Shown: positions 1-64,000 of the stretch, in pieces
Position numbering within the stretch: the stretch's first letter is position 1
How the letters are laid out: every line of letters starts with the position of its first letter
Virus record (IMG/VR): IMGVR_UViG_3300017786_003484
Coordinates: 180,433-244,432 of that record
Direction: 5' to 3' (one strand)
Length of the DNA stretch: 64,000 nucleotides
Notes under the pieces: generated by a model
Told to the model about the DNA's origin: nothing
Seen by the model: the letters and a program-made list of their open reading frames with translations, nothing else
Database searches by the model: none
Made by a program: the position numbers and the translations under genes

Positions 1-609
1 AGAATTAAGAGAGAAGCCAACGAGCCAGACTATTGGCGAGGAGTAATGATATATTTAAATGAGACTATAGACCCTTCTAACTTTAATTTTAATACTACTC
101 CAATTTCAGATTGGACTATGCATTTTCCTAAGATGTTTGATGCTATACGAAATGCAGTCCCTTTTAAATTTATTGAAAAGATTGTTCTCTGGCAAAATGT
201 AAGAGAAATAGATCCTCATTTTGATCCAGACCATTGGGTACTTCCGTGGCCTGATAGTTTAAGAGTTATGTTGCATGACACTAATAAGAAGCCAACATTG
301 TACATGACTAAATGGCCTGAACGTGATGACAACTATAACCCTTCTCCAGTAACATCTATAAAAGGAGGAGACTTTGGAACTAATGCAAGTAATGTAGACA
401 ACAAAGATAAATTTTATGTAGAAGTTCCAGAAGAAACAAACACCTTTCTATTAAATAACGGTGCGTTCTTACATGGAGCAGATATGGGAACAGAAAAAAT
501 TATAATGGCTATCAAAGGAACACCGGATCACTTTACTTGGCTAAAAAGTTTAGAATCTAGTTACAACAAATATAAAAGGGATGACTATGACAGTTTCTTT
601 AAATCTTAG
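1..609 (+). CDS. 2OG-Fe(II)/cupin-type dioxygenase, 5'-partial
   Basis: Frame is open from base 1; HxD (HFD) plus distal His (FLHG); resembles the 26553 ORF. Confidence 0.6.
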   Translation, partial: RIKREANEPDYWRGVMIYLNETIDPSNFNFNTTPISDWTMHFPKMFDAIRNAVPFKFIEKIVLWQNVREIDPHFDPDHWVLPWPDSLRVMLHDTNKKPTLYMTKWPERDDNYNPSPVTSIKGGDFGTNASNVDNKDKFYVEVPEETNTFLLNNGAFLHGADMGTEKIIMAIKGTPDHFTWLKSLESSYNKYKRDDYDSFFKS

Positions 610-1519
610 AAGAAATACAAACGAACATAATGTATCAGGGTCTCTAAATCATAGAGCACCATTTCTAAAAAATCAGATGAAACCATCTAAAACTTTTAAT
701 GATTTAATTAAGTTTGAAATGACTGAAACAGATTGTATTAAGTTAAAAGAAGATACACTAGGTGCGGTTGAGAAGTTTGGTAATTGGGGATATAGATTAA
801 AAAACTATAAAGATGATGCTGGATATTTAGGAACAGGTTTAACCTATAATCCAAGGCACATTGATAGCACAAACGATTTCAAAGAACAAGATATACATCA
901 ACAAGTACAAGGAAACTATGACCCTGGTGCAAAAGGTCTTAATGGACAAAATCCTTATAGTAGGCTTACTGGCAAAGATTCTGTATTTGCTAAAGTAAAT
1001 ACCCATTATGACACCTTCTCGATGTGTTACCGTACTCCTGCTAGTAAACATGGCTATTTGGGCGACTTTTGTAATACTTTTAAAAGAAGCATGGTTAGAA
1101 GCAGTATAAGGGTTATTAACGCCGCCGCTACGGGTCATAATATGGGTAAAGATATTAATGACAAGAAAATGAGAGCAGGAGTAGCATGGCATACAGACGA
1201 ATCAATTTTTGAGAATTTAAGGATTAATATTCCTGTTGAAACTCATCCTATTTTTGTATTAGAACAAAAAGGATATCCACCTCAACATTTACAAGCAAAT
1301 TATGCTTACAGTTGGAACACATCATTATTACATAGAGCATATTGTACAGAGAGAACACAAAGTCCGTTATACAGAACACATATTATGTTAGGCTTTTCAT
1401 GTTGGTGGGATTTTAATGAAACAACAGAAACTTGGACACAAAATGAATTTTTTGGTAAAAAACATCCATGGGATATGTTACATGACGGAGAAGTTATACC
1501 AGGGTTAAAATTGGTATAA
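581..1519 (+). CDS. Asp/Asn beta-hydroxylase-like 2OG-Fe(II) dioxygenase
   Basis: WHTD, RINIP, WNT..LHRA and R.HIMLG motifs. Confidence 0.7.
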   Translation: MTMTVSLNLRRNTNEHNVSGSLNHRAPFLKNQMKPSKTFNDLIKFEMTETDCIKLKEDTLGAVEKFGNWGYRLKNYKDDAGYLGTGLTYNPRHIDSTNDFKEQDIHQQVQGNYDPGAKGLNGQNPYSRLTGKDSVFAKVNTHYDTFSMCYRTPASKHGYLGDFCNTFKRSMVRSSIRVINAAATGHNMGKDINDKKMRAGVAWHTDESIFENLRINIPVETHPIFVLEQKGYPPQHLQANYAYSWNTSLLHRAYCTERTQSPLYRTHIMLGFSCWWDFNETTETWTQNEFFGKKHPWDMLHDGEVIPGLKLV

Positions 1520-1549
1520 CAGTTAGTAGAAAGGAAAATATATAGTAGT

Positions 1550-2299
1550 ATGAGTGTATTCAGTAGTCAAAATCCAAATGCCGTGCAGGGAGTTGGTGCT
1601 TCGCATAGTAAGCAAGGAATTAGAGTTAATGATCTAAAATTAGAGAACGTTGCCGCTGAGGTTGCATTGTCAGCAATAGGCAACTTTGAACCTCTGGACT
1701 ATAAGTTAGACATTCATGGGATTCATAGTGTTATTAATGAAAAATATGGAAATGATTGGGTTGACTATCTTCCTCGTACAGACAGACCTAATAATAGAAA
1801 AGCTATGTCTCTAACAACAATACCAGGATGGACGCATCAAAGTCCACCAAGTATACCAGAAGCTATAAAGCATATGAAAAGAGATGTAAAGGAGTTTGAA
1901 TTTTCAACTCCAACAGATTTGTATAAAGATTGCGATCGTGCATACCCAGGCAATACAAGTTTGAAATCATTCTTAGACGAATGGCAACCCCTAGGACGTA
2001 CCTTTATTGTTAATGCTGGCATTGGCGGATATTTTGTACCTCATAGAGACCATCCTGGAATGCCTCGACCAGCTCTACGCCTAATTGCATTTTTACAAAA
2101 TTGCGGTCCTATGGATTATGACTGGATGATGGACAACAGAAAGGTTGACATTGAACTTGGAAGAGTGTATTATGTTAATACTAGAATGACTCATAGAACT
2201 ATGAGTTGGGTTAATGACAGTTGGCATCTTATATTGAACGTTCCTTTTAATGCAAGTAATGTTTCAAAAGTACTAGAAAATTTACAACACCGTCATTAA
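1550..2299 (+). CDS. Asp/Asn beta-hydroxylase-like 2OG-Fe(II) dioxygenase
   Basis: GGYFVPHRD and GRVYYVNTRMTH motifs. Confidence 0.75.
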   Translation: MSVFSSQNPNAVQGVGASHSKQGIRVNDLKLENVAAEVALSAIGNFEPLDYKLDIHGIHSVINEKYGNDWVDYLPRTDRPNNRKAMSLTTIPGWTHQSPPSIPEAIKHMKRDVKEFEFSTPTDLYKDCDRAYPGNTSLKSFLDEWQPLGRTFIVNAGIGGYFVPHRDHPGMPRPALRLIAFLQNCGPMDYDWMMDNRKVDIELGRVYYVNTRMTHRTMSWVNDSWHLILNVPFNASNVSKVLENLQHRH

Positions 2300-2318
2300 A
2301 ATAACATAGGAGAAATAA

Positions 2319-2951
2319 ATGCGATATTATAATATTGATCTTAGTGGCTATGGCGGTGAAGTAGTCTACGGAAAACTTACAAAAGAACAACACGATTTTT
2401 GGCACGATAAAGAAGAGAGTGATATTACAGCTCATGCTTTTTGGGATCCGTTTGATGAAGGTGATGAAAACTTAGTTCAAGACGAAGAAGATCCTAGGTG
2501 GTTAGGTTATTGGCATGACCTTGATGATATTGTACATCTAAATGGAGGCACAATGTCCGATGCTTGGATTACTGTTGAAGAAGTTTCAAGTGCAGACTAT
2601 GCCGCCTCAAGTATAAAAGAAATTGTTGATAGAGTTGATGTAGCAGAATTTATTAAAACTAATAAGAATGAGTTAACACAAGAAGCTATCGACTTAGATG
2701 ATTATGCAAACGAAGATGGACATAACTATATCTTTTATGGCATGAGTATTGAAAAAGGACAGTTCCATTTATCAACTATTGAGCTTCCTGATGATGAAGA
2801 ATTTGATCTTTCTAAGATTAATTTCTGTGCAACTGAGCTTGATAATGGTGATAACATTGTTGAAGTGTTGTCGTATGGAGATATTGATTTAGATAACGTA
2901 GGCGGTGATTCAACTGGAAAAGGTTATAGTACAACCATATTTGATTACTAA
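2319..2951 (+). CDS. acidic hypothetical phage protein
   Basis: 210 aa ORF with AGGAG SD; very Asp/Glu rich. Confidence 0.7.
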   Translation: MRYYNIDLSGYGGEVVYGKLTKEQHDFWHDKEESDITAHAFWDPFDEGDENLVQDEEDPRWLGYWHDLDDIVHLNGGTMSDAWITVEEVSSADYAASSIKEIVDRVDVAEFIKTNKNELTQEAIDLDDYANEDGHNYIFYGMSIEKGQFHLSTIELPDDEEFDLSKINFCATELDNGDNIVEVLSYGDIDLDNVGGDSTGKGYSTTIFDY

Positions 2952-2962
2952 TAAATAACGAT

Positions 2963-3589
2963 ATGAAACTTACAGTAGGTCCATCTGATTGTATTAGAGA
3001 AATAGAAGTCTTGTTACCAGATGTCTTAGATGTTGGGGTTATGTTAAGTGGAGGTGCTGACTCTGCTATACTACTTTACATGTTAATTGAAGAAAGACGA
3101 AATACAAATTCACAACATATAATTAGACCTTTTACTGTTGCTCGTCCTGATGGTGCTTGGAATTATGTTGCTCCTATAGTAGATTGGATTAGAACAAAAA
3201 CTGATATTCATATTGATGCTCCAATTAAAGTAGGCAATCCAGACTTACATCATAGTAAACAAGGACGTTCAGGAGCAGATGAAGCCTTTAGTAAATATGG
3301 AATTGAGCATATCTTCTATGGTAGTCAAGCACATCCTCCTGTAAAAATGCCAGGTGATTACCCATCAAGACCTAGTGCAGTTAACCTACCTCATACTACT
3401 TGTCCTTTTGCACTTGTTGATAAAAGACATACGTTACATTTATATGATAAACTTCAAGTATGGGATCTAATTAAACTAACTCATTCATGTACACATAGAA
3501 CCGAAGGCCGATGCGGAGAGTGTTATAATTGTACAGAACGTTCCTGGGCATTAGAAGAGCTTGGGTTCGCTGACCCTGGAGAAAAATAA
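2963..3589 (+). CDS. QueC/ExsB-like PP-loop ATP pyrophosphatase
   Basis: SGGADS PP-loop and C-terminal THSC..CGECYNCTER zinc site; divergent from canonical QueC. Confidence 0.7.
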   Translation: MKLTVGPSDCIREIEVLLPDVLDVGVMLSGGADSAILLYMLIEERRNTNSQHIIRPFTVARPDGAWNYVAPIVDWIRTKTDIHIDAPIKVGNPDLHHSKQGRSGADEAFSKYGIEHIFYGSQAHPPVKMPGDYPSRPSAVNLPHTTCPFALVDKRHTLHLYDKLQVWDLIKLTHSCTHRTEGRCGECYNCTERSWALEELGFADPGEK

Positions 3590-5163
3590 TGGCTCAGATA
3601 ATAATTTGTGCTGGCATATCAGTTATTCCATATATTAGACCTGTTGGAACATTTCAATTAGCAAATGTATTAAGACAAGCTGGATACACAGTTCAAGTTA
3701 TTGATCAATATCCATGGATTGCACATTTAGGTTTAGATGTTGTTAAGCAGTTATTAGATAAGTTTGTAGGACCCGAAACATTATGGATTGGGTATAGTAG
3801 CACTTGGTTTCGTAAGATTGAACAGATGGTTCCTGGCTCTCCAATGGCCTGGCACCTGCCAAGTAAGCCAGGAACAACTCCTGGTAATGAAGATTTAAGA
3901 ACTAATACATTATTATTTTCAGAAGAGGAAATACATGACTTACGAGCATTTGTACATAAGAAAAATCCTAATGTTAAATTTGTATTAGGAGGTGCTAGAT
4001 CTCCCAAAGGACGTATTGCTTTATTTTCTCCATTGGTTGACATTTATATAGAAGGTTATGCTGATAATACAGTAGTACGACTTAGTAAGTATTTAGAAGG
4101 AAAACTTCCTAGCCTAGATGCCAAGCCAGTTAGTTACGGAGGCAAAGAAATACCAGATGTATATATGATTAATGATGATGTTAAAGCAGAATCATTTGAT
4201 TATAATAACTTTAAATTTTCTTGGCATGATTCTGATTTAGTTAATTGGGGAGAAACCTTACCTATGGAAATTGCTCGAGGTTGTATTTTTAATTGTGCTT
4301 TTTGTTCATACCCATTAAACGGACGTAAGAAAATGGATTACTTAAAGGATCCGCTAATATTAAGAGAACAAATGATAGAAAACTATGAAAGATTTGGTAC
4401 AACAAACTATTTCTTTTTAGACGATACATTCAATGAAAGTGTAGACAAACTTGAGATATTAGCAGAACATACATTTTCTAACTTAGATTTTAGGCCACGG
4501 TTTGGAGCCTTTATGAGGGCAGACTTAATTGCACATAATCCTAGGCAGATACAACTATTAAAAGATATAGGTGTCAGCGGTGCATTCTTTGGCATTGAAA
4601 GTTTAAATTATGAAGCAAACAAATCTGTAGGTAAAGGTATTAAGAAGGATAAACTTTATGATTCCTTGTGTAGAATTAGAGAAGAATGGCCAGATGATGT
4701 TGTTACTGACTCTCAGTTTATTATGGGGTTGCCTAATGATAGCGAAGAAACAATTACAGAATGGGTTACAGAATTATTACATCCTGACTTTCCTTTAGAT
4801 GCGGCAAAGATTGAACCACTTGCATTAGATAAAGATCAAGTTAAGTCTACATGGGTAAGCAGTTTTGCCCGATTCCCTGACAGGTATGGATTTAGTTTTC
4901 CAGATGATACAAAACCTTGGCTTTGGGTAAACAATACAGGATTTTCCAGTGATGATGCACAAAAACTTAAAATGAAAATGGCCTCACAATGGAGAGTTAA
5001 AGATAAGCCTGCATGGGTAGGAGACTACGGATTAATGAATGTTGGTGTACCAGCAGATGTTATTGAGGATAGGAAAAAAGGTGCAAAATTTGATGGTAGG
5101 GACCGTGGTAGACGTATATCTTTTGTAAAGGAATATATTAAGAAGCTATTGGCTCTACCTTAA
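3589..5163 (+). CDS. B12-binding-domain radical SAM enzyme
   Basis: ARGCIFNCAFC (CxxxCxxC), FLDDTFN, GIES, IMGLP; N-terminal cobalamin-binding-like domain. Confidence 0.9.
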   Translation: MAQIIICAGISVIPYIRPVGTFQLANVLRQAGYTVQVIDQYPWIAHLGLDVVKQLLDKFVGPETLWIGYSSTWFRKIEQMVPGSPMAWHLPSKPGTTPGNEDLRTNTLLFSEEEIHDLRAFVHKKNPNVKFVLGGARSPKGRIALFSPLVDIYIEGYADNTVVRLSKYLEGKLPSLDAKPVSYGGKEIPDVYMINDDVKAESFDYNNFKFSWHDSDLVNWGETLPMEIARGCIFNCAFCSYPLNGRKKMDYLKDPLILREQMIENYERFGTTNYFFLDDTFNESVDKLEILAEHTFSNLDFRPRFGAFMRADLIAHNPRQIQLLKDIGVSGAFFGIESLNYEANKSVGKGIKKDKLYDSLCRIREEWPDDVVTDSQFIMGLPNDSEETITEWVTELLHPDFPLDAAKIEPLALDKDQVKSTWVSSFARFPDRYGFSFPDDTKPWLWVNNTGFSSDDAQKLKMKMASQWRVKDKPAWVGDYGLMNVGVPADVIEDRKKGAKFDGRDRGRRISFVKEYIKKLLALP

Positions 5164-6100
5164 ATTTATCTAATTGCAAGTCGACAGCAGTCTTACAATA
5201 TCTTTTAGTACATATAATATTTTCCTGTAGTAAGTCAAATTTATCTATACGTCCTAACTTTTGTATACTACAAATACCAGCATATGCATTACCATCAAAG
5301 TTTACACGAATACCACTATTACCAGCAGTACAACTCCAGCCTTGCATTTGATGCTGATTGGTAGTTACAAGATCAAAAGGATTAACTAAATTGTAAGAAG
5401 TTTGATCATCGTTATAAGCAAATACTTTTCTATCTACTTCATCAAATCTTCTCATTATACCTGACCAGCCGCTTTTCTTTTCTCTAATATATTGCAACTG
5501 ACTTTCTTCGTATTCATAAGGCTTGCCATCATTTATACCGCCGGAATGATCTGTTAGTATCTTTCCATTTACTTGTTTCTTAAGTCTGTCTGTTAATGCG
5601 TCATATAAATGCTTAACCGTTTCCCATTGTATTGGATCACACATCATATTAAACGATACATCACAACCATTATCTAGTAAGTATTCTCCTAGTAAATTAA
5701 TACGATCCATCTTACTAAACCCTGGATGTAAGCTCATAGTCACCTTGTCCGGTAGGCTTTCTAATCCTTGCCACCATTTTAAAGCACGACTGCCATTACT
5801 TACAGTTTCCAATATACCGTGTGGTTTAAGTCTGTGTATAATTTCTCCATACATAGGATGCAATGTTGGCTCACCGCCTGATAAACATACCTGTAAAAAC
5901 CTATCACCTTTGTGTACATTTATTAGCCTGTCTAAGAAACCATCTATTTCTTCGTTAGTTGGGTAACCCATTTTACGTCCGTGATGATGATCACCTGAAT
6001 GTAGGTTAGTAGGACAATAAGCACATTCAAAATTGCAGAAATCAGTAATTGTCCAATACACATATAATGTAGGAGTAACCTTTCTTATTTCTCTAAGCAC
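5138..6100 (-). CDS. radical SAM enzyme with C-terminal Twitch/SPASM-like cysteines
   Basis: CNFECAYC, SGGEPTL, C-terminal CTAG..C..C..C. Confidence 0.9.
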   Translation of the reverse strand: MLREIRKVTPTLYVYWTITDFCNFECAYCPTNLHSGDHHHGRKMGYPTNEEIDGFLDRLINVHKGDRFLQVCLSGGEPTLHPMYGEIIHRLKPHGILETVSNGSRALKWWQGLESLPDKVTMSLHPGFSKMDRINLLGEYLLDNGCDVSFNMMCDPIQWETVKHLYDALTDRLKKQVNGKILTDHSGGINDGKPYEYEESQLQYIREKKSGWSGIMRRFDEVDRKVFAYNDDQTSYNLVNPFDLVTTNQHQMQGWSCTAGNSGIRVNFDGNAYAGICSIQKLGRIDKFDLLQENIICTKRYCKTAVDLQLDKFKVEPIAS

Positions 6101-6932
6101 TTTTTTCTTTCCATGTTTTATTATGCTCTTCTAATTGTTCTGATAATATTTTTTGCTTAGGAGGCTGTACCATTTGAGGTGAGTCTTTTGTAGCCCAATC
6201 CCAATGTTTATCTGCATCAGTTAGTTTTTTACTTGTAAAGATACTTAATCCAATTTTACGTTTAACACCCCATCTAGGAAATGCAGTACTACAATGTAGC
6301 CTGTCTCTTGGAAATGTCATTGGTATCCCAGGTGTCCATTGAAAATGTTTATCTACTGATAGTCCTTCGAATGTACTTTGTGGTATATGTTTAGCATATT
6401 TTAATAGTATAGGATCAAAATAGCCATCTTCTTTTAATCCAATTACATCACTATAATCAGTAACATCAGTATTCCATTCTTTTCTATCAGTCTTCCAACC
6501 TTTGTTATCATTTTTCATTCTATCTTTGTTTACGTTTCCTTTTGCAAAGAAACCTGCATCTTTCTTCCATTGCTGATCCATTACTATAAATCTATTATTT
6601 TCTGGAAAATATTCTAATTCTAAATTACGTTCAATGAATAAAGGAAATACAAATGTTTGCAAAACCTGATCTGGGGATTCTCCTCTTCCTGTATCAGTAT
6701 GCACCATATACCCTGCTTCTGTTGAAAAATAGTTTCCACCGGTAACCACCCATTCTTCTCCTAGGTATTCGTTTATCATAGGACCTAGTAAATGCAAAGC
6801 ACTAGTCATTCCAAAAGCAAATTTTCTTCCAAATGCATGTTCGGTGGTGTGTACGTTATTTTCAAATTCATAAAGTAACTTATCAATTACACTTTGATCT
6901 ATTTCATTTAATGTGGTTACGGGAGTTCTCAT
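6093..6932 (-). CDS. 2OG-Fe(II)-type dioxygenase
   Basis: VHTD, F.RDRLHC and K.GLSIF motifs. Confidence 0.6.
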   Translation of the reverse strand: MRTPVTTLNEIDQSVIDKLLYEFENNVHTTEHAFGRKFAFGMTSALHLLGPMINEYLGEEWVVTGGNYFSTEAGYMVHTDTGRGESPDQVLQTFVFPLFIERNLELEYFPENNRFIVMDQQWKKDAGFFAKGNVNKDRMKNDNKGWKTDRKEWNTDVTDYSDVIGLKEDGYFDPILLKYAKHIPQSTFEGLSVDKHFQWTPGIPMTFPRDRLHCSTAFPRWGVKRKIGLSIFTSKKLTDADKHWDWATKDSPQMVQPPKQKILSEQLEEHNKTWKEKSA

Positions 6933-7891
6933 CTTCTGTTTTCATAACTTCCTGGCTGAGCCATTTTAGGAACAGGAAATATCACGTCTACCTGTTCTTT
7001 TATACTATTAGTTATCTTCGGTACAAACTCTCCTGCTTTTAAATTATCTATTAGGTGAGGAATTTTATGGCTTCTTGGTATTGATACTGCCCACGGAAAC
7101 CTTAGATTAAAATATGCAATTAAGAATTGAGGAACCGTTGCTCCAATGCTTTCTGCTATAGGTTCTACTTGCTTCAATTCAGGCATATCCCAAAAGTCTC
7201 CTCTATAAGATTCTGTTGGATTCTGTTGCGGTCTTTGATATCCACTAGCTCTACCTCCACCAAATACACTATGTGGCATACCTGTTAGTTCTGCATCAAA
7301 TTTAGTGTTCCATGAAACAACTCTCTCATATCCATTAGCACCTTTTTCTGTGTAAAATTGATCCGGATATCTATGCTTAGGTCCGTAACGAAATTGTATA
7401 ACTTGCAGTCTTTGTTCTTTAGGATAGTTTTCAGCCTCTTCAAAAGTTCTCCATTCATGTATTGCTCTGCCTTTTAAATTACTACAACCTACACTCCTAA
7501 TTGTTCCTTCGGATTGACATTCAGCCATCCATTCTGCACATTTTTCTATACTAACACCTTCCATAAAAAAATGTAAAAGGTAAGAGTCGACATAGTCTGT
7601 TTGCAATCGATCTAATGATTTTTTAAGAGAATCTCTAAACGAATTCCTATCCATTGCATTGTTAGGTAGTACTTTTGATACTATTTCAAATTCGCTTCTT
7701 GGGATACTAGATCTAGTTATAGAATTGCCTAGCAAGGTTTCTACTCTACCATCTGAGTATTGTTCAGCAGTATCAAACATTCTATAGCCCAAGTTTAAAA
7801 CTTTATCCATTAAGCCTTCTTGTCTTACTGCCGCCTCAGGTGTCCATGCCCATCCGCTAGTTCCTAGTCCTATTCTGTTCTTAAAAAACAT
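6929..7891 (-). CDS. aldo/keto reductase
   Basis: GLGT, FDTAEQY, SKV, SLDRLQTDYVDSYLLH, VGCSN (D-Y-K-H tetrad). Confidence 0.9.
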   Translation of the reverse strand: MFFKNRIGLGTSGWAWTPEAAVRQEGLMDKVLNLGYRMFDTAEQYSDGRVETLLGNSITRSSIPRSEFEIVSKVLPNNAMDRNSFRDSLKKSLDRLQTDYVDSYLLHFFMEGVSIEKCAEWMAECQSEGTIRSVGCSNLKGRAIHEWRTFEEAENYPKEQRLQVIQFRYGPKHRYPDQFYTEKGANGYERVVSWNTKFDAELTGMPHSVFGGGRASGYQRPQQNPTESYRGDFWDMPELKQVEPIAESIGATVPQFLIAYFNLRFPWAVSIPRSHKIPHLIDNLKAGEFVPKITNSIKEQVDVIFPVPKMAQPGSYENRR

Positions 7892-7929
7892 GAAAAACTC
7901 CTCTTTTTTTCTATTATATGGTATTTAGT

Positions 7930-7984
7930 GGTTGACCTTTAGGCCCAATTGCCGTATAGTAAGTATATAATAAGGAATTAGGAG
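7930..7984 (+). promoter_or_regulatory. sigma70-type early promoter plus conserved leader
   Basis: TTGACC 7932-7937, 17 nt spacer, TATAGT 7955-7960, then ATAAGGAATTAGGAG. Confidence 0.85.
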
Positions 7985-7990
7985 ATATTA

Positions 7991-8242
7991 ATGTCAACAA
8001 CACTTAGAAACGTTCCAAATTTAAACACAGACATGAAGCTGAAGCAAACACGTTTTTGGGGTGGCGACAGAGGTTCTTGTTTACAGGTTACTCAAAGGCG
8101 TCCTCAGAGTTTAGGTCCTGTTTCACCTGTTGATAGCCTCTTTACTAGCCTTCAGCTTACCAGAGAGCAGGCCCGTGAGTTAGCAGTTGAGCTGACTTTA
8201 TTTGCAAACGAAGTTGAAATTGAAGACTTAGGAGCAGAGTAA
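7991..8242 (+). CDS. small early hypothetical protein
   Basis: Directly follows the promoter/SD cassette. Confidence 0.75.
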   Translation: MSTTLRNVPNLNTDMKLKQTRFWGGDRGSCLQVTQRRPQSLGPVSPVDSLFTSLQLTREQARELAVELTLFANEVEIEDLGAE

Positions 8243-8243
8243 T

Positions 8244-8447
8244 ATGGATCGTTTAACTTGGACATTAAAAGGCTTAACAGGCAAAGGTAAGAATCGTATT
8301 CGTGAACATGGTAATGTTTGGGAAGTTCTTACTATCCAAGACATTGGTTTAATATCTGCAACACCTATGCCTCCCTTTCCTCCCATTAGATCAGTACAAA
8401 CTGGCGAATGGCGTTGGTTTGATGATATAAACTTTGAGGTTATATGA
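8244..8447 (+). CDS. small hypothetical protein
   Basis: Coupled ORF with AGGAG SD. Confidence 0.7.
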   Translation: MDRLTWTLKGLTGKGKNRIREHGNVWEVLTIQDIGLISATPMPPFPPIRSVQTGEWRWFDDINFEVI

Positions 8448-8649
8448 TCCATATAGCCCATTTTCTTCGATAGACCGTCAAAAATCCAACAAATATTCCG
8501 TACAAATTATTGTGACCGTCAAATTTTTGTCCGTGCTTAATTTAGGTCCCCTTATCACTAAATAGATGTAGCAAAGAACTATTAGGCCGAAAGAGAGTAA
8601 GCCTAAAGAGTTGCTTCACCAAAATTTGCTAGATATAAGGGAATGAATT

Positions 8650-9219
8650 ATGATTAGAATCACGGCGACTTTTTCATCAATTGTAATAATTTTTTTAGGT
8701 TGGGTATTATTTTCTGCCGTTGCGATTGCGGCTGACCCAATCGTGACTCAATCCACTACTACTTCAAAGGTTACAACTGAAGGTAACCAAAAAACTACAG
8801 TAAAATCTCCTCCTCCATCAGCTATATCTCCTGCAATAACGTCCTCGGGTTCAGACTTATGTACAGTTGGTATTTCTGGTGCAGTACAAACACAAATACT
8901 TGGTATTAGTGGAGGATCAACAGTTCGTGATATGAACTGTGAACGTTTAAAATTATCAAAAACATTATACGATATGGGTATGAAGGTTGCGGCAGTTTCA
9001 ACTTTATGCCAAGATTTTCGGATATTTACAGCAATGAAAATGGCTGGCACTCCTTGCCCATTTGAAGGTAAGATAGGAGATGCGGCTTCTAAACTTTGGG
9101 AAGAACACCCTGAGTTACATCCTAAGAATTTAACTGAAGGGAAAGATGATAACAATGACTTGGTTAAAGGCGCCGTTGGTGGTTTTGGTCTTGCTGGCTT
9201 GCTCTTACTCTTACTCTAA
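8650..9219 (+). CDS. exported Cys-containing membrane-anchored protein
   Basis: Signal peptide, four Cys, C-terminal hydrophobic anchor. Confidence 0.7.
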   Translation: MIRITATFSSIVIIFLGWVLFSAVAIAADPIVTQSTTTSKVTTEGNQKTTVKSPPPSAISPAITSSGSDLCTVGISGAVQTQILGISGGSTVRDMNCERLKLSKTLYDMGMKVAAVSTLCQDFRIFTAMKMAGTPCPFEGKIGDAASKLWEEHPELHPKNLTEGKDDNNDLVKGAVGGFGLAGLLLLLL

Positions 9220-10717
9220 AGCAGACGATCCAGTCGCTATGACTGGGCCAGTAACTGAATATAATATAACTGATGACGGATGGGCTCATGTACCTCTAGA
9301 TTTTACATTTCCGTTTCAGAATGGCTTCTATACATCTGCATTTATGTTTTCAAATGGTGTTGTTGGATTTATTGATCCATCAGTTCAACGAACATATGGC
9401 TTATGTTGTGATGGACAGAATATGTTAGATCCAACTAATACGTCAAATTATATCTATAACAACATTCAAACTAGACCTGGGCTTAATTTTAGTATTTTTG
9501 GGTTACATACAGACTTAATAAAATATTCAGGTAAAGGCGGTAAGTTTTATACTCAAGGAGATGAAAGTGGTATGCGATTCTTCTGGGAAAATATTAGTGA
9601 ATTCGGCCAGCCTAACAATCTCAACACATTTGATGTTGGAATATATCCATCAGGAAATATTCATATACACCACGAAGAAATTAATATAACAAATCATGAT
9701 GTAACAGTTGGTATCTCCGGTAACTTCACAAGTGATGTTGCAAACTATACACATTACTTTTATAAAAGAAGAACCAACGGAGGAGTGTTTTGGAATGGAA
9801 TAGGAGAAAGTCCTATTATAGTACCACAAGGAGGAACATTATGTGAAGCATCACCTATATCGCATACGTTTTGTCCCGGATATGCAACTGCCTTTGCAGA
9901 AGCAGAATATAACAATAGCTGTCTAGCAAACCCACAGTTTGACTCCGGCTGTCCTGGATACCAAACTCCGGTTGAAGTGACTCCAATAGTCGAAACAACT
10001 CCAGTTGATCCAACAGTTATAGAAACACCAGGAGTTGATTCAACAGTAGCAGATGTTATAGCATCTCCAGAGCCAATTGTTATTGCTCCAATTATAGTCC
10101 CAGAAGTTATTATAGAGGCACCAGTAACAGTACAAACAGATACAACTACATCCACACAAGCAGAAGAAATAATTGTACCAGCAACACCAGAGGAAACAGT
10201 TATAGCTGAAGTAGAAGCAGAATTAGCCACAGTAGAAACAGACGACAACGAATCGTCTGACTCTTCAAGCTCGCCAGCGGATAATTCCGAAGAGTCAGAC
10301 GAGCAATCATCTTCAACTCAAGAAAATGATAGCTCAGAAGAAGTAGCAGTAGAAGAATCAACTTCTACTGAAACAGAACAACCAAAAAAGCTCACTAAAA
10401 AAGAACGTAAAGAAAAATCTAAAAGAGATAAGATGAAAAAAATTATAACTAATAAACTTAAAGAATTAGCAAATGATATGGCTAGTGCCGCAACAATAGA
10501 GCAACAACAAGCGGTGCAAGCACAAATTAATGCTTTAATAAATTATGTACCAGGATTTAATGCTTATGGGCAACTAAGTATTCCGGGAGTTTCATTTTAT
10601 ACACCTGAACCATTGTATGTTAACAGGCGTATACCTGAAAATAATCGTGGGCTACTAAACGGTCTTGCAAGTCAAATTCTTCATGAGAAGATGGTAGACA
10701 TGCAATATAAGAAATAG
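9146..10717 (+). CDS. exported protein with nidogen(NIDO)-like N-domain and acidic low-complexity stalk
   Basis: Signal peptide; DDG..VPL.F.FPF..SNGVVGF pattern; CPGY repeats; Pro/Thr/Glu-rich linker. Confidence 0.6.
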   Translation: MITMTWLKAPLVVLVLLACSYSYSKADDPVAMTGPVTEYNITDDGWAHVPLDFTFPFQNGFYTSAFMFSNGVVGFIDPSVQRTYGLCCDGQNMLDPTNTSNYIYNNIQTRPGLNFSIFGLHTDLIKYSGKGGKFYTQGDESGMRFFWENISEFGQPNNLNTFDVGIYPSGNIHIHHEEINITNHDVTVGISGNFTSDVANYTHYFYKRRTNGGVFWNGIGESPIIVPQGGTLCEASPISHTFCPGYATAFAEAEYNNSCLANPQFDSGCPGYQTPVEVTPIVETTPVDPTVIETPGVDSTVADVIASPEPIVIAPIIVPEVIIEAPVTVQTDTTTSTQAEEIIVPATPEETVIAEVEAELATVETDDNESSDSSSSPADNSEESDEQSSSTQENDSSEEVAVEESTSTETEQPKKLTKKERKEKSKRDKMKKIITNKLKELANDMASAATIEQQQAVQAQINALINYVPGFNAYGQLSIPGVSFYTPEPLYVNRRIPENNRGLLNGLASQILHEKMVDMQYKK

Positions 10718-10730
10718 AAAGGGATTAGAT

Positions 10731-11237
10731 ATGAGCGAAGAAATAGATATAGCCGGAGTTAAAGTTAAAGCAGGCGGATCAATTGGTAAAATGTTTATGT
10801 ATGCCACAGCCGCTGGTGCAGTAATAGGTGCTCTTTATGGAGGATTTGAAGTATATAAAGATTATATGGATATGAAAGATAAAATTGCAAATTATACTGC
10901 TCCTGATTTATCCGGTTTAGATAAAAGAATTGAATTATTAAATAAAGCAGTTCGTAGTGCAGAAGATAGTGTAGAACTAGCTAAAGATTATACCAGAGAT
11001 ATTAAGAATGATCTAAAGCAAGATATTGATAGAATTGAACGTATTGTTGATAAGACTGAGCAACGAGTTAAAAAGTCTGAGGAAGATGTTAGAGAACTTA
11101 TAGATGTTGCAGATCAAAGGTTTGATACTAAAAGAGATCAACTTGCTACAGATACAGATCGTAAGCTCAGAAATCTACAATCAGAACTGAATAAGAAGCT
11201 ACAACGAGCTCTAGACAATCCACTTGCAAACAAATAA
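10731..11237 (+). CDS. single-TM coiled-coil protein
   Basis: N-terminal TM, heptad-rich body, ends LDNPLAN. Confidence 0.7.
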   Translation: MSEEIDIAGVKVKAGGSIGKMFMYATAAGAVIGALYGGFEVYKDYMDMKDKIANYTAPDLSGLDKRIELLNKAVRSAEDSVELAKDYTRDIKNDLKQDIDRIERIVDKTEQRVKKSEEDVRELIDVADQRFDTKRDQLATDTDRKLRNLQSELNKKLQRALDNPLANK

Positions 11238-11266
11238 AGCAAAAAAGTAACTTTTTTTGCTTTTTC
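11236..11266 (+). terminator. putative intrinsic terminator
   Basis: AAAGCAAAAAAG-TAA-CTTTTTTTGCTTT hairpin followed by Ts. Confidence 0.55.
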
Positions 11267-11277
11267 TTGCATTATTC

Positions 11278-11332
11278 GGTTGACCTTAACCTATACCCGT
11301 GCTATATTGTATAGACAATAAGGAATTAGGAG
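11278..11332 (+). promoter_or_regulatory. sigma70-type early promoter plus conserved leader
   Basis: TTGACC 11280-11285, N17, TATATT 11303-11308, ATAAGGAATTAGGAG 11318-11332. Confidence 0.85.
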
Positions 11333-11339
11333 AGCCACA

Positions 11340-11630
11340 ATGCAGTTACAAGAAGTTATTAATGCTATTAAAGTTTCAAGTTTTTCAAGTGAAGAATATA
11401 AGTCTGTTATAGATGCAGTTAATTTTGCTAGGTCACAAGCTGGTCAGCAAACTATTCGTCAGCTTCAAGTTGGTGATACTGTTACGTTTAACGGACGAAG
11501 AAATAAGTTAGTAACAGGTACGGTTGTTAAGATTAAAATTAAAAACGTTGTCGTTCTAGACAATGCAACTCAAACAAAATGGAATGTTCCTGCTTCGATG
11601 CTTAATTTAGTATCGTCAGCAGTCAAATAG
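11340..11630 (+). CDS. small protein with KOW/SH3-like C-terminal domain
   Basis: LQVGDTVTF..GTVVKI pattern. Confidence 0.6.
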   Translation: MQLQEVINAIKVSSFSSEEYKSVIDAVNFARSQAGQQTIRQLQVGDTVTFNGRRNKLVTGTVVKIKIKNVVVLDNATQTKWNVPASMLNLVSSAVK

Positions 11631-11636
11631 GTGCGA

Positions 11637-11713
11637 GGGCCTGTAGCTCAGCTGGATAGAGCGCCAGTCTACGAAACTGGAAGTCAGGGGTTCGAATCCC
11701 TTCAGGCCCACCA
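11637..11713 (+). tRNA. tRNA-Arg(ACG)
   Basis: Cloverleaf GGGCCTG/CAGGCCC, anticodon arm CCAGT-CTACGAA-ACTGG, GTTCGAATC, encoded CCA. Confidence 0.97.
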
Positions 11714-11935
11714 AAAAGACGTGGCGTTGATAGCGCCTAGTAGAGGCTAGCAGACTCTACGATGAGAAGGAGGTAACAACTCCAAAAAATATGCTCGATG
11801 GCAGTAGCCCGGCTAGGATCAAGTCGTTAGGTAGATAGATGAGGCTAGAGACCGGGTGAAAGCCCATATGGACTAGGGGTAGTACAGAGACTTAGGTGTG
11901 ATGTGCTATTTTGAAATTGAATCTGCCAGATCTTT
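11714..11935 (+). ncRNA. candidate structured ncRNA downstream of tRNA-Arg
   Basis: ORF-free, GC-richer; nested stems including GTAGAG/CTCTAC, GGAG/CTCC, TGGCAG/CTGCCA, AAGTC/GACTT and GGGT-GAAA-GCCC. Confidence 0.5.
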
Positions 11936-11966
11936 CCTAAAAAAAGTAAAAAAAGATGCATTAAAA

Positions 11967-12021
11967 GGTTGACCTTTGGTCCTATTTGTCGTATAGTATA
12001 AACATAATAAGGAACTAGGAG
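11967..12021 (+). promoter_or_regulatory. sigma70-type early promoter plus conserved leader
   Basis: TTGACC 11969-11974, N17, TATAGT 11992-11997, ATAAGGAACTAGGAG; upstream A-tracts. Confidence 0.85.
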
Positions 12022-12027
12022 AATACA

Positions 12028-12570
12028 ATGAATACATTAGTTAAACATATCGAAGCTCTTAACATTAAGACCCAGGAATGGGTAGATGCTGGTCCAGATC
12101 GTTGGGCAGGTATGTTGTCAACTGATGCCAAGCATTGGGCAGACTATGGTGTGTTTACACCTGCCCAATTGGACAGGTACTTAGATACACAGAGCTTGTA
12201 TGAGGTGATCTCTGATTGTGCTTCTAAGTCTTATGCTAGAGTTGAAATAGCAAGGCTTGAAACTGTTTCTGATGAGGAGTTTAAGAAGGAGCAAGACTAT
12301 TGGTTTGCTCAAAGCGAAATTGCATTCAATGAGGAGGTTGCCGCTAAAGCAGAAGCAGTAGCCAACTTTGAAGCCGAGGTTAATGTATGCCTCGAAGCTG
12401 GTGCTATTGATAGAGCAACTGCTCTACGTTGGATGACTGAAGGCGAAAGGTTCTATCATCCACACGATGTAGACCATTGGGTTTGGGATAAAGGTATTCT
12501 GTTTACACCTGAGGGTAAGGCAGTTTGTAAAGAACTAGAAGTTCTTATAGAATATGACGAGGTTGCATAA
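12028..12570 (+). CDS. early hypothetical protein
   Basis: Follows the promoter cassette; 180 aa. Confidence 0.75.
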   Translation: MNTLVKHIEALNIKTQEWVDAGPDRWAGMLSTDAKHWADYGVFTPAQLDRYLDTQSLYEVISDCASKSYARVEIARLETVSDEEFKKEQDYWFAQSEIAFNEEVAAKAEAVANFEAEVNVCLEAGAIDRATALRWMTEGERFYHPHDVDHWVWDKGILFTPEGKAVCKELEVLIEYDEVA

Positions 12571-12589
12571 CTAAAGGAGTTTAGAAGCA

Positions 12590-12832
12590 ATGGAACAAGT
12601 AGAAGTAATGCAAGATCATCCTTGCACATTTAATTATAATTTCCCTGTTGATGAATGGGGACGGATTGGAGGGCTTTATAGCCTTGCTGATGTTCCGGTA
12701 GTAGGACATAAGATTTTTAACCGTCAAGGTAAGATCCTAGCTCGAGATAAAGATCAAGGACTATACGAGGTTGAGGACAAAGAAAAAGGATGGACATTGG
12801 TTGTTCCAATGACTGAAGTAACAATTCTTTAA
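12590..12832 (+). CDS. small hypothetical protein
   Basis: AAGGAG SD. Confidence 0.7.
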   Translation: MEQVEVMQDHPCTFNYNFPVDEWGRIGGLYSLADVPVVGHKIFNRQGKILARDKDQGLYEVEDKEKGWTLVVPMTEVTIL

Positions 12833-12843
12833 AGGAGTTAACT

Positions 12844-13551
12844 ATGGGATCTTATTATAATCGATATCAGTCTCGTTCAAAAGGATATCAGTCTAGGAAC
12901 GGAGAGCCTATGATTGATATTATGACAGCATGGTCTTTAGTGGCTATGGCTGATCGTATTAATAAGCAGAAGTATGTTAAGCAAGACACAGATGATCAGA
13001 AAGCAAATCGTACTCTTATTGCACTAAGTTTAAAGCACGGTAAACCTGCAGTAACCAAAAAAGACGAAGAGTTTGGTGTTAAATTAGCAGATCATTTTGA
13101 ATACCTAGTTCTTAATTCTTTAATGGGAAAGCTCAATGAATTTGACAATAAAGTTCTTTCTATGATACAACAAACAGAAATAGGAGAACGTACTGGTTTT
13201 GCCTTGTTAGCATGTCTACCTGCTCGTTACCACAGAGAACTAACCAGAGAAGCTCTAAAAGAACAAGCAGACAAAATTGGTGTGCTGAGTAAGCACCAAG
13301 GTCAAGTCAATGAGAAGATTGAACGTACTGTTCGTCTACTTTCCAAGTACGAAGGTAAAACATTCGGAGGTAGTGTTGTTAAGGCAACTGATGGTGAAAA
13401 CTTGTACTTCTGGACTAGTAGCAGAGTAATTGAAGACTGGCCTGAGATTGGAATTGACTTTAAAGTTAAGGCTCGTGTCAAAGCACATAATTTTACAAGA
13501 GATGACGGTTGGCAAGAAACTCGGTTAACCAGGGTTCAGCCCTTATCATAA
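12844..13551 (+). CDS. hypothetical protein with possible C-terminal OB-fold
   Basis: AAGGAG SD; beta-rich end VKARVKAH..ETRLTRV. Confidence 0.6.
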   Translation: MGSYYNRYQSRSKGYQSRNGEPMIDIMTAWSLVAMADRINKQKYVKQDTDDQKANRTLIALSLKHGKPAVTKKDEEFGVKLADHFEYLVLNSLMGKLNEFDNKVLSMIQQTEIGERTGFALLACLPARYHRELTREALKEQADKIGVLSKHQGQVNEKIERTVRLLSKYEGKTFGGSVVKATDGENLYFWTSSRVIEDWPEIGIDFKVKARVKAHNFTRDDGWQETRLTRVQPLS

Positions 13552-13559
13552 CTATTAAT

Positions 13560-14132
13560 ATGAAAACAAATTTAAGTATTATCGGAGATATGTTCGAGTG
13601 GGAGGACGGCAATCCTAATAATGAGGATCGTACTGGACATTCAGTAATGTTGGTTGGAGAGAGACTAATACGTTCTGCTACTAAACAGGACATGGCTACT
13701 AAAATATTTGGTGTTATTGGTCCTAGTAATGATAATACTATGATTGTTGCCAATGCATGGGAACATGAATGGCATCATAAACATGCTAGAGATAAGTTTG
13801 GTCGCCAACTAATAGAAGAACAAACTTTAATGACATGGGTAAGAGATGGAAGACGTGAAACACATGAAGCTGATCGCTATCCAGAAGATTTAGTTATACC
13901 TGCTGATGTAGAATACTGGACACATATGCCAGGAAATCCAAAAAGATTAATGAGACCTGTACTATCAGAACGTTATCACGATGGTACACAAAGCTCAGGT
14001 GACTATGTGAGCAGACTCAAAAGAAACGAGTGGGCAGTCGTAGTTATATTAGGTGAAGTAGAAATACAAGAAGAGTCTCCTGCAAATACTTCTTGGGTGC
14101 ATATCCGAGATAATAGGTATTATATTAGGTAA
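13560..14132 (+). CDS. stand-alone Peptidase_G2-like intramolecular-chaperone domain protein
   Basis: MFEWEDGNPNNEDRTG.SV, GVI, W..K..RDKFGR, YVSR.KR.EW..V..LG.V.I; start moved to ATG 13560. Confidence 0.7.
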   Translation: MKTNLSIIGDMFEWEDGNPNNEDRTGHSVMLVGERLIRSATKQDMATKIFGVIGPSNDNTMIVANAWEHEWHHKHARDKFGRQLIEEQTLMTWVRDGRRETHEADRYPEDLVIPADVEYWTHMPGNPKRLMRPVLSERYHDGTQSSGDYVSRLKRNEWAVVVILGEVEIQEESPANTSWVHIRDNRYYIR

Positions 14133-14731
14133 TGTGGTTTTATAAGAATTGGAGGATTATAACGGAAATTCCTCAAACTATGTTAGACCCTATTATATGG
14201 CAATGCCTTCCAGCAAACTGGAATCACGAAAGCAATACAAGAACCGAACCTCCTTTAAAAGATGGCAAACTAATTGAGTTTGCATTTCCTATAAGAGATA
14301 GAGAAAAAGAACCAACAGAAGAACAGTATAAGATATTAGGTTCTTGTACAGAATTAACAGATTGGTTACTGTTCGAAGGCTATAAATGGATTCGAGGTGA
14401 GGTAGCAACTCTTATGCCAGGAGTCAAGTTAGGATGGCATGCAGACCCTCAATGGTTCCATGATCAATGCGTCCGTATACATGTTCCTATAATTACAAAT
14501 GAACATTGTGTGCAGTTATGGAAAGACGACAAAGAAGTAGAGTTTAACAAGCATATGCAGGTTGGCTATGCTTATGAACTAAACAATAGGGCTATACATA
14601 GTGCTTATAACGCGGGCAATGAACCACGTGTACACTTAGTATTAGATTGTATGGCAGAAGATGCTTGGAAACATGCATTAGAAAACAAGGTTAATGTTGT
14701 TGAAGTTATAGATGAGAATCCAAGTTACTAG
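14132..14731 (+). CDS. Asp/Asn beta-hydroxylase-like dioxygenase
   Basis: L.PG..LGWHAD, RIHVPI.TN, ELNNRAIHSAYN.G..PRVHLVLD. Confidence 0.85.
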   Translation: MWFYKNWRIITEIPQTMLDPIIWQCLPANWNHESNTRTEPPLKDGKLIEFAFPIRDREKEPTEEQYKILGSCTELTDWLLFEGYKWIRGEVATLMPGVKLGWHADPQWFHDQCVRIHVPIITNEHCVQLWKDDKEVEFNKHMQVGYAYELNNRAIHSAYNAGNEPRVHLVLDCMAEDAWKHALENKVNVVEVIDENPSY

Positions 14732-15288
14732 TCTTCTAACTTGGTATCCCAATACAAATAGTCCATCCACGTTTCATGTAAGTTATCTTTTAAGTTACCG
14801 AAACCATTACGATACAACTGCCAACGACTAGGTTCCACTGGTTCTTGTATAAGTTTCATAGTTATATCTTTTAAGAGGCTACCTCCCTTTGTTGTATTAC
14901 AAGGGCGACATGAAGCTACTACATTCTCCCAAGAAGTTTTGCCACCTAAGTGTTTTGGTTTAACATGATCAAAAGTTAGATTAACAGCAGTATGAGAAAT
15001 TCCACAATATTGACAAGTGAAATCATCTCTAAGAAATATATTGTACCTATTAAATTGTACATCTTGTGCTGGTTTTTGATAATCTTTTAATGCAATTACA
15101 ATAGGTAATTTCATCTCTACCTTTTCACTTCTAACCATAATATCATATTCTTCAACTACAATGACACGTTCTTTATATGTTGCTTTAATTACGTCTTGCC
15201 AGTTCATAATGGAAAGTGGGGTTGTTGATACAGGTTGGAAGTCAGCATTAAGAAGTAGGGCCGGGTGTGATGTTAGATGTTGTAGCAT
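14728..15288 (-). CDS. HNH endonuclease
   Basis: LLLNADF.P, RDDFTCQYCG, TFDHVKP..GG.TSWENVV.SC..CN..KG. Confidence 0.92.
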   Translation of the reverse strand: MLQHLTSHPALLLNADFQPVSTTPLSIMNWQDVIKATYKERVIVVEEYDIMVRSEKVEMKLPIVIALKDYQKPAQDVQFNRYNIFLRDDFTCQYCGISHTAVNLTFDHVKPKHLGGKTSWENVVASCRPCNTTKGGSLLKDITMKLIQEPVEPSRWQLYRNGFGNLKDNLHETWMDYLYWDTKLED

Positions 15289-15440
15289 CGGTTTCCTTTT
15301 CTGTATTAAATATATTTATCTGTGATAAGAGTTGGCAGTAGGTCATAGTGTGCTAAATACACTTGGAACATTTACGAAACATGTTTACCGTATACTGACG
15401 AGTATACAATGATATTTTATAACTTTAGGAGATTTAAAAT

Positions 15441-15737
15441 ATGTTCATAGTCACAGCAACAACTGTCCGACATAACGGAGACCACGCCTGGCACTCCCGT
15501 ACATTAGAATTTAGACAATATTTTGATGCTACTTATTGTCAAACTGGCCAAGTGAAAGGAATGATGAGTACATCTTCCGTTGATGGAAAGACAAGAGTCA
15601 CAGAAACAAAATGGGTTGATCAAGATGCATATGATGTATTCTTGGCAGATGAGAAGTACATTGCTATTATTGCAGAACGTACAGCCTATAACGAAGAAAA
15701 TTCTCATGATTTTTCAGTTGAAAGAAGGGTAGAATAA
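15441..15737 (+). CDS. small protein, RxAYNxE family member 1
   Basis: Own TAAATA promoter (15354-15359), AGGAG SD; S.DG.TR..W..QDAYD.F.AD..R.AYN.E. Confidence 0.75.
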   Translation: MFIVTATTVRHNGDHAWHSRTLEFRQYFDATYCQTGQVKGMMSTSSVDGKTRVTETKWVDQDAYDVFLADEKYIAIIAERTAYNEENSHDFSVERRVE

Positions 15738-15738
15738 A

Positions 15739-16047
15739 ATGGCACAAATGACAAGAAAAAACATTGAAGTAAGACCTAGTACAGATATTCCATTCTTTGC
15801 TCAACATTCTTTAGTCAACAAGGTAGCACTTGCTGAAGATAATTCAGTTAATGCAAAAAGCAGAGGCATCTTAGGTAAAGGTTACGAAGAATCAATGGAT
15901 GGTTTAACAAGAACTTCTATTACAATTTTCGCAACAGGAGCTGATAGAAGAAACTATCATGAAAGAGATTCTATCAAGGCTTTCCAAGACGCTCGCCAAG
16001 CATATAATGCAGAGCACGGAATTGCTTATTCTGAGGAAGACTTTTAA
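15739..16047 (+). CDS. small protein, RxAYNxE family member 2
   Basis: RPSTDIPFF..S.DGLTR..RQAYNAEHGI. Confidence 0.75.
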   Translation: MAQMTRKNIEVRPSTDIPFFAQHSLVNKVALAEDNSVNAKSRGILGKGYEESMDGLTRTSITIFATGADRRNYHERDSIKAFQDARQAYNAEHGIAYSEEDF

Positions 16048-16070
16048 TAACTATAAAAAATAATAATAAA

Positions 16071-16313
16071 CTAGAGGCGCTTTTTAGCGTCTCTTTTTTT
16101 GAGTTTGACAGTAAATGATCCACCGTCTAAATTCATGTTAACTTCTCTAATATGTTGATTGCTATTACACCACGATTCAAATTCTAATAACATTTGCCCT
16201 TTGCCTGTAATAACTTTAATAGACTTTCTATTATCATAATAAGCATTACTGATGGCATCTTTAAAAATATTCCAGCCTTCGTGTATTCTTATTCCATGTA
16301 AATCAACTACCAT
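16071..16313 (-). CDS. stand-alone Smr-domain protein
   Basis: VVDLHG and KVITGKG motifs, GGSF.V.L. Confidence 0.8.
   Translation of the reverse strand: MVVDLHGIRIHEGWNIFKDAISNAYYDNRKSIKVITGKGQMLLEFESWCNSNQHIREVNMNLDGGSFTVKLKKRDAKKRL
16073..16100 (+). terminator. intrinsic terminator
   Basis: AGAGGCGC-TTTTTA-GCGTCTCT followed by a T-run. Confidence 0.7.
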
Positions 16314-16545
16314 CGTCTTTGCGTCCTCCTGCTTCTATGTTATCTAAATTATTTTCAGGATCTTCACCTCTAGCATCCTCATCAATTCGTCTTCTCATTC
16401 CAGTATCTGTGAACATACTGGTTGCTATAAAAGTACAAGCGGCTAACATTGGTATTACATATACCATTTTTTCTGTGGAGTAGGCTACTAGGTAAGTTGG
16501 TATTATTACTATTAATGCTTTTACAAAGCCCTCACGAAGTGCCAT
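16303..16545 (-). CDS. small two-TM membrane protein
   Basis: Two hydrophobic segments; coupled to neighbours. Confidence 0.65.
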   Translation of the reverse strand: MALREGFVKALIVIIPTYLVAYSTEKMVYVIPMLAACTFIATSMFTDTGMRRRIDEDARGEDPENNLDNIEAGGRKDDGS

Positions 16546-17803
16546 CTACAAATTTATCCAATCTATTCTGTATATATTCACGAGTTTGTTTTTCGTCTAT
16601 ATACATTGTCTCATATTTATTAGTAATACCAAACCTTGCATTGGGTCTTTGATTAGTTTCTACATTTGACACATTTTGCCTACTATAAAGTAAACCTACA
16701 TTTTCTATTTTTAACTTAAACATATAATAAGAATCATTGTTATCCAAATCATAAATGTAATCTCTGGCAACTTGCTTATATGTTGCGGCTGAACTTCCGA
16801 TCTTATCTCCGTTATTATTGTTACACATAGCCCATACTTGATAATCATCATTATGATACCAGTTAATAATTTTATTATCCGCAGTTTTTACATCAACTGT
16901 ATCATTAAAGTATACCATACCACGTTTTGCACAATTTGCATATTTTATATTAAAGATATACCACCAAAAGAAATCATGTAAACTGTTTATTTCAACTGGT
17001 GATGTCTTAGCATGTAAATCGAGTTTGTTATAGAACCTTTCTCCGAATCCTTCGGTAGGCAATTTAACACCGGTAAAAGGATAACCTTGTCTCTTTGGTA
17101 TTGAGAAATATAATATTAATAGGTCTTTAAAAGTACTATAAGGAACATCTGGATCAGTTACATATTTAATTTTATTTTCTATACTGGCAATACTATTACT
17201 ACTTAGACTATTTGTATACTGTTTCCATGTATAATATAATTGACTAGCAAAGGTAGTACCGAATAAACAATCTCCAGTATCTCCTGTAATAGGAAGGTAT
17301 CCTTCGTTAATTAAGTCATCATACTTGTTAAAATTTGCATCAATAATTTTAAACTTTCCTTGTATATATTCTTGCCAGAAGATAGGATTGTTTATAATAG
17401 CAGAAGACGTAGTGCATATTGCTATGTCTTTAAGATATTTTACTCCTATGTTTTTAATTAGTGAGCATAATATTAAAGTGGAATCAATACCACCTGAATA
17501 CATGACAGCATACTTGTTTCCTTTTCTTATACCATTGAGTATATCCATAGCACGATTATCAGTAATATCTTCAAACGTTTTGTTAAACTTTGGATCATAC
17601 TTAGGCATTTCTAATCCTGGCCAAACTTCTTCTTCCCAAGGAGTAGTCCATGTTGCTTCACATCGACTTGAAAGTCTATTTGGATTTAAACGTCTAGCTA
17701 TATCAATATAAAAACGGCCATCTTCATTAGTTCCGTGCCATGCATCAACCCAAAATTCATTTTGATAACCATTAAAAACAGTATTTGTTAAGATAGTTTT
17801 CAT
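16532..17803 (-). CDS. asparagine-synthetase-like PP-loop protein lacking glutaminase domain
   Basis: YSGGIDST, TGDTGDCLFG, DFFWW. Confidence 0.75.
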   Translation of the reverse strand: MKTILTNTVFNGYQNEFWVDAWHGTNEDGRFYIDIARRLNPNRLSSRCEATWTTPWEEEVWPGLEMPKYDPKFNKTFEDITDNRAMDILNGIRKGNKYAVMYSGGIDSTLILCSLIKNIGVKYLKDIAICTTSSAIINNPIFWQEYIQGKFKIIDANFNKYDDLINEGYLPITGDTGDCLFGTTFASQLYYTWKQYTNSLSSNSIASIENKIKYVTDPDVPYSTFKDLLILYFSIPKRQGYPFTGVKLPTEGFGERFYNKLDLHAKTSPVEINSLHDFFWWYIFNIKYANCAKRGMVYFNDTVDVKTADNKIINWYHNDDYQVWAMCNNNNGDKIGSSAATYKQVARDYIYDLDNNDSYYMFKLKIENVGLLYSRQNVSNVETNQRPNARFGITNKYETMYIDEKQTREYIQNRLDKFVDGTS

Positions 17804-18516
17804 ACTGAGAATCCTGTAACTCTACCACTAAAGCGATTTTGTTTTAATTCTTCGCTCTGCTCTTCGTCTATCATTTGATAAAATTGATTTCTATATAGCA
17901 CAACATCTGGAACTTTAGACCAAAATTCATTGATGAGTTTCATAGCATGATTTTTATTTCTTGCCTTATATAAGATTCTTAATATGGTCACCGAAATACC
18001 ATCTTCTACCTCGGTTTGGTCCACCGGTACAGATAAGCCGTTAGTGTCTATTCCACTTAGCTCTTCAATTATATGTTTAGACGGAAGTACATTAAAGATT
18101 AGATTAGTTATCCTAACAGCCTTAACACATTTTGCAATGAATATGGCTAATTCTTGTAAGTCATTTAATGCTTCTTTAGCAACTTCTTCTGTATAATCAT
18201 CTGGCCAACCTACATGTTCTACAGTACTATTAAGTCTTCTAAAAGATGGCCATTGCCTACTATAAAATATACTTGACGACGCATACATTAAATTTTTATC
18301 TTTAAGAGTATACTCTAAACAATTCTTTCCTCCAAAGCTAGGTTCGTTTTTAAGTGTTCCAACAACTAAAGAAAGTTTACTACTAAGAACCTGTGCAGTT
18401 TCAACAGCCGTATAAGGATCAAATTGATCAACAAATACTATTCGATCTAGCCCTGGAGCATACATCATATAGTTTCCGTAAAACGGTTCAAAGTTCTTTG
18501 TTTCATATGTAGCCAT
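17800..18516 (-). CDS. hypothetical protein coupled to the Asn-synthetase-like gene
   Basis: ATGA overlap; start moved to ATG 18516 (TAAGTA-N5-ATG). Confidence 0.7.
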   Translation of the reverse strand: MATYETKNFEPFYGNYMMYAPGLDRIVFVDQFDPYTAVETAQVLSSKLSLVVGTLKNEPSFGGKNCLEYTLKDKNLMYASSSIFYSRQWPSFRRLNSTVEHVGWPDDYTEEVAKEALNDLQELAIFIAKCVKAVRITNLIFNVLPSKHIIEELSGIDTNGLSVPVDQTEVEDGISVTILRILYKARNKNHAMKLINEFWSKVPDVVLYRNQFYQMIDEEQSEELKQNRFSGRVTGFSV

Positions 18517-18563
18517 AACATTACTTACTGGCAAAAATAGTTTCTGTTTTACCAATTTTTTTC

Positions 18564-18592
18564 TTGACAACTTACTTTATCTGTGTTACAAT
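18564..18592 (+). promoter_or_regulatory. sigma70-type promoter
   Basis: TTGACA-N17-TACAAT. Confidence 0.75.
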
Positions 18593-18619
18593 AAATATGG
18601 ACATAAATGAGGAGATTAA

Positions 18620-18838
18620 ATGAGAGGTGCAATAAAGAAAGACTTACGAGTCTTTGTAAATGAGGTTTTAGAAGCTAATGTAGGTCTAAGCCGTCAGCAA
18701 CTAGTAGTCATAGCGGCTCATCTTGCTAGGAGTAAAGGAATGAAACCAGTTGATGCTTTACTTGCATTAAAAGGTAACGGTGAAGTTCCAAAAGAAGATA
18801 TCGATCAATTAATTGAACATATAAATGAAGGAAACTAA
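18620..18838 (+). CDS. small hypothetical protein
   Basis: GAGGAG SD. Confidence 0.7.
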   Translation: MRGAIKKDLRVFVNEVLEANVGLSRQQLVVIAAHLARSKGMKPVDALLALKGNGEVPKEDIDQLIEHINEGN

Positions 18839-19148
18839 AATGGATATAAATGCAATTCTCGACTTTGATAAAGATTCAACTCTAGAGTCTCGTACTCAGC
18901 ATATTTCTACTTTCTTTAAAGAGCATAAAAATGTTCTTGTAAAGTTTACTAAAGTAGACGGAAGTTTGCGAGAGATGCCTAGTACGTTGCATGAATCATT
19001 AATCCCTGATCTAAAAACTGATTGGGCACCAGATGAAAGTAAAAAGAAAACTAACCCAAATGTAATGTCTGTGTATTGCACTGATGCAGATGGTTGGCGC
19101 TCTTTTCGTTTAGAAAATGTAATTTCGGTGACTGGATATGATAGTTAA
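18825..19148 (+). CDS. WYL_2/SH3-like phage protein
   Basis: VKFTKVDGSLREM.STL and GWRSFRLENVI. Confidence 0.8.
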   Translation: MKETKMDINAILDFDKDSTLESRTQHISTFFKEHKNVLVKFTKVDGSLREMPSTLHESLIPDLKTDWAPDESKKKTNPNVMSVYCTDADGWRSFRLENVISVTGYDS

Positions 19149-19470
19149 TCTAGAAATAGTTATAGTAGCAATAGTTATTGCATTAATTAGTTTTGTGATA
19201 TTATTCCTACGTTCATCGTGGCAAAATCATAAGGATGAACAGTTAGCAAAGGCTGTTCAGATGGTTCTTGATCATGCATTTGTGTTAATGGAAATTGAGG
19301 AAAATAATGGAAAGCTAATGGCTTACAGGACCATAACAAATGAGTTTATTGCCGAAGGTAATAACTTTGAAGAACTTAGCAAACATTTCCTAGAAAGATT
19401 TCCTAGTAAGACTGGATTATTTCCAGGACAGCCTGAGTTAAGGATTGAAGCAACAAAAAATGCAATTTAA
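19138..19470 (+). CDS. single-TM hypothetical protein
   Basis: N-terminal TM helix. Confidence 0.65.
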   Translation: MIVNLEIVIVAIVIALISFVILFLRSSWQNHKDEQLAKAVQMVLDHAFVLMEIEENNGKLMAYRTITNEFIAEGNNFEELSKHFLERFPSKTGLFPGQPELRIEATKNAI

Positions 19471-20089
19471 GAAGATATGGAAAATCCGCGAAGATATTAG
19501 AAAACTGTTATCTTCTTACGAATCAGATAATAAAGATGTACGAGGGCTTTCGCGGACCCTCGGCCGTCTTCTTAATAAAAAGTATAAAACAAGATTTATG
19601 TGGGTACCTTCATCAGTACTATATAGAAATCATATTGTTGTTTCTGGTGACTATGCTCATTGGGAAGATTACGAAGAACCCTCACCTATTGAAATTAGAA
19701 TACACACTCATCCTGATATTCTTAACTATCCTTTTGGTAAGAAAGGTTACAAGTCATGGAATCAGTTTACAAAAGATCTAAGTGAGTGTATAATGCATGA
19801 ACATGTTCACATGGCTCAGTTTAGATTGCACAAGGATAAGAAAGTTAAATTGCAAGCAGAATGTCCTGACTATAGATATTATGCTGATAGTGACGAAGTT
19901 GATGCTTATGCATGGACGTTAGCAAGTGAAATAGCAGACAACGGAGGAATGGAATATATTTTAAACCCTAATATTGATAGTCCTTATATGCAATATAAGA
20001 AGTTTGTATTTCCAGTTAATTACAAGTTAAAGAAGAAATTATTAAGGAAGACATATTCGTTGTTTATGAAAAGTTTGGAGTATAAGTAA
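19445..20089 (+). CDS. putative HExxH metallopeptidase-like protein
   Basis: MHEHVH..Q and YY...DEVDAYA. Confidence 0.65.
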   Translation: MKQQKMQFKKIWKIREDIRKLLSSYESDNKDVRGLSRTLGRLLNKKYKTRFMWVPSSVLYRNHIVVSGDYAHWEDYEEPSPIEIRIHTHPDILNYPFGKKGYKSWNQFTKDLSECIMHEHVHMAQFRLHKDKKVKLQAECPDYRYYADSDEVDAYAWTLASEIADNGGMEYILNPNIDSPYMQYKKFVFPVNYKLKKKLLRKTYSLFMKSLEYK

Positions 20090-20112
20090 TATTAGATGTA
20101 TAAGGTAGTAAC

Positions 20113-20553
20113 ATGAAACCTAAAATGATTAAAGCACATATGAAGACGGCTGAAGTCTATGCAGAATTATCCACTGCAAGCCGTATGAAAGTAGGATGTA
20201 TTATTGTCAAAGACGATAGAATTATATCTATTGGATATAATGGTATGCCAAGTGGATGGGATAATACCTGCGAAGAACCTGTACTTTGGGATAGCGGTAA
20301 ACAACTTATTCAGCCTATATTAAAAACTAAGCCAGAAGTTCTACATGCAGAAGCAAATGCTATTGCTAAAGTAGCTCGCTCACCAGAAAGTAGTGAAGGA
20401 GCAACAATGTTTATTACATGCAGTCCATGCTTACATTGTGCCAAACTTATCTATCAATCCGGTATTTCTACGTTATATTATCGTGATAACTATCGTAGTG
20501 ATGAAGGTTTAAGGTTTCTTTCACAGACAGATATAGTGGTGAAGCAGTTATGA
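20113..20553 (+). CDS. dCMP deaminase
   Basis: KVG..IV.D.RII.IGYNG, HAEANAI, SPCLHCAK. Confidence 0.92.
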   Translation: MKPKMIKAHMKTAEVYAELSTASRMKVGCIIVKDDRIISIGYNGMPSGWDNTCEEPVLWDSGKQLIQPILKTKPEVLHAEANAIAKVARSPESSEGATMFITCSPCLHCAKLIYQSGISTLYYRDNYRSDEGLRFLSQTDIVVKQL

Positions 20554-20744
20554 CAGAGATACTATTTGCACTAACTTTAACAGTTTGTAATTTTTCTGGT
20601 TCTTGTTTATCGCAGGATGTTGATTTATACTATACAGAAAAAGAATGTAATAAAGCCTTAAGCCTATACAAAGAACTTCCAACAGACGGTGTATGGAAGT
20701 CAGTGGAATATAAATGTCATATTCCTGGTGCAAAGGCCACCTAG
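20550..20744 (+). CDS. small Cys-containing exported protein
   Basis: Hydrophobic N-terminus, four Cys. Confidence 0.55.
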   Translation: MTEILFALTLTVCNFSGSCLSQDVDLYYTEKECNKALSLYKELPTDGVWKSVEYKCHIPGAKAT

Positions 20745-20753
20745 GAGGAGAAG

Positions 20754-20945
20754 ATGAAAAAAACTAAAGATGACTATCAGGGTATCTTGCAAGGAATGAG
20801 GTTAATAGAAGATTTATTGATCCCTCAAGTTACACCTCGAGTACCTAGTCATATAAGAGAAAGAGCTCGCGAAGTAATTGCTGAGTTCCCTACAGAAGAG
20901 AACCTAAAGAATCTCTTAACAATTAAAAAACAAAAGTCGGAGTAG
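20754..20945 (+). CDS. small hypothetical protein
   Basis: AGGAGG SD; TPRVP..IR.RA..V...FP. Confidence 0.65.
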   Translation: MKKTKDDYQGILQGMRLIEDLLIPQVTPRVPSHIRERAREVIAEFPTEENLKNLLTIKKQKSE

Positions 20946-20948
20946 CAT

Positions 20949-21182
20949 ATGTTAGCGAAAACAACCAAATGGATATTACCTGTAGCGGTTAACAAAGACG
21001 GTGATACAATTATTGAATTTCCAGATGATTTATTAGATGTAGTTACCTGGAAAGAAGGTGATACACTAGACTGGACAGTAGATGGTAATGGACTATTAAC
21101 AATTAAAAGAATTGGAGAAATGGTAAAGTTATCAACACAGCCGGTAGAGGAACAACTTAATCTTAATCTTGAACAGGAGTAA
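20949..21182 (+). CDS. AbrB/MazE-like DNA-binding protein
   Basis: I.FPDDLL...WKEGDTL.W pattern. Confidence 0.7.
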   Translation: MLAKTTKWILPVAVNKDGDTIIEFPDDLLDVVTWKEGDTLDWTVDGNGLLTIKRIGEMVKLSTQPVEEQLNLNLEQE

Positions 21183-21184
21183 AA

Positions 21185-21757
21185 ATGCTTTTTCCAAATA
21201 AGCCCGGCAATCAGGTAATGATTGACTTAGAAACATTAGGTACTAAACCTAATAGTGTTATGCTAACAATAGGCGCCTTAAGATTTAACCCTTGGGGTGA
21301 TGATAGCGAAAAACAATTAACAGAAATGGATACGTTTTACAGACGTGTCGAAGTAGAAAGTTATGAAGGATTAGATCATAACATTGACGATGCAACTTTA
21401 GAGTGGTGGGGGAATCAAAATGAAAAAGTTAGAGCAGAAGCCTTTGCAGAAGATGACAGACATCCTTTATCAGATGTACTCGCTGATTTATATAAATGGT
21501 GCGGAGGTCTTAATGCTATTTGGGCTAATGGTACTGGCTTTGATCTTAACATTGTAGAACATTTTAGTAGAGAACTAAAAAGAGGTGTTGCTTGGAATTA
21601 CTGGCAGGCAAGAGATGCAAGGACTTTATATGCCCTATGTCCTGGCCTAGAACGGCCTAAAGGAAATGCTTTACACCATGCTTTATGGGATTGTTGGTCT
21701 CAGGCAGTTGGTGTACAAAGGGTGTTTAAACAATTAGATATTAAGGAGTTTAAATAA
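21185..21757 (+). CDS. DEDD-family 3'-5' exonuclease (Rv2179c/exoVIII-like)
   Basis: MIDLETL, WANG..FD, RD.RT, HHALWD. Confidence 0.88.
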   Translation: MLFPNKPGNQVMIDLETLGTKPNSVMLTIGALRFNPWGDDSEKQLTEMDTFYRRVEVESYEGLDHNIDDATLEWWGNQNEKVRAEAFAEDDRHPLSDVLADLYKWCGGLNAIWANGTGFDLNIVEHFSRELKRGVAWNYWQARDARTLYALCPGLERPKGNALHHALWDCWSQAVGVQRVFKQLDIKEFK

Positions 21758-22206
21758 TGTCTCACTATTCAACTAAAACATACGGACATAGCATCGGGCT
21801 ATCAGCGGTGTTCCGTCAACCACATGCAGATCATTCTCATTGTAGATTTTTACATGGTTATAGCTTAGGATTTAAGTTTAAGTTTGCATGTGATGAACTA
21901 GATAATAAGAATTGGGTAGTAGATTTTGGTGGACTAAAACCTTTAAAAAAATGGTTAGAAGATAATTTTGATCATAAGGTTGTGCTTGATGAAAATGATG
22001 ATAAACTACATTACTTTCACACATTAGAAGATGCTGGACTTGCAGAACTAACAATCATGGACGGTGTTGGAGCAGAGAAGTTTGCTGAACATGCATTTAA
22101 TTTTGCTGATAAACTTGTTAAAGAAATGACACAAGGTAGGTGTTGGTGTGTATCTGCTGAATGTATGGAGCATGGATCTAATTCTGCAATCTATGAAGTA
22201 AACTAA
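21757..22206 (+). CDS. queD: 6-carboxytetrahydropterin synthase / PTPS family
   Basis: C..LHGYS, WVVDFG.LK, FDH, E.FA. Confidence 0.85.
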   Translation: MSHYSTKTYGHSIGLSAVFRQPHADHSHCRFLHGYSLGFKFKFACDELDNKNWVVDFGGLKPLKKWLEDNFDHKVVLDENDDKLHYFHTLEDAGLAELTIMDGVGAEKFAEHAFNFADKLVKEMTQGRCWCVSAECMEHGSNSAIYEVN

Positions 22207-22571
22207 TGAATCAAATTGCATTGTCAGAGTTTTATCAGTATTTTTCGCAATGCAATTGGAAACCAGACCTACACGAAAAAGTATGGTTGGTTAACTTATC
22301 TTGGGATTTAATATCTAATAAAGATAGTGAGCAAATGGGATTACCAGGAACAATAGCACATGATGTAAGTTTTAATGTATCATTTGGCTGGGGTGGCTGG
22401 GGATTTTATAATTTAAATAATTACAAGGAAAATACTGTTATTAGTAGTATTCCTGTGTTATTGTTACAAGATCAATTTGATGCTTTTATATTTAGATTAA
22501 AATACCCTGGAGCAGGTTGGATACCTACCATAAATACTGATACGGAGGAATATAATGTCAAATACTCTTAA
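22206..22571 (+). CDS. hypothetical protein
   Basis: Coupled ORF. Confidence 0.6.
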   Translation: MNQIALSEFYQYFSQCNWKPDLHEKVWLVNLSWDLISNKDSEQMGLPGTIAHDVSFNVSFGWGGWGFYNLNNYKENTVISSIPVLLLQDQFDAFIFRLKYPGAGWIPTINTDTEEYNVKYS

Positions 22572-22773
22572 ACAATTTATAGGTAAAATCCTCGAAGGGG
22601 AAGAAGACGAAGCAAGCTCTACTAACCCTTTGATAGTTACGACCCGTCATGATATTGATCAGTTATCTAATCTTACTAAAATAAAATTATTAGAGTATGC
22701 TAAGAAGCGAGGCATTTCAATTAATTCACGTAAAAGAAAAAGTGAAATAATTGATATCCTAATGAGGAGTTAA
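22555..22773 (+). CDS. Rho-N/HeH-like small nucleic-acid-binding protein
   Basis: LSNLTK..L..YAKKRGI...RK.EII..L; GGAGG SD. Confidence 0.65.
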   Translation: MSNTLKQFIGKILEGEEDEASSTNPLIVTTRHDIDQLSNLTKIKLLEYAKKRGISINSRKRKSEIIDILMRS

Positions 22774-22774
22774 G

Positions 22775-23146
22775 ATGACTAAGTCAAAAACTGTTAAAGT
22801 AGATAGATACGATCCTAGTAAGCCTTTAGGTATTGTTACTATTTCAGCGAAAGCAAAAGAATATATGCAAAAAGTAACACCAGAAGGTCAATATGTATCA
22901 TTAGCAGTACAGGGCGGAGGTTGCTCTGGTTTTCAATATGTATGGGGTCTTTCATCTGATGAGAAACATAATGATTTTGAATGGTCTAATCCAATAGATA
23001 ATATATTGGTTGTTGACCCGTTAGCTGAGATGTACTTACTAGGTTCAGAGGTAGATTACATTGAAGAATTAGGCGGTAGTTTTCTAGCAGTTAAGAATCC
23101 AATGGCTACAAGCTCGTGTGGTTGCGGAGAAAGTTTTGGAGCATAG
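22775..23146 (+). CDS. iscA: A-type Fe-S carrier (IscA/HesB family)
   Basis: GGGCSGFQY and NP.A.SSCGCGESF. Confidence 0.9.
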   Translation: MTKSKTVKVDRYDPSKPLGIVTISAKAKEYMQKVTPEGQYVSLAVQGGGCSGFQYVWGLSSDEKHNDFEWSNPIDNILVVDPLAEMYLLGSEVDYIEELGGSFLAVKNPMATSSCGCGESFGA

Positions 23147-23179
23147 TAGGTTAACAAGAATAAAAAGGTAGTATATAAT

Positions 23180-23428
23180 ATGGAAAAAGAAGTAAAAGAA
23201 TATAGTGAGATGAATCTTAAAGATTTAACTGACAGAAGTAATATGATTTCTAAAAAATATTCAGCGGCTTTTAGGGCTGGTGCTAGTCAGGAAATACTAA
23301 ATCAGATACAAGAACATTTAGATATGATTAAGACAGTAATATGGGAACAACAGTACACAGAAAACTTCAAAGCTACTCTCGAAGCAGAAGCCAGAGACGA
23401 GTCATCACATGACGATAGCATTGTCTGA
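23180..23428 (+). CDS. hypothetical protein
   Basis: 82 aa helical ORF upstream of the DnaE fragment. Confidence 0.65.
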   Translation: MEKEVKEYSEMNLKDLTDRSNMISKKYSAAFRAGASQEILNQIQEHLDMIKTVIWEQQYTENFKATLEAEARDESSHDDSIV

Positions 23429-23909
23429 TATGCCAGATATTAATTTAAATACTGATGACCTTATGGAACTAATGTACCAAGAGAAGGCAACCACCTTAAC
23501 AACCCATAATACCAAACTCTTAGATGGTTATAACGAAGGATGTGATGCATTAGGAATTGAAAAGAAATTCAAGTCTTCTGACTATCCTTTGACAATAACA
23601 GAAGCATTAAGTAAATGGAATATGCCTGAGGAGTATCATAATATTGACTTAGAACAATACTTCGCAGAGAAGGTATATACAACTGAACAGATTAACAGAG
23701 TCATAACTGAATTAGATTTGTTTAGAAAGAATGAAATGGAAACTATGCTAAAGTTTATGATATATCTAGTAGATATTATGAAAGAGAAAAACATAGTTTG
23801 GGGAGTTGGCAGAGGAAGTTCAGTGAGCTGTTATCTACTTTTTTTGGTAGGACTTCACTCGGTTGATTCAATTAAATATAATTTAGATATGAAGGAGTTT
23901 TTTAAATAA
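23409..23909 (+). CDS. dnaE: DNA polymerase III alpha subunit, N-terminal split fragment
   Basis: RV..EL..F, WGVGRGSSVS.Y.LFLVG...VD.IKYNL...EF then stop; no PDIDxD motif. Confidence 0.8.
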   Translation: MTIALSDMPDINLNTDDLMELMYQEKATTLTTHNTKLLDGYNEGCDALGIEKKFKSSDYPLTITEALSKWNMPEEYHNIDLEQYFAEKVYTTEQINRVITELDLFRKNEMETMLKFMIYLVDIMKEKNIVWGVGRGSSVSCYLLFLVGLHSVDSIKYNLDMKEFFK

Positions 23910-24334
23910 TGGCAAGTAGCAGACACAAGACGCATAAAGGTCGAGAATTTAATATGGCGGCATTTGTTGACAGAAACGCAGAAACTAGAGCTATCGGTAA
24001 TGTTCCAATGAATGCAAGAGGAGATATTGTTGACAGTAAAGGCAATGTGAAAGTAACTGCTGGCCAAATTGCAAAAGGTTTAAGTCATGTAAATGATAAG
24101 AAATCTAAAACAGTTAGTATTAAAGAAGATAGTGCAAGTAAACCCAAGAAAAGTAAAAAGGTTCAAGCAGATACTGTAGTTGAAGAAGTAAACAATATTG
24201 GTGTTGTTGAAGAACCAGTAATTGAAGATAATAAATCTTCACTTTCGATTGTAAGTCGTACACCAGTTGACGATGAAACAGACGAAGTTGAATATAGCGA
24301 TGGTTCAATGGAAATTGTTCCAAAAGAAAGATAA
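23909..24334 (+). CDS. conserved phage hypothetical protein
   Basis: A.GN..MNARGD.V motif; acidic tail. Confidence 0.65.
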   Translation: MASSRHKTHKGREFNMAAFVDRNAETRAIGNVPMNARGDIVDSKGNVKVTAGQIAKGLSHVNDKKSKTVSIKEDSASKPKKSKKVQADTVVEEVNNIGVVEEPVIEDNKSSLSIVSRTPVDDETDEVEYSDGSMEIVPKER

Positions 24335-24357
24335 TTTTAACAAAAGGTATTAAACAA

Positions 24358-24720
24358 ATGAGTATACGACCACTTCCCAATAGAGCCCTCGGTGTAATTC
24401 TTGGACTAGAAGAACATACAACAAAAGCAGGAATTATCATTGCAAGTGATGATGGTAAGGATAGAGGAATCCGAGCCCGTTGGATCTATATACATTCCGT
24501 AGGTAGTAAAGTTGACTGGTTAAAGCCAGGCCAATATGCATATGTTGAACACGGACGTTGGTCCCGTGCAATGAACTATGAAGGAATGAAACTAGTCAAT
24601 ATTGACTTAGAGGCTGTTCTTGGTGTACAAGACGAAGAACCAGATGATGATGTATTTGGTGAAAGCATTGACACCAAACCAGATTCAGTACCAGCAGAAG
24701 CATTTGGAGCTGGAAATTAA
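24358..24720 (+). CDS. groES: co-chaperonin GroES-like
   Basis: IRPL.NR, TKAGIII mobile loop, VG..V..LKPG, VLGV. Confidence 0.8.
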   Translation: MSIRPLPNRALGVILGLEEHTTKAGIIIASDDGKDRGIRARWIYIHSVGSKVDWLKPGQYAYVEHGRWSRAMNYEGMKLVNIDLEAVLGVQDEEPDDDVFGESIDTKPDSVPAEAFGAGN

Positions 24721-24723
24721 AGG

Positions 24724-24752
24724 TTGACAAACCATCAAATATATAGTATAAT
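24724..24752 (+). promoter_or_regulatory. consensus sigma70 promoter
   Basis: TTGACA-N17-TATAAT. Confidence 0.85.
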
Positions 24753-24794
24753 AAAGCTAATTTAAAACTACAAATCGTTTCTTGGGAGGTATTT

Positions 24795-25019
24795 ATGGAA
24801 ATGACAACTAACATGATTCAGGCGTTAAAACTTCGCTATGAATCAGCAATCGCTGAAGCAACTTGTAATATTGCAGTCTACTTAAAAAACCCAGCAGGTA
24901 TCGGAGAGCATCCGGATATTGTTGAGGCTGTTGATTCTCAAATTATGAAAATTGCTGAAGCTCAAGACAAACTTCATGTAATTGAAGAATACTATGAAGA
25001 AGAGGCAGACTCAGAATGA
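24795..25019 (+). CDS. conserved small phage protein
   Basis: YL.NPAGIGEHPDI motif; GGAGG SD. Confidence 0.75.
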   Translation: MEMTTNMIQALKLRYESAIAEATCNIAVYLKNPAGIGEHPDIVEAVDSQIMKIAEAQDKLHVIEEYYEEEADSE

Positions 25020-25129
25020 AGTTGAGTGAATTTAAAACTAAATTTGGTGAAGGTACTGATTTTGATTTAGACTGGGGTAAGGTAGTTATTCTTATCCTTT
25101 GTGTTTACATTGCAATACAGGTGAGCTAA
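25016..25129 (+). CDS. 37 aa membrane peptide (not in ORF track)
   Basis: MKLSEFKTKFGEGTDFDLDWGKVVILILCVYIAIQVS; overlaps both neighbours. Confidence 0.55.
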   Translation: MKLSEFKTKFGEGTDFDLDWGKVVILILCVYIAIQVS

Positions 25130-26055
25130 TGAAAGAACTTTGGGTAGAAAAGTATAGACCTAAAACTGCAAGTGATTATGTTTGGATTGATAACGATCAA
25201 AAGCATATGGTTGAGACTTGGATTAATGACAAGTATATTCCTCATCTATTACTTGCAGGAGCGGCAGGTGCAGGTAAAACTACACTTGCCAAAGTTCTTG
25301 TTAATGAACTAGGAGTTGATCCAGCAGAATGTATGCAGATTAATGCTAGTAGAGATAACGGCGTTGACTTTCTTCGTAATAAGATTAATAACTTCTGTAG
25401 TACTATGCCAATGGGACCTTTTAAGGTTGTGTTACTTGATGAGGCAGACTATATTACTCCGCCAGCACAAGGCATCTTACGTGGTATGCTAGAACAATAT
25501 CACGAAGGTGTACGTTTTATTATGACATGTAATTATCCTAATAAGATCATTCCGGCATTGCATAGTAGACTGCAAACAATTACGTTTAAAACATTGGATC
25601 AAACAGAATATACTGCTAGACTTGCAACTATTCTAATGGCAGAGAATGTAGAACTTGACTTAGAAACTCTAGACTTGTTTGTTAAAGCAAACTATCCAGA
25701 CTTGAGGAAAGCAATTAATACGGTACAGATGAGAAGTACATCTGGTAAGCTGGAAGCACCTAAGGCGGATGATTCTACATCAGACTACAGACTAAGTATG
25801 GTAGAGCTATTTAAACAAGGTCGTATTCGAGATGCTAGGAATTTAATTATTAAGCAAATCTCGTTAGAAGAATACGAAGACATGTATCGATTTATGTACC
25901 GTAACTTAGACTTATGGGGAAGTAATGAGGATATTCAAGATCAGGCATTATTGTTAATTCGAAAGGGTCTGATTAATCATAGTTTGGTTGCTGATCCAGA
26001 GATTAACTTGTCAGCAACCTTTGTAGAACTTGAGAGGTTAAGCAGAGGTGGATAA
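25129..26055 (+). CDS. clamp loader AAA+ subunit (RFC small/gp44-like)
   Basis: LWVEKYRP, G.AG.GKTT, INAS, LLDEAD, CNYPNKII.ALHSR. Confidence 0.93.
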   Translation: MKELWVEKYRPKTASDYVWIDNDQKHMVETWINDKYIPHLLLAGAAGAGKTTLAKVLVNELGVDPAECMQINASRDNGVDFLRNKINNFCSTMPMGPFKVVLLDEADYITPPAQGILRGMLEQYHEGVRFIMTCNYPNKIIPALHSRLQTITFKTLDQTEYTARLATILMAENVELDLETLDLFVKANYPDLRKAINTVQMRSTSGKLEAPKADDSTSDYRLSMVELFKQGRIRDARNLIIKQISLEEYEDMYRFMYRNLDLWGSNEDIQDQALLLIRKGLINHSLVADPEINLSATFVELERLSRGG

Positions 26056-26569
26056 AGTATTACTAGTAGATTGTGATGGTGTTTTAGTTGAATGGCATAA
26101 TCGCTTTCATGAAAGTTTTCCAAATAAAGAGCAGGATGATATGGACATCCATACATTTAATTCTAGTCCAACGTTTGGAGAATTGTATGCTTATAAGGAT
26201 AGTGTAGATGGTATTAAGAAGTTGAAAGAACTTGGATTTACTATTGTTGCTATTACATCTTCAGGTACTTCACCAATTACCAAAGCATTTAGGCGTAAAA
26301 ACTTAGACGACTTATTTGGTACTGATGCAATTAATGCTATTCATGTATGCGAATTGCACGGAGATAAAACTCCTTTACTATCTAGGTTTAAAGACAAGGG
26401 TTATATATGGATTGAAGATAGTCCACATAATGCAATACTGGCTAAGGATCTTGGCCTATCACCATTGCTTATAAACACACCAATGAATGCTGATAAAGAT
26501 GATATGGGTATTCAAAGAGTTGATAGCTGGAAAGAAATAGTTAGGATTGTAGATGGCCATTATTCGTGA
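26048..26569 (+). CDS. HAD-family 5'-nucleotidase-like phosphatase
   Basis: LVDCDGVL, ITS, WIEDSP.N. Confidence 0.85.
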   Translation: MDKVLLVDCDGVLVEWHNRFHESFPNKEQDDMDIHTFNSSPTFGELYAYKDSVDGIKKLKELGFTIVAITSSGTSPITKAFRRKNLDDLFGTDAINAIHVCELHGDKTPLLSRFKDKGYIWIEDSPHNAILAKDLGLSPLLINTPMNADKDDMGIQRVDSWKEIVRIVDGHYS

Positions 26570-27395
26570 TAACTCAAAGCATTACACATACCCACCCGAA
26601 CTAGATAAGTTTAGAAAGTTAATATTTTGCCCTTTAGATTTTCCAGAGCCACCTGAAGTTGACGAAGAACAACTTTTTAAATGGATTAAGATGAGAGCTG
26701 ACAAAGATGCTGGGAAACTTGCAGGAAGTGTATCTGGAGCAACAGGACCTATTGACTTAGACAGCGATAAGTTAAAGAGAACTGCTAGTTATAGTGGTAA
26801 AGGAACTTATCCGTGGAGACTGATACATGCTATGAGATCTGACTTTGATAATTTTGGATGGGAACATTGGCCTGAGTTTAGAGATATGCTACCTGAGTTA
26901 GCAGAGTATATTGAATCCTTTCCAGTACAAGACTTCTTTACTATTAGTTTTTTAAACCAAAAGCCAGGCATTGATGTAGGATTACACACAGATCCAGATA
27001 TATTCTTTGGATTGCGTTTTTATCTAGTTAACAAAAGTAAAGCAAGAATTTTCTTTCAGAAAGCAAAAGAGCCTACAACTGACAGACTTTTAAATATTAG
27101 AGAAGAAGTAACAATTGGTGGCAAGAATAGCGAACCAGTAATTAAAGAAGAAGTGGTTAACTATGAATGGAACGACATTTGCGATTCAGAAAAAATTATT
27201 GCAAAAAATCCAACCAACAGATATGCTTTTCATTTAACTGGTACACATGCCGCTCATGGAGTAGAGCAGGTTCCTGAAGATGATGATACAAGTAGGGTAA
27301 CTGCGTTTATGGTATGTAGAGTAAAGCCAAAAGAATATGCTGAACTATTAGAACGAAGTGTTGAAAAATATAAAGACTATGCAGTCTGGTGGTAA
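26553..27395 (+). CDS. 2OG-Fe(II)-type dioxygenase
   Basis: GLHTD, GLRFY, AAHG, R.TAF. Confidence 0.65.
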   Translation: MAIIRDNSKHYTYPPELDKFRKLIFCPLDFPEPPEVDEEQLFKWIKMRADKDAGKLAGSVSGATGPIDLDSDKLKRTASYSGKGTYPWRLIHAMRSDFDNFGWEHWPEFRDMLPELAEYIESFPVQDFFTISFLNQKPGIDVGLHTDPDIFFGLRFYLVNKSKARIFFQKAKEPTTDRLLNIREEVTIGGKNSEPVIKEEVVNYEWNDICDSEKIIAKNPTNRYAFHLTGTHAAHGVEQVPEDDDTSRVTAFMVCRVKPKEYAELLERSVEKYKDYAVWW

Positions 27396-27397
27396 AC

Positions 27398-27502
27398 TTA
27401 GAATAGACGTAGTAACCGGCCAATAGCATAACAGGCACCAACAATACATATGCCATAAAAAGGCAATGTATAAAAAGTATCACACATTAAAAAACAAGTC
27501 AT
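27398..27502 (-). CDS. 34 aa membrane peptide (not in ORF track)
   Basis: MTCFLMCDTFYTLPFYGICIVGACYAIGRLLRLF; ATGA overlap with upstream stop. Confidence 0.45.
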   Translation of the reverse strand: MTCFLMCDTFYTLPFYGICIVGACYAIGRLLRLF

Positions 27503-28275
27503 GGAAGAGCCAGTTCGCCTGTTCTATCTGCAATATATTTTGTACCATCTGCACCAACTAAATCGTTATGATATAAATGCCAATAAATATGTCTTCTAAG
27601 TCTTTTAGTAGAAACCCAATGTTGAACAGTATTAGTTCTAACTAAGTAGCAACCTTCCTGTGGTTGATTAAACGTAGTCATTTCTTCAGTTATGTGATTG
27701 CGAAACCACCATAAACTATTTTCATCGCCTTCTAAACAAATATGTACTCTCCACGGAGTATGTTGATCAACATGAGGAGTAAAGTTTTTAGCACCTACTC
27801 CTTGTAGGTTAGACATTCTTACTCTAAATCTATTTGGTATGGTAAAGTATTCTGAGATTGCTTTGCCTATATTATTAAGTTCAGAGTCTTGTTTAACACT
27901 TGAATGATGATGTACTAAGTCGCTTTCTTTAGCAATTTGTTCACCTTGTTCATCTAAAAAGTAAGCATCAACTTTTTCTCTAAATCGATAATCATGTATT
28001 CTTACATTCTCATTGGTGTTAACATCTATTCTACCTCTAGCATTATCAGTATTGCCAGGTATAACATGACCAGTATAGAAAGATTTTGCATCTAAACTAG
28101 TTCTTTCCTGTGTTGAAGTTACACATACATTATTCATAAATCTTCTAGGATCAGCTGAATTCACCCATCCTCCTCTATCTTTAGAATTTTCCAAGATAAA
28201 GTTTACTTCTTCTTTAAGTCTTTTATGATTATAAGGTATGTCTACCTTGTATATACAGTTACTTGCTAAAGGCAT
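27499..28275 (-). CDS. Asp-hydroxylase-like 2OG-Fe(II) dioxygenase
   Basis: PHVD..WRVHI, YLVRTNTVQH, R.HI. Confidence 0.7.
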   Translation of the reverse strand: MPLASNCIYKVDIPYNHKRLKEEVNFILENSKDRGGWVNSADPRRFMNNVCVTSTQERTSLDAKSFYTGHVIPGNTDNARGRIDVNTNENVRIHDYRFREKVDAYFLDEQGEQIAKESDLVHHHSSVKQDSELNNIGKAISEYFTIPNRFRVRMSNLQGVGAKNFTPHVDQHTPWRVHICLEGDENSLWWFRNHITEEMTTFNQPQEGCYLVRTNTVQHWVSTKRLRRHIYWHLYHNDLVGADGTKYIADRTGELALP

Positions 28276-28322
28276 ACTATTACTTATTTTAGAAAGACCG
28301 CAAAGTTTTCCAATAGTTTATT

Positions 28323-29159
28323 CTAGATTGTGATGCAATCTGCCTCGTGATAGATTTCTAATACATCAAATACAGCTGGATGTCGTTCGACATGTATAGG
28401 CTCGAATACGACACTAGCAATTCTACTCGCTTGGTTGTTTGATTGGGAAATTAAAATCATTCTTTCGGTGAAATCCTTTAACCCATTCTGCTCATACCCA
28501 CGGTCATGCTGGTCTAAGTCACCCGTTATAATAAACTTAGAGTTATTACCGATACGAGTGAGTAACATTTTCATTTGTTGTGGGGTAGCATTTTGCATCT
28601 CATCAGCGATTACAACGGAGTCTTCAAACGTTCGACCTCGCATATATGCTAATGGTGCAACTTCAATGGTGCCTTCTTGAATCATCGCCTCAATTTGTTT
28701 GGCGTTCCAGTACTGTCGGAAAACATCAAATACTGGTCGTGTCCAGGGTGCCATTTTTGACATGAGATCACCAGGTAAGAATCCATGCTGTTCATCTACT
28801 GATACAGCAGGCCTGGTGATTATAATACGTTCAACCTCTCCGGCTTTAAATTGCTTTACAGCCCATAAAGTAGCCAACAAAGTTTTACCAGTACCCGCAG
28901 GTCCTAGTGCAAAGATAATGTCTTTCCCGCTGTTTTCCAGTTTAGCCAGATAGTCTTCCTGTCGAAGATTCCGGGGGATGATCTCTACTTTTTGATGTTT
29001 TTGAGATTGTACGTCTTTATGATTGAATTGGTTCGTCAAATCAATCAGTTCGCCGCTTTTTCTTTGAGAGCGACGTCCCTTTTTGGTGCTTTTATTGCTT
29101 TGCTTGCGATAATTGTGGTTATTATCGTTATACAAAGCCTTTTTTTGCTTGTTCCTCAT
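28323..29159 (-). CDS. phoH: PhoH-family ATPase
   Basis: GPAGTGKT, ITRPAV, GFLPG, AYMRGRTF, DEMQN, LTRIG, TGD..Q.D; AAGGAG SD before ATG 29159. Confidence 0.95.
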   Translation of the reverse strand: MRNKQKKALYNDNNHNYRKQSNKSTKKGRRSQRKSGELIDLTNQFNHKDVQSQKHQKVEIIPRNLRQEDYLAKLENSGKDIIFALGPAGTGKTLLATLWAVKQFKAGEVERIIITRPAVSVDEQHGFLPGDLMSKMAPWTRPVFDVFRQYWNAKQIEAMIQEGTIEVAPLAYMRGRTFEDSVVIADEMQNATPQQMKMLLTRIGNNSKFIITGDLDQHDRGYEQNGLKDFTERMILISQSNNQASRIASVVFEPIHVERHPAVFDVLEIYHEADCITI

Positions 29160-29290
29160 AGTGCTCCTTTTCAAACTTAGAGTTTTTGTTATAAGAATAC
29201 TTGCATGGTAGACTTTGCGGTCCACTTTTATTTACACCAGAAGCGTCAAACGGTTGCGGTTATGGACTCAAAGCCATAAATAACAATACG

Positions 29291-29842
29291 ATGCCACATA
29301 TAAACAACATATACAAAAACATAGATTCTATTCATAATAGTCCTAATGTTATCGATACACTTATAGAAGTTGATAAGATACTTGATAGGTTAGACATTTA
29401 TGCATATGAGAATTGGTTTAACGGAGAAATAGTAGAAGGTCCTTTTGTTGAAAGACATTGGGTTGATGTTACTTTAATGTATCCGCAGAAGATGATGCCT
29501 AATCCAGATGCCGCTATGAGGTTAATTCAAAACGGCTGTAAAGTTAAGTATGGTAAAGATGTACTTGAAACATTTAAAAAAGTTGAAAGTGCTGATGACT
29601 TAATTGAAACTGAAGACGGACAACGTTTACCTAAAACAGTTAAACAGTCAGTTCATATAGTTAATATTAGAATCCCTAAGCAATTACTAGACGTTGTTGC
29701 AGATGTACAGGAGATTGATGATACTATGATGGATACTGTTGAACAAGCATACGAAGATGGTATGGGAGGTACAGACGGATTATCAAACAATGACCAAGGT
29801 ATGCAAGATGAACCTATTGCACCTGGAGGCGAAGATGCCTAA
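29291..29842 (+). CDS. conserved phage protein, possibly virion-associated
   Basis: TAAATA upstream; YENW..GE.V.GP...RHWV..MP.P motif; start moved to ATG 29291. Confidence 0.6.
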   Translation: MPHINNIYKNIDSIHNSPNVIDTLIEVDKILDRLDIYAYENWFNGEIVEGPFVERHWVDVTLMYPQKMMPNPDAAMRLIQNGCKVKYGKDVLETFKKVESADDLIETEDGQRLPKTVKQSVHIVNIRIPKQLLDVVADVQEIDDTMMDTVEQAYEDGMGGTDGLSNNDQGMQDEPIAPGGEDA

Positions 29843-30317
29843 GGCTTATACTTTAAGAGAAAACCTAAGACCAGGTGATTTAAAAGACTTAATTGATCCT
29901 TTGATTGCTATAGATAGGCATGTACCTAAACTAGGTACAAATGCAGATACTATTGTAATGGCAATTAAATGCGAAAGCAAGTTAAGTGCTCAAGATCTAG
30001 GAGAGTTCTTAGAGTGGAGCACCAACAATATTCTTGATGTTGAAGTAAGCGATGCAAGTGATAAACAAGGTAAGTTTATAGTTTATTGCGAAGTTACTAG
30101 GTTACCAGGAGTAACACAAAAACTATTTGATATTATCAAAGACTGCGAACATGTTACAGGTAAGTTAGAATGGAAGTTTCTTGGCATGGATGGATCAAGA
30201 CGTGACTTTACAATAGACAATCTTAACTTTTCTATAGTACAGGATCCTAAGATTTATGATCTTCCTGTTGATAGCAGAGCTTATTACCAACGTATGAAGA
30301 ACTTAACTAACTATTAG
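29835..30317 (+). CDS. conserved phage protein
   Basis: GGAGG SD before ATG 29835; LRENLR..DL start. Confidence 0.6.
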   Translation: MPKAYTLRENLRPGDLKDLIDPLIAIDRHVPKLGTNADTIVMAIKCESKLSAQDLGEFLEWSTNNILDVEVSDASDKQGKFIVYCEVTRLPGVTQKLFDIIKDCEHVTGKLEWKFLGMDGSRRDFTIDNLNFSIVQDPKIYDLPVDSRAYYQRMKNLTNY

Positions 30318-30328
30318 GAATTATTCAA

Positions 30329-30856
30329 ATGTGGGCAATGTGGATGTTAGACCTTTTACCAAATGGTTGGATTGATTTTATAATTGATTGTGCCATGTAT
30401 GGCGGAGCCGCATTAACTATTGCAGGTTTTGTTGTTGGTATCTTCCCTATAGTAGGAAAATACAAAACATTATTATTAGTAATTGGCATTGCCTTGCTTA
30501 CAACTGGTGTCTACTTTAAAGGTGGACATGCAGAAAGAAAGTTATGGCAAGCTCGTGTTGCTGAAATGGAAAAGAAGTATGAGAAGTCATTAGAAGAAGC
30601 AAGAAAACAAAACACTATAATTGATAAGAACATTACAAAAAAAGAAGATAATATAGATAAAGAAACAAAAGTCATAGTAAAGGAAGTTATAAAATATATA
30701 ACTCCAACTGTAGATGAGTCATGTAAAATACCGTTAGAAGCGGTAGAGCTGTTTAATAAAGCGGCCAAAGGATCAGGAGAGACAAGTGAAGATACGAGTG
30801 CCATTGATAAAATTAAAACCAAAACCAAACGTATACTTGGCGGCAATCCTAAGTAG
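30329..30856 (+). CDS. Rz-like inner-membrane spanin
   Basis: N-terminal TMs, coiled coil, single C-terminal Cys; overlaps a lipoprotein gene. Confidence 0.65.
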   Translation: MWAMWMLDLLPNGWIDFIIDCAMYGGAALTIAGFVVGIFPIVGKYKTLLLVIGIALLTTGVYFKGGHAERKLWQARVAEMEKKYEKSLEEARKQNTIIDKNITKKEDNIDKETKVIVKEVIKYITPTVDESCKIPLEAVELFNKAAKGSGETSEDTSAIDKIKTKTKRILGGNPK

Positions 30857-31112
30857 TATCTTGTTAACAGGTTGCGGATCAACAACAGTGGTTCTTAAAC
30901 GTGACTTCCCTGAATTACCACCCACCTTAGTAGAAAAAGCAAAAGAAGATCTAGCACCATTGAGTGCAACAAATCCTAAACTAAGTACCTTAATGGAAAA
31001 TAGTATCAGTAACATGGGAGAATACCATAAGTTACTAGAAAGATATAAAGCATTCCAAGAATGGTACACAACACAGAAAAAGATATTTGATGAGGCAGAA
31101 AAAAACTATTAA
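30786..31112 (+). CDS. Rz1-like outer-membrane lipoprotein spanin
   Basis: Lipobox LLTGC, Pro-rich FPELPP; overlaps Rz-like gene in another frame. Confidence 0.65.
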   Translation: MKIRVPLIKLKPKPNVYLAAILSSILLTGCGSTTVVLKRDFPELPPTLVEKAKEDLAPLSATNPKLSTLMENSISNMGEYHKLLERYKAFQEWYTTQKKIFDEAEKNY

Positions 31113-31443
31113 GTTAGTTCTCATATTTTCACTACTACCCTTGTTGTCAGGTTGTGGGTCTGTTGCTGGAGCCCTGGGTGCTTCTCCTTTGACAACTCAA
31201 GTTCTAAATGCTATTGGCTGGACTACAACTGCTATTGATGTTCCTCGAGTAATTAATGACAAAAAGACAATTAACGAAGAAATACTAAGCGAACTAATTG
31301 ATAAAGATTGTAAGTTTAAACGAGTGTTAAAAGATAAAGCAATTTGCATAGAAAAAGTAAAAGAGAAGTATAAAGAAGACTTAGCCAAGCCTACCAAAGA
31401 TAGAGGCTCAGAGATACAATGGGATATTGAAGTCCATAAATAA
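31087..31443 (+). CDS. lipoprotein
   Basis: Lipobox LLSGC. Confidence 0.7.
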   Translation: MMRQKKTIKLVLIFSLLPLLSGCGSVAGALGASPLTTQVLNAIGWTTTAIDVPRVINDKKTINEEILSELIDKDCKFKRVLKDKAICIEKVKEKYKEDLAKPTKDRGSEIQWDIEVHK

Positions 31444-31470
31444 ACCGAGCGGTTAATAAGGAGAGTTCTA

Positions 31471-31614
31471 ATGGCTAAAACAATAAATGCAAATACAAAT
31501 CATGTAAGCATACCAAAGAAGACAAGCATTGGTAGAGGAAAGTTATCTAAAGGTATGATGAATAAGTCTAAGCGAAGAACTTATAAAGCATACAGAGGAC
31601 AAGGTAAGGCCTAA
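31471..31614 (+). CDS. 47 aa basic protein (not in ORF track)
   Basis: MAKTINANTNHVSIPKKTSIGRGKLSKGMMNKSKRRTYKAYRGQGKA; TAAATA and TAAGGAG upstream. Confidence 0.8.
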   Translation: MAKTINANTNHVSIPKKTSIGRGKLSKGMMNKSKRRTYKAYRGQGKA

Positions 31615-31645
31615 ACACTAAGGTCAAAATCAGTTAAGTAACAGT

Positions 31646-32467
31646 ATGCAGAGTCCTTATGACATACTAGGTGTTACCAGAAATACTACTGAAGATAATA
31701 TTAAGAAGGCATATCGAGAACTAGCTCATAAGCACCACCCGGATAAACCTGGTGGCAGTACTGAAAAGTTCAAACAAATAAATGCCGCTTATCATTCTAT
31801 TATCTCTGGTAAAGCAGATGACCCACCACCTTTTACAAGTAGCAATAGAGGCAACCCTTTTGAGGACTTTAATGATATTTTCAGGTCTCACTTTAAGAAC
31901 GGGTTTGATAATAGACAACAACAACCAGAGTCTGAATATAAGAATCCAGACTTTACTATACAAACTAATTGCACATTAGAAGAAGCACATAACGGATTTA
32001 AAAGACATTTAAGTTATGTATTGCCTGGCCGAATGGGAGGACAGACATTCCGAGATATACAATTTCCAAATGGTTCATACCATGGATTAAAATTACGTTT
32101 TAATAATGACGGACCTCGTATTATTGAAAATATAGCACCAGGAGATTTGTTTGTTGAACTAAAAGTTGATGACCATAAAATTTGGAAACCAAATTGGAAA
32201 GAGCAATCGTTAACTTCAAATGTAAAAGTTTCTTTAAAAGATGCAATGTTTGGAGCAACCAAACAGATTGAAGATATAGACGGAACTAAATTAGAGTACA
32301 TGGTACCAGCAGGATCACAGCATGGTTCTAAGTTAAGAATAAGAGAAAAAGGCTTACTTAGATTTAAAAAGCCGGTGAGAGGACATGCATTTATAGTGTT
32401 AAATATTAGCATACCAAAGTTAAAAGAAAGTCAATTGGAAGAGAAGATAGTTGACGTATTGAAGTAA
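31646..32467 (+). CDS. dnaJ: DnaJ/CbpA-type J-domain chaperone
   Basis: PYDILGV, KKAYR.LA.KHHPD, PGDL.V, C-terminal domain; no Zn finger. Confidence 0.9.
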   Translation: MQSPYDILGVTRNTTEDNIKKAYRELAHKHHPDKPGGSTEKFKQINAAYHSIISGKADDPPPFTSSNRGNPFEDFNDIFRSHFKNGFDNRQQQPESEYKNPDFTIQTNCTLEEAHNGFKRHLSYVLPGRMGGQTFRDIQFPNGSYHGLKLRFNNDGPRIIENIAPGDLFVELKVDDHKIWKPNWKEQSLTSNVKVSLKDAMFGATKQIEDIDGTKLEYMVPAGSQHGSKLRIREKGLLRFKKPVRGHAFIVLNISIPKLKESQLEEKIVDVLK

Positions 32468-32479
32468 AGAAAGTATAAT
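32451..32479 (+). promoter_or_regulatory. sigma70 promoter giving a probable leaderless def mRNA
   Basis: TTGACG-N17-TATAAT; ATG begins 7 nt after the -10 box. Confidence 0.7.
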
Positions 32480-32485
32480 AAAAAA

Positions 32486-32986
32486 ATGAATGATACATTA
32501 GCATTAGTACCAGAAGATCACCCGATACTCACAACAGCCGTGCCTGTTGTTGATAATCCTAAATATGTTGAGATGCTGTCAAAAGGTATGTTTCAACTTA
32601 TGTGGCAATATGATGGTATTGGATTGGCGGCTACTCAGGTTGGTATGTTTTTAAGAATGTTTATAATGGGTCCTAAGCAAGGCCCACATTATGTTTGTAT
32701 TAATCCTGAAATAGTAGCAGTCTCGGAAGAATCTATTTTAGATATTGAAGGGTGTTTAACATTCCGTGATCTATGGTTAAATATTAGTAGACCCAAATGG
32801 GTAGATGCTAGGTATCAAACATTAGATGGATCTATTGTTGAAAAGAGATTTGAAGGTTTAATGGCTAGGTGTTATTTACATGAGCTTGATCATTTAAATG
32901 GCATAGTTTTTACAAGTATAGTTTCAAAGTTAAAACTAGAGATGGCAAAGAAGAAAAGAAAAAAAAGAATAGGAGAGACTAAATGA
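32486..32986 (+). CDS. def: peptide deformylase
   Basis: GIGLAATQVG, EGCLT, HELDHLNG. Confidence 0.95.
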   Translation: MNDTLALVPEDHPILTTAVPVVDNPKYVEMLSKGMFQLMWQYDGIGLAATQVGMFLRMFIMGPKQGPHYVCINPEIVAVSEESILDIEGCLTFRDLWLNISRPKWVDARYQTLDGSIVEKRFEGLMARCYLHELDHLNGIVFTSIVSKLKLEMAKKKRKKRIGETK

Positions 32987-35196
32987 GCGAACAACCTGAT
33001 TCAAACAATCGTATTAACGAAGTAATTGCAAGGGCATTCCAAGAAGCAATATCAAGAGAGCATGAATATGTTACGTTAGAACATATACTACAAGTGATGC
33101 TTGATGAAGATGACATTAGAGATATACTTTCTGATTTACATGCCAATGTGATGTTATTAAAAGATGATGTATCAGACTGGTTAAGAGAACAAGAAGAAAT
33201 CCGTGTTGACGGAATGACAAAGCCTAGAAAAACTGCTTCTATTGAAAGAGCTTTTAATAGAGCCTACACTCAAGCAATTTTCACAGGTAGAGGACACATG
33301 GAGCCTTTAGATTTGCTTATCTCTATTACTGCTGAAAAATCAAGCTATGCAAACTATTTCTTAATGAAGCATGGTATTAGTAAAGATATGCTTCTTGCTT
33401 ATATTACTAGAATCAAAGACGGTAGAAGCAAAGAAAGTAAAGCACAGAAGAAAAGAGATAGTGAAAAGATATTAAAAAAGTTTACTACTAACTTAATTAA
33501 ATCTGCTAAAGAAGAACTTATTGATCCTCTAATAGGCAGAGAGCAAGAAGTATTCTATCTTGCCAAAACATTAAGTCGTAAAAAGAAAAACAATGTTATT
33601 ATGGTTGGTGATCCAGGCGTAGGTAAAACTGCTATTGTTGAAGGACTAGCCGTTGCTATTGAAAAGGATTTAGTACCAGAGATTCTAAAAGGCAAAACTA
33701 TCTATAGTTTAGATATGGGAAGGCTACTAGCAGGAACTAGATTCAGAGGAGACTTTGAAGAACGTATGCAACAGGTGCTTGAAGCATTAGAAGATAGACA
33801 AGATGCTATCTTGTTTATTGATGAAATACACATGATTATGGGTGCTGGTAGTGCTGGCGGTGGTAGCATGGATGTGGCAAATATGTTAAAGCCAGCCTTA
33901 GAAAAAGGCAAACTAAGATGTGTTGGTAGCACAACGTACGAAGAGTTTAGAGAGAATTTCGAATCTGACAGAGCATTACTAAGACGTTTTACTAAAGTAG
34001 ATATTGTAGAGCCAACTGCAGAAGAAACAAAGTTAATGTTAAGACAAGTTATTCCGTTGTACAGTAAGTATCACAACATAGGATGCAATGAAACAGTTAT
34101 TGATACAGCCGTAGATTTATCAATGAAGTTTATGTTAGATAAGAAACTTCCTGATAAAGCTATTGACATCTTAGATGCTGGTATGGCTAGAATAAAAGTA
34201 CAGGCTAATGATGAAAAAGAAATGACATTAGATCATATTAGACAAGAAATCTCAGACTTAACTCGTATACCAATTGAACAGTTAGGTGAACATAAAGATG
34301 TGGCTGTTAACGATTTAGAAAGTATCATGAGAACACAAGTTTTTGGACAAGACGAAGCTATTGATACTATAATGAATGCTGTTTATATTGCAAACTCAGG
34401 GCTTAAAGAAGTTGACAGACCAATGGGGAATTTTCTCTTTGTAGGACCAACAGGTACTGGTAAAACAGAATTATGTTTACAACTTGCAGAAGGAATGGGC
34501 ATGGAACTAGTTAGGTTTGATATGAGCGAGTATAAAGAAGCACATAAGATATCAGCTTTAATTGGATCACCTCCTGGTTACGTTGGTTATGCTGAAGGTA
34601 AAGCAGGATCAGGTAAACTTGTTAACGAATTAGAACGTGTACCTAATTGTGTATTGCTGTTTGATGAGATTGAAAAAGCCCATCCAGATGTTATTCAAGT
34701 ATTACTTGGCTTAATGGATAGTGGACTTATTACAGGATCAGATAACAAACAAGTATCAGGTCGTAATGCATTTGTTATTATGACTTCTAACCTTGGTGCT
34801 AGAGATTCTGAAAAATCTATGATTGGATTTGGAGATACCAAAAATGATTCAGCAACTGATACAGCAGTCAAAAACTTCTTTGCTCCAGAGTTTAGAAACA
34901 GACTTGATTCTGTTGTTAAGTTTAATAGATTAGATAAAACTATTGTTCGAAGGATTGCTGATAAGTTTATGACTCAGATCAGAATACAAATGAAAGAGAA
35001 TGGAAACAATCTAATTTATACTGACAAGGTTCTTGATTATATTGCTTCAGAAGGATTCAGTGATACAATGGGTGCCAGACCTATGAAGAGATTAATCGAT
35101 AAAGAAATTAAGTTAGACATTGCAAAATCAATTATTAAAACTAAGAAAAAAGATCATACAGTTGACGTTTTAAATGGAAGATTAATGGTAAAATAA
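32983..35196 (+). CDS. clpA: ATP-dependent Clp protease ATPase subunit ClpA
   Basis: Clp N-domain, GDPGVGKT and GPTGTGKT Walker A motifs, RFDMSEY, IGF loop, no M-domain. Confidence 0.93.
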   Translation: MSEQPDSNNRINEVIARAFQEAISREHEYVTLEHILQVMLDEDDIRDILSDLHANVMLLKDDVSDWLREQEEIRVDGMTKPRKTASIERAFNRAYTQAIFTGRGHMEPLDLLISITAEKSSYANYFLMKHGISKDMLLAYITRIKDGRSKESKAQKKRDSEKILKKFTTNLIKSAKEELIDPLIGREQEVFYLAKTLSRKKKNNVIMVGDPGVGKTAIVEGLAVAIEKDLVPEILKGKTIYSLDMGRLLAGTRFRGDFEERMQQVLEALEDRQDAILFIDEIHMIMGAGSAGGGSMDVANMLKPALEKGKLRCVGSTTYEEFRENFESDRALLRRFTKVDIVEPTAEETKLMLRQVIPLYSKYHNIGCNETVIDTAVDLSMKFMLDKKLPDKAIDILDAGMARIKVQANDEKEMTLDHIRQEISDLTRIPIEQLGEHKDVAVNDLESIMRTQVFGQDEAIDTIMNAVYIANSGLKEVDRPMGNFLFVGPTGTGKTELCLQLAEGMGMELVRFDMSEYKEAHKISALIGSPPGYVGYAEGKAGSGKLVNELERVPNCVLLFDEIEKAHPDVIQVLLGLMDSGLITGSDNKQVSGRNAFVIMTSNLGARDSEKSMIGFGDTKNDSATDTAVKNFFAPEFRNRLDSVVKFNRLDKTIVRRIADKFMTQIRIQMKENGNNLIYTDKVLDYIASEGFSDTMGARPMKRLIDKEIKLDIAKSIIKTKKKDHTVDVLNGRLMVK

Positions 35197-35850
35197 ATGT
35201 ATACTAAGAAGAAAACACAAAGACTTTTCTATAAAAAATGGCCATATAAGGTATTAATTAAAGTTGATCATGCGGAGAATATAAAAAGAGCTGATGGTCT
35301 TGAATTATTAACAGCATACTCTCCTCGTATGACAAAGGATAGAGAAGAGACATATCAATTTAAATCTAAGTTCAAAAGATGGTTTAAAAGACATATACCT
35401 AACGGCGGTATACGTTGCGAAAGAACTATAAGTTTGTTTTTGTATACACAGAAAGAAGTTGATTTTATTGTAGACACATGGAAGCATAACATTGAAGAAG
35501 TATATGCCCCTGAATCAGAAGAAGCAATGACATTACTCCAAGACAATGTATACGATATTGTTAGAGAACATGATTGGTATAGAAAGTATCCAGTAAGGGC
35601 TAGAATACTTTATACCAGAGAATTTGCATCTAATGGCAGACAAGCATTAGAGGAATCTTTAAAACAAATTGAACAAGATGACTGGCATTGTCAGGGTACG
35701 TTAATGAGTGCATTAGAAAGCGGTGGAAATTTACCGTATGCTTGTGGACAGCCTTACTATCTTTACTTAAAATCAAACGATGATGCTGTTATTCTACGTT
35801 TAACTTGTGGTGATTACATAGAAAGATTTGAAAGAATCCGTAAACCCTAA
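35197..35850 (+). CDS. hypothetical protein
   Basis: Coupled to clpA; T.RLFY.KWPYKV start. Confidence 0.7.
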   Translation: MYTKKKTQRLFYKKWPYKVLIKVDHAENIKRADGLELLTAYSPRMTKDREETYQFKSKFKRWFKRHIPNGGIRCERTISLFLYTQKEVDFIVDTWKHNIEEVYAPESEEAMTLLQDNVYDIVREHDWYRKYPVRARILYTREFASNGRQALEESLKQIEQDDWHCQGTLMSALESGGNLPYACGQPYYLYLKSNDDAVILRLTCGDYIERFERIRKP

Positions 35851-35945
35851 ATCTACATACTCAATTATAAGGCCCTACTTCGCTAAATACTGTGGAAGAT
35901 TATCCAGTATGGATATGTAATCTACCGGCATAAGGAGCATTAAAA

Positions 35946-36320
35946 ATGAGTATGAGAACCACAAATATGTTAGTTGGAAACGGTGACTTAGATCAAGTTG
36001 GCCTACCAGCAAGGGCAGATGGCTATTATGGTTATGCTGACGGTTTGCATACTGTGGCTTTTTACTTAAAATTATTCATAGGTAGAATACACATTGATGC
36101 AACAGTCGCAGACAATCCAACAGAAGATGATTGGTTTCCGATTGCATTAGGCCCAACATTAGATCATATTGATTTTGAAGATCAGGACGGAACAACAAAA
36201 ATTGAAACTTTTAATGTTATTGGTAATTTTGTTTTCCTAAGAGCTAGAATTGAGAGAGCTTTCTTAGGCAGAGATGTCTCAGAGTTAGGCAAAGTTGATA
36301 GAGTAGTATTAAGTTTATAA
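35946..36320 (+). CDS. virion structural protein (putative)
   Basis: First gene after TAAATA 35884-35889; GYYGYADGLHTV; beta-rich. Confidence 0.6.
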   Translation: MSMRTTNMLVGNGDLDQVGLPARADGYYGYADGLHTVAFYLKLFIGRIHIDATVADNPTEDDWFPIALGPTLDHIDFEDQDGTTKIETFNVIGNFVFLRARIERAFLGRDVSELGKVDRVVLSL

Positions 36321-36329
36321 GGAGAGACA

Positions 36330-38642
36330 ATGGGAATTAGAGCATATACAGGTGGACAACTTGGTAATTCAACCACAGCCGAGAACCAGTCACCAACTGG
36401 ATTAACAGTTGAAGAAGTGCAAGATGTTATTGGAATCGCTTTAAATAATGCCGTCCAAGGCGGAACAACAGTTTATGATGATGTTACTGGAACAATAGGA
36501 ATTACATTACCTGATGCAGAAGTAGCTACAAGCACATCTGCTGGTGCTATTATTCCTGGAACAGGTTTAGAGGTTGATGCAAATGGTATTGTAACTCCAA
36601 ACGTTGCAACTGCAACAACTGTTGGTGTTGTTAGAATTGGAACCGGTTTAGCGGTTGATGGTTTTGGAACTTTATCGGCAGTAGTTTCATCAGCAGGAGC
36701 AACAGCATTAAGCGGATTAACAGATGTTGATACTAATGGAGTAACAACAGGACAAATTTTAAAATATGATGGTACATCCTTTGTACCGGCTGACGATGCA
36801 GGTATTGCAGACTATAACAATTTAACTAACTTACCAACATTATTTGATGGAGACTATACTAGTTTATCAAACACACCAGCATTACCAACAGACATATCTG
36901 ATTTAACAGATGTAGGAAATTTAATTGGTAGTGGAGGCGGAGGAGCCGCAGGACCACAAGGACCTGCCGGAGCAGACGGAGCAGACGGAGCCGATGGAGC
37001 AGACGGAGCAACTGGTGCAACAGGACCAGCAGGAGCAGACGGAGCAACAGGACCAGCAGGAGCAGACGGAGCCGCAGGACCACAAGGTGTAGCAGGAGCA
37101 ACTGGTGCAACAGGACCCGCAGGTATAGATGGAACAACAATTACAACTGCAACTGTTGATGTAAATGATGACCTACTTATTACATTAAGTGACGGAACAG
37201 TTATTAATGCCGGTAACTCAACTGGAGCAACTGGTGCAACAGGAGCACAAGGTGCAACTGGAGCAACTGGACCACAAGGAGCACAAGGATTACAAGGACT
37301 AGGTGTAGCAAGTGCAACAGTAGATGCTAATGATGATTTAATCATTGTTTTAAGTGACGGAAGTCAATTAAATGCAGGTAATACTGCTGGACCACAGGGT
37401 ATACAAGGAATTCAAGGAAGTACTGGAGCAACAGGTGCTGTCGGACCTGCAGGTAATGGCGTAGCAACTGCAACTGTTGATGCAAATGATGATTTACAAA
37501 TAACACTAACTGATGGTAGTATAATTAATGCAGGTAATACTGCTGGACCACAAGGTATACAAGGAATTCAAGGTGCAACTGGTGCAACTGGTTCTGCAGG
37601 ACAAAATGGATTAACTGTTACCAATGCAGTCAAAGATGCAAATGACGATTTAATTATTACATTAAGTGATGCTTCAACAATTAATGCAGGAAATATTACT
37701 GGACCTGCTGGAGCACAAGGTATACAAGGTGTAGCAGGAGCAGATAGCACAGTAGTAGGACCTGCTGGAGCCGACGGAGCTGACGGAGCAGACGGAGCAA
37801 CTGGACCTGCCGGAGCAACTGGACCTGCCGGACCTGCTGGAGCAGATGGAGCAGATGGAGCAGATGGTTCTAATGGAATTGACCTAACAGCATTTTCAAT
37901 AACAACTGGTGCTTTAACAGCAAACGGCGGATTAGCATACGATAATACAACTGGTGTGTTTACTTTTAATCCGGTAACTGCTGGCGGTGCTTCTAATGTA
38001 ACATCTATAGGAACTTTGTCAGACGTTGATGTTACAGGATTAACTGATGGACAAGTATTAGCATTTGATAGTGGATCAAACACATGGGAACCAACTACAA
38101 TGTCAGGCGGTGGTGCAAGTACATTATCAGCATTAACAGATGTTAGCACAACTGCACCAGCAATAGGACAAGCGATTGCATGGGATGGATCAGAATGGGC
38201 ACCTACTACAATATCAGGAGGAGGCGGAGGCGCCGCGAGTGGAATATTTAGAGCCGAGGTTACTGTAAATTATGCAAGTAATGGTTCGTTATCATCAGTT
38301 TCAGTACTAAGTGGTGGAATATCTGCTACGGTAGTAGACTCAACTTCAACAGTATGTACAGTCGAGTTTGAATTTACTGGAAGTGTATGCAACCCATTAA
38401 GTATACAAGTTTATGGTTATCAGAGAGTAGCCAATCAATACGTTACAAGAGCATTAGCAAGTGACTTCTCAAACAGAAAGGTCGCCGCTGGAGGCTCATC
38501 AGGAAGTCCTACTGCATTCAACTCGTATAATCCGGCAACAAACAAGTTAACTTTAAGTTTAACAAAATCGTTAACTGGTGCAAGTGGCGGACTTGGACAA
38601 ACGACTGAGGCAATAGTTTCCTTCTTATTAAGTAACTCGTAA
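36330..38642 (+). CDS. collagen-like tail fibre protein
   Basis: Multiple Gly-X-Y runs, L..L.DV fibre repeats, G/A/T-rich composition. Confidence 0.85.
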   Translation: MGIRAYTGGQLGNSTTAENQSPTGLTVEEVQDVIGIALNNAVQGGTTVYDDVTGTIGITLPDAEVATSTSAGAIIPGTGLEVDANGIVTPNVATATTVGVVRIGTGLAVDGFGTLSAVVSSAGATALSGLTDVDTNGVTTGQILKYDGTSFVPADDAGIADYNNLTNLPTLFDGDYTSLSNTPALPTDISDLTDVGNLIGSGGGGAAGPQGPAGADGADGADGADGATGATGPAGADGATGPAGADGAAGPQGVAGATGATGPAGIDGTTITTATVDVNDDLLITLSDGTVINAGNSTGATGATGAQGATGATGPQGAQGLQGLGVASATVDANDDLIIVLSDGSQLNAGNTAGPQGIQGIQGSTGATGAVGPAGNGVATATVDANDDLQITLTDGSIINAGNTAGPQGIQGIQGATGATGSAGQNGLTVTNAVKDANDDLIITLSDASTINAGNITGPAGAQGIQGVAGADSTVVGPAGADGADGADGATGPAGATGPAGPAGADGADGADGSNGIDLTAFSITTGALTANGGLAYDNTTGVFTFNPVTAGGASNVTSIGTLSDVDVTGLTDGQVLAFDSGSNTWEPTTMSGGGASTLSALTDVSTTAPAIGQAIAWDGSEWAPTTISGGGGGAASGIFRAEVTVNYASNGSLSSVSVLSGGISATVVDSTSTVCTVEFEFTGSVCNPLSIQVYGYQRVANQYVTRALASDFSNRKVAAGGSSGSPTAFNSYNPATNKLTLSLTKSLTGASGGLGQTTEAIVSFLLSNS
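36943..37870 (+). repeat. collagen 9-bp repeats alternating with four copies of a ~28-aa spacer module
   Basis: GGAGCAGAC-type repeats; ATVDANDDL.I.L.DG..INAGN x4; near-identical DNA repeat at ~37371 and ~37527. Confidence 0.85.
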
Positions 38643-38657
38643 AGGAAATACAGATTT

Positions 38658-40643
38658 ATGGCAATTAATGCTTGGAAAACAACATTTATAGGTATTAACA
38701 AACCACCTAAAGTTTTAGATGGAAACGCAACTGCATTCACTCCTAAAGAATTCTGGGCTCATCAAAATGGACCAAACGATCCATATTGGATTGGTGGCTC
38801 AAACCCACAGTATTATCAATGGGAAGTTGATATAAATGTTAACTCTAGACAACACGGATCACACCTAACTAGAACTCCATTTTACTTTGACGCACAAGAT
38901 GTTGAAGTTGGCGACTTTGTCGCAGGCGCCCAAGACGGAAAAGTAGTACAGATAAAGAAGGTGCTTGTTAAAACAAATAGCTCAGTGAAAGTTTTAGTCG
39001 AAGATACATTACGTTATAATACGTTCAGAGATCCAACAGGATTTGGTTTATTTACAGCACCAGGACCTGTTGTTATATTTCAAATTAATGAACTAGGACA
39101 TCCTATGTTAGATCCAGTTCCAGGAACATGTTCAACTGACTTCTTTAGTAACGTTCAGTCTAGGTTCCAGTATATGAATCCATTAACAAATTATATTTTA
39201 GAACAAGCAGGTCATAATTTTGAACAAGGAGATGCTATATGTATCGAAGGAGGAGTGTTTGAATTAAGTGATGTTGATAACGTAGAACATTTTATTGGTA
39301 CAGTAGTGTTTCCAGGACCTGGACCTGATCAGTTTATTCTAAGACCAGCAAATGGAATTATTGATTTTGTACCCGGACTACCTGGTAATGTAGGAGAATA
39401 TATCTATCCTAGCATTGACGGTAGTGGTGACTTAACAACTGATGCATCAAGTGCTAGACCAATTTTTATGAAGATTGCAGATGCTATTGCAACAAGTTCT
39501 TATGGAGATGGAATTGACCCTAATGGTACAGACGGAGATATAATTGAGATTAACAAAACTCAGTTAACATTATTAAGTGGTCTTGGAACATATGACCTTG
39601 ACGATGCTGTTGGTATTATTAATAGTCAAACATCAGCACATAAAATAACAGCTTTGAAAACCAATGCACCAACTGAAGTGGCATCTAATACTGCTGGTAA
39701 CGGTAATGCATATGGTATTGTTGCTGGTTATGTTCCTATAGGTGTTACTATTAATGGAGTATCAGTTACTTTTACAACAGACACATCAGGTTCTCAGAAT
39801 TATGGTGCAGGTATTGCTGATGCAAATGATTTCGTTGAAGATATTAATGCGGCAAATATAACAAATATAACTGCTAGTTTAACAAATGGTAACGAAATTA
39901 AATTAACAAATAAAATAGGTGGAGCAATCACTATTGTAAACGTATCACCAGACGGAGGCGGTAATAACTGGGCAGGGGCAGGTTCATTATCTAGTTTAGA
40001 TTTAACAACTGCGGCTAATACAACAACCTTTGCTCTAGCATTAATTAGAGATGACGGCGGCCCAATGACGCTTAGAGATTTAAATGGATTGTTTCTAAAC
40101 CAAGCAGGAGTTATTTCAGGACAAACTGGAAGATTTGCATTAGGACTAAACATTGAACAAGGTATTAGAGCAAGTGCAACAAGTGTTGTTGCAGACATAA
40201 CTGCCAGAGATGCATTGTTGCCATTGGTAGGAGACCAGGCATATGTTATTGATGATGGTGACGGTGAATGGGGAATGTATCTTTATGATGGTTCAAACTG
40301 GAATAGATTTAATAACCAAAGAGCTGAAGACACAGATGCAAGAACATTAACATCAGGTTCATTAACATTACCTATTGCTGTTCAAGATATTGGTTCAATA
40401 AGTTCTGCTAGGAGAGTATTAAACGTTGCTGTTAAAGTAATAACAGAAATTGTTGGTGTCTGTACATTAAAAGTTACAGTAGGAACTGAAGAAGTGTTTG
40501 ATATAGTAAAACACGGAGGAACTGAAGTAGGAACATATGTTGCTGAAACAACTTACATAACAAGTAACTATGAAGATATTCAGATAACTGGTATGTCAGC
40601 GGCAACCTCAGGTGAAATTAAAGTGGAGGTAACTTACATATGA
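38658..40643 (+). CDS. virion structural / baseplate-fibre associated protein
   Basis: 661 aa G/T/N-rich protein in the fibre operon; V.DI.ARDAL....GD..YV..DG module. Confidence 0.65.
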   Translation: MAINAWKTTFIGINKPPKVLDGNATAFTPKEFWAHQNGPNDPYWIGGSNPQYYQWEVDINVNSRQHGSHLTRTPFYFDAQDVEVGDFVAGAQDGKVVQIKKVLVKTNSSVKVLVEDTLRYNTFRDPTGFGLFTAPGPVVIFQINELGHPMLDPVPGTCSTDFFSNVQSRFQYMNPLTNYILEQAGHNFEQGDAICIEGGVFELSDVDNVEHFIGTVVFPGPGPDQFILRPANGIIDFVPGLPGNVGEYIYPSIDGSGDLTTDASSARPIFMKIADAIATSSYGDGIDPNGTDGDIIEINKTQLTLLSGLGTYDLDDAVGIINSQTSAHKITALKTNAPTEVASNTAGNGNAYGIVAGYVPIGVTINGVSVTFTTDTSGSQNYGAGIADANDFVEDINAANITNITASLTNGNEIKLTNKIGGAITIVNVSPDGGGNNWAGAGSLSSLDLTTAANTTTFALALIRDDGGPMTLRDLNGLFLNQAGVISGQTGRFALGLNIEQGIRASATSVVADITARDALLPLVGDQAYVIDDGDGEWGMYLYDGSNWNRFNNQRAEDTDARTLTSGSLTLPIAVQDIGSISSARRVLNVAVKVITEIVGVCTLKVTVGTEEVFDIVKHGGTEVGTYVAETTYITSNYEDIQITGMSAATSGEIKVEVTYI

Positions 40644-41026
40644 GCCAGAACTATTCAAATATCGCAGGAACAACTTCTAGCGAATTTAGACTTTCAAGTG
40701 GATCAACTGCTATGGTTAGATACCTAGTGTTAACAGGCGAAGGTGGCACAAATGCTACCAACAGAGAATCTCAGCCAATAGTATTAGGAGATCATGAATT
40801 TTACGATTTAAAGGTTTTAGCAAAAGATGGTACTGATATATACGCGAGCCAAATGAGAGGGCTCATTACAACAATAAATACAACTAGAATTGAAGATGTA
40901 TTCGCTGAAGACATTAGTGGAGCAGATATAACTGTAACTAATACTTCGGGTAATTTAAATATAGCTTTGGCAGGAGCCTCAACTATTGAATACACGATTT
41001 CAATAACACTAACAAGGATGGGTTAA
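40640..41026 (+). CDS. small virion structural protein (putative)
   Basis: Coupled, beta-rich. Confidence 0.55.
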   Translation: MSQNYSNIAGTTSSEFRLSSGSTAMVRYLVLTGEGGTNATNRESQPIVLGDHEFYDLKVLAKDGTDIYASQMRGLITTINTTRIEDVFAEDISGADITVTNTSGNLNIALAGASTIEYTISITLTRMG

Positions 41027-41029
41027 AAC

Positions 41030-41305
41030 ATGGCAATTTATACAGCAAAAGTTAAAATAACAGATTTAGCAGAACAGCTCTATAGTCTTGTAAGTGCAGA
41101 AGATGTTTTGCCTATAGTAGATATTACTGGAGACTCAAGTAAAAAGATTACTGTGGCTAACTTACAACTTTGGTTAGAAAGCAACGGGATTGCAACTGAT
41201 GCACAGATACAAGCAATACAAGCAGAACTAGTACAAATTCAAAATAACATTGACAATATCGAAGATGGTACAGGAAATATTCTTTTGGATGGTGGAACGT
41301 ATTAA
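41030..41305 (+). CDS. fibre-associated small protein
   Basis: KITDL..D.LPIVD...KKIT motif, LDGGTY end. Confidence 0.6.
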   Translation: MAIYTAKVKITDLAEQLYSLVSAEDVLPIVDITGDSSKKITVANLQLWLESNGIATDAQIQAIQAELVQIQNNIDNIEDGTGNILLDGGTY

Positions 41306-41320
41306 TAAAAGGAAAAGACT

Positions 41321-43324
41321 ATGCCAGAAATTAAAGTAAGTGATTTACCAAATTATGAGACTCCGGATTCTAATGATTATGTTTTAGTATTAGAACGTAG
41401 TAATTCATTACCTACAACATTTAAAACATATAAAACTGAAGTTAGCTCTTTATTAACATCAGACGTAGTTAATGATGCTATTACTGCAGGAGTAATAGCA
41501 CACATAGGATCTCTCAACGATGTTATTGGACGCTTAACTTACAATGCAACTTATCAACAAATTGCTCTTGCCGCAGGCAATGAATTTATAGTTAACGATC
41601 CAAGAGTATATTCTGAAGATGAAAATGGTAATGCTATAACATATGCAGACGAATATAGTGTTGTGCCTAAAAAATATGTTGATGCACAAGATACTGCAGA
41701 TAAGACTTATTTAGAAGGCTTAATTAACAATATTTCAAACAACAGCTTTACAACAGCTGGCGGAACTTTAACTGGTGACTTAACATTATCAGCATCGCAG
41801 AATACAAGTAATGAAAGATCTGCGGCATCTGTAGGATATGTTAATACATATGTCCAATCACAAAGTTTTATTAGTGCCAACGGTGCAACTATTACTGGAA
41901 ACTTATTTGTACCAACTCCAACAAGTTCAACAATGGTTGCAAACAAAGCATATGTTGATGCAACAGTATCAACTGGAGTAACAGGTATTACATCAGACGG
42001 AATCCCCGAGGGGACCACTAATTTATATTTCACGGATGCTAGAGCTCAAGGAGCAATTAGTGTTGCTGGTGACTTAACTTATACAAATGGTGTTTTAAGT
42101 TATACTGGTTTAACAACTGCGGATCTTCCAACTACATTAAGTGAACTAACAAACGATATGGGATTTATCGGTACAGCCGGACTTGCTGATTATCCAACTC
42201 GCTCAGAGATCTCGGCAGTAGGATTTTCTAACAACTATGCTGATTTAATTAACAAACCAAACATTCCAGACATGTCAACTGTTATTGTTTCAACTGCTGG
42301 ACCAGCAGGTATTCCTTTAGCCAACGTAGTTTCAGCCGCAGGTATATCGGGTTCGTTTGATGATTTATCTAATAAGCCACTTGGTGTTTATGGATCAGTC
42401 GAAGGACTTCTTCAGTTCGTACAAACAATTAACTTACAAGGTGATGGATTAGAAAATATTGCAACTACAAACTTCCAAGGATTAGATGCTATACAAGTTA
42501 ATGTTAGACCTGGTACTGGAATTAATGTTTCAACAACAGTTTATGACAATACAGATCCGGCTAACCCAGTTTATGTAAGTGGCGGTGAAGTATCAGTAGA
42601 CGATACAGTAATTGCAACTAAAACATATGTTGATTCGCAGGTTGCATCATATGATAATACAGATGAAATAACAGAAGGAACAACTAATTTATACTATACA
42701 GATGCAAGAGTAGATACCAGACTTAGTTCTTCAGGAGCCGTTATAACTGCGGCACAGTATGCTGGAATCATAACAACTAACCCAGCAGATAATACTGATA
42801 CAACTGCTCACATTTTAGGGAACACAGGAGTAAGTGCAAATGGTGCGGCAACTGGTTGGTTCTATGGAGATATTATATCAGACCCTACCAACCCATCAGG
42901 TTCTGTTAGAGTATTAGATGTAGATAATGCCGTTATAAATGCTAGAATCTATGATACTAATGGTAATGTTCTTCTTGATAATACAAGCGGATCAGCTAGT
43001 TTTGGAGGCGATATTTTCTCAAGTGGTGCCAGTTCATTCTCAGGAACAGTTGATTTTACAGGTGCAACATTAACAGGTATTACAACAGCCGATCAATCAT
43101 TAGATACAACAGATGATGTAGAATTCAATCAAGTAACAACAAGTAACTTGGTGTTTGGAGGAACTGGACCTGTGTCGTTTGCGAGCGGAAATAACTTAGT
43201 GTTTACAGCCGCAGGAACGATAACATTCAATGGAGACGAGTATATAAGTATTAGTGCATTTAAAACATTGGTAGCTTCTGCAACTGACTTTGCTGACTTC
43301 CAAGCCAAAACTGCATTATTATAA
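41321..43324 (+). CDS. tail fibre protein
   Basis: Repeated K.YVD, EGTTNLY(F/Y)TDAR x2, Y.DL.NKP fibre motifs. Confidence 0.8.
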   Translation: MPEIKVSDLPNYETPDSNDYVLVLERSNSLPTTFKTYKTEVSSLLTSDVVNDAITAGVIAHIGSLNDVIGRLTYNATYQQIALAAGNEFIVNDPRVYSEDENGNAITYADEYSVVPKKYVDAQDTADKTYLEGLINNISNNSFTTAGGTLTGDLTLSASQNTSNERSAASVGYVNTYVQSQSFISANGATITGNLFVPTPTSSTMVANKAYVDATVSTGVTGITSDGIPEGTTNLYFTDARAQGAISVAGDLTYTNGVLSYTGLTTADLPTTLSELTNDMGFIGTAGLADYPTRSEISAVGFSNNYADLINKPNIPDMSTVIVSTAGPAGIPLANVVSAAGISGSFDDLSNKPLGVYGSVEGLLQFVQTINLQGDGLENIATTNFQGLDAIQVNVRPGTGINVSTTVYDNTDPANPVYVSGGEVSVDDTVIATKTYVDSQVASYDNTDEITEGTTNLYYTDARVDTRLSSSGAVITAAQYAGIITTNPADNTDTTAHILGNTGVSANGAATGWFYGDIISDPTNPSGSVRVLDVDNAVINARIYDTNGNVLLDNTSGSASFGGDIFSSGASSFSGTVDFTGATLTGITTADQSLDTTDDVEFNQVTTSNLVFGGTGPVSFASGNNLVFTAAGTITFNGDEYISISAFKTLVASATDFADFQAKTALL

Positions 43325-43335
43325 CGGAGGTACGA

Positions 43336-44196
43336 ATGGATAAACAGGTTAGAGTATGGGACGATTTAATTGACGCAGATCTACATAAAGCGGTATACGA
43401 TTGGGGACAAAGTGTTTCTTGGTATGCTAAAGCATTATTAGATGTTAACGGAGATTACATTAGAGGTGTCCCAAACGATAGAGATTTTGATGGCTGGGCA
43501 ATTCAGGAATATAATCCAACACTTCATGGAAACGGCAATCCTAGACCAGATACTCCAGAAAAGTATAGAGCAGAATTAGTTAGTCTCTGGAGGCATATGA
43601 CTGGTTGGGACGACGCTTCATTGCAGGAACGCAATCCAATTATATGGCAACTGTTTGATACAATTAATCAAAAATTATTTGACGGACAAGCCTCAACAAA
43701 TGGATTTCCAGAGCACCATGTTTTATCTGGTCCAAGAGAATACTATGTAGATGGCAAAGATTTTTATGAAAAATATGATGCTCCACGTGAAGCTAATTGG
43801 ACTTCTATGTTAAATTGTAGGAATACAATGCCAGGTAACAAGCACAGAGGCATTGGACAACGAATGGGACAAATTCATAAAGATACAGACTCATCGAAAG
43901 AACCTTCTCCTAATCATTTTAGTTTACTTTTTATTAGTAACTTAAATTGGGAACCAGATTGGGGAGGAGAGTTAAAATATTTTGGTGACGAACAGACTGG
44001 TTCCACTCAATGGAAAAATGGATACGATATAGGTTGGCCAACAGATATTGTTGGAAATAAACCAGGAAGAATTATAATGTACTCACATGATAAGATTCAT
44101 ATGACAGAGGCTCCAAAGACAACATCTCCGGAGTTTACTCAAAAAATAGCATTTAGGATAACTTTACCAGACTCATGGCTGAACTCGAATACATAA
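43336..44196 (+). CDS. prolyl-hydroxylase-like 2OG-Fe(II) oxygenase
   Basis: IHKD, W.PDWGGEL, KPGRII.Y....IH....P, IAFR. Confidence 0.8.
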   Translation: MDKQVRVWDDLIDADLHKAVYDWGQSVSWYAKALLDVNGDYIRGVPNDRDFDGWAIQEYNPTLHGNGNPRPDTPEKYRAELVSLWRHMTGWDDASLQERNPIIWQLFDTINQKLFDGQASTNGFPEHHVLSGPREYYVDGKDFYEKYDAPREANWTSMLNCRNTMPGNKHRGIGQRMGQIHKDTDSSKEPSPNHFSLLFISNLNWEPDWGGELKYFGDEQTGSTQWKNGYDIGWPTDIVGNKPGRIIMYSHDKIHMTEAPKTTSPEFTQKIAFRITLPDSWLNSNT

Positions 44197-45716
44197 TTGT
44201 TGTAAAGGACTCAACTGTTTGGGAAACATCTTTGTGGGACGAACTTACCAAAGACGGTTTAGGTGACGACTTCATTCCTACTAGAGGTGTTACTGTTATA
44301 AATGACAGACCTTTCAATACTAAATTAGCACATTTTAGTCTTACTGCTGAAGAAGCCGCAGAGATTGCAAAAGACGATCGTATTGAATCAATTGAACTGA
44401 ATCCAGAGCTAAATGATGAAATTGAATTTGGATTCTCTGGTTTAAGAGGAGTAAGAACCTACAACAGAGAATTATTTAATACAGCAGATAACCATACTAA
44501 CTGGGGCCTTGCAAGATGTATATCTGAAACAAACCAATTTAATAATGCTACAGTTGAAGTAGCACAGCAATATCCTTTTAACCTTGACGGAACTGGAGTT
44601 GATTTAATAGTAGTTGATTCTGGTGTAGAAGAAAACCATCCAGAGTTTGCTGTTAATGCTGACGGTACAGGTGGAAGCAGGGTTGTTAATTTTGATTGGT
44701 CTACATTAAATGTTCCTGGTTGTCCTACTGGCCCTAGCATTGGTGGTTACTTAGGAGATAGTGACGGACACGGAACAAATTGTGCCAGTATAGCCGCTGG
44801 AAATACACAAGGCTGGGCATCAGGCGCCGCAATATATTCTTTAAGAATCTTTCAAGGAATAGATATTACTGATGGATCTACATTAGGAGAAATTAGCACA
44901 AATATTGTTTGGGATATTATTAAAGCATTCCATGATAAGAAGGTAAACGACGGCAATACAAGACCAACTATCTGCACAAACAGTTGGGGTTTTAGAACTG
45001 CTTATACTAATATAACTTCAATAACATATAGAGGAGTAACTACATCAGCTACAAGTAGAGATACTAGCAAAGGTATGATTAATTTCCAACACGGAGTAAT
45101 GATTAACTCTCAATCAGTATCAGTAGCCAATGCATCATCTACTGGTGTTATAATGGTAGGAGCCGCTGGTAATTATTTTCATAAATCAGATGTCAATGGA
45201 GGATTAGATTACGATAACTTTTATACATCAAGTACATTAGGTAACGTGTTTTATCATCAAGGTAGTTCGCCAACTAACGCAGACGAAATGATTTGCGTAG
45301 GAGCAACTGCTTCTAATGATAACTTTGATACAAAAGTTAATTTTAGCGAGACTGGACCGAGGGTTGACATTTATGCTCCAGGTGATGGTATTATGGGAGG
45401 ATATGCTAACAAGTCATATAATACTGCGGCAGTCCAGGATCCTAGAGATCCTCAATACTTCTTAAACAAAGTATCAGGAACTAGCCAAGCAACACCTCAA
45501 GTAGCAGGAGTGATGTGTTTATTAGCACAAGCAGATCCAACAATTACGAAGACACAAATGCTCGACTTACTTAATAAGTATGCATTAGTTGACATAATGG
45601 ATACTGGTGCAAACGATACGGATTATACAAACGTTACTGGCTTACAAGGTGGACCTAACGTATTCTTACAAAATCCATTTTCATCACCTAACAGAGGCGG
45701 CATTACAAGCACATAA
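44175..45716 (+). CDS. subtilisin-family (S8) serine protease
   Basis: VVDSG, HGT.CAS.AAG, AAGN, SGTSQATPQVAG; N-terminal propeptide-like region. Confidence 0.93.
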   Translation: MAELEYIIVVKDSTVWETSLWDELTKDGLGDDFIPTRGVTVINDRPFNTKLAHFSLTAEEAAEIAKDDRIESIELNPELNDEIEFGFSGLRGVRTYNRELFNTADNHTNWGLARCISETNQFNNATVEVAQQYPFNLDGTGVDLIVVDSGVEENHPEFAVNADGTGGSRVVNFDWSTLNVPGCPTGPSIGGYLGDSDGHGTNCASIAAGNTQGWASGAAIYSLRIFQGIDITDGSTLGEISTNIVWDIIKAFHDKKVNDGNTRPTICTNSWGFRTAYTNITSITYRGVTTSATSRDTSKGMINFQHGVMINSQSVSVANASSTGVIMVGAAGNYFHKSDVNGGLDYDNFYTSSTLGNVFYHQGSSPTNADEMICVGATASNDNFDTKVNFSETGPRVDIYAPGDGIMGGYANKSYNTAAVQDPRDPQYFLNKVSGTSQATPQVAGVMCLLAQADPTITKTQMLDLLNKYALVDIMDTGANDTDYTNVTGLQGGPNVFLQNPFSSPNRGGITST

Positions 45717-45727
45717 GGAGAAATACT

Positions 45728-46111
45728 ATGACAGATATATTAGAACCTGAACACTATATTAGAATTTGCATCTCTAGGGAACTAACTAGCGAAGAAGTAA
45801 TACAGTTAGAAGATATTGTAAGTTTGCATCTAGAAGATATGATAGTTGGAACACAGGTACTATATCATATGAATGCATATGAAGATATGCATTGTTATGT
45901 TTTTGAAATTGACGAAGACTTAACCGTTGTTAACTTTGGTGTTAAACTAGGAGATAGAATTAGCCAAGACTTAGATAAATGGTTGCCTAAAGACGACCTA
46001 TGGGAAATGGAAACTAGTTTACCAGACATGGTTATACCAGTTGACGAAACTATGACTGAACAAGAGATTTTTGAAAGAGCAACCAAGACAGCAAAGACAT
46101 TATTGCATTAG
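45728..46111 (+). CDS. acidic hypothetical protein
   Basis: TAAGGAG SD. Confidence 0.7.
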   Translation: MTDILEPEHYIRICISRELTSEEVIQLEDIVSLHLEDMIVGTQVLYHMNAYEDMHCYVFEIDEDLTVVNFGVKLGDRISQDLDKWLPKDDLWEMETSLPDMVIPVDETMTEQEIFERATKTAKTLLH

Positions 46112-46129
46112 AAGTACAGGAAAGAAGTA

Positions 46130-47458
46130 ATGACGTATTTAATGAAACAAATTCCTCAGACAGCCGAGGAAGCACAAAAGAAATGGATATTCCCTAAATT
46201 ACACTGGTACACTCCAATCGTTAGGAACGAATTTGTTCCTATATGTCAAGGTAGACCTTTTGATCGTACAGAAACAGTTGACTTAGGTTGGAAACAAAAA
46301 ATATTATCTCCTATCCCAGAGTTTGAATATACATCAAAGAGCTTTACAGAAGTTTGTGCCGATAGAGCCGTTGAGATTGCTAATATGGCCAAAGAGCAGG
46401 GAAAGAAAGTTATTGTTACATGCTCCGGCGGAATGGATAGCACTTCTGTTATAGCGGCCTTTTTGATGTATACAGACATTGATATTGAATTAACATACTC
46501 TGAATCAGCAATTCTTGAATGGCCAGAGTTCCATACCTATTGTACTAGCCAGCCTAGGATTACTAGACTAATTGATTTTACATACATGCCTTTTTTAATG
46601 GAAAAATTAATTGAGGCAGGCAACTATATTATTGTAGGAGGAGATCCAGGAGACTTGATATTTGGCTCTAAGATGTATAGAGAAGATCAAAAAATATGGC
46701 AACCAGATGGATCTGAAATAGTATACAATATGGATCACTGGGCACCTGTTTGGGAAGGAGTTCCTTCTCATCATAGAGACTTCTTACAACCTATAGTAGA
46801 TGCATGTCCAGTAGACTTAGAAAACAATTATGATTTAACTTGGTGGCTTGGATTTTGTATGAAGTTTCAACTTACAGAAACTAGATTATGGATGTGTAGT
46901 AGAAAGATGGCTCCGGTTATTAACTTCTTTTCCTCAGCCGGATGTCAGCAATGGTCTATGTCAAATAGCTATGCTGTGAAATGTCCTAATAATAATTGGG
47001 ACGACTTAAAACACGAAGCAAAGAAACATTTACATCTATGGTTCCCAGATGATAGTGTTTGGCAACAAGTAAAAAGAGATAGCCTTGGCGGTGTATGGAC
47101 TGAACCACTTAATAGAGTGTTCTATGCATGGATAAGAGATTTACATGAAGCTAAGATAGATGCTATCGATTCCTATCTAGTTAATAACATTCCTGAACTA
47201 AGAGAAAAGAATTACTCATTTAAACAAGATAGATTAGATATACTTGATGGATATGATCATGGTAGAAAAATGCTTGGTATTGGTCCTACTCCTGATCCAG
47301 ATTTTGATGTACCTGAAGGAGCAGATACAACCAAACGCATTAGAGGACAGATGTATCCGGTATCTACTATTGATGAGGACTTTAATTTTGTTAACTGGCC
47401 TAGACATAAGATTGCTACTCGTGTTTGGCAAAAACATGAACTCAATGAGTTTGCATAA
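46130..47458 (+). CDS. asparagine-synthetase-like PP-loop protein (paralog of 16532)
   Basis: CSGGMDST, GGDPGDLIFG, DLTWW, FF. Confidence 0.75.
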   Translation: MTYLMKQIPQTAEEAQKKWIFPKLHWYTPIVRNEFVPICQGRPFDRTETVDLGWKQKILSPIPEFEYTSKSFTEVCADRAVEIANMAKEQGKKVIVTCSGGMDSTSVIAAFLMYTDIDIELTYSESAILEWPEFHTYCTSQPRITRLIDFTYMPFLMEKLIEAGNYIIVGGDPGDLIFGSKMYREDQKIWQPDGSEIVYNMDHWAPVWEGVPSHHRDFLQPIVDACPVDLENNYDLTWWLGFCMKFQLTETRLWMCSRKMAPVINFFSSAGCQQWSMSNSYAVKCPNNNWDDLKHEAKKHLHLWFPDDSVWQQVKRDSLGGVWTEPLNRVFYAWIRDLHEAKIDAIDSYLVNNIPELREKNYSFKQDRLDILDGYDHGRKMLGIGPTPDPDFDVPEGADTTKRIRGQMYPVSTIDEDFNFVNWPRHKIATRVWQKHELNEFA

Positions 47459-47554
47459 TTAAGAGCATACATTTTCATACGTCTGTCATAAATTAAAGTG
47501 AACAGGTAAATGATTATTTGATTCACTAACAACATTTAAGAAAAAGAAAAGTCA

Positions 47555-47995
47555 ATGGACTGTCAGCGAGAATTATTATCTGACTTAGGTTACCAACCTC
47601 GTCAAGGTTGGAACGATTTCATACAAAAAGAATTTGAATTATGGTGGAAGTTTACAGGAGAAGAAACTCGTTTCGTCTTCAGAGCAGAACCTAAACATCA
47701 AAACTCAGCAGGAGTTCTACATGGCGGTGTACTAGCCGCTTACTTAGATCATTGCATGGGCGGAGCCTGCTATAATATTAGTAAAGGTAAGACTGGTTAT
47801 ACTTTACAGTTCTCAATTCAATATCTAAGAATATGCAAAACAAACCGATGGATATTTACTCATGTAACAAGACAAGGTGGCACTGGTGCTCATCTTCAAT
47901 TGAAAGCAACTGCTAGAGTAAATTCGGAAGAAGGAAATCTAATTGCAGAGGCCCAAGGTACATTTATGATTTCAAAGAATGATGCTAAAAAATAA
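47555..47995 (+). CDS. PaaI-family hotdog thioesterase
   Basis: HQNSAGVLHGG..AAYLD, YL, AEAQGTF. Confidence 0.88.
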   Translation: MDCQRELLSDLGYQPRQGWNDFIQKEFELWWKFTGEETRFVFRAEPKHQNSAGVLHGGVLAAYLDHCMGGACYNISKGKTGYTLQFSIQYLRICKTNRWIFTHVTRQGGTGAHLQLKATARVNSEEGNLIAEAQGTFMISKNDAKK

Positions 47996-48006
47996 AGGGC
48001 AAGGAT

Positions 48007-48180
48007 ATGGAAAGTATTTTAATTTGGGTAGGAATTGCTGTAGTAACAGCAAGTATATTAGGCATTATAATAAGGCAGGCATTTATGCAAATAGATAAAG
48101 ATTTAGAATGGTTAGACTATAGTAACTTATGGTGTCCTCTAGATACTCCTGACTCGTCAAAGAAAAAGGGTAGAAATTAA
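48007..48180 (+). CDS. 57 aa single-TM peptide (not in ORF track)
   Basis: MESILIWVGIAVVTASILGIII... Confidence 0.5.
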   Translation: MESILIWVGIAVVTASILGIIIRQAFMQIDKDLEWLDYSNLWCPLDTPDSSKKKGRN

Positions 48181-48192
48181 TCTACCCTTTTT
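48163..48192. terminator. bidirectional intrinsic terminator
   Basis: AAAAAGGGTAGA-AATTAA-TCTACCCTTTTT between convergent genes. Confidence 0.85.
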
Positions 48193-48204
48193 AATAAGTT
48201 AAAA

Positions 48205-48585
48205 TTAATCTGCGGCAGTTAATTTTTCCATATCTTTGTCTTCAACTTCAAATGTTTCAAACTTGTCGTTAACAATCATCTGTTGACCAGATATTTTTGA
48301 GCCTGCATTTCTAAAATTAAGAATAACTGGATCTGATTCAAATTCATCATAATCTGCTTTTGAATAGAATGTCATTGATGTTCTAATTTTTTTGATTGCT
48401 CCTGTTTCATCAACTTCAGAATCATTGTTAAAGCCAATAATTCTTTTAGTTTCTATGTATTTGCTGAAAACATAATCTTTATATTCTTGGTTGTCTTTGA
48501 GATGCATTGCACCGTCAAAACCGCCTGAAATTTTGCCACCTTTTGGGTCTGCAACTTCTCTTTCAATTCTAAAACGTTCTTCCAT
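48205..48585 (-). CDS. small protein, divergent RxAYNxE-family-like member
   Basis: YIETK.I..T.M.F.SKADYDEF.SDP resembles 15441; own TAAGTA promoter and TAAGGAG SD. Confidence 0.65.
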   Translation of the reverse strand: MEERFRIEREVADPKGGKISGGFDGAMHLKDNQEYKDYVFSKYIETKRIIGFNNDSEVDETGAIKKIRTSMTFYSKADYDEFESDPVILNFRNAGSKISGQQMIVNDKFETFEVEDKDMEKLTAAD

Positions 48586-48852
48586 TTAATAAGTCTCCTT
48601 AAGTAACTAATTTCTTAATACAGAAAATACCGGCCGGTATTACTATTTTAAGATTATTAAATATATTAGGGTTGGATATCCCTTACTTGCAAGTGTACGA
48701 CATCATTGCCGTTAACCCTAGTAACATATACTTATCCTAAACTGTAAAATATAATGTAAAATGGCTCAGTCATGCTAAAACAGCAATTCAGCCTTTACAC
48801 TTCGTACGGCTCAAAAGGGCTATCTATTTAATTGATTGTCATATATACAACT

Positions 48853-49030
48853 GTTAAAGACAAAGCGACCTCAGCTTTTAAAAAATGAGTGGCACCAGGA
48901 AAGACTGGAGCTCATCAAGGCTTTACAAAGTGATTGACGCCATGCAAAGACATGGGGTATTGCTATTCCTCAAGCATATAAATTAAGTCGTAGGTATTTT
49001 AGCAGACCGATTGCTCTGACTAATCCTATG
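48853..49030 (+). ncRNA. candidate structured RNA / 5' leader
   Basis: ORF-free; twin hairpins CCAG-GAAAGA-CTGG and CCATG-CAAAGA-CATGG plus further stems. Confidence 0.5.
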
Positions 49031-49052
49031 AACAGGAAGACGAGATAATTTT

Positions 49053-49232
49053 ATGTTACAAACATTATTTAAAACCTTGCATGAGAATATTTTTACAAAC
49101 AAAAATCACTCTATGCAAGGACAGGAAGAACTAATAAAATACTGCCGTGCAGAATACGGTAAAGAATGGAGATTTGCTTATGCTGAAATTTCCGATCATC
49201 AGAACAAAGACATAGGGAGAGTAATTAAATGA
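49053..49232 (+). CDS. 59 aa protein (not in ORF track)
   Basis: ..ELIKYCRAEYGKEWRFAY..; ATGA overlap with next gene. Confidence 0.65.
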   Translation: MLQTLFKTLHENIFTNKNHSMQGQEELIKYCRAEYGKEWRFAYAEISDHQNKDIGRVIK

Positions 49233-49447
49233 GTACAATGATTATGAAAAGTACTAACTTTGCATGTGATATATGTGAAAAGACTTGGAAAATAGTTAGG
49301 ATTGTTTACAGATCAGTAGCAGATGTAACAGTCAGCATGGGTTATGCAAGAGCTGCCAGTGTATTAGCACAACAAGGTTTGCACGACGAAGCAAAATATC
49401 TTATGTTAGGTGCAAAATATCATAGAGAAAACGCAAAGGAAGAATAG
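49229..49447 (+). CDS. small hypothetical protein
   Basis: GGGAG SD; GYARAAS.LA.QG...EAK.LM. Confidence 0.7.
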   Translation: MSTMIMKSTNFACDICEKTWKIVRIVYRSVADVTVSMGYARAASVLAQQGLHDEAKYLMLGAKYHRENAKEE

Positions 49448-49561
49448 ATGTTGAATATGTTTAAAAGATTTATTACAAGAGCTGTAGAAGCAAAACAAAA
49501 ATCAGTTAATAGAGAAATTGAGAAGTTTTACCTAGACAAAAGGCACAGGTACATCAAATAA
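49448..49561 (+). CDS. 37 aa basic peptide (not in ORF track)
   Basis: MLNMFKRFITRAVEAKQKSVNREIEKFYLDKRHRYIK; AAGGA SD. Confidence 0.55.
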   Translation: MLNMFKRFITRAVEAKQKSVNREIEKFYLDKRHRYIK

Positions 49562-49577
49562 TTAACTAAATAAGAGT

Positions 49578-51215
49578 ATGAAGATTACTGAACTTGATAC
49601 TCTAAAAGAAGCCGGTGGTTATGTTGCCCGAAATGCAAAAGAGGCCGCTGATCCAAGATTCTCAATGAGTATTGGAGGCGATGTAACCACCCATACTATG
49701 CGAGATATGATAGCAGACTTCTATCCTGTTAAGCCTCAAAAGGGTGATAAACAATCAGTCGTTAAAGAATCTAAAGTAGAGATGTGCTCAGACGCCTGTT
49801 GCGGACAACCTGTAACAGAATGTACTTGCGGTTCAGACTGCAAACATTGTGATTGTTATGAAAAAAACAACAAAGTAAATGCGAATCGTAACTACGGTAT
49901 GAGAAAAGCATCTGGACAAGGAGATAACCCAATGGTAGCAGAAAAAAGACCTGATCATGAAGTTGAAATGGCAAAAGCAGACGTACACAAACTTGCTGAA
50001 TATTCAGCTAAATTATCTAACTTGATTGATAATGTCAGCGAAGAAGAGGGTTTGCCTGGATGGATTCAAAAGAAAATTACATTAGCATCAGATTATATTG
50101 GTAGTGTTTATCATAAGTTAGATCATGAGATGGGTTCACCAATAACAGAATCAGACAAGCCTGGTTTTGATATGATTAATAAAATATTTGATAGCTTAAC
50201 TGATGAGGAAAAGGTTGATATACAGAGACAATTAACTGTAAAGGTTAGAGGCATTAGTGTTCCTCCAATTAATCCTGGACCATTTAAATTCAAACAAAGA
50301 AATCCTAATGATAAAGATATTGCTGACATGCCTTTATCACAATTACAGAACTTGTATAGTGATGTTAACGAAGGCGATAATAAAATGGGTCCTCAAGACA
50401 TTACACCAGGTGATCGTGTAGAATTTGAAGGTGAAAAGTTTGAAGTAGTGGATGTTGAACTTGATACGATTGTTGCTGATAATTTAGAAACAGGACTTAG
50501 GAATAGGCTTAAGACGGATAAAGTAACTAGAATATTTGGTGCGGATGCACAAACAGACCAAGATAAACAAGACATGGGAGATATGTTTAAGCGACTTGAT
50601 AAAGCAGGGTCTGGTTCATTAAAACATGTTGCAACAGAAGGCGACGGACGTAAGAAAGGTATCCACGGTAAAGGACACCCTATGAGAAAGAAACAACAGG
50701 CCGCAATACATGCAGGCGAATCAGCAAAAAAGCCTTTAAGTCGTTTCGCTACTGAAATTGGAATTCAAGAAATAGATTGCTGGGACGGTTACAAAAAAGA
50801 TGGAACTAAACCCGGCACAGGTAAGAATAAAGGAAAACGTGTTAATAATTGCGTTAAAGAAGAAGAAATTACTTTAAGCGAAGAGCAAAACTTTCATGAA
50901 GAGTTTGGCTACTTAGGATATGCTTTGGAAGAAGGTATGTTTGAAGCTGAATATCAAGGACGTAAAGTAAAACTTAATAAGCCAATGCGTGGTGATGTTA
51001 AGAAGTTTAAAGTATATGTTAAAGATCCAAAAACAGGTAATGTCAAGAAAGTTAACTTTGGTCATGGAGGCACTAGTGCTAAGAAAGCAGGACAAAAGAC
51101 TATGAAGATTAAAAAGTCTAATCCAGCAAGACGCAAGAGTTTTAGAGCTAGACACAACTGTGATAATCCAGGTCCAAAGACAAAAGCACGTTACTGGTCC
51201 TGTAGAGCCTGGTAA
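49578..51215 (+). CDS. modular protein with C-terminal DUF6321-like domain, probable internal head protein
   Basis: EAEYQGRKV.LNKP..KVNFG..RKSFRARH.C...KARYWSC; CW.GY..NCV module; DHEV.MA..W.Q.KIT.A.DY module. Confidence 0.65.
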   Translation: MKITELDTLKEAGGYVARNAKEAADPRFSMSIGGDVTTHTMRDMIADFYPVKPQKGDKQSVVKESKVEMCSDACCGQPVTECTCGSDCKHCDCYEKNNKVNANRNYGMRKASGQGDNPMVAEKRPDHEVEMAKADVHKLAEYSAKLSNLIDNVSEEEGLPGWIQKKITLASDYIGSVYHKLDHEMGSPITESDKPGFDMINKIFDSLTDEEKVDIQRQLTVKVRGISVPPINPGPFKFKQRNPNDKDIADMPLSQLQNLYSDVNEGDNKMGPQDITPGDRVEFEGEKFEVVDVELDTIVADNLETGLRNRLKTDKVTRIFGADAQTDQDKQDMGDMFKRLDKAGSGSLKHVATEGDGRKKGIHGKGHPMRKKQQAAIHAGESAKKPLSRFATEIGIQEIDCWDGYKKDGTKPGTGKNKGKRVNNCVKEEEITLSEEQNFHEEFGYLGYALEEGMFEAEYQGRKVKLNKPMRGDVKKFKVYVKDPKTGNVKKVNFGHGGTSAKKAGQKTMKIKKSNPARRKSFRARHNCDNPGPKTKARYWSCRAW

Positions 51216-51327
51216 CCTACATAAAATACTAATATAATCATTGTTTTGACTAACCAACCCTCTAAATTTGGCTAAATAGTTTGCTTAGGAAATTTACCCT
51301 AAAGCATAACAGAAGGAGATTAATAAT

Positions 51328-51501
51328 ATGGTAAATCCAATTACTTGGATTAAAGATCGCATTATGGAACGTACATCTTGGGATGGAATGGCTCTTATTG
51401 CGGTTGGTATTATTGCTTTAATGTTTGCACCACTTGCAAAGTTCGCCGCTTATGGCGCAATCGCTTACGGTGTGTGGACACTTTGGAAAAAGGAGAAGTA
51501 A
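51328..51501 (+). CDS. 57 aa two-TM membrane protein, holin-like (not in ORF track)
   Basis: WIKDR..ERTSWDG followed by two TMs; TAAATA and GAAGGAG upstream. Confidence 0.75.
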   Translation: MVNPITWIKDRIMERTSWDGMALIAVGIIALMFAPLAKFAAYGAIAYGVWTLWKKEK

Positions 51502-51504
51502 ATT

Positions 51505-51897
51505 ATGACTAACGAGATTTCAAAAACAGAGGTTGTAACTGAAGGACTTTCCAGTGTGAATGTACAGGAGATTGCAGACCTTGACAGAATTAAGAAACTT
51601 GCTGGACTGGCTAATCAAATTGAATTGTCAGCAGGCGTTGTAGTTTCTGAAGAGTCATTGAATCCAGAAACCTCTAGTACTGAAACTCAAGAAGTCACTG
51701 AGGTAAAGAAACCTCTAACTATTGAGGAGCAAATCGCTGAAGTTAAAACTAAGGTAGATGATTTAGAAGCTTCAATTGGACAATGGAACAGTACTGTAAT
51801 GGAAAGCGACGATGCTACAAAAGCAGAAACTGTTAATACATTAGGCCGTTTAGTTTCTAAATTCAGAGACGTCCTCGATCAACCACAAAAAGGTTAA
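51505..51897 (+). CDS. hypothetical protein with LDRIKKLAGL motif
   Basis: AAGGAG SD. Confidence 0.7.
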   Translation: MTNEISKTEVVTEGLSSVNVQEIADLDRIKKLAGLANQIELSAGVVVSEESLNPETSSTETQEVTEVKKPLTIEEQIAEVKTKVDDLEASIGQWNSTVMESDDATKAETVNTLGRLVSKFRDVLDQPQKG

Positions 51898-51905
51898 ATG
51901 AATTA

Positions 51906-51963
51906 TTGACTTATGATTGGGTATTGTGTATAATATAAAAACTATACAACAGTACCCAATCAT
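51906..51963 (+). promoter_or_regulatory. sigma70 promoter embedded in an inverted repeat
   Basis: TTGACT-N17-TATAAT; arms ATGATTGGGTA 51913-51923 and TACCCAATCAT 51953-51963. Confidence 0.65.
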
Positions 51964-52109
51964 TTCTATACATATTAGGAAGAACATTATGAAAGAACAT
52001 TTTATTAACTAGAAAGTACCTATTAATTTAGAATACACACAAAGGAGATAGAAGTTCGGCCGTTTTAATGCTAAGATGCTAGGTCGACATAACGAGGAAA
52101 CTGCGAAAC

Positions 52110-52595
52110 ATGCATGGTATAACAACTATAAATCCAATAACACAGGGAGCATTGAGACTAGGTGCTATTATTGGTATTTTGTTTGTAATGTCTGGATGTG
52201 CCTCTTTCCAAGATAAGATAGATAACTTTTGGCTTGCTAGATGGGATCCAACTGAAGCCCGGTATGTCGCCGCACTAAAGGTCCAAGCACAAGACCTTTT
52301 TTACATTTGCGATACATCTAGATTTACTAAAGAAGAACGTGTAACTGCCATTGGTGAAGTAAATACAGAAGCAAACAGGTTCCTTGCCTATAGCGAAACT
52401 CTACCGGATGACAACCGACCTGTAATAAGAGTCGCAAAGAATATACAAGACTCAAGTAAGGAATTTTATAACAGGGCTTTGAAGCCCAAGATGAGTAAGC
52501 TCTATTGTGAAAACAAGGCATCGTTTATTATAAACATGGCTCACCAGGCACAAAGAGTAATACAAAAGAAACGATTACCTGGACAAACATTTTAG
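52110..52595 (+). CDS. lipoprotein
   Basis: Hydrophobic signal ending VMSGC. Confidence 0.7.
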   Translation: MHGITTINPITQGALRLGAIIGILFVMSGCASFQDKIDNFWLARWDPTEARYVAALKVQAQDLFYICDTSRFTKEERVTAIGEVNTEANRFLAYSETLPDDNRPVIRVAKNIQDSSKEFYNRALKPKMSKLYCENKASFIINMAHQAQRVIQKKRLPGQTF

Positions 52596-52604
52596 GAATA
52601 ACAC

Positions 52605-52853
52605 ATGACTAGAGATGACTTAATTGGTATTATACATGAGATTGCACAAGAAAACCCACAATGGGGAGAAAACATTGCGGCCTTAGTAACAGGGTTTGAA
52701 AATGATGAAATATCATTTGATGAGCTTAAAGAATTAATTACTGATTATAAGAGACAGATAGAAAATGAAGAAGCTATATCAGAAGTAGAGTTAAGAGGAA
52801 AGGTTGAGGTTGCATTAGAGAGTCTAATGATACTAGCATCCGCCGCTCTATAA
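52605..52853 (+). CDS. small acidic helical protein
   Basis: AGGA SD. Confidence 0.65.
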   Translation: MTRDDLIGIIHEIAQENPQWGENIAALVTGFENDEISFDELKELITDYKRQIENEEAISEVELRGKVEVALESLMILASAAL

Positions 52854-53095
52854 TGAAAGTATACGATCTAGACAAAGAGCTAACTAAGTTAAAGACATTG
52901 GCTGGTATTATTGATACATCTGGTCGTAAGGATGATTCAAATCCTCAAAGTAGTCCACTAACTTATGGTGGAACAGAACGAGCTGAGTATATGAGAAAAC
53001 ATAAGATACAGCCAGGCACAGACGAATGGTTTAAGTTATGGTTTGCACGAGAGGCTCTTACTGGTGAAGACAGGTTCCCTAGAAATAAGAAATAA
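52853..53095 (+). CDS. conserved small phage protein
   Basis: LK.LAGI and I.PGT.EWFKLWF motifs. Confidence 0.7.
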   Translation: MKVYDLDKELTKLKTLAGIIDTSGRKDDSNPQSSPLTYGGTERAEYMRKHKIQPGTDEWFKLWFAREALTGEDRFPRNKK

Positions 53096-54596
53096 TTATC
53101 ACGCAATAGTATTAGGTGGTATTCTAAGAGATTACGCAGGCCGACCTTTAGGCCCTTACAGATTAAGAACAGCCTGTAAAAACGAAGGTTTCAATTTAAA
53201 AGTAATAGATTATGCATGGATTATGACAGACTTTCGTTTGTTAAATCTACTTGGCAGGTTAATAACTAATGATACATTAGTATTTGGGATATCTAACGTA
53301 TGGTTATCTAACTCTGCAGAAGTAGCAAACAAAGAAAGTAAAGTAAACAGATGGATGACTCCGCTATTCTGGACTGAAGTAAAACGTAGATGGCCTTGGG
53401 TTGATATTGTTATAGGAGGTACTAAGCCTGCCTTAGTGCAAGGTGCTGAACTGCTAAAGCCGCACACTAAATGGTGGCTTACTGGTTTCTCAGATATATC
53501 TTTCCCTCAATTACTTAGGCATATACAAGACAATAAACAAGAAATTATACACAGGGTTGACTTAGACGGAGTTAAGGTAGTAGAAAGTGATATTCATTAC
53601 AAAGTTGAAAACATGGACGAGCTTGAGACAGAGTATGAACTTGAAGATAACTTTAAACAGTTTCAGCCATTACCATTAGAGGTAAGCAGAGGTTGTATTT
53701 TTAAATGCGCCTTTTGCTCTCATCCTTTCTTAGGAAAGAAAAGTTACGATTACATTAGGTCACCCGAGTCGTTAGCAAATGAATTAAAAAGAAACTACGA
53801 GCTATTTAAAACAACTAGATACTTCTTAACTGATGATACGTTTAACGATAGCATAGAGAAACTGCAAAGACTTGAAAGAGCAATAGAATTAAGCGGAATA
53901 CCTGAGTTTAGTTTTGTTGGTTACTTAAGAGCAGAACTAATTGCAACTAAGCCTGAGATGATCCCTTACCTAAAAAGACTTGGCTGTAAAGGAGGAACTG
54001 TTGGAATTGAAAGCATGAATAACTATGCTAGGAGAGTTATTGGCAAAGGAATGGATATAGAAAGAGTATTAGATGGATTAGCAGACTTAAAAGCAGAAAC
54101 AGGTTTAAAATTGCACACAGGCATGATTGTTGGGTTACCCGGAGATACTGCTGATGATGCTTTTAAATGGCATGAGCGGTTTGCTAACGATAGAATCTTT
54201 AGCGATTGGACATTTCAGCAACTAGGATTAATATTCAATGAAGAAGGTGAAGGACTAAGTTTATTTGAAAAGGATCCAGCTAAGTTTGGATATAGACTTT
54301 CAAATAGGTTTGATGCACAAGGACCTCGAAGCAGGGGTTGGATTAATGATGTAGGTTCAACAGAACACGATTGTAAAAAAGCGGCACAAGAGGTAATGTT
54401 ACTAGCAAGACATACCTGTACTGCTGGTGGATTTGGTGTTGGTGATGCTTGGTATCATGGACTTACTGATGAAGAAATAGAAACTTTAACTATTGACGAA
54501 TTACGGTTAGGAGAACGGGGAATTAAATCAGGTATTATTCGTGCAAAGGAGAGTGAGAACTCTATTTCTGGACTAACTAATAGACAACATCAGTAA
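53064..54596 (+). CDS. B12-binding-domain radical SAM enzyme (paralog of 3589)
   Basis: SRGCIFKCAFC, TDDTFND, GIES, IVGLP; GTG 53064 with GAGG is the likely start. Confidence 0.9.
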   Translation: MKTGSLEIRNNYHAIVLGGILRDYAGRPLGPYRLRTACKNEGFNLKVIDYAWIMTDFRLLNLLGRLITNDTLVFGISNVWLSNSAEVANKESKVNRWMTPLFWTEVKRRWPWVDIVIGGTKPALVQGAELLKPHTKWWLTGFSDISFPQLLRHIQDNKQEIIHRVDLDGVKVVESDIHYKVENMDELETEYELEDNFKQFQPLPLEVSRGCIFKCAFCSHPFLGKKSYDYIRSPESLANELKRNYELFKTTRYFLTDDTFNDSIEKLQRLERAIELSGIPEFSFVGYLRAELIATKPEMIPYLKRLGCKGGTVGIESMNNYARRVIGKGMDIERVLDGLADLKAETGLKLHTGMIVGLPGDTADDAFKWHERFANDRIFSDWTFQQLGLIFNEEGEGLSLFEKDPAKFGYRLSNRFDAQGPRSRGWINDVGSTEHDCKKAAQEVMLLARHTCTAGGFGVGDAWYHGLTDEEIETLTIDELRLGERGIKSGIIRAKESENSISGLTNRQHQ

Positions 54597-54640
54597 CGAT
54601 GTTGCCACTACATAAAATTAGCAGTCGAGAGGGAATCACT

Positions 54641-54925
54641 ATGTCTAAGAAGTATCAGCAATCAGGCGTCGACACCAGTCTTATCTCATCACTAAAATTT
54701 ATAATGGAATCATGGAAGTCTTGTTATCCTATGGATGCCCATACCAAATCTACATTCGAATGGATGACAAATTATATTAAATGTCTAGAAGCAGGTACAC
54801 CTACTAAATCCGTGCCAAATGTTCCACAAGAAGCAGATTTAAAAATAGCCCAAATAAAACAATTTACAGAAAATCACCTAGTCTCAGAACTAGGTGATTC
54901 TATGAAACAAGCCGTGTCGAACTAA
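54641..54925 (+). CDS. hypothetical protein
   Basis: GAGGG SD before ATG 54641. Confidence 0.6.
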   Translation: MSKKYQQSGVDTSLISSLKFIMESWKSCYPMDAHTKSTFEWMTNYIKCLEAGTPTKSVPNVPQEADLKIAQIKQFTENHLVSELGDSMKQAVSN

Positions 54926-54927
54926 GT

Positions 54928-54953
54928 TATAGGGGGTTAACTACCCCTTATAG
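54928..54953 (+). terminator. hairpin, probable terminator
   Basis: TATAGGGG..CCCCTTATA directly after stop; weak T-tail. Confidence 0.45.
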
Positions 54954-55101
54954 CACCTCTCATGCTTCATCTGTACACATATACCTAAACATAACAATAT
55001 GGCACACTTTATGAAAATACACCTGTTTAGGACCAAAAAACAAGCTCTTACGGCACCGCTAGACGCAATAATTTCCACCAAAAAATAAAAGTTAAAAAAA
55101 A

Positions 55102-55132
55102 GGTTGACCTTTGACTGTTTATAGTCTATTAT
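55102..55132 (+). promoter_or_regulatory. sigma70-type early promoter
   Basis: A-tract, GGTTGACC, N17, TATTAT. Confidence 0.8.
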
Positions 55133-55162
55133 AAAAGAATAATTAGGACCAAGGGAGAACAT

Positions 55163-55372
55163 ATGTCTTTATCAAATAATCAATTCGCTCAAAAGTATAT
55201 TGCTCACAAATCAGTTTACAACAAGGACATTATGTCTTTAATACATTCTGAGATCGATCGTCTAGTTGATAAACTATTTAATAGCAAGTTAACAAAAAAA
55301 GAGCAAATTTATCTTAATAAAATTGCCTACAAAGCAAAATTAGTAAAAAATAATCCACAAATTATAAAATAA
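55163..55372 (+). CDS. small early hypothetical protein
   Basis: AAGGGAG SD after promoter. Confidence 0.65.
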   Translation: MSLSNNQFAQKYIAHKSVYNKDIMSLIHSEIDRLVDKLFNSKLTKKEQIYLNKIAYKAKLVKNNPQIIK

Positions 55373-55374
55373 AA

Positions 55375-55429
55375 GGTTGACCTTTTAAACAAAGTGTTGT
55401 ATATTATACAGACAATAAGGAATTAGGAG
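55375..55429 (+). promoter_or_regulatory. sigma70-type early promoter plus conserved leader
   Basis: TTGACC 55377-55382, N17, TATATT, ATAAGGAATTAGGAG 55415-55429. Confidence 0.85.
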
Positions 55430-55434
55430 ATTAC

Positions 55435-55650
55435 ATGAATATAACAAACCAAACTTACCGCCTTGCAACTGAAGACTTCATCTTACATCAGCCCGTTGAT
55501 GATTTTGTGTTTGAGGGTGCAGTAGGCTTCAATGCCTTAATTGACTTTATGTCATGCAATGAGGAATTTGAGCTTGAGGTAGCTATGGTTTATCTAGATA
55601 AGCAGGGTGGTATTGACTCAGCTTATCCTAAATTGCCAATGACTGTATAG
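55435..55650 (+). CDS. small early hypothetical protein
   Basis: Follows the promoter cassette. Confidence 0.7.
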   Translation: MNITNQTYRLATEDFILHQPVDDFVFEGAVGFNALIDFMSCNEEFELEVAMVYLDKQGGIDSAYPKLPMTV

Positions 55651-55660
55651 GGAGAGATAA

Positions 55661-55870
55661 ATGGGAATGTCAAGTTGGATTATGGACAGGGTAGACGAGT
55701 TCTACAAAATAGCTCAAACTAAAATAGGTGAGTGTGAATCCTGCAACGAGTTTATTTTTGCTATGAAAGGTCATGAACATATGTTACTTGGTTCAGAAGA
55801 ACTTGAGTATGTTCAAGAAGGTGGTTATCACGAGATGTGGAGCGATTTTTGGAGTGATTATCAACAGTAG
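55661..55870 (+). CDS. small hypothetical protein
   Basis: GGGAG SD. Confidence 0.7.
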   Translation: MGMSSWIMDRVDEFYKIAQTKIGECESCNEFIFAMKGHEHMLLGSEELEYVQEGGYHEMWSDFWSDYQQ

Positions 55871-55893
55871 ATTTCTTTAGTTTAGTCAGTAAT

Positions 55894-55980
55894 GCGAGCA
55901 TGGCGGAATAGGTAGACGCAACGGACTTAAAATCCGTTATCAATTATGGTGTGTGGGTTCGAGTCCCTCTGCTCGCACCA
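55894..55980 (+). tRNA. tRNA-Leu(TAA)
   Basis: GCGAGCA/TGCTCGC acceptor, ACGGA-CTTAAAA-TCCGT, long variable arm, encoded CCA. Confidence 0.96.
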
Positions 55981-55982
55981 AC

Positions 55983-56057
55983 TGGCGTATAGTTCAATGG
56001 TAGAACCGACCGCTCATAACGGTCTTGTTGGGAGTTCGATTCTCTCTGCGCCAACCA
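55983..56057 (+). tRNA. tRNA with CAT anticodon (Ile2-lysidine or elongator Met)
   Basis: TGGCGTA/TGCGCCA, GACCG-CTCATAA-CGGTC, encoded CCA; lacks the initiator GGG/CCC stem. Confidence 0.92.
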
Positions 56058-56063
56058 ACCTTT

Positions 56064-56882
56064 TTATATAAATTCAACTCTATCAAATATAAATGAGTCT
56101 TTATATCTGAGACTAAATTCTTTGAATTGGTCACTCTCAACATATCCAATAGGAAATTCATAAGGTATATTAGTCATATTATAAGATTTAATCCAATCTT
56201 TAAATTGTGTTGACTTGTATATCTTTTTTCTGTTATCATTTAAATCAATAAAGAATCCACCAAAAGAACCTAACCTTCCTGTACAATCATCTTGTGTAGG
56301 ATCATCATTTTCTATAAATGATTGAAGTACACATTTACCTAAGATAGATTGATCTAGTAAAACTAAATTTTGTCGATTCATATCTGGATATCCGTAATTC
56401 AACTGTTGATCTTCTTTAGAAAATTGCAACCAAGTAGAACGATTGCTTTGTCCTCGATTAACATTAAAATGTATATTAGTTGGAATATTTTCTTCATAAA
56501 ATATACTATTTTGGCCTGGTGTAGTATAACATTCTAATCTGTGTACTGATTCATTTATTTGATTGATCATTTCAAAGTCTAGTATTCTAAAATTAGAAGT
56601 AAAATATCTGTGAAGCATGTTGAGGGTTGTCTGATTAAAATCAAATCTGTCTGGAACATTTAAGTTCGAGTTAAGAATAGTTAGAGCTTGTAATATATTG
56701 TTCCAATGTTCTGTGATTTTGCTTTCGTCTGGTTCCTGCTTTTTGAAAGTTTCTATTATATCATATCTATAATAAGATCTATGCATTTTCTTAAAATGAT
56801 CAAACCATTTTTTAACTGCTGGTTTGTCAAATAGTTTTACTTCTATTTGTTTATTATTCTTAAATATCATCTTGAGTTTCAT
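56064..56882 (-). CDS. hypothetical protein
   Basis: Q..LN.LH.YF..IN..VH.LE motif; start moved to ATG 56882 (TAAATA-N5-ATG). Confidence 0.7.
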   Translation of the reverse strand: MKLKMIFKNNKQIEVKLFDKPAVKKWFDHFKKMHRSYYRYDIIETFKKQEPDESKITEHWNNILQALTILNSNLNVPDRFDFNQTTLNMLHRYFTSNFRILDFEMINQINESVHRLECYTTPGQNSIFYEENIPTNIHFNVNRGQSNRSTWLQFSKEDQQLNYGYPDMNRQNLVLLDQSILGKCVLQSFIENDDPTQDDCTGRLGSFGGFFIDLNDNRKKIYKSTQFKDWIKSYNMTNIPYEFPIGYVESDQFKEFSLRYKDSFIFDRVEFI

Positions 56883-56930
56883 ATCAATATTTAACGTTTT
56901 TAAATGAAAGAGCAACAGTTAAATAGTTGG

Positions 56931-57018
56931 ATGGTAAATAAAAGCATACACAAGTAATTCGCAAGTTGGGAGAAGGCGCCAACACGTTCGTCTAGTTTAA
57001 AACTAGGCGGTTTTTTTT
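56931..57018 (+). ncRNA. candidate small RNA / micro-ORF transcript
   Basis: TAAATA 56920-56925, 8-codon ORF, GTTGG/CCAAC hairpin, strong terminator. Confidence 0.5.
56989..57018 (+). terminator. intrinsic terminator
   Basis: CGTCTAGTT-TAA-AACTAGGCG followed by T8. Confidence 0.85.
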
Positions 57019-57037
57019 GACTTTTTTTCCAGAAAAA

Positions 57038-57092
57038 GGTTGACCTTTGGACCAACCCATGCTATATTATAAAGACAATAAGGAATTAGGAG
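57038..57092 (+). promoter_or_regulatory. sigma70-type early promoter plus conserved leader
   Basis: TTGACC 57040-57045, N17, TATATT, ATAAGGAATTAGGAG 57078-57092. Confidence 0.85.
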
Positions 57093-57101
57093 AAATACTA
57101 A

Positions 57102-57350
57102 ATGATTAATCCAATTGCAAAAACCGAATATGAAGATGGTGTTATTTGTGCCCAGTTAGAAATACACGAAGGTTTGGATGCAGACTGTATTGAGTTGATC
57201 GAAGACTACATCAATGATGCAGATAAGAAGATGACTAACGGATACAAGAATGCCGCTGGTACTATCTTGAACGATCATTTAGATTTTAATAAAGGATATT
57301 TTGAGACACTTGTTCCTCACTATATCAAATCAAAAGGGGAGAATGTATAA
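57102..57350 (+). CDS. small early hypothetical protein
   Basis: Follows the promoter cassette. Confidence 0.7.
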   Translation: MINPIAKTEYEDGVICAQLEIHEGLDADCIELIEDYINDADKKMTNGYKNAAGTILNDHLDFNKGYFETLVPHYIKSKGENV

Positions 57351-57530
57351 ATGATACCTAAAGCACCAAATGTTAAATTTGAAGTCTTCTTAGTTAATTT
57401 TGGCTATGTATGCGGAGCAACTGATACCTTAGAGAAAGCTATCAAGCTGGCTAAGAAAACAGGTTTTCAGTGTAACATTTTCAAATCAAATGATCCATTT
57501 ACTCCGATTAAATGGGTTTCTCCTGTATGA
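57351..57530 (+). CDS. 59 aa protein (not in ORF track)
   Basis: MIPKAPNVKFEVFLVNFGY...; GGGGAG SD. Confidence 0.65.
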   Translation: MIPKAPNVKFEVFLVNFGYVCGATDTLEKAIKLAKKTGFQCNIFKSNDPFTPIKWVSPV

Positions 57531-57628
57531 AGCTCTATCCGTTGAAAGATATTTGTTTGGCTACAGTAATTGTTATTGTAGTCGTATTTGGTCAAGACAT
57601 CATCACCTACTTAGGGAGATTTGTATGA
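57527..57628 (+). CDS. 33 aa membrane peptide (not in ORF track)
   Basis: ATGA overlaps at both ends. Confidence 0.5.
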   Translation: MKLYPLKDICLATVIVIVVVFGQDIITYLGRFV

Positions 57629-58029
57629 CAATGCATTTAGTTGGTCCTTATATGACCACAACAGTTTATAGTCGTAAGAAAAGTAAGCCTAAGAAGAAAA
57701 CACAGGCTCAACTTCAGTCTGAGGCTAAACACGAAAAGTATCTGCGAAAGATGGGTGTTCATCCTGATCAAAGGAAAGAAGTACAAAATAAGTTTAATAA
57801 AGGGGATAAGTGTTACGGTAGCACGGCTGGCTCCAACCCAGTAAGAGAGGGTTCAATTCCTTCATCCTCTGCCAATTCTTTGTTCTATGATAAAAGTATG
57901 GCTAAGCCTGCACCTAAAGTTTATACAGGTACAGAGATTGTTGGAATTGCTGTCATGCATAAATCTAATGCCGTTCCTATTAGAGGAAAGAAACAAGCTG
58001 AAGAAATAGCTAGAATGCGGAGAGGCTAA
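57625..58029 (+). CDS. conserved basic phage protein containing a nested tRNA
   Basis: MTMHLVGPY.TT..HEK.L..MGVHPDQ N-part and YTG....GIA.MHKSNAVP....A.EIA.MRRG C-part; GGGAG SD before ATG 57625. Confidence 0.8.
   Translation: MTMHLVGPYMTTTVYSRKKSKPKKKTQAQLQSEAKHEKYLRKMGVHPDQRKEVQNKFNKGDKCYGSTAGSNPVREGSIPSSSANSLFYDKSMAKPAPKVYTGTEIVGIAVMHKSNAVPIRGKKQAEEIARMRRG
57801..57874 (+). tRNA. tRNA-Trp(CCA), nested in CDS 57625-58029
   Basis: AGGGGAT/ATCCTCT acceptor, GTGT/GCAC D-stem, GCTGG-CTCCAAC-CCAGT, GAGGG-TTCAATT-CCTTC, G73 plus CCA; atypical A8/U14. Confidence 0.85.
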
Positions 58030-58670
58030 TGAAGGCTGAAATTCTAGCAAAGAATATTGCAAACGGAAGTGGCGGCCACGGGCTTAAACAAAAGATACTT
58101 GAACAAATCTTTTCTCAGCACGAAGACAAACTTGATGACTTATGTTATACTTTTCAAAAAGTAATTTCACTAAGTGGATCTGATTATTTTAGTACACAAG
58201 ATATCTCTATTGGTGAGCCTCTATCAAGTGACTTTACAGAATGGCATCACATTGATGCCAAGCACGATGCATCTTGGGGATTCAGTAAAAAAGATGCTGG
58301 GTGTTACATATACGGATATTTTCCTTTAAGTAAACCCAAAGGTCCTGCAGACTTTCTTGGCAATGAAGTTATTTACATAGGTGAAAGCAGAGCGGTAAGT
58401 AGAAACTGTATGTTAGGTAGACGCACAGACTTTAAAGGCACTATTCGAAATGAACGCCTTAGCCCTTATGGCTGTGGTACTGCATTTAAAAATAACTATA
58501 AAATTGAGGATCTTGATAATTGTTACCAAGCATATCTTCCAATGCATAGTAGTCTGGTTAAGTCATATGAAATGAGATTGTTGTCAGAGTATTATAAGAA
58601 ATATAAGAAGGTACCTTTATGTAATCCAGCTAATGATTTACATAGAGTTAAATTGTTAACAGATGTATAG
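58029..58670 (+). CDS. GIY-YIG-like nuclease domain protein
   Basis: GCYIY..VIYIGES..R..E..LL..Y...Y...P.CN. Confidence 0.6.
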   Translation: MKAEILAKNIANGSGGHGLKQKILEQIFSQHEDKLDDLCYTFQKVISLSGSDYFSTQDISIGEPLSSDFTEWHHIDAKHDASWGFSKKDAGCYIYGYFPLSKPKGPADFLGNEVIYIGESRAVSRNCMLGRRTDFKGTIRNERLSPYGCGTAFKNNYKIEDLDNCYQAYLPMHSSLVKSYEMRLLSEYYKKYKKVPLCNPANDLHRVKLLTDV

Positions 58671-59160
58671 AGTAACCGCTTACTTTAAGAATCATAAAGT
58701 CACACAAAAATTTTATGACCTATATGATGCAATTGATTGGAGAGATGTTGCAGATGCACATTATCCCAATAAAGTCACATTTGAAAAGGAGAGTTCTGTG
58801 AGAGAATTTATTTACAACAGTTGGAATGGTGTTATGAATGCTGATGTTAGTCCACTAAAGCACATTAAAGATTTACAGGTTAGGCATATGGTTTTGCAAA
58901 TACTGGCTTGGATGTGGTGTATTACATTTGCTATGATAGTTGGTAGTTGGACCGTGTTTGGTATTAGTGCAGTAAGTCACCTTTTACTACTAGCGGCTAT
59001 TGCAATTACTGTAGGAACATTTGAAACCGCAAAACGTAAACCTGATGCTTTTACTTTTGTTAAAGGATATCATAGCGGAGGACGAAGCAGAGGTGCAGTT
59101 TGGGTAGATGGTAAAAAGATTAATCTTCCTAAAGGTGATCCGGGTGGTGAACACGAGTAA
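58663..59160 (+). CDS. membrane protein
   Basis: W..VMN...PL.HI..RH..LQ.LAWMWC, two TMs, GGEHE end. Confidence 0.75.
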   Translation: MYRVTAYFKNHKVTQKFYDLYDAIDWRDVADAHYPNKVTFEKESSVREFIYNSWNGVMNADVSPLKHIKDLQVRHMVLQILAWMWCITFAMIVGSWTVFGISAVSHLLLLAAIAITVGTFETAKRKPDAFTFVKGYHSGGRSRGAVWVDGKKINLPKGDPGGEHE

Positions 59161-59408
59161 TGAAAACAATAATCCATATCAATAAGAATCTTAAACAATC
59201 AGATGATAAGCATGGATTAGATAGACCTGTTTGTCGTGTGGAAGTAAAAGGTGAAACTTGGTATGGATCAGCAGTTGATATTGAAGGGCCTAGTAAAATG
59301 GTTTATAGGCCAAACAATCCAAGAGCATGTGGTGCTAAGTTATGGATTGAAACAGAAGCAGAAGTTATTATTCACGATAAAGTAAAGTATAGTGAAATAA
59401 ATAGATAA
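59160..59408 (+). CDS. conserved small phage protein
   Basis: IHIN..V.I.GPS..VY.P..CGAKLWIET. Confidence 0.75.
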   Translation: MKTIIHINKNLKQSDDKHGLDRPVCRVEVKGETWYGSAVDIEGPSKMVYRPNNPRACGAKLWIETEAEVIIHDKVKYSEINR

Positions 59409-59409
59409 G

Positions 59410-59577
59410 ATGAATACTATATGGCACTACTGGTGCAAGGCTATTGGACAAAAAGCATTTGATGAAGATAAGAAAGCTGATCGAGTAGCAATTATTAGAA
59501 CGATATGGATCCTGCTCCATATTGTAACTTGTATAGCAATCATAGCAGGAAACGGACGAATGTTCGGAATTTGGTAA
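59410..59577 (+). CDS. 55 aa membrane protein (not in ORF track)
   Basis: W.YWCKAIG.KA...ADRVA.IRT followed by a TM. Confidence 0.65.
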   Translation: MNTIWHYWCKAIGQKAFDEDKKADRVAIIRTIWILLHIVTCIAIIAGNGRMFGIW

Positions 59578-59589
59578 AGGAGATCCAAA

Positions 59590-60012
59590 ATGAAGAAAGC
59601 AATACTTTTTACAACTAGTGTATTTGTAACTTTCGCAGTGACAGCTCAAGCAGATGTTAGTGCCAAGATTACAGATTACTATAAAGATGTTATAAACACT
59701 CAGCCATATCAAGTTGAAGTTTGTAGCAATGTACATGTTCCAGGTGATAGATCCGGAGATATGCTAAGAGGAGCTATCATTGGCGGTATTATTGGAAATA
59801 ATGTAACTAAAAACTTGCCAGACGGTGGTACCGCAGGTGCTATTATTGGTGGACTGTTTGGCCACTCTAACTCTAATGCAACTGGCGGAACACAAAGACA
59901 ATGCCGTACTGAAACTCATTACAATGATTCTCATGAAAGAGTTTATGACTATTCGGTTATGACTTTTTATTATGATGGCAAACGTCAGAGAGTTAGATTT
60001 AGAAAAAACTAA
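59590..60012 (+). CDS. glycine-zipper 2TM exported protein
   Basis: Signal peptide; GAIIGGIIG..GAIIGGLFG. Confidence 0.85.
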   Translation: MKKAILFTTSVFVTFAVTAQADVSAKITDYYKDVINTQPYQVEVCSNVHVPGDRSGDMLRGAIIGGIIGNNVTKNLPDGGTAGAIIGGLFGHSNSNATGGTQRQCRTETHYNDSHERVYDYSVMTFYYDGKRQRVRFRKN

Positions 60013-60071
60013 TTAGGTTTACAAGTCTTAAATCTAATAATAAATATTTCTAAGTAACCCAGGAGAGTTTT

Positions 60072-61142
60072 ATGCGGAAGTTAGAAAAAGAAACCTACTT
60101 GAACCCAAGATGGGGTTCAATGTTTGAAGGAATGTCCTATAACGAAATAATGGACTTGGGATTTTCCTTTTGGCATGCTAAGTTAGTTGAAAGACAATTC
60201 TTTTGCTGGCGTGGTTTAGATTCTAAAATGACTGATGAGCAACTATGGGACTTAGGTACATTGGTTGGTAAGCCTTGGGATACAGAGGGTTATAAAGTTG
60301 GAGCAGATATCTCAGGCTTTAAATTTGATGGAACTACTGACAAAGAAAATGAAGCAGTGGTTGACTCTTCTACAGGACAAGATATTATTGAGGATATGAA
60401 AACCTCAAAGGATAAGCCAGTTAGTTATTTCTTTTCTGGTAATACTATATTTGGTGACAAATATATGGCTTATCATTCAGACCTCCCTCACACATTAGCA
60501 ACTGGACACGAACCTTATCCTGCTAGAGCTTTATTGATGGTTAATATGCCTGAGGATAGTTCAGGTGATACACAATGGCTTGATATGGAAGGTGCTTGGG
60601 AACAAATGACTGATGAAGAAAAGGCTCCTTATCAAGGGCTATTCATTAAACAACAACATATGTATCATCCAGGAAGAAAGTATAGCACATTTCCTTTTCT
60701 CAAACAGAATCCGTGGAATGGTAAATGGTCACCAAGATTAAACTGTATTGCAGGAAATAGAAAAGCAAAGGCTTGGATAGCACCGGGCGGAGTAATTAAA
60801 AAAGGAGTAGGATCTTTAGGTATCAAAGAAGCAAGGCAACTTGTTTTTGATTTATACGATATACTAGAAACTAAAGAACATGCCTTGTATACACATCAAT
60901 GGCAGAATGGTGATATTCTCCTCTACACCAATTGGCCTTCAGTTCATGCTAGAGCCGGAGTTAATATTAACCAAGACAGCGGTGAAAAGAGAGAATTAAA
61001 AAGAATTACTATTGATACACCGTTTCCAGATGATTATATGGTTGACAGAGGTAGTGATTATTTTCCTGCTAGAGTTAAGAATCCTAAATACAGTGAGTTC
61101 CCTCAAATTGAAGAGCCATTTCCAGGCTTCTTTAAAAAGTAA
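60072..61142 (+). CDS. TauD/TfdA-family 2OG dioxygenase
   Basis: YHSD, GDT.W.D...AW, HQWQ.GD.L...N...HAR, R.L.R. Confidence 0.85.
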   Translation: MRKLEKETYLNPRWGSMFEGMSYNEIMDLGFSFWHAKLVERQFFCWRGLDSKMTDEQLWDLGTLVGKPWDTEGYKVGADISGFKFDGTTDKENEAVVDSSTGQDIIEDMKTSKDKPVSYFFSGNTIFGDKYMAYHSDLPHTLATGHEPYPARALLMVNMPEDSSGDTQWLDMEGAWEQMTDEEKAPYQGLFIKQQHMYHPGRKYSTFPFLKQNPWNGKWSPRLNCIAGNRKAKAWIAPGGVIKKGVGSLGIKEARQLVFDLYDILETKEHALYTHQWQNGDILLYTNWPSVHARAGVNINQDSGEKRELKRITIDTPFPDDYMVDRGSDYFPARVKNPKYSEFPQIEEPFPGFFKK

Positions 61143-62172
61143 GATTATCTATAATATTCCATTGTTTTTGCACATAACGTTTAAAGACCTCTCGGTTAGC
61201 TAAAAGAGCTGGATACATCTTTTTATACATATCTTGCTTTTCTTTTCTAGTCATTTGCCTTACCCAATCTAATATTCTTGCTATATTAATTGGTATCATA
61301 TTATAATCTTCAATTGAATTAATTCCCAGTCTAATTGGCCAATAATCCAAAAAGGTCTCAAAGCCTTGTTCTTTTAAATGTTCATAAATGGCAGGGTTTC
61401 CATTTATAATAAATGGACGCAGTCCTAAGATTGGTTTAAAGATCTTTTCTGAAAGAAATGGATAGTCTTCACGATAATATTGATCAGTTTCGCTGACTAT
61501 ATTAATTAAATGATTTCTCCATATATCTCCATCTCCTAAAGAAAAGATATCATTAGGAATTGAATTGGCTCCGCTTGACTCTTGTAAAGATATTCCAGGA
61601 GGATTTTCATTTAAATGAAATAACCAACCTTTTTCTTTTGCTCTATTACCATACCCAGTATCTTCATATCCGAGTGTAACGATACCATGCTGATTTAATC
61701 TTAACAAATAGAGTTGACTAACCAGTTCAACTCTATGCCTAGTTGGCTTTCTATTATACGAAATAAAATCATATTTGAAATCTGGGTTTAAAAACATTTC
61801 TTGTTCAGTTGGTTTGATAAAATTATCTTCTACATTGATTGCCCAAAAAGAATAACGATTTCTTTTATCTGTAGCATGATTGCCAATGATATACACATTT
61901 GGCCTTATTGATAACTGATGTAGTGCATCATCAATTCCATTATTCACATAAGGAGGATCAAAGTCTGTCATTAAAAATATATTGGCATCTACGTCATTAA
62001 TGATTTCTTCTGCAATATGATATTTTCCAAACGTTAAATTATAAACATAATTCTTTTTATAAGGAAACTCTTCATCTATTTGTAACCTTATTCTATTCCA
62101 TATCTTCTGCCAGACTATACCACTTCGATTGGTAGGAAACAGCGGATCGGTCATTAACACAGGTAAGCTCAT
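61132..62172 (-). CDS. glycosyltransferase-related phage protein (putative)
   Basis: YNRKP..HR..LV, INIVSET..FLSEKIFKPI...RPFII.G. Confidence 0.5.
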   Translation of the reverse strand: MSLPVLMTDPLFPTNRSGIVWQKIWNRIRLQIDEEFPYKKNYVYNLTFGKYHIAEEIINDVDANIFLMTDFDPPYVNNGIDDALHQLSIRPNVYIIGNHATDKRNRYSFWAINVEDNFIKPTEQEMFLNPDFKYDFISYNRKPTRHRVELVSQLYLLRLNQHGIVTLGYEDTGYGNRAKEKGWLFHLNENPPGISLQESSGANSIPNDIFSLGDGDIWRNHLINIVSETDQYYREDYPFLSEKIFKPILGLRPFIINGNPAIYEHLKEQGFETFLDYWPIRLGINSIEDYNMIPINIARILDWVRQMTRKEKQDMYKKMYPALLANREVFKRYVQKQWNIIDNLTF

Positions 62173-62187
62173 AGTAATATTTAACCC

Positions 62188-62217
62188 AAAAAGAAACCCG
62201 GCACTAGACCGGGTTCC
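62188..62217 (-). terminator. intrinsic terminator
   Basis: Minus strand AACCCGG-TCTAGTG-CCGGGTT followed by TCTTTTT. Confidence 0.85.
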
Positions 62218-62238
62218 TCAAATCTCTGCATCTAATGA

Positions 62239-62556
62239 TTACAGATTAAACTTAGGCATATCGATAATGATTTCTTTTTCATCAATACCTTTTTCAGTAT
62301 TGTATGCTTTACGAGCATCATTAATTGCTTTCATTCCTGCATCAGCAACATATGCATCATATAGTTCTACTCTAGGAAAGAACTTGATATAATAGAGTCT
62401 TAGTCCATTGTGGAAGTGTCTACGAGCAGTGATCGATCTATGCTCTTTTTTAGAAGCGGCACTTACTGCGGCTTTCTGTTCATCTGTGGTTTTATACCAT
62501 TCGATGTCTTTTGATGTTTTCTTATACCTACGGATAAGCATTTTAGCTCCAGCCAT
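62239..62556 (-). CDS. small protein, RxAYNxE family member
   Basis: DIEWY..NGL..YDAY.AD..RKAYNTEKGI; own TAAATA promoter, AAGGAG SD and terminator. Confidence 0.75.
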   Translation of the reverse strand: MAGAKMLIRRYKKTSKDIEWYKTTDEQKAAVSAASKKEHRSITARRHFHNGLRLYYIKFFPRVELYDAYVADAGMKAINDARKAYNTEKGIDEKEIIIDMPKFNL

Positions 62557-62636
62557 AATATATTCTCCTTTTTATGTTTCGTCTTGCTTGACGACATAAG
62601 AGCAATCTTGCCCTCAATTCTATTTAGCCAAAAAAA

Positions 62637-62667
62637 GGTTGACAAATGGGCTTAACCCTGTTATGCT
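62637..62667 (+). promoter_or_regulatory. sigma70-type promoter
   Basis: A-tract, GGTTGACA, N17, TATGCT. Confidence 0.7.
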
Positions 62668-62720
62668 GTAAATAAAGGCTGTTTTCCAGGCAAAATTTCC
62701 GGTGAATAAGAGCAAAAAAA

Positions 62721-62751
62721 GGTTGACCTTAACCACCGAATCGTGTACTAT
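62721..62751 (+). promoter_or_regulatory. sigma70-type early promoter (leaderless mRNA)
   Basis: GGTTGACC-N17-TACTAT; ATG 62758 begins 7 nt after the -10 box. Confidence 0.8.
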
Positions 62752-62757
62752 AATAAT

Positions 62758-63078
62758 ATGAGCAATGCAAAACGCAAGAAACGTACTGATCGCAACCATG
62801 TTATCTATGAGCTAGAATGCATAGAAACAGGCGAAACGTACATCGGAGTCACGGTACAAGACGGCAATCCAGAGTCGAGTGTTCGTGGTCGTTTTAACAG
62901 GCACATTAGCAGAGCCCGTAAAGAAGGTAAGGACTGGCTACTATGTGAAGCTCTTCGTAAATACGGTAGAGAAGGATTTGAACGTAAAGTCCTCGAAGTA
63001 ATCAGAGGCAAGGCACCAGCTCATGAAAGAGAACGTGAGTTAACTAAACAACAGAAACCGGAGTTGAACACATTATGA
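62758..63078 (+). CDS. GIY-YIG nuclease domain protein
   Basis: VIY.L....TGE.YIG.T..RF.RH..A.RKYG...F....LE...AH.RE...P.LNT. Confidence 0.85.
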   Translation: MSNAKRKKRTDRNHVIYELECIETGETYIGVTVQDGNPESSVRGRFNRHISRARKEGKDWLLCEALRKYGREGFERKVLEVIRGKAPAHERERELTKQQKPELNTL

Positions 63079-63260
63079 TCGCAATAGCAAACGATAACGT
63101 GATACAGGCCCGTGAATTTTGGAATGCAAAGGTTAACAAGATTATCCAGAACTTTGAGTATGGTCGAATCACCATGGAAAGTCTGGTTGATGAATTGGCT
63201 CTAATGGGCTATGAAAAAGAGCAGGTATGGGCTCTTATTGCAGAAGATGAGGATTATTAA
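63075..63260 (+). CDS. small hypothetical protein
   Basis: GGAG SD, ATGA overlap. Confidence 0.65.
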   Translation: MIAIANDNVIQAREFWNAKVNKIIQNFEYGRITMESLVDELALMGYEKEQVWALIAEDEDY

Positions 63261-63261
63261 A

Positions 63262-63483
63262 ATGATTGAAGCAGTACCCACTCTCTCGCTAGACGAACAA
63301 ACAGACATTGACAGCCTGTTGACCAGCTTAGAAGACTTGGTTGAATCTCTGAACATTCTGCCTGAACACAAGGATAATATTCTAAATGGTATTGGTGCAT
63401 TAGAAAATGATATCTATGACACAGAACTTGTAGATTTAGAGCAGGATAGCACACCAATCGCAGAAATAAAGTTTGTGCTATAA
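63262..63483 (+). CDS. small acidic hypothetical protein
   Basis: GAGGA SD before ATG 63262. Confidence 0.6.
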   Translation: MIEAVPTLSLDEQTDIDSLLTSLEDLVESLNILPEHKDNILNGIGALENDIYDTELVDLEQDSTPIAEIKFVL

Positions 63484-63752
63484 TGACTGAACCGGTGGAT
63501 AAAAAAGAGGACCAGGTGGCAGTAGATACACACCAACCCGGTACCACCCCTCTAACGAGGGTGGTACGCAAAATTTTTAATGCGTTTAAACGTGGACCAT
63601 TAGACCATACTGTCTCAGATAAATCCATGGCAAATGAATACGTCAATTCACCGTTGGGAATTCCTATACCGTTTCGCAAGGCTAGGAACAATAGTGAACC
63701 GCAAGAGAAAGGTTCACACAAATATAATATGAAAAGGATGATGAAAGAATGA
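63483..63752 (+). CDS. hypothetical protein
   Basis: Coupled ORF. Confidence 0.5.
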   Translation: MTEPVDKKEDQVAVDTHQPGTTPLTRVVRKIFNAFKRGPLDHTVSDKSMANEYVNSPLGIPIPFRKARNNSEPQEKGSHKYNMKRMMKE

Positions 63753-63907
63753 AAAATCAAATTGGAATAACGTTGGCTGGAATCGGCGTGCTAGTCTATC
63801 TATTAAGTGCCTCAGCAACTAATGTGATGGAAATGTATTACAATCATAAAGCCGAGACTGCATACGATGAACAGTTTAATGATCAACCATTGAACAAACT
63901 GAAATAG
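63749..63907 (+). CDS. 52 aa single-TM peptide (not in ORF track)
   Basis: MKNQIGITLAGIGVLVYLLSASA...; ATGA overlap. Confidence 0.5.
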   Translation: MKNQIGITLAGIGVLVYLLSASATNVMEMYYNHKAETAYDEQFNDQPLNKLK

Positions 63908-64000
63908 AATTAACCAAGAATCTCGCCCTGTTTCGAGCTCACAAATTCGCTCTCGACATGGCTCATTCCGTTTTAGGACCAGCATGAGGAGGAAAATATG

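What the first reader, a model, noticed from the sequence alone, without database searches (positions are those of the whole stretch)
1..7891. Dense tailoring-enzyme island, part of a window-wide toolkit with no visible substrate
Seen: in 7.9 kb, four HxD..H dioxygenases, a QueC-like PP-loop enzyme, a B12-type radical SAM, a second radical SAM and an aldo-keto reductase. Across the window there are nine dioxygenases (1, 581, 1550, 6093, 14132, 26553, 27499, 43336, 60072), three radical SAMs, three PP-loop enzymes, a PaaI thioesterase, QueD and an A-type Fe-S carrier. Known: this mix is typical of RiPP/natural-product clusters and of nucleic-acid hypermodification pathways, and IscA-family carriers supply Fe-S clusters. 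Inference: the phage encodes a large uncharacterised modification system acting on virion proteins, small peptides, tRNA or DNA.
Basis: partly seen in the sequence, partly recalled or inferred. Interest (0 to 1): 0.7.

Follow-up and report, generated by a model that had tools for sequence, protein, structure and literature searches.

The report
Conserved phage hydroxylase–ligase enzyme cassette
A widespread, uncultured marine jumbo phage carries a real, conserved cluster of oxygen-dependent hydroxylases, a QueC-like ATP-using ligase and radical-SAM enzymes whose substrate is unknown; it looks like a tailoring pathway for a carboxylate-bearing molecule rather than a DNA-modification system.

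Summary
Window 1-7891 encodes four double-stranded-beta-helix (Fe/2OG-type) dioxygenases, a QueC-fold PP-loop enzyme, a class-B-like radical SAM, a second radical SAM with a twitch/SPASM-like Cys tail, and an aldo-keto reductase. None reaches any curated equivalog cut-off. The contig is a 244-kb, about 74%-complete marine jumbo phage, distantly related to Pseudomonas phage PA5oct.

New here:
- Eleven related phage contigs keep the order ORF1-ORF2-ORF3-QueC-like, then ORF8 on the opposite strand.
- The second radical SAM is present in 6 of the 11 and the AKR in 3.
- The B12-type radical SAM and an acidic ORF are insertions specific to this genome.
- Outside the clade, the QueC-like subfamily again sits beside AspH-like cupins in 5 of 10 contexts, including the cultured Ralstonia phage RsoM2USA (gp134/gp135).
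- The subfamily keeps SGGxDS and the Zn cysteines but lacks all three 7-deazaguanine-binding motifs.
- No TGT/DpdA, FolE, ThyA or TET gene was found.

Best reading: hydroxylation coupled to ATP-dependent carboxylate amidation or ligation on a non-nucleic-acid substrate. One window-wide "system" is not shown. Interest is moderate; this is a new variant of known enzyme kinds.

The parts
1..609 (+). ORF1, C-terminal 202 codons of a 326-aa gene that begins 371 nt upstream of the window. It has an N-terminal beta-rich domain plus a Fe/2OG-type dioxygenase domain (H197-x-D199...H282).
   Evidence: AlphaFold model pLDDT 81. The 50 Foldseek PDB matches listed are all 2OG-oxygenase-fold proteins, such as proline hydroxylases and AlkB homologues. 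A paralogue lies at genome 134852-135715.
581..1519 (+). ORF2, an AspH-like (PF05118-related) cupin dioxygenase of 312 aa, with motif WHTDE...LHRA.
   Evidence: Iterative profile search links it to the PF05118 paralogue at 14132 in both directions (4.2e-23 and 1.4e-19). hhalign gives 84% probability. Atlas neighbours include an Asp_Arg_Hydrox cluster.
1550..2299 (+). ORF3, an AspH-like cupin dioxygenase of 249 aa (H165-R-D167...H215). It is very conserved and sits directly upstream of the QueC-like gene in relatives.
   Evidence: tblastn to Pelagibacter phage Mosig 'Asp_Arg_Hydrox' gives 1e-12. Profile link is 5.8e-22. Mean column identity is 74% over 10 homologues.
2319..2951 (+). ORF4, an acidic 210-aa protein (pI 4.05) with no known family. 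It is an insertion specific to this genome, lying between ORF3 and the QueC-like gene.
   Evidence: No Pfam, PHROG or PADLOC hit. It is absent from all 11 syntenic relatives. It is covered by metatranscriptome contigs.
2963..3589 (+). QueC-fold PP-loop ATP pyrophosphatase of 208 aa. It has SGGADS, an invariant Lys154 and a four-Cys zinc motif, and it lacks the deazaguanine-binding motifs.
   Evidence: Pfam QueC 2.1e-8. The subfamily comprises 596 clusters at 50% identity. The family profile's best PDB match is Cap9 (9e-8, full length), then QueC (C-terminus only). Motif census over 60 members.
3589..5163 (+). Class-B-like (B12-domain) radical SAM of 524 aa, with CX3CX2C at residue 232. It is absent from this position in all relatives. 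A paralogue lies at 53043-54596.
   Evidence: Pfam Radical_SAM 3.4e-12 and B12-binding 8.4e-4. NCBIfam PhpK, BzaD and HpnJ families match far below their cut-offs. It is 27% identical to the 53043 paralogue. The homologue in L001 lies elsewhere on its contig.
5138..6100 (-). Radical SAM of 320 aa, with CX3CX2C at residue 22 and four invariant C-terminal Cys (257, 277, 297, 302) in a twitch/SPASM-like pattern. Its start overlaps the end of ORF8.
   Evidence: Pfam 1.1e-10. Only the N-terminal core matches QueE, viperin, MoaA or PapB models, all far below cut-off. Present in 6 of 11 relatives.
6093..6932 (-). ORF8, a Fe/2OG dioxygenase of 279 aa (H78-x-D80...H213...R220), the conserved convergent partner of the cassette.
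   Evidence: AlphaFold pLDDT 78. The 50 Foldseek PDB matches listed are all Fe/2OG oxygenases, and Swiss-Prot matches are mainly ectoine and proline hydroxylases. Atlas neighbours are viral clusters, then PhyH and 2OG-FeII_Oxy_3.
6929..7891 (-). Aldo-keto reductase of 320 aa and first gene of the minus-strand operon. D41, Y46, K74 and H108 are candidate catalytic residues.
   Evidence: Pfam Aldo_ket_red 3.3e-32. The closest solved relatives are 2,5-diketo-D-gluconate reductases (1.6e-24). Present in 3 of 11 relatives.
14132..14731 (+). Asp_Arg_Hydrox (PF05118) dioxygenase, one of four paralogues on the contig that Pfam detects.
   Evidence: Pfam 1.8e-6 and 28.3 bits, above the cut-off.
16532..18570 (-). 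Gene pair of a 256-aa unknown partner and a 423-aa AsnB-like PP-loop protein (SGGIDS). It belongs to a six-member paralogue family.
   Evidence: Paralogy. 265 metagenomic homologues without a Pfam domain. Only a marginal match to the asparagine synthetase PP-loop in the PDB. The QueC-like profile reaches the family at 1e-8 to 1e-15.
53043..54596 (+). Second class-B-like radical SAM, a paralogue of 3589-5163.
   Evidence: Pfam Radical_SAM 1.4e-18. NCBIfam class-B families match below cut-off. Paralogy at 4.5e-46.
60072..61142 (+). TauD/TfdA-family Fe/2OG dioxygenase.
   Evidence: Pfam TauD 2.5e-15 and 57.6 bits, above the cut-off.

Best explanation
SHOWN: The island is a real, vertically conserved enzyme cassette of a clade of marine jumbo phages.
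- Three AspH-like or DSBH dioxygenases (ORF1, ORF2, ORF3) are followed directly by a QueC-fold PP-loop/zinc enzyme.
- This unit faces a convergent unit made of another Fe/2OG dioxygenase (ORF8), often a twitch/SPASM-like radical SAM, and sometimes an aldo-keto reductase.
- In this genome two extra genes were inserted: an acidic ORF and a B12-type radical SAM.

INFERRED: The pairing of a QueC-fold enzyme with AspH-like cupins recurs in unrelated phage contexts, so these two act in one pathway.
- The PP-loop enzyme adenylates a carboxylate and passes it to a nitrogen nucleophile (amide, amidine or nitrile formation), as QueC, Cap9, asparagine synthetase and WbpG-type enzymes do.
- The cupins hydroxylate the same substrate.
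- The radical SAM and the AKR add redox steps.

MY LEANING: The substrate is a non-nucleic-acid, carboxylate-bearing small molecule or envelope/glycan building block (amino-acid- or sugar-acid-like). This would be analogous to the sugar- and amino-acid-modifying clusters predicted in cyanophages. I do not think the substrate is phage DNA or tRNA. The other tailoring enzymes in the window are further, separately inherited members of the same expanded enzyme families, not parts of one machine.
For: Synteny: 11 related IMG/VR contigs keep ORF1-ORF2-ORF3-QueC-like and convergent ORF8 at 40-71% aa identity. ORF3's stop lies 1-2 nt from the QueC-like start.

Independent recurrence of QueC-like next to AspH-like cupins:
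- L012: operon ORF8-like/QueC-like/ORF3-like with 4-nt overlaps.
- L010, L011 and L013.
- Ralstonia phage RsoM2USA gp134/gp135.

Radical SAM genes also recur near the QueC-like gene in L010, L013 and L053.

Chemistry of the QueC-like protein: it keeps SGGxDS (56/60), PFx4K (49/60) and the Zn cysteines (56/60). It has 0/60 of YxQxHxxE, VPxRN and YPDC, the substrate-side motifs defined in PMC13329287.

Small-molecule leaning:
- Many of the closest folds of ORF1 and ORF8 are free-amino-acid or natural-product hydroxylases (proline 3- and 4-hydroxylases, ectoine hydroxylase, AndA, SnoN, HygX).
- The AKR is closest to 2,5-diketogluconate reductases and overlaps ORF8.
- In the cultured pelagiphage Mosig, the ORF3-like gene lies among a DegT-type sugar aminotransferase, three MoaA-like radical SAMs, TauD, a methylase and an acetyltransferase.
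- The same contig carries a carbamoyltransferase next to five radical SAM genes.
- Iyer et al. 2021 (PMC7824862) predicted comparable cyanophage clusters to decorate polysaccharide or make a metabolite.

Against nucleic acid: no TGT/DpdA, FolE, ThyA-type or TET gene was found.

Natural presence: the island is near-identical in 14 marine DNA runs, and parts of it occur in marine RNA libraries.
Against: - No substrate or product was identified, and all functional assignments stop at superfamily level.
- Synteny within one clade may only reflect shared descent.
- Outside the clade, the cupin is absent from about half of the QueC-like neighbourhoods (L015, L017, L053, L055, L056).
- The solved protein closest to the QueC-like profile is Cap9, which modifies a protein N-terminus.
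- The archetype of PF05118 hydroxylates protein Asp/Asn, by family definition.
- The cassette is flanked by ClpX, ClpS, Hsp20 and S21.
- Twitch/SPASM radical SAMs mostly act on peptides.
- Fold matches also include PHD2, P4H-EF-Tu and AlkB homologues at similar scores.
- The contig is about 74% complete, so missing pathway genes could lie in the unseen quarter.
- RNA-library contigs may derive from contaminating DNA.
Confidence: 0.42

Rival explanations
1. Protein or peptide post-translational modification. The cupins hydroxylate Asp/Asn, Pro, Arg or Lys residues of host or virion proteins. The QueC-fold enzyme ligates or amidates a protein carboxylate or N-terminus, as Cap9 and QatC do. The twitch/SPASM and B12 radical SAMs modify side chains.
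For: - The best solved match of the QueC-like family profile is Cap9, a protein-conjugating enzyme (bioRxiv 10.1101/2025.04.06.647259).
- PF05118 is named after a protein Asp/Asn hydroxylase.
- The radical SAM at 5138-6100 has a twitch/SPASM-like Cys tail, and L010 carries a Pfam-SPASM radical SAM beside the module.
- NCBIfam hits include RiPP C-methyltransferase and PapB-type maturases, though weakly.
- Neighbours are ClpX, S21, Hsp20, ClpS, DnaJ, deformylase and a ClpB-like protein.
- Elsewhere in the window, a collagen-repeat protein and a P4H-like oxygenase lie by fibre genes and an S8 protease.
- Fold matches include PHD2 and the P4H-EF-Tu complex.
Against: - No conserved small precursor ORF lies inside the cassette in 11 relatives.
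- The Cap9-type motifs for the deazaguanine cargo are absent, and no CD-NTase, QatB or TGT-like partner was found.
- The AKR and the closest dioxygenase folds point to small molecules.
- The chaperone neighbours may be mere co-residents of a host-takeover region.
Confidence: 0.27
2. Nucleic-acid hypermodification. The QueC-like protein, the QueE-like radical SAM and the QueD gene at 21757 make a 7-deazaguanine derivative, or another base modification, for phage DNA or for tRNA. The dioxygenases would act as base hydroxylases.
For: - There are Pfam QueC and PTPS/QueD hits.
- The radical SAM's only PDB sequence hit is QueE (0.0028), and PHROG labels it QueE-like (2.3e-6).
- The ORF1 fold also matches AlkB homologues and nucleoside-antibiotic hydroxylases.
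- The related phage PA5oct is reported to carry a deazaguanine system, and some jumbo phages carry only subsets of it (PMC7824862).
- dCMP deaminase and a 5'-nucleotidase are in the window.
Against: - No TGT/DpdA, FolE, ThyA-type or TET/JBP gene lies in the 244 kb, and no TGT in four related contigs.
- QueC substrate motifs are found in 0 of 60 family members.
- TIGR00364 QueC scores 29.7 bits against a cut-off of 150, and QueE scores 35 bits against 206.
- QueD lies 18 kb away in another operon.
- None of the seven phage tRNAs is a queuosine-type tRNA.
Confidence: 0.1
3. There is no common pathway. The island is a hypervariable dump of independently acting auxiliary genes, like the many orphan 2OG-Fe(II) oxygenases of marine cyanophages. 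They are kept together only by descent and by tolerance of insertions at this spot.
For: - ORF4 and the B12 radical SAM are absent from this position in all relatives, and the AKR and the second radical SAM in many. L020 lacks ORF3, the QueC-like gene and ORF8.
- Marine T4-like cyanophages carry one to five 2OG-Fe(II) oxygenases of unknown role (PMC3037559).
- The contig has many scattered paralogues of each enzyme family.
- The complex prediction for QueC-like with ORF3 gave no verdict.
Against: - The QueC-like/AspH-like adjacency recurs in different gene orders and in distant phages, including a soil Ralstonia phage, often with overlapping stop and start codons.
- ORF3 is under strong constraint, with 74% mean column identity.
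Confidence: 0.18

Closest known systems
QueC / PF06508 superfamily: canonical preQ0 synthase QueC, and the protein-deazaguanylating Cap9 (type IV CBASS) and QatC
   Same: It shares the PP-loop SGGxDS motif, a conserved Lys in PF(x)4K, a C-terminal four-Cys zinc motif and a length of about 200 aa. The family profile aligns to Cap9 over its full length at 9e-8. ATP-dependent activation of a carboxylate is therefore expected.
   Different: The substrate-side motifs YxQxHxxE, VPxRN and YPDC are absent in 60 of 60 members. It scores far below the QueC equivalog cut-off. No queE/folE/TGT operon, CD-NTase or QatB partner accompanies it. The partners are AspH-like cupins instead. The family is phage-borne, not part of a defence island.
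Aspartyl/asparaginyl beta-hydroxylase family (PF05118; the family is known to include AspH, and from my own knowledge LpxO/OlsC-type lipid hydroxylases)
   Same: It shares the HxD...H metal triad on a double-stranded beta-helix. One paralogue at 14132, and four on the contig, pass or approach the Pfam cut-off. ORF2 and ORF3 join them by profile search.
   Different: ORF1-3 are too divergent for Pfam. They belong to virus-only clusters. No EGF-like substrate or membrane anchor was examined, and the substrate is unknown.
Cyanophage sugar/amino-acid-modifying gene clusters predicted by Iyer et al. 2021 (PMC7824862), and the multi-copy 2OG-Fe(II) oxygenases of T4-like cyanophages (PMC3037559)
   Same: These are marine phages with clusters mixing 2OG dioxygenases, cupin DSBH enzymes, carbamoyltransferase and HAD phosphatases. 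Their function is unproven. They are variable between relatives.
   Different: Here the signature is a QueC-fold PP-loop enzyme plus AspH-like cupins plus radical SAMs. No halogenase or HemK-like methylase was seen. The host phage belongs to the PA5oct-related jumbo lineage, not to a cyanomyovirus.
Tailoring island of Pelagibacter phage Mosig EXVC030M (gp73-gp88)
   Same: It contains an ORF3-like AspH-like gene (28% identity, 1e-12), a TauD dioxygenase and several MoaA-like radical SAMs in one block.
   Different: tblastn found no QueC-like gene in Mosig. Its partners are a sugar aminotransferase, an acetyltransferase, a methylase and a nitroreductase.
RiPP maturation clusters (SPASM/twitch and class-B radical SAM maturases)
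   Same: The radical SAM has a C-terminal Cys-rich tail, and the class-B radical SAM has weak hits to RiPP C-methyltransferases and ApyD.
   Different: There is no conserved precursor peptide gene. No leader-recognition (RRE) protein or dedicated peptidase or exporter lies in the cassette. All hits are far below family cut-offs.

Membership tests
Canonical QueC (7-cyano-7-deazaguanine synthase) | PP-loop SGGxDS and C-terminal zinc-binding cysteines | tested here: met
   SGGADS lies at residue 29. C176, C184 and C187 are invariant and C190 is nearly so. SGGxDS and the Cys motif are each present in 56 of 60 family members.
Canonical QueC (7-cyano-7-deazaguanine synthase) | Substrate-side motifs YxQxHxxE, VPxRN and YPDC (PMC13329287) | tested here: not met
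   0 of 60 members carry any of the three motifs.
Canonical QueC (7-cyano-7-deazaguanine synthase) | Score above the curated equivalog cut-off (TIGR00364) | tested here: not met
   29.7 bits against a cut-off of 150.3. Only residues 146-193 align.
Canonical QueC (7-cyano-7-deazaguanine synthase) | Genomic linkage with queD, queE, folE and a transglycosylase | tested here: not met
   No TGT or FolE gene lies in the 244 kb or in four relatives (TGT only for the relatives). QueD is 18 kb away. The adjacent radical SAM scores 35 bits against the QueE cut-off of 206. The contig is about 74% complete.
Cap9 / QatC protein-deazaguanylation enzymes | Cap9-type [YF]xQx5E and YxDC motifs, plus a partner CD-NTase with TGT-like Cap10, or QatA/B/D | tested here: not met
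   [YF]xQx5E is found in 0 of 60 members and YxDC in 1 of 60. The PADLOC QueC model matches only the C-terminal 49 residues, and no TGT gene is present. Only PFx4K is shared (49 of 60).
Fe(II)/2-oxoglutarate dioxygenase superfamily | Double-stranded beta-helix fold | tested here: met
   For both the ORF8 and ORF1 models, the 50 PDB matches listed are all 2OG-oxygenase-fold proteins (probability mostly 0.9-1.0, TM 0.3-0.6).
Fe(II)/2-oxoglutarate dioxygenase superfamily | Invariant HxD/E...H metal triad | tested here: met
   ORF8 has H78, D80 and H213. ORF1 has H197, D199 and H282. ORF3 has H165, D167 and H215. All are invariant in their alignments.
Fe(II)/2-oxoglutarate dioxygenase superfamily | 2-oxoglutarate binding and turnover | not testable with these tools
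   Conserved basic residues (R220 in ORF8, R216 in ORF3) are candidates only. An enzyme assay is needed.
Asp_Arg_Hydrox (PF05118) | Pfam score above the gathering cut-off | tested here: inconclusive
   Met by 14132 (28.3 bits against 22.6) and by genome position 125061. ORF1-3 get no hit at E<=0.01. ORF2 and ORF3 join only through an iterative profile search. For ORF1 there is only a language-model lead.
Class B (cobalamin-dependent) radical SAM | CX3CX2C radical SAM core preceded by a B12-binding domain | tested here: inconclusive
   The core is clear (3.4e-12, Cys at 232, 236 and 239). The B12-binding Pfam hit is 8.4e-4, below the cut-off. NCBIfam PhpK and BzaD alignments start near residue 106.
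SPASM/twitch radical SAM | C-terminal auxiliary-cluster cysteine motif | tested here: inconclusive
   Four invariant Cys (257, 277, 297, 302) lie in a C-x-A-G...D-G...C pattern in 5 homologues. There is no Pfam SPASM hit, and only weak NCBIfam hits to twitch and PapB models.
Prokaryotic viperin (pVip) / QueE | Full-length match to the family model | tested here: not met
   The pVip model matches only positions 2-99 of 257. QueE matches only residues 19-132, at 35 bits against a cut-off of 206.
Aldo-keto reductase | Family model above cut-off, plus the catalytic Asp-Tyr-Lys-His | tested here: met
   112 bits against a cut-off of 24. D41, Y46, K74 and H108 were read from the sequence. Their positions were assigned by eye, not by structural alignment.
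RiPP biosynthetic gene cluster | Conserved precursor-peptide gene next to the maturases | tested here: not met
   No conserved small ORF lies within the cassette in 11 syntenic relatives. An 80-aa ORF precedes the QueC-like gene only in the distant L053.

The most novel reading that the evidence does not exclude
The QueC-fold enzyme and its AspH-like cupin partners may form a phage-encoded protein-conjugation or terminal-modification system. This would be a viral counterpart, or a countermeasure, to the QueC-family defence enzymes Cap9 and QatC. It would tag or de-tag host or phage proteins and feed into the co-encoded ClpS/ClpX/ClpB proteostasis set. That would extend QueC-type protein modification from bacterial immunity to the phage side of the conflict.
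Probability: 0.08. Interest if true: 0.85.

Novelty: new variant of a known kind. Interest (0 to 1): 0.55.

Why it matters
Marine phages carry many orphan 2OG oxygenases whose role has been an open question since the first cyanophage genomes. This work gives that question a concrete handle in four ways.
- A defined, conserved cassette pairs these oxygenases with a distinct QueC-fold subfamily (about 600 sequence clusters, nearly all unannotated) that has lost the deazaguanine-binding motifs.
- The phage carrying it is cosmopolitan in seawater.
- The gene pair also exists in a cultured phage, Ralstonia phage RsoM2USA gp134/gp135, so a deletion and mass-spectrometry experiment is feasible.
- The QueC fold is already known to have been repurposed for cofactor synthesis, sugar amidation and protein conjugation. 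Finding this subfamily's substrate would add another chemistry to that list and would show what these abundant phages change in their hosts.

Tried and rejected
- Near-identity DNA search of 1-8000 against isolated phages found nothing.
- Pfam and PHROG on the four dioxygenase candidates gave no hits at E<=0.01.
- A profile of the ORF8 family against PDB sequences gave only noise.
- hhalign between shallow family alignments was mostly uninformative, apart from AAH-ORF2 (84%) and ORF1-26553 (41%).
- IMG/VR scans with the second radical SAM and the AKR as single queries found no relatives. Their homologues appeared only through synteny.
- Six-frame searches of the contig for TGT, GTP cyclohydrolase I, thymidylate synthase, Tet_JBP, 2OG-FeII_Oxy_5 and PhyH were all negative.
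- TGT was also negative in four related contigs.
- Complex prediction for the QueC-like protein with ORF3 gave no verdict (score 0.00), which is neither support nor evidence against binding.
- Host inference from the phage ClpX against cellular genomes gave scattered phyla; the best hit is probably a phage contig binned into a MAG, so there is no conclusion.
- Literature searches found no description of this cassette or of phage Asp_Arg_Hydrox genes.
- The ORF at 49578-51215 contains a CX3CX2C string but has no radical SAM hit, so it is not counted.
- I rejected the idea that the island is a random mosaic, which L001-L003 first suggested, once 11 syntenic contigs were in hand.

Full report
SOURCE. 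The window is the last 64 kb of a single 244,432-bp IMG/VR virus record. The record is linear and CheckV rates it about 74% complete. G+C is about 35%.

Its clamp-loader protein is 58.6% identical to that of the Pseudomonas jumbo phage PA5oct group. It is 41-47% identical to those of other jumbo phages (Atu_ph07, RsoM2USA).

The 7.9-kb stretch occurs at 96-99% of sampled words in 14 seawater or marine metagenome runs from at least 12 studies. Parts of it occur in six marine RNA libraries. Short contigs that are 99-100% identical, from four metatranscriptomes, lie on ORF3, ORF4, the QueC-like gene and both radical SAM genes. DNA carry-over in those libraries cannot be excluded. This is therefore a cosmopolitan, uncultured marine jumbo phage. 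Its host remains unknown.

CHECK OF THE OBSERVATION. Nine ORFs fill positions 1-7891 with almost no spacer. Pfam confirms four of them directly:
- a QueC-like protein at 2963-3589;
- a radical SAM at 3589-5163, with a sub-threshold B12-binding hit;
- a second radical SAM at 5138-6100(-);
- an aldo-keto reductase at 6929-7891(-).

NCBIfam aligns the first radical SAM to class-B families (PhpK, BzaD, HpnJ, RiPP C-methyltransferase). All of these fall far below their cut-offs.

The four motif-called dioxygenases are invisible to Pfam and PHROGs. I tested them in other ways.
- ORF8. It has 35 homologues, all unannotated. H78, D80, H213 and R220 are invariant. An AlphaFold model (pLDDT 78) matched only Fe/2OG oxygenases among the 50 PDB matches listed, and mostly so in Swiss-Prot models. 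ESM-Atlas neighbours are viral clusters, then PhyH and 2OG-FeII_Oxy_3.
- ORF1. The gene really starts 371 nt upstream of the window and encodes 326 aa. A model built from 14 homologues (pLDDT 81) again matched only 2OG-oxygenase-fold proteins. H197, D199 and H282 are invariant.
- ORF2 and ORF3. An iterative profile search seeded with the Pfam-validated Asp_Arg_Hydrox paralogue at 14132 pulls both in (1.4e-19 and 5.8e-22). ORF2 finds 14132 reciprocally. ORF3 also matches a gene annotated Asp_Arg_Hydrox in Pelagibacter phage Mosig.

- Clear: 14132 and TauD at 60072.
- Tentative: 43336, 26553 and 27499.
- Confirmed: the third radical SAM (53043), the SGGxDS proteins at 16532 and 46130, the 4HBT thioesterase, PTPS/QueD and the IscA-type carrier.

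The whole contig is richer still. It has 10 SGGxDS proteins and about 11 proteins with a CX3CX2C motif, most of which match Pfam Radical_SAM. Five of these stand in tandem next to a carbamoyltransferase. It also has at least 14 dioxygenase candidates.

ANATOMY AND CONSERVATION. Scanning IMG/VR with the ORF1 family returned 15 loci. Eleven of them show the same order:
- upstream: ClpX, S21, Hsp20, ClpS and one unknown gene;
- then ORF1, ORF2, ORF3 and the QueC-like gene;
- then, on the other strand, ORF8, followed by the conserved downstream genes.

ORF3's stop lies 1-2 nt from the QueC-like start in these relatives. The second radical SAM is present in 6 of the 11 and the AKR in 3. ORF4 (acidic, pI 4.05) and the B12-type radical SAM occur at this position only in the present genome. 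One relative has the B12-type enzyme elsewhere on its contig. One relative (L020) keeps ORF1-ORF2 but lacks ORF3, the QueC-like gene and ORF8.

So the island is a conserved core plus lineage-specific additions. It is neither a fixed nine-gene operon nor a random mosaic.

THE QueC-LIKE SUBFAMILY. An exhaustive search found 596 clusters (at 50% identity) of proteins about 200 aa long. Of 60 sampled members, 59 hit Pfam QueC.

The family profile's best solved match is Cap9, over its full length at 9e-8. Next comes QueC, matched only at the zinc-binding C-terminus, followed by ThiI, asparagine synthetase, LarE and TtuA.

I compared the family with the signature defined for canonical QueC and Cap9 in PMC13329287. 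The results come:
- retained: SGGxDS (56/60), PF(x)4K (49/60) and the Cys cluster (56/60);
- absent: YxQxHxxE, VPxRN and YPDC (0/60 each).

The ATP-pyrophosphatase machinery is therefore kept and the deazaguanine pocket is not. It is a member of the PF06508 superfamily, but not a QueC and not a Cap9 or QatC.

RECURRENCE OUTSIDE THE CLADE. I sampled QueC-like neighbourhoods at 27-46% identity.
- L012: an operon of ORF8-like, QueC-like and ORF3-like genes with overlapping codons.
- L010: QueC-like, an AspH-like gene, an ORF3-like gene and a SPASM radical SAM.
- L011: an AspH-like gene beside the QueC-like gene.
- L013: two QueC-like genes bracketing an AspH-like gene, with two radical SAMs nearby.
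- Ralstonia jumbo phage RsoM2USA (cultured, from soil): gp134 (QueC-like) overlaps gp135, which is an AspH-like cupin by profile (4e-19).

Five other contexts lacked a detectable AspH-like neighbour (L015, L017, L053, L055, L056). One of these pairs the gene with an R2K ATP-grasp, a radical SAM and an 80-aa ORF. Another has Acb1 nearby.

Half of the independent contexts share the pairing, in different gene orders. That is more than shared descent explains. I could not run a formal phylogeny-aware test.

MECHANISM. What the families establish is this:
- a PP-loop enzyme of this fold adenylates an oxygen of a carboxylate or amide, then transfers the group to nitrogen;
- DSBH enzymes with an intact triad hydroxylate, or otherwise oxidise, C-H bonds using O2 and 2-oxoglutarate;
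- the AKR reduces carbonyls with NAD(P)H.

I infer a pathway that combines hydroxylation with ATP-driven amidation or ligation of one carboxylate-bearing substrate.

Several observations tilt the choice of substrate toward a small molecule or a glycan/envelope building block.
- Many of the nearest folds of ORF1 and ORF8 are free-proline, ectoine and natural-product hydroxylases.
- The AKR resembles diketogluconate reductases and overlaps ORF8.
- In the cultured pelagiphage Mosig, the ORF3-like gene lies among a DegT-type sugar aminotransferase, an acetyltransferase, a methylase, TauD and MoaA-like radical SAMs.
- The contig's carbamoyltransferase and radical SAM block recalls the cyanophage clusters that Iyer et al. 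predicted to decorate polysaccharide or make a metabolite (PMC7824862).

The protein-modification reading remains a serious rival. It is supported by the Cap9 likeness, the PF05118 archetype, the twitch/SPASM-like tail of the radical SAM and the ClpX/ClpS/Hsp20/S21 neighbours.

Nucleic-acid modification is the weakest reading. The contig lacks TGT/DpdA, FolE, ThyA-type and TET genes, and related contigs lack TGT. The QueC motifs are missing. QueE and viperin models match only the generic radical SAM core.

COMPARISON AND NOVELTY. Multi-copy orphan 2OG oxygenases are well known in marine cyanophages (PMC3037559), and jumbo phages are known to carry tailoring clusters (PMC7824862). The general picture is therefore not new.

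I did not find three things described in the literature searched:
- this QueC-fold subfamily;
- its recurrent pairing with AspH-like cupins;
- the conserved cassette in a cosmopolitan marine jumbo phage clade.

I rate it a new variant of known kinds, of moderate interest. There is a clear experimental route through RsoM2USA gp134/gp135 and through heterologous expression.

LIMITS.
- No substrate was identified.
- Fold matches have modest TM-scores (0.3-0.6).
- Three of the nine window-wide dioxygenases rest on weak evidence.
- The contig is incomplete.
- The complex prediction gave no verdict.

Noticed in passing
upstream of the window, genome 176844-179407 (L008:3845-6405); window 31646-35196: A proteostasis set brackets the island. 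Upstream lie ClpX (with its zinc finger), ribosomal protein S21, Hsp20 and the ClpS adaptor. Inside the window lie DnaJ, peptide deformylase and a ClpB/ClpA-like double-AAA protein.
   Followed up: partly
genome 159093-171952 (L006/L007), upstream of the window: Five radical SAM genes stand in tandem; four are paralogues of 393-514 aa. They are followed by a NodU/CmcH-type carbamoyltransferase and an alpha/beta hydrolase, forming a second and larger tailoring block.
   Followed up: partly
window 16532-18570(-), 46130-47458; genome 119049, 128888, 137587, 150008: A six-member family of 345-488-aa SGGxDS proteins resembles only the asparagine synthetase PP-loop. Three members are preceded by a paralogous partner of about 250 aa that belongs to no known family. 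There are 265 metagenomic homologues, several of them on contigs of 240-330 kb.
   Followed up: partly
window 36330-45716: A 770-aa collagen-repeat protein lies here. A weak prolyl-4-hydroxylase-type oxygenase (43336-44196, with a paralogue at genome 117157) sits between a fibre-like protein (41321-43324) and an S8 subtilase (44175-45716). This may be a collagen-like fibre with its own hydroxylase.
   Followed up: no
window 2319-2951: ORF4 is a very acidic 210-aa protein (pI 4.05, 51 Asp+Glu) with no family. It is inserted only in this genome between ORF3 and the QueC-like gene, and it is among the best-covered stretches in RNA libraries.
   Followed up: partly
window 23409-23909; 14728-15288(-); 62743-63078: A 166-aa ORF matches only a piece of the DNA polymerase III alpha NTPase domain, so it may be a split or fragmented polymerase gene. 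HNH and GIY-YIG homing-type endonuclease genes lie elsewhere in the window.
   Followed up: no
window 21185-23146: A tight run of genes holds an Rv2179c-like 3'-5' exoribonuclease, PTPS/QueD, a 121-aa unknown and an IscA-type Fe-S carrier. QueD is thus linked to an RNase and an Fe-S carrier, not to the QueC-like gene.
   Followed up: no
L015:5001-6769; L053:421-3632: In one distant phage contig, the QueC-like gene lies two genes from an Acb1 (anti-CBASS) gene. In another it follows an R2K ATP-grasp, a radical SAM and an overlapping 80-aa ORF, an arrangement that looks like a RiPP cluster.
   Followed up: no
genome 126864-238306 (window 11637-11713, 55894-56057, 57801-57874): The contig has seven tRNA genes (Thr, Arg x2, Gly, Leu, Met, Trp). 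None is a queuosine-type tRNA.
   Followed up: no
window 16071-16545(-): Two 80-aa ORFs overlap the end of the AsnB-like PP-loop gene in the same operon. One looks like a membrane protein with an acidic tail.
   Followed up: no

What the first reader, a model, noticed from the sequence alone, without database searches (positions are those of the whole stretch)
2952..62183. TAA(A/G/C)TA-N5-ATG: a phage promoter class producing leaderless mRNAs
Seen: eight genes with no clear SD have the hexamer exactly 5 nt before ATG, and the spacer always ends in T: 2963(+), 13560(+), 18516(-), 28275(-), 31646(+), 49578(+), 56882(-), 62172(-). A ninth case (micro-ORF 56931) has the same spacing but its spacer ends in G. 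The same hexamer precedes SD-led genes (8559, 15354, 35884, 51273, 62621). Known: T4-type late promoters are -10-only TATAAATA elements read by a phage sigma factor. Inference: +1 is the A of ATG, so many tailoring enzymes and DnaJ are translated from leaderless mRNAs. This also corrects three ORF starts.
Basis: partly seen in the sequence, partly recalled or inferred. Interest (0 to 1): 0.6.

Follow-up and report, generated by a model that had tools for sequence, protein, structure and literature searches.

The report
Phage late promoters abutting start codons
In a marine giant phage related to T4, about one gene in fourteen has a T4-style late-promoter box placed exactly where it should make the messenger RNA begin at the AUG itself. 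These genes would then be translated without a ribosome-binding leader, which sequence and comparative evidence support but no RNA 5' end yet shows.

Summary
All eight TAA(A/G/C)TA-N4-T-ATG sites exist at the stated coordinates and all are gene starts (8 found, 1.5 expected in shuffles). In the whole 244-kb phage record the hexamer-to-ATG spacing histogram has one sharp peak at 5 nt: 21 sites with ORFs of at least 60 aa against about 3 at other spacings, p about 5e-11.

The phage is a marine jumbo myovirus of the Rak2/PA5oct/Atu_ph07 group. It encodes a gp55-family late sigma. No other sigma and no phage RNA polymerase was detected. In T4 the late box lies at -13 to -6, so TAAATA plus 5 nt puts +1 on the A of ATG.

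Supporting features:
- The motif genes have no Shine-Dalgarno sequence and use ATG only.
- Position -1 is a pyrimidine in 51 of 56 sites across four genomes.
- Hexamer distance is bimodal: 5 nt, or 17-33 nt before SD-led structural genes.
- Two sites have a terminator directly upstream.
- The arrangement is conserved at orthologous genes in diverged relatives (Fisher p 8e-8).
- It is not enriched in T4, PA5oct, CBB, XaC1 or Atu_ph07.

Not shown: the actual 5' ends. Only metatranscriptome contigs were available. "Many tailoring enzymes" and the TAACTA site are overstated.

The parts
2952..2965 (+). TAAATA-acgat-ATG: predicted leaderless late promoter and start of the QueC-like gene 2963-3589
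   Evidence: sequence; PF06508 QueC, E 2e-8; no SD; the upstream gene ends 11 nt before the ATG
13549..13562 (+). TAACTA-ttaat-ATG before the Peptidase_G2-like gene 13560-14132. This is the weakest member: the C variant, and its TAA is the stop codon of gene 12844-13551
   Evidence: TAACTA is not enriched at spacing 5; the G001 orthologue has GGAG instead; public calls give both the 190-aa and 207-aa forms
18514..18527 (-). TAAGTA-atgtt-ATG: predicted leaderless late promoter and start of gene 17800-18516 (238 aa, unknown function)
   Evidence: the 238-aa ATG form is the one on public record and the TTG form is absent; lies in a divergent intergenic region
28273..28286 (-). TAAGTA-atagt-ATG: predicted leaderless late promoter and start of gene 27499-28275 (258 aa, unknown function)
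31635..31648 (+). TAAGTA-acagt-ATG: predicted leaderless late promoter and start of DnaJ 31646-32467
   Evidence: the J domain starts at residue 4, which fixes the start; the orthologue in G001 (36% aa identity) keeps TAAGTA-tgcac-ATG
49567..49580 (+). TAAATA-agagt-ATG: predicted leaderless late promoter and start of gene 49578-51215 (545 aa)
   Evidence: an in-frame stop lies 4 codons upstream
56880..56893 (-). TAAATA-ttgat-ATG: predicted leaderless late promoter and start of gene 56064-56882 (272 aa)
   Evidence: the 272-aa ATG form is on public record and the TTG form is not
62170..62183 (-). TAAATA-ttact-ATG: predicted leaderless late promoter and start of gene 61132-62172 (346 aa)
   Evidence: the same start is called by JGI, Logan and ENA
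62191..62219 (-). Intrinsic terminator hairpin (12 pairs) with a T-rich tail. Its stem ends 7 nt before the hexamer of the 62172 gene, which leaves no room for a leader
   Evidence: terminator scan; fold, -22 kcal/mol
56920..56933 (+). TAAATA-gttgg-ATG with G at -1, an 8-codon micro-ORF. A terminator follows at 56988-57010, so this may be a short late transcript rather than a gene
8559..8564 (+). TAAATA hexamer 85 nt before gene 8650: candidate late promoter with a leader
15354..15359 (+). TAAATA hexamer 81 nt before gene 15441: candidate late promoter with a leader
35884..35889 (+). TAAATA hexamer 56 nt before SD-led gene 35946, at the head of the tail-fibre block
51273..51278 (+). TAAATA hexamer 49 nt before an SD-led ORF at 51328
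62621..62626 (-). TAAATA hexamer 64 nt before gene 62239-62556 (-)
38629..38634 (+). TAAGTA hexamer 23 nt before SD-led gene 38658-40643 (661 aa)
60041..60056 (+). Tandem TAAATA and TAAGTA hexamers, 25 and 15 nt before SD-led gene 60072-61142
7922..7927 (-). TAAATA hexamer 30 nt before the SD-led aldo-keto reductase gene 6929-7891 (-)
15313..15318 (-). TAAATA hexamer 24 nt before SD-led gene 14728-15288 (-)
7960..7965 (+). TAAGTA hexamer 25 nt before SD-led gene 7991-8242
20083..20088 (+). TAAGTA hexamer 24 nt before gene 20113-20553
22531..22536 (+). TAAATA hexamer 18 nt before SD-led gene 22555-22773
23873..23878 (+). TAAATA hexamer 30 nt before SD-led gene 23909-24334
31437..31442 (+). TAAATA hexamer 28 nt before an SD-led small ORF at 31471

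Best explanation
TAA[A/G]TA is the -10-like core of this phage's late promoters. It is read by host RNA polymerase carrying the phage's gp55-family sigma, whose gene lies at G000:C1:33330-34298, outside the window. As in T4, there is no -35 element, and the box ends at -6.

In about 22 of about 310 genes (8 of them in the window) the box sits at -11 to -6 relative to the A of ATG. Transcription should then start on the AUG, or within a base of it. The mRNA has no 5' leader and no Shine-Dalgarno sequence, and would be translated by the leaderless route (5'-terminal AUG, initiator tRNA, IF2, 70S or 30S ribosomes).

The same box 17-33 nt or more upstream serves ordinary SD-led late genes such as sheath, tube and adaptor.

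Shown: the motif, its rigid spacing, the statistics, the absence of SD, the pyrimidine at -1, the adjoining terminators, conservation in relatives, and the presence of the sigma.

Inferred: that this sigma reads this box, that the genes are late, the exact +1, and the mode of translation.
For: (1) Spacing peak at exactly 5 nt: 21 against 3.3, p 5e-11. It is seen with ATG only. In the window, 8 sites against 1.46 expected.

(2) Geometry. The T4 late box occupies -13 to -6 (PMC2988020). In the cryo-EM structure the A at -12 and the bases at -9 and -8 are flipped out, and T4 promoter P23 reads TATAAATA-CTCCT-G(+1) (PMC7892883). So TAAATA plus 5 nt places +1 on the A of ATG.

(3) gp55-family sigma: phrog_12791 E 8.5e-85, phrog_234 E 5e-25. 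T4 gp55 matches at E 4.8e-6. The only PDB match is gp55 chain 7d7c_F, and pocket residues R57, F86, Y97 and T99 are conserved. The gene lies beside gp47 and gp46 homologues, as in T4. No sigma-70 region 2 or 4, no T7-like RNA polymerase and no RNA polymerase beta subunit was found.

(4) Nothing is conserved upstream of the hexamer, so there is no -35.

(5) Position -1 is T in 19 of 22 motif genes here. It is a pyrimidine in 51 of 56 sites across four genomes, against about 50% background. This fits the Y(-1)R(+1) rule for start sites.

(6) Hexamer-to-start distance is bimodal: 5 nt, or 17-33 nt, with almost nothing at 6-16 nt. The distant class precedes SD-led sheath, tube, adaptor and virion genes. 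The spacing-5 class includes the portal, a 68-aa gene just after it, virion proteins and a PAAR protein.

(7) None of the 20 motif genes in my start-refined gene set has an SD core of at least 4 nt.

(8) Strong terminators lie directly before the hexamer at window 62219-62191 and at G000 about 48,941-48,975.

(9) Conservation.
- In 67 related loci with at most 80% portal identity, spacing 5 occurs 77 times, spacing 7 19 times, spacing 8 8 times, and the rest 0-9.
- Whole relatives G001, G002 and G004 each show their own spacing-5 peak.
- In a cross-table of orthologues between G000 and G001, 8 pairs have the motif in both, 3 in G000 only, 4 in G001 only and 107 in neither (Fisher p 7.7e-8). 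Spacers and flanks differ, and the hexamer switches between TAAATA and TAAGTA.

(10) TAAATA is 25% intergenic, while only 5% of the genome is intergenic.
Against: No 5' end was observed. The six metatranscriptomes that hold the phage are kept as contigs only, and the portal and the 68-aa gene are covered too thinly to tell. One RNA contig (run X15) starts 56 nt upstream of the portal ATG, so read-through or DNA carry-over exists.

Portal orthologues carry the hexamer at 5, 7 or 8 nt, so the spacing is not invariant. G001 and G004 have a secondary peak at 4 nt.

Only 6 bp of the 8-bp T4 box are conserved, and G is accepted at -8. gp33 and gp45 were not found, although the record is only 74% complete.

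The portal gene has AAGG just upstream of the hexamer. This could act as a weak SD on longer transcripts.

The host is unknown, so its ability to translate leaderless mRNA is untested.
Confidence: 0.65

Rival explanations
1. The hexamer is the late promoter, but initiation is not on the AUG. RNAs would start a few bases upstream or downstream, or these genes would be expressed mainly from longer read-through transcripts. The close apposition would then reflect genome compaction (a box squeezed between a stop and a start codon) rather than a leaderless translation mode.
For: Many sites lie 4-17 nt after the upstream same-strand gene. Portal orthologues tolerate spacings of 7-8 nt, and spacing 4 occurs in G001 and G004. 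An RNA contig spans the portal upstream region.
Against: Compaction alone would not fix one spacing to the base. It would not demand ATG and a pyrimidine at -1, and it would not remove every SD. Five sites are in divergent or wide intergenic regions, and two follow terminators. In the portal variants with spacing 7-8, a Y-A step is kept at position 5/6 after the box. This still places +1 there and predicts only a 3-nt leader.
Confidence: 0.15
2. TAA[AG]TA at -11 to -6 is a non-Shine-Dalgarno translation signal on the RNA, for example an A/U-rich ribosome or S1 binding element. It might be linked to the phage's own bS21 protein. On this view it is not a promoter.
For: The motif occupies the place where an SD would sit, and the genes lack an SD. 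The phage encodes bS21. Portal orthologues show spacings of 5-8 nt, a tolerance like that of ribosome-binding sites.
Against: The same hexamer occurs 17-85 nt upstream of genes that have good SDs, where it cannot act as a ribosome-binding site. The spacing is far tighter than that of the SDs in the same genome, which spread over -15 to -11. The hexamer matches the T4 late box in sequence and position. A pyrimidine at -1 has no known role in ribosome binding. UAAAUA pairs with at most 3-4 bases of the 16S rRNA 3' end (from the general anti-SD sequence; my own reasoning).
Confidence: 0.08
3. The motif marks an RNA processing site. An endoribonuclease would cut just before AUG and create leaderless mRNAs after transcription.
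For: The T4 literature warns that mapped late 5' ends can be processing products (PMC2988020). The rigid distance to AUG would also fit a cut site.
Against: No nuclease candidate was identified here. The terminator-hexamer-ATG arrangement at 62219-62170 argues for new initiation. The identity of the motif with a sigma-recognised box, plus the presence of that sigma, is more economical.
Confidence: 0.05
4. It is a chance pattern of AT-rich sequence near start codons.
For: The genome is 36% G+C. A first-order Markov model alone gives 19.6 matches of the loose pattern against 30 observed.
Against: The excess lies entirely at real gene starts: 21 against 3.3, p 5e-11. In the window there are 8 sites against 1.46 expected. 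Relatives show the same peak and orthologues conserve it.
Confidence: 0.01

Closest known systems
T4 late promoters (TATAAATA at -13 to -6, read by gp55 with gp33 and the gp45 clamp)
   Same: Both are -10-only boxes with no -35 element. The core TAAATA is shared, and the same distance to +1 is predicted. A gp55-family sigma is present next to gp46/gp47 homologues. The box precedes virion genes.
   Different: Only 6 bp are conserved, and positions -13 and -12 are free. G is accepted at -8. gp33 and gp45 were not detected, and the sigma is 322 aa with a 160-aa N-terminal extension. In T4 itself the box-N5-ATG arrangement is not enriched (15 against 12 in the control), and I know of no leaderless T4 late mRNA class.
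ATAAATA predicted late promoters of the Rak2-like jumbo phages CBB and GAP32 (PMC5259590)
   Same: They belong to the same wider phage group (portal 46-47% identical). The motif is the same, found upstream of structural genes. A gp55-like sigma is present without detectable gp33 or gp45.
   Different: Those promoters were described as ordinary promoters, predicted by MEME alone. CBB, PA5oct, XaC1 and Atu_ph07 show no enrichment of the N5-ATG arrangement, and their portal genes and the small genes that follow have SDs.
Leaderless transcripts of Thermus phages (phiYS40, Lalka27a)
   Same: A phage promoter class has its -10 element next to the start codon, so the A or G of the initiator codon is the 5' end (bioRxiv 10.64898/2026.04.20.719267).
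   Different: There, most transcripts are leaderless, the host (Thermus) itself uses leaderless mRNAs widely, and the promoters are different (TAGGGT or sigma-A-like). Here it is a minority class (about 7%) in an SD-using genome, tied to a gp55-type box.
Lambda cI mRNA from PRM, and leaderless genes as modelled by GeneMarkS-2
   Same: These are mRNAs starting at AUG with a -10 box at a fixed short distance. A promoter box localised just upstream of starts is the accepted computational signature of leaderless transcription (Lomsadze 2018, cited; lambda cI from my own knowledge).
   Different: Those are isolated genes or host-wide habits read by the housekeeping sigma. They are not a phage-sigma-specific late class.

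Membership tests
T4-type late promoter | A -10-like box only, with no conserved -35 or other upstream element | tested here: met
   Column counts from -40 to -12 of the 22 sites show no conserved position
T4-type late promoter | 8-bp consensus TATAAATA | tested here: not met
   Only TAA[AG]TA (-11 to -6) is fixed. At -12, A occurs in 11 of 22 sites, and -13 is free. This is a 6-bp variant, nearer to the (A/C)TAAATA of CBB
T4-type late promoter | A gp55-family sigma encoded by the phage | tested here: met
   phrog_12791 E 8.5e-85 and phrog_234 E 5e-25; T4 gp55 E 4.8e-6; PDB 7d7c_F E 2.6e-4 with R57, F86, Y97 and T99 conserved
T4-type late promoter | Co-activator gp33 and sliding clamp gp45 | tested here: inconclusive
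   No match to T4 gp33, T4 gp45 or PF09116. However, the record is 74% complete and these proteins diverge fast. They were also not found in CBB
T4-type late promoter | Drives late (virion) genes | tested here: met
   By annotation only. The hexamer precedes the portal, sheath, tube, adaptor Ad2, virion proteins and PAAR. There are no time-course data
T4-type late promoter | Transcription starts about 6 nt after the last A of the box | not testable with these tools
   RNA runs are held as contigs only. There is indirect support from T/C at -1 and A at +1
Leaderless mRNA | The 5' end of the primary transcript is at the A of AUG (or within a few nt) | not testable with these tools
   Predicted from the geometry only. 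Read laying gave contigs, which cannot show ends
Leaderless mRNA | No Shine-Dalgarno sequence | tested here: met
   0 of 20 motif genes have an SD core of at least 4 nt, against 182 of 290 other genes
Leaderless mRNA | AUG start codon (GUG and UUG work poorly at a 5' end in proteobacteria) | tested here: met
   The spacing-5 peak is seen for ATG (21) but not for GTG (0) or TTG (3, at background)
Leaderless mRNA | A promoter -10 box at a fixed short distance from the start codon across many genes | tested here: met
   relatives

The most novel reading that the evidence does not exclude
This marine jumbo-phage clade may have evolved a dedicated second translation channel for part of its late programme. 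gp55-type promoters are fused to start codons, so that the portal, prohead-core, DnaJ and other mRNAs begin with AUG and bypass SD pairing. The phage's own bS21, or some attack on SD-led host or early mRNAs, might favour these messages late in infection. That would be a coupled switch of transcription and translation not described for T4-like phages.
Probability: 0.15. Interest if true: 0.8.

Novelty: new variant of a known kind. Interest (0 to 1): 0.55.

Why it matters
If the 5' ends are where the geometry predicts, about 7% of the genes of an abundant marine giant phage are expressed without ribosome-binding leaders from a phage-sigma promoter. These include the portal and a chaperone.

This matters in three ways.
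- It would add a leaderless class to the well-studied T4 late-transcription model.
- It gives a simple rule for fixing start codons and finding late genes in uncultured relatives.
- It raises a testable question about how a phage that otherwise uses strong SDs gets 5'-AUG messages translated in its host, and whether its own bS21 plays a part.

It also shows that a promoter-to-start distance histogram can reveal expression classes in metagenomic phage genomes with no culture.

Tried and rejected
- **phiKZ-type TATG promoter.** My first thought was a phiKZ-type late promoter read by a phage multisubunit RNA polymerase. I dropped it. The phage is T4/Rak2-related, and no RNA polymerase beta subunit or T7-like polymerase was found.
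- **Stop-codon artefact.** The hexamer's TAA, or its TA plus the next G, is the upstream stop codon at only 4 of 22 sites. The TAA is also out of frame with the ATG.
- **megablast of 12 kb of the window against phage GenBank.** No match.
- **Related loci for three window genes.** Searches with the 18516, 56882 and DnaJ proteins gave none, none and one weak hit. Conservation of the window's own sites could therefore be tested only for DnaJ and the 13560 gene, through the whole relatives G001 and G002.
- **RNA evidence.** Six metatranscriptomes hold the phage, but only as contigs. Laying four of them on L011:5050-11049 (6,000 letters) showed high-depth contigs starting at L011 7192, 7206 and 7211 in three runs. 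These starts lie 18-37 nt after the +1 predicted for a leadered TAAGTA (hexamer at L011 7163-7168). In the fourth run the contig starts at 7081. Contigs end at or just before the terminator after the major head gene. This is weak and cannot show 5' ends.
- **Contigs encoding the 346-aa protein.** All have DNA-like context, so they give no 5' information.
- **Rfam scan of the window.** Only the 4 tRNAs.
- **Fold of the 56931-57020 unit.** Unremarkable, z -0.93.
- **Literature.** No paper in the library pairs 'leaderless' with TATAAATA or with T4-like late promoters.

Not used: the large protein searches, structure prediction and complex prediction were not needed. No alternative genetic code was used.

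Full report
**What the window is.** The window is the last 64 kb (180433-244432) of a 244,432-bp IMG/VR virus record, estimated 74% complete, with 36% G+C. The portal protein is 45-51% identical to those of Atu_ph07, PA5oct, GAP32, CBB and XaC1, which are jumbo myoviruses distantly related to T4. The genome has T4-like baseplate, sheath, tube, portal, major head, gp46 and gp47 genes. Near-identical DNA occurs in many marine and seawater metagenomes and in six metatranscriptomes. Most genes have clear AGGAG-type Shine-Dalgarno sequences: 182 of 310 in my rough gene set.

**The observation.** TAAVTA-N4-T-ATG matches exactly those eight places in the window, where shuffles give 1.46 +/- 1.16. All eight are starts of ORFs of 190-545 aa.

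In the whole record the distance from TAA[ACG]TA to a following ATG has a single sharp peak at 5 nt:
- 30 against a mean of 12.2 for any ATG;
- 21 against 3.3 for ATGs opening at least 60 codons (p 5e-11);
- nothing comparable for GTG or TTG.

The matches that are not gene starts are no more frequent than background, so the whole excess is at real starts. A blind count of positional hexamers upstream of first ATGs recovers TAAATA and TAAGTA at -11 alongside the SD words. About 22 genes (7%) belong to the class. T occupies -1 in 19 of 22, against 31% at other ATG starts. TAACTA (site 13560) and TAATTA are not enriched on their own.

**Two distance classes.** Measured to refined starts, TAAATA and TAAGTA lie either exactly 5 nt from the ATG (18 cases) or 17-33 nt away, with almost nothing at 6-16 nt. 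The distant class precedes SD-led genes, many of them virion genes: tail sheath, tail tube, head-tail adaptor and virion structural proteins. In that class T is the commonest base at the fifth position after the hexamer (22 of 51), and A at the sixth (26 of 51). The close class includes the portal, the 68-aa gene after it, two virion proteins, a PAAR protein, DnaJ and a QueC-like protein. TAAATA is 25% intergenic in a genome that is 5% intergenic. A signal that works at both distances, with a forbidden zone where a leader would be too short to carry an SD, behaves like a promoter and not like a ribosome-binding site.

**Why +1 should be the A of ATG.** The T4 late promoter is an 8-bp box with its first two bases at -13 and -12, and it has no -35 element (PMC2988020). 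In the cryo-EM open complex the A at -12 and the bases at -9 and -8 are flipped into gp55 pockets, and the T4 promoter P23 used there reads TATAAATA-CTCCT-G (PMC7892883). TAAATA is therefore -11 to -6, the spacer is 5 nt, and the sixth base is +1, which is exactly the geometry found here. The pyrimidine at -1 and purine at +1 match the usual preference of bacterial RNA polymerase.

**The sigma factor.**
- It matches phrog_12791 at E 8.5e-85 and phrog_234 at E 5e-25, and T4 gp55 at E 4.8e-6.
- Its only PDB match is gp55 itself, with pocket residues R57, F86, Y97 and T99 kept and L54 and H95 changed.
- It lies next to gp47 and gp46 homologues, as in T4.
- No sigma-70 region 2 or 4, T7-like polymerase or RNA polymerase beta subunit was found. 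The T7-family search had no positive control.
- gp33 and gp45 were not found. The same was reported for the relative CBB.

**Local architecture.** None of the 20 motif genes in my start-refined set has an SD core of 4 nt or more. At window 62219-62191 (-) a 12-pair terminator hairpin with a T tail ends 7 nt before the hexamer of the 62172 gene. A second strong terminator lies directly before TAAATA-tttct-ATG at G000 48989. In both cases a transcript for the downstream gene has to begin in the roughly 20 nt that hold only the box and the ATG. For DnaJ the J domain begins at residue 4, so the start is not in doubt.

**Relatives.** A portal-based search gave 79 related IMG/VR loci. In the 67 with at most 80% portal identity, the hexamer-to-ATG spacing is 5 in 77 cases, 7 in 19, 8 in 8, and 0-9 elsewhere.
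- The 68-aa gene after the portal keeps hexamer-N5-ATG in nearly every relative that shows it. Meanwhile the hexamer toggles between TAAGTA and TAAATA, and the spacer and flanks vary.
- The portal gene has the box at 5, 7 or 8 nt, or about 22 nt with an SD. In the 7-8 nt variants a pyrimidine-A step is kept 5-6 nt after the box, followed by CT-ATG. This predicts a 3-nt leader.

Five larger related records all exceed the reversed-pattern control: 31/8, 9/1, 8/5, 12/1 and 6/0. Three of these were read in full and have their own peaks: G001 has 23 at spacing 5 and 9 at spacing 4, G002 has 6, and G004 has 8 at spacing 5 and 4 at spacing 4. Position -1 is a pyrimidine in 51 of 56 sites over the four genomes.

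Across orthologue pairs with aligned N-termini, the motif co-occurs far more than chance:

| Comparison | Both | G000 only | Relative only | Neither | Fisher p |
|---|---|---|---|---|---|
| G000 vs G001 | 8 | 3 | 4 | 107 | 7.7e-8 |
| G000 vs G004 | 4 | 2 | 1 | 46 | 2.5e-4 |
| G000 vs G002 | 2 | 5 | 1 | 51 | 0.035 |

DnaJ keeps the arrangement in G001 at only 36% protein identity. By contrast PA5oct, Atu_ph07, CBB, XaC1 and T4 show no enrichment (20/17, 16/19, 25/19, 18/28, 15/12). Their portal genes and the small genes that follow have SDs. The class is thus a trait of this uncultured marine clade, with gains and losses inside it.

**RNA data.** Both read tools were used once. Only Logan contigs exist for the RNA runs. 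On L011:5050-11049, contigs of much higher word depth begin at 7192, 7206 and 7211 in three runs, and at 7081 in the fourth. The three close starts lie 18-37 nt after the +1 predicted for a leadered TAAGTA (hexamer 7163-7168; the gene's ATG is at 7213). Contigs stop at or just before the terminator after the major head gene. The portal and the 68-aa gene are covered too thinly to judge. This fits transcription of the structural module from a hexamer promoter. It cannot show a 5' end, and it says nothing direct about the leaderless sites.

**Rivals.**
- A non-SD ribosome signal is unlikely. The same hexamer works far upstream of good SDs, the spacing is tighter than that of the SDs, and the motif equals a sigma box.
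- A processing site cannot be excluded without 5'-triphosphate data. It needs an unknown nuclease and does not explain the terminator-box-ATG units.
- The most serious alternative is that the box is a promoter but initiation or expression is not strictly leaderless, through short leaders or read-through messages. The 4, 7 and 8 nt variants show some play.

I put the full leaderless reading at about 0.65, and 'late-promoter core' alone at about 0.85.

**Against the known.** T4 late promoters, and their ATAAATA look-alikes predicted in CBB and GAP32, are known. Phage promoter classes that yield leaderless mRNAs are known in Thermus phages. Single cases such as lambda cI are textbook knowledge. 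I found no paper joining the two for T4-type promoters, and the PA5oct transcriptome paper reports neither late promoters nor leaderless RNAs. I therefore rate it a new variant of a known kind.

- 'Many tailoring enzymes' is not borne out. The two radical-SAM genes lack the hexamer, and the aldo-keto reductase has it only 30 nt upstream with an SD. Only the QueC-like gene has the abutting motif.
- Site 13560 is the weakest.
- Two of the three 'corrected' starts are already the public calls.
- The gp55-like sigma exists but lies outside the window.

Noticed in passing
G000:C1:178113-178409 (+), about 2 kb before the window start (locus L145): The phage encodes a ribosomal protein bS21 homologue (PF01165, E 4.9e-17, above the curated cut-off). 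bS21 takes part in start-site selection, so it could bear on how SD-less messages are translated. That link is speculation.
   Followed up: partly
window 18564-18592 (+) and 57040-57068 (+): There are near-consensus sigma-70-type promoters: TTGACA-17-TACAAT before the run of small genes starting at 18620, and TTGACC-17-TATATT before gene 57102. They are probably early promoters read by the host sigma. The first overlaps a TAAATA hexamer.
   Followed up: partly
window 56920-57018 (+): TAAATA-N5-ATG opens only 8 codons. It is followed by a terminator (56988-57010 plus T8), giving a possible 88-nt late transcript or micro-peptide unit. There is no Rfam match, and the fold z-score is -0.93.
   Followed up: partly
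window 31646-35196 (+): A chaperone module: DnaJ (J domain plus C-terminal domain), a 166-aa ORF, then a 737-aa ClpB-like AAA+ protein (phrog_4871, E 5e-234).
   Followed up: no
window 2963-7891: An enzyme cluster: QueC-like PP-loop protein, a B12-binding-like radical SAM protein (3589-5163), a second radical SAM protein (5138-6100, -), and an aldo-keto reductase (6929-7891, -). It may be a nucleotide or cofactor modification pathway.
   Followed up: no
window 11637-11713, 55894-56057, 57801-57874: Four tRNA genes: Arg-ACG, Leu-TAA, Met-CAT and Trp-CCA.
   Followed up: no
L010:14330-15298 (G000:C1:33330-34298): The gp55-like sigma is 322 aa, against 185 aa in T4. It has an N-terminal extension of about 160 aa with no Pfam match. 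Pocket residues H95 and L54 of T4 gp55 are replaced by F and Y. This might relate to the relaxed -12 position and the A/G tolerance at -8.
   Followed up: partly
relatives G001 and G004 (L104-L118, L131-L137): A secondary hexamer-to-ATG spacing of 4 nt occurs (9 and 4 sites), which is rare in the window's own genome (3 sites). This suggests some flexibility in where the start falls in those phages.
   Followed up: no
L011:7081-10947 (G000 45081-48947): In four marine metatranscriptomes the block from the 238-aa gene to the major head gene sits on contigs of 4- to 40-fold higher word depth than those covering the portal and the 68-aa gene. Contigs end at or just before the terminator after the head gene.
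   Followed up: partly

What the first reader, a model, noticed from the sequence alone, without database searches (positions are those of the whole stretch)
11714..11935. Unexplained ~220-nt highly structured RNA immediately after tRNA-Arg
Seen: ORF-free and GC-richer than its flanks. A 5' domain has hairpins GGCG/CGCC, GTAGAG/CTCTAC and GGAG/CTCC. A 3' domain is closed by TGGCAG(11799-11804)/CTGCCA(11923-11928), with inner TAGC/GCTA, AAGTC/GACTT, CTAG/CTAG and a GGGT-GAAA-GCCC GNRA hairpin followed by TATGG (half of the 11-nt tetraloop receptor). Known: phage tRNA regions host large ncRNAs and tRNA-associated ribozymes. It lacks RNase P, tmRNA and hammerhead signatures by eye. Inference: a candidate new ncRNA released by tRNA processing.
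Basis: partly seen in the sequence, partly recalled or inferred. Interest (0 to 1): 0.62.

Follow-up and report, generated by a model that had tools for sequence, protein, structure and literature searches.

The report
New structured RNA beside phage tRNA-Arg
Right after a tRNA-Arg gene of an uncultured marine jumbo phage lies a real, previously undescribed folded RNA of about 210 nt that is transcribed with the tRNA and swapped between phages together with it. Its function is unknown.

Summary

- **Known families:** it matches no Rfam 15 family, even at E<=10. Its folding energy alone is unremarkable (z = -1.6).
- **Relatives:** I found 7 sequence variants in 4 lineages of related marine phage contigs.
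- **Fold:** the variants support about 10 helices on the + strand. 98.4% of cells are paired, against 93.1% in shuffles (0/500). Nine pairs carry compensatory changes.
the proposed closing helix TGGCAG/CTGCCA is not conserved; CUGCC pairs with GGUAG at 11830-11836. The GNRA hairpin is dispensable, and no 11-nt receptor is present.
- **Expression:** a metatranscriptome contig runs from just downstream of a predicted promoter, through a small ORF and the tRNA, to the foot of that helix. There it meets sequencing adapter, so the RNA 3' end lies at about 11927.
- **Exchange:** tRNA, element and the following spacer and promoter move between phages as one cassette.
- **Not always next to a tRNA:** in two lineages the element does not abut a tRNA.
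- **Closest analogue:** phage T4 RNAD and RNAC, which sit directly after T4 tRNA-Arg. This is a shared layout; the model found no homology.

Function is unknown.

The parts
11280..11308 (+). Predicted sigma-70-type promoter (TTGACC-17-TATATT) of the unit ORF P0001, tRNA-Arg and element.
   Evidence: Promoter scan, 10 of 12 matches. The RNA contig of run X15 begins at 11335, and 11293-11334 carries no RNA contig.
11340..11630 (+). 96-aa ORF (P0001) of unknown function, first gene of the unit.
   Evidence: Covered by the same RNA contig as the tRNA and the element.
11637..11713 (+). tRNA-Arg(ACG) with encoded CCA.
   Evidence: ARAGORN and Rfam RF00005 at 70.8 bits.
11714..11717 (+). AAAA linker between the CCA and the first conserved base. 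Presumed site of tRNA 3' trailer cleavage; this is an inference.
   Evidence: Sequence. The linker reads AAAA in the window and L064, and AAAG in L054.
11718..11825 (+). 5' domain with four hairpins. P2 is 11723-28 with 11732-37. P3 is 11740-45 with 11755-60. P4 is 11769-72 with 11780-83. P5 is 11792-11802 with 11807-14. A 3-bp closure GAC 11718-20 with GUC 11823-25 is predicted, but it never varies and so is untested.
   Evidence: RNAalifold and pair counts. P3 changes A-U to G-C. P4 has G-C and G-U variants. P5 changes G-C to A-U. P2 is invariant apart from one U-G to C-G change in L111.
11830..11927 (+). 3' domain, a three-way junction. P6 is 11830-36 with 11921-27. P6b is 11840-42 with 11917-19. 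P7 is 11845-48 with 11873-76 and carries an inner hairpin: CC 11852-53 with GG 11870-71, then GGGU 11854-57 with GCCC 11862-65, and GAAA loop 11858-61. P8 is a hairpin of variable length, 11878-85 with 11903-10.
   Evidence: P6 occurs as GGUAGA/UCUGCC, GAUAGA/UCUAUC and GAUGGA/UCCAUC. P7 occurs as CUAG/CUAG, CCAG/CUGG and CGGG/CCCG. L054 lacks the inner P7 hairpin. The domain folds to this shape on its own in the window and in L054.
11927..11932 (+). 3' end of the RNA in metatranscriptome run X15, at the last base pair of P6.
   Evidence: The X15 contig (615 nt) matches 11335-11932 and continues as GGAAGAGCGTCGTGTAG. With the shared AGATC (11928-32) this reads as the Illumina adapter, which I recognise from my own knowledge. 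No RNA contig lies on 11933-12017.
11928..11937 (+). Conserved tail GAUC followed by a run of U: AGAUCUUUCC in the window, GAUCUUUUUU in L054, AGAUCGUUUU in L058 and L041. It may be the U-tract of a terminator. It may also pair with AGGAUC at 11814-19.
   Evidence: Alignment. My hand count of the pairing gives 6 of 6 pairs in three lineages and 5 of 6 in L058, with one G-U to C-G change in L041: inconclusive. The terminator scan does not call it.
11969..11997 (+). Promoter of the next gene (P0002, 12028-12570). It lies inside the cassette that is exchanged with the tRNA and the element.
   Evidence: Promoter scan. The next RNA contig starts at 12018. Mosaic identities.

Best explanation
The stretch encodes a real, previously undescribed structured RNA of about 210 nt on the + strand, from about 11718 to 11927.

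**Fold.** A 5' domain carries four hairpins. A 3' domain is a three-way junction closed by P6. P8, and the hairpin inside P7, vary in length or can be missing.

**How it is made in this phage.**
- It is the last part of one transcription unit: promoter (~11280), 96-aa ORF, tRNA-Arg(ACG), element.
- The RNA ends at the foot of P6.
- Host tRNA-maturation enzymes would cut the precursor: RNase P at the tRNA 5' end, and RNase E or a trailer nuclease in the AAAA linker after CCA. That would free the element as a separate, compact RNA.
- The P6 helix and the U-run behind it would define or protect the 3' end.

**Likely role.** I propose that the freed RNA is a stable trans-acting RNA, binding a protein or another RNA. 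This is the same genomic logic as T4 RNAD and RNAC after T4 tRNA-Arg.

**Shown:** the fold (by covariation), the strand, co-transcription with the tRNA, a 3' end near 11927, and exchange together with the tRNA as one cassette.

**Inferred:** cleavage from the tRNA, stability as a separate RNA, and action in trans. The molecular function is unknown.
For: **Fold and strand**
- Of 304 cells, 98.4% form standard pairs, against 93.1% in shuffles (0 of 500 reach it).
- Nine pairs change on both sides (1 of 500 shuffles). Slid controls give at most 3 such pairs and 31-44% pairing.
- Many G-U pairs would be A-C mismatches on the other strand, so the + strand is the folded one.

**Not coding**
- Indels break all frames.

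**Selection**
- The element is identical across many samples within each lineage.
- Between L058 and L111 the element differs at 2 positions, while 6 of the 18 nt just behind it differ.
- Peripheral helices vary in length or are deleted while their base pairs are kept.

**Expression**
- It is found in metatranscriptome assemblies from three studies (X15, X17, X20).
- The X15 contig spans 11335-11932 and then runs into adapter.
- The stretches without RNA contigs (11293-11334 and 11933-12017) coincide with the two predicted promoters.

**Link to the tRNA**
- Window against L054: flanking genes are 99-99.7% identical. The tRNA is 85.7%, the element 78% and the spacer with promoter 79% identical.
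- Window against L064: flanking genes are 66-74% identical. The tRNA is 100%, the element 92% and the spacer with promoter 96% identical.

**Precedent**
- In T4, tRNA-Arg is followed 1 nt later by rnaD and then rnaC.
- These small RNAs come from the T4 tRNA region and their role is unknown (PMC3014915, PMC9697503).
Against: - No 5' end was seen. Only assembled contigs of RNA runs were available, and the X15 contig shows the uncut precursor.
- The adapter junction rests on one contig of depth 8.8.
- In two of four lineages the element does not abut a tRNA. In L041 it follows a 106-aa ORF. In L058 it lies 90 nt after a small ORF, and no tRNA lies within 2.2-2.7 kb upstream in the longer contigs of that lineage. 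tRNA processing therefore cannot be its general route of release.
- In those two lineages an ORF starts 20-50 nt downstream with no recognisable promoter, which fits a cis role.
- Only 7 variants in 4 lineages are known, and the consensus fold was derived from these same sequences.
- The blocks GATGAGAAGGA and GATCAAGTCG are invariant because the search pattern required them.
Confidence: 0.5

Rival explanations
1. A cis-acting 3'-end module. The element acts only as the terminator and 3'-exonuclease block of the upstream transcript, and insulates it from the next promoter. It has no role as a separate RNA.
For: The RNA ends at the foot of P6 and no RNA contig lies on 11933-12017. A GAUC-plus-U-run tail is kept in all lineages. 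No ordinary terminator lies between 11714 and 11969, although the preceding gene has a canonical one at about 11238-11268. The element always sits at the 3' side of a short ORF or a tRNA.
Against: About ten helices, with covariation and conserved junctions, are far more than termination or end protection needs. The terminator scan does not call the site. In L041 and L058 a downstream ORF with no recognisable promoter needs read-through. A long structured trailer does not help tRNA maturation.
Confidence: 0.22
2. A riboswitch or attenuator. The element senses a ligand or factor and controls read-through into the gene behind it.
For: The size and the multi-helix junction architecture resemble large aptamers. 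A terminal helix plus U-run could serve as an expression platform. In L041 and L058 an ORF starts 20-50 nt behind it.
Against: The three downstream genes (P0002, ORF310, ORF341) are unrelated. In the window the downstream gene has its own promoter. ORF341 homologues at 56-77% identity lack the element and sit inside tight operons. No Rfam riboswitch matches. The element is exchanged together with the upstream tRNA.
Confidence: 0.1
3. A self-cleaving or self-processing ribozyme that frees itself from any transcript. That would explain the sharp conserved 5' boundary in three different contexts.
For: The 5' boundary is sharp: conservation starts at GACGUGG after unrelated upstream sequence in all contexts. 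Junction nucleotides are conserved. Self-cleaving ribozymes are common in phage and tRNA neighbourhoods (general knowledge).
Against: No Rfam ribozyme family matches at E<=10. By eye, no complement to the 5' GACGUGG exists for an HDV-like P1. The uncut precursor is assembled in X15. Nothing here tests catalysis.
Confidence: 0.08
4. A passenger without its own function: leftover sequence that hitch-hikes with the tRNA cassette, or a DNA-level site such as a recombination site.
For: Distribution is narrow, with one copy per genome and only two IMG/VR records. MFE is unremarkable. It moves with the tRNA.
Against: Compensatory changes with G-U tolerance indicate selection on an RNA fold. The element is invariant within lineages while the adjacent spacer diverges. 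It also persists without an adjacent tRNA (L058 group).
Confidence: 0.06

Closest known systems
Phage T4 RNAD (species 2) and RNAC (species 1), small stable RNAs of the T4 tRNA region
   Same: The layout is the same: in T4, tRNA-Arg is followed 1 nt later by rnaD (119 nt) and then rnaC (139 nt), on the same strand and ORF-free. They are phage-encoded, transcribed with tRNAs, and of unknown role (PMC3014915, PMC9697503).
   Different: No sequence or structure homology: model R1 gives no significant match on rnaC or rnaD. T4 rnaC carries a tRNA-like T-arm and rnaD ends in CCA (sequence). This element has no tRNA-like module by ARAGORN or Rfam. T4 has two RNAs and this phage one. T4's tRNA-Arg has anticodon UCU (my own knowledge) and this one ACG. 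The element also occurs away from tRNAs.
3' external transcribed spacer of the E. coli glyW-cysT-leuZ tRNA operon, an sRNA sponge released by RNase E (my own knowledge; not checked in a paper here)
   Same: A functional RNA lies in the 3' trailer of a tRNA transcript and is released by tRNA processing.
   Different: That spacer is short and simple and acts by base pairing. This element is about 210 nt with about ten helices. No target is known.
Large orphan structured RNAs of phages and marine metagenomes held in Rfam (GOLLD, ROOL, HEARO, IMES-1 to IMES-4)
   Same: Orphan, ornate RNAs found by comparative analysis. Several lie near tRNAs in phages or are abundant in marine metatranscriptomes (my own knowledge).
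   Different: None of the 4227 Rfam families gave a plausible match, even at E<=10. This RNA is much smaller than GOLLD or ROOL.

Membership tests
T4 RNAC/RNAD-type tRNA-region stable RNA | Lies directly 3' of a tRNA gene on the same strand and is co-transcribed with it. | tested here: met
   The gap is 4 nt. One RNA contig spans ORF, tRNA and element. This holds in the window, L064 and L054 lineages, but not in L041 or L058.
T4 RNAC/RNAD-type tRNA-region stable RNA | Sequence or structure homology to T4 rnaC or rnaD. | tested here: not met
   R1 with filters off on the T4 tRNA region: the best match on the rnaC/rnaD strand scores -0.1 bits, E 8.8.
T4 RNAC/RNAD-type tRNA-region stable RNA | Accumulates as a discrete, stable, processed RNA. 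| tested here: inconclusive
   A 3' end at about 11927 is suggested by one adapter junction. No 5' end or abundance can be read from contigs.
Any Rfam 15 family (RNase P, tmRNA, hammerhead, HDV-like, twister, hatchet, pistol, riboswitches, Y RNA, 6S, GOLLD, ROOL, IMES) | Covariance-model score at or near the family's gathering threshold. | tested here: not met
   At gathering thresholds only tRNA matches. At E<=10 over 11550-12050 the only hits inside the element are noise: TUG1_2 at 18.9 bits against a threshold of 90, and sX4 at 11.4 bits against 70.
GNRA tetraloop with 11-nt tetraloop receptor | A GNRA loop is present. | tested here: met
   GAAA at 11858-61 closes GGGU/GCCC. It is present in 6 of 7 variants and deleted in L054.
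GNRA tetraloop with 11-nt tetraloop receptor | Receptor strands 5'-CCUAAG...UAUGG-3' facing each other. | tested here: not met
   Opposite AUAUGG the strand reads CC followed directly by GGGU. L041 has ACAAGG. No CCUAAG is placed to pair.
Intrinsic (Rho-independent) terminator | A GC-rich hairpin followed within 0-2 nt by a U-tract. | tested here: inconclusive
   The scan does not call it. P6 is followed by AGAUC and then 3-6 U in all lineages. The RNA ends at 11927-32.
Riboswitch or cis-regulatory leader | Consistently upstream of one gene family or pathway. | tested here: not met
   Three unrelated downstream genes. Homologues of ORF341 lack it.
Bacterial Y RNA (YrlA) with Ro60, or retron msr-msd | A partner protein gene (TROVE/Ro60, RtcB or a reverse transcriptase) in the genome. 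| tested here: not met
   No PF05731, PF01139 or PF00078 in G000, which is 74% complete.

The most novel reading that the evidence does not exclude
The element is a new class of functional RNA. It could be a self-processing ribozyme, or a protein- or tRNA-enzyme-binding decoy used against a host defence or RNA-processing factor. It travels with tRNA-Arg(ACG) as a mobile two-part cassette among marine jumbo phages.
Probability: 0.12. Interest if true: 0.85.

Novelty: new variant of a known kind. Interest (0 to 1): 0.55.

Why it matters
Phage tRNA regions have been known since T4 to hold small stable RNAs whose role is still unknown after decades.

This element is a second, unrelated example. 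It has the same layout (tRNA-Arg followed by a structured RNA), a covariation-supported fold, field expression data, and evidence that tRNA and RNA are exchanged together between phages.

That gives a comparative handle on why phages attach ornate RNAs to tRNAs. It also offers a compact RNA of about 210 nt with about ten helices for structural and biochemical work.

Its value is limited for now by three things: a narrow distribution, an uncultured host, and the absence of any functional clue.

Tried and rejected
- **Rfam.** Searches at gathering thresholds and at E<=10 gave nothing but tRNA.
- **Thermodynamic test.** z = -1.64 on the + strand and -1.25 on the - strand, so not informative.
- **Synteny searches.** P0002 and P0001 relatives in IMG/VR (L002-L040) lack the element. 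Homology to the closest relatives starts only at the P0002 promoter, about 11963.
- **Exact patterns from the window.** They failed because relatives differ.
- **14-mer hits in G010 and G011.** They lie in coding sequence and are chance.
- **Gapped-pattern hits.**
  - Metagenome scan: of 44 hits, 9 loci hold the element, one of them the window's own record; none of the 35 others matches R1.
  - GTDB genome scan: all 20 hits are chance by R1.
- **R1 match at window 35567-35792** (14.5 bits). It lies inside a 217-aa ORF and is a false positive.
- **RNase P resemblance by eye** (CAG..CCCGGCU, GAUGA). Dropped, because no RNase P model scores at all.
- **HDV-like P1.** By eye there is no complement to the 5' GACGUGG.
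- **T4 rnaC/rnaD homology.** None.
- **Y RNA, RtcB or retron idea.** No partner genes.
- **5' UTR of the ORF341 family.** Rejected.
- **Small conserved ORF.** The ATG at GATGAG opens 46 codons in L041 but meets a stop after 4 codons in the window.
- **Outer helix AGGAUC/GAUCUU.** It crosses the predicted GAC/GUC closure and stays inconclusive (hand count).

Full report
**Source.** The window is the last 64 kb of a 244-kb IMG/VR virus record (G000). CheckV estimates it at 74% complete, its GC content is 35.6%, and it carries 7 dispersed tRNA genes. It is also deposited as a WGS metagenome contig (L091). Phage genes in the window include a collagen-like tail fibre and a ClpA/B-like ATPase. Near-identical DNA occurs in more than 14 seawater or marine sequencing runs from many studies. 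It is an uncultured marine jumbo phage, and its host is unknown.

**The observation.**
- tRNA-Arg(ACG) lies at 11637-11713 with an encoded CCA.
- From 11714 to the next promoter (TTGACC-17-TATAGT, 11969-11997) no ORF is conserved between relatives. Two 1-nt indels break every frame.
- GC content is 46.4%, against 36.1% for the window.
- No Rfam family matches at gathering thresholds. At E<=10 only noise appears.
- Folding energy is not exceptional: z = -1.64 on the + strand and -1.25 on the - strand.
- On the single sequence alone, "highly structured" is therefore not demonstrable.

**Finding relatives.**
- Neighbour-gene searches in IMG/VR showed that the closest relatives have P0002 (88% aa identity) without the tRNA or the element upstream of it. 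Homology begins only at the P0002 promoter.
- P0001 homologues elsewhere also lack the element.
- Searching whole related records found one copy in G001 (85% identity). There it lies after a promoter and a 106-aa ORF that follow a tRNA Ala-Gly-Arg(ACG) cluster.
- A gapped pattern in JGI metagenomes, filtered with nhmmer, gave three more lineages:
  - L064/L075, with the same synteny as the window.
  - L054, with the same synteny and a shortened element.
  - L058/L069/L070, with no tRNA nearby and a different downstream gene.
- Because the pattern demanded GATGAGAAGGA and GATCAAGTCG, those two blocks are invariant by ascertainment. The true breadth of the family is probably underestimated.
- Exact-protein look-ups added 25 more contigs, from ENA, JGI and Logan assemblies. 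Within each lineage the element is identical, apart from one new variant, L111.
- Nothing was found in 50,697 deposited phage genomes.
- Nothing real was found in GTDB genomes.
- No further IMG/VR record holds it.
- Each genome has a single copy.

**Structure.** RNAalifold on 7 sequences (6 distinct) gives 52 pairs in 11 helices. The counts on that structure are as follows.

| Measure | Observed | Control |
|---|---|---|
| Cells forming a standard pair | 98.4% | 93.1% in shuffles; 0 of 500 reach the observed value |
| Pairs changed on both sides | 9 | 1 of 500 shuffles reach it |
| Covariation score | 0.241 | 0.133 in shuffles |
| Partners slid by 1-3 columns | n/a | 31-44% pairing, at most 3 such pairs |

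The clearest covarying helices:

| Helix | Window coordinates | Variants seen |
|---|---|---|
| P6 | 11830-36 with 11921-27 | GGUAGA/UCUGCC, GAUAGA/UCUAUC, GAUGGA/UCCAUC |
| P7 | 11845-48 with 11873-76 | CUAG/CUAG, CCAG/CUGG, CGGG/CCCG |
| P3 | 11740-45 with 11755-60 | A-U changes to G-C |
| P5 | GGC 11800-02 with GCC 11807-09 | G-C changes to A-U |

- P8 is a hairpin of very different length in each lineage, with a kept GGGG/UUUU base.
- L054 lacks the inner GNRA hairpin of P7 and keeps the outer helix.
- Frequent G-U pairs put the fold on the + strand.
- The 3' domain folds to the same three-way junction on its own in the window and in L054.
- Caveats: there are few sequences, the structure was derived from them, and the P1 closure (GAC/GUC) never varies.

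- In RNA run X15, a 615-nt contig matches 11335-11932 with 2 differences, both in the P8 insert.
- It then continues as GGAAGAGCGTCGTGTAG. Together with the genomic AGATC at 11928-32, this reads as the Illumina adapter, which I recognise from my own knowledge. The insert therefore ends at 11927, exactly the last pair of P6, or at the latest at 11932.
- No RNA contig covers 11293-11334 or 11933-12017. These are the two predicted promoters, and the next contig starts at 12018.
- This pattern fits RNA rather than contaminating DNA.
- It shows one unit: promoter, P0001 ORF, tRNA-Arg, element, 3' end.
- Runs X17 and X20, from other studies, hold contigs inside the element.
- Contigs cannot give 5' ends, strand or abundance. 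Processing at the tRNA 3' end is therefore an inference.
- The preceding gene ends with an ordinary A/U-rich terminator at about 11238-11268. No such terminator lies behind the element, so its terminal helix plus U-run probably serves that purpose.

**Mosaic structure**, as percent nucleotide identity to the window:

| Compared with | Flanking genes (P0003, P0001, P0002) | tRNA | Element | Spacer with promoter |
|---|---|---|---|---|
| L054 | 99-99.7% | 85.7% | 78% | 79% |
| L064 | 66-74% | 100% | 92% | 96% |

tRNA-Arg(ACG), the element and the spacer with promoter are therefore exchanged between phages as one cassette. In G001 a promoter-plus-ORF unit sits between the tRNA and the element. 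In the L058 group the element stands without a tRNA.

**Interpretation.**
- The number of helices, the conserved junctions and the variable periphery are typical of an RNA with a tertiary fold and a specific partner. A mere terminator would not need them.
- The most likely model is a stable RNA freed from the tRNA precursor. I give this mechanism a confidence of about 0.5, and about 0.9 that it is a genuine structured RNA.
- Rivals:
  - a purely cis-acting 3'-end module (0.22);
  - a riboswitch or attenuator (0.10), weakened by unrelated downstream genes and by ORF341 homologues that lack it;
  - a ribozyme (0.08; untestable here);
  - a passenger without function (0.06).

**Comparison with known RNAs.**
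- T4 has the same layout: tRNA-Arg, then rnaD 1 nt later, then rnaC. Their roles are unknown (PMC3014915, PMC9697503).
- R1 finds no homology to them. T4 rnaC carries a tRNA-like T-arm that this element lacks.
- The element works like, but is not a member of, that pair.
- No Ro60, RtcB or reverse transcriptase gene is present in the record.

**Verdict.** This is a genuine new structured RNA family of narrow distribution. It is linked to tRNA-Arg and expressed in the sea, and its function is unknown.

Noticed in passing
window 11637-12000 compared with L054 1783-2127 and L064 6027-6418: The tRNA-Arg, element and spacer-with-promoter block has an evolutionary history opposite to its flanking genes. 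It is about 80% identical where the flanks are 99% identical, and 92-100% identical where the flanks are about 70% identical. This indicates cassette exchange between phages.
   Followed up: partly
L011:4759-5031 (also L010-L026): In more distant relatives, tRNA-Arg(TCT) is followed 14 nt later by a gene for ribosomal protein S21 (PF01165, E 8e-15).
   Followed up: partly
window 11238-11268: A canonical A/U-rich intrinsic terminator (GCAAAAAAG..CUUUUUUUGC plus a U-run) lies right after the P0003 stop codon. The X15 RNA contig ends at 11292.
   Followed up: partly
window 11280-11340 and 11969-12027; L004 2935-2998, 5010-5058, 5252-5304: A repeated promoter-plus-RBS module (TTGACC-17-TATAGT ... 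ATAATAAGGAAYTAGGAGA) stands in front of several small genes. It looks like a portable expression cassette.
   Followed up: no
L006:5820-5992 and L005:4791-4928: ORF-free, GC-richer stretches of 173 nt and at least 138 nt lie between or after tRNA genes in related contigs. They could be other tRNA-linked RNAs.
   Followed up: no
window 56058-57100: About 1 kb after tRNA-Leu and tRNA-Met has no + strand ORF longer than 55 aa. It holds only a 283-aa TTG-start ORF on the - strand, with no PHROG match. Rfam finds nothing there.
   Followed up: partly
window 32983-35196 and 36330-38642: A ClpA/ClpB-like double AAA+ ATPase (phrog_4871, E 5e-234) and a collagen-repeat tail fibre protein.
   Followed up: partly
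L069:1768-2154 and L108:4088-4474, compared with L058 and L109: An HNH endonuclease ORF is present downstream of ORF341 in some contigs of the L058 lineage and absent in others. It is a likely mobile insertion.
   Followed up: no
L032:5885-6275: ARAGORN calls a permuted tmRNA (tag VASNDDHYEMALAA) in a related 90-kb viral contig.
   Followed up: no
L098-L107: Homologues of ORF341 sit in glycan-modification clusters with a sulfotransferase, a glycosyltransferase, a mannose-1-phosphate guanylyltransferase or cupin, and an Hc1-like protein. This hints at a sugar-modifying role for ORF341.
   Followed up: no
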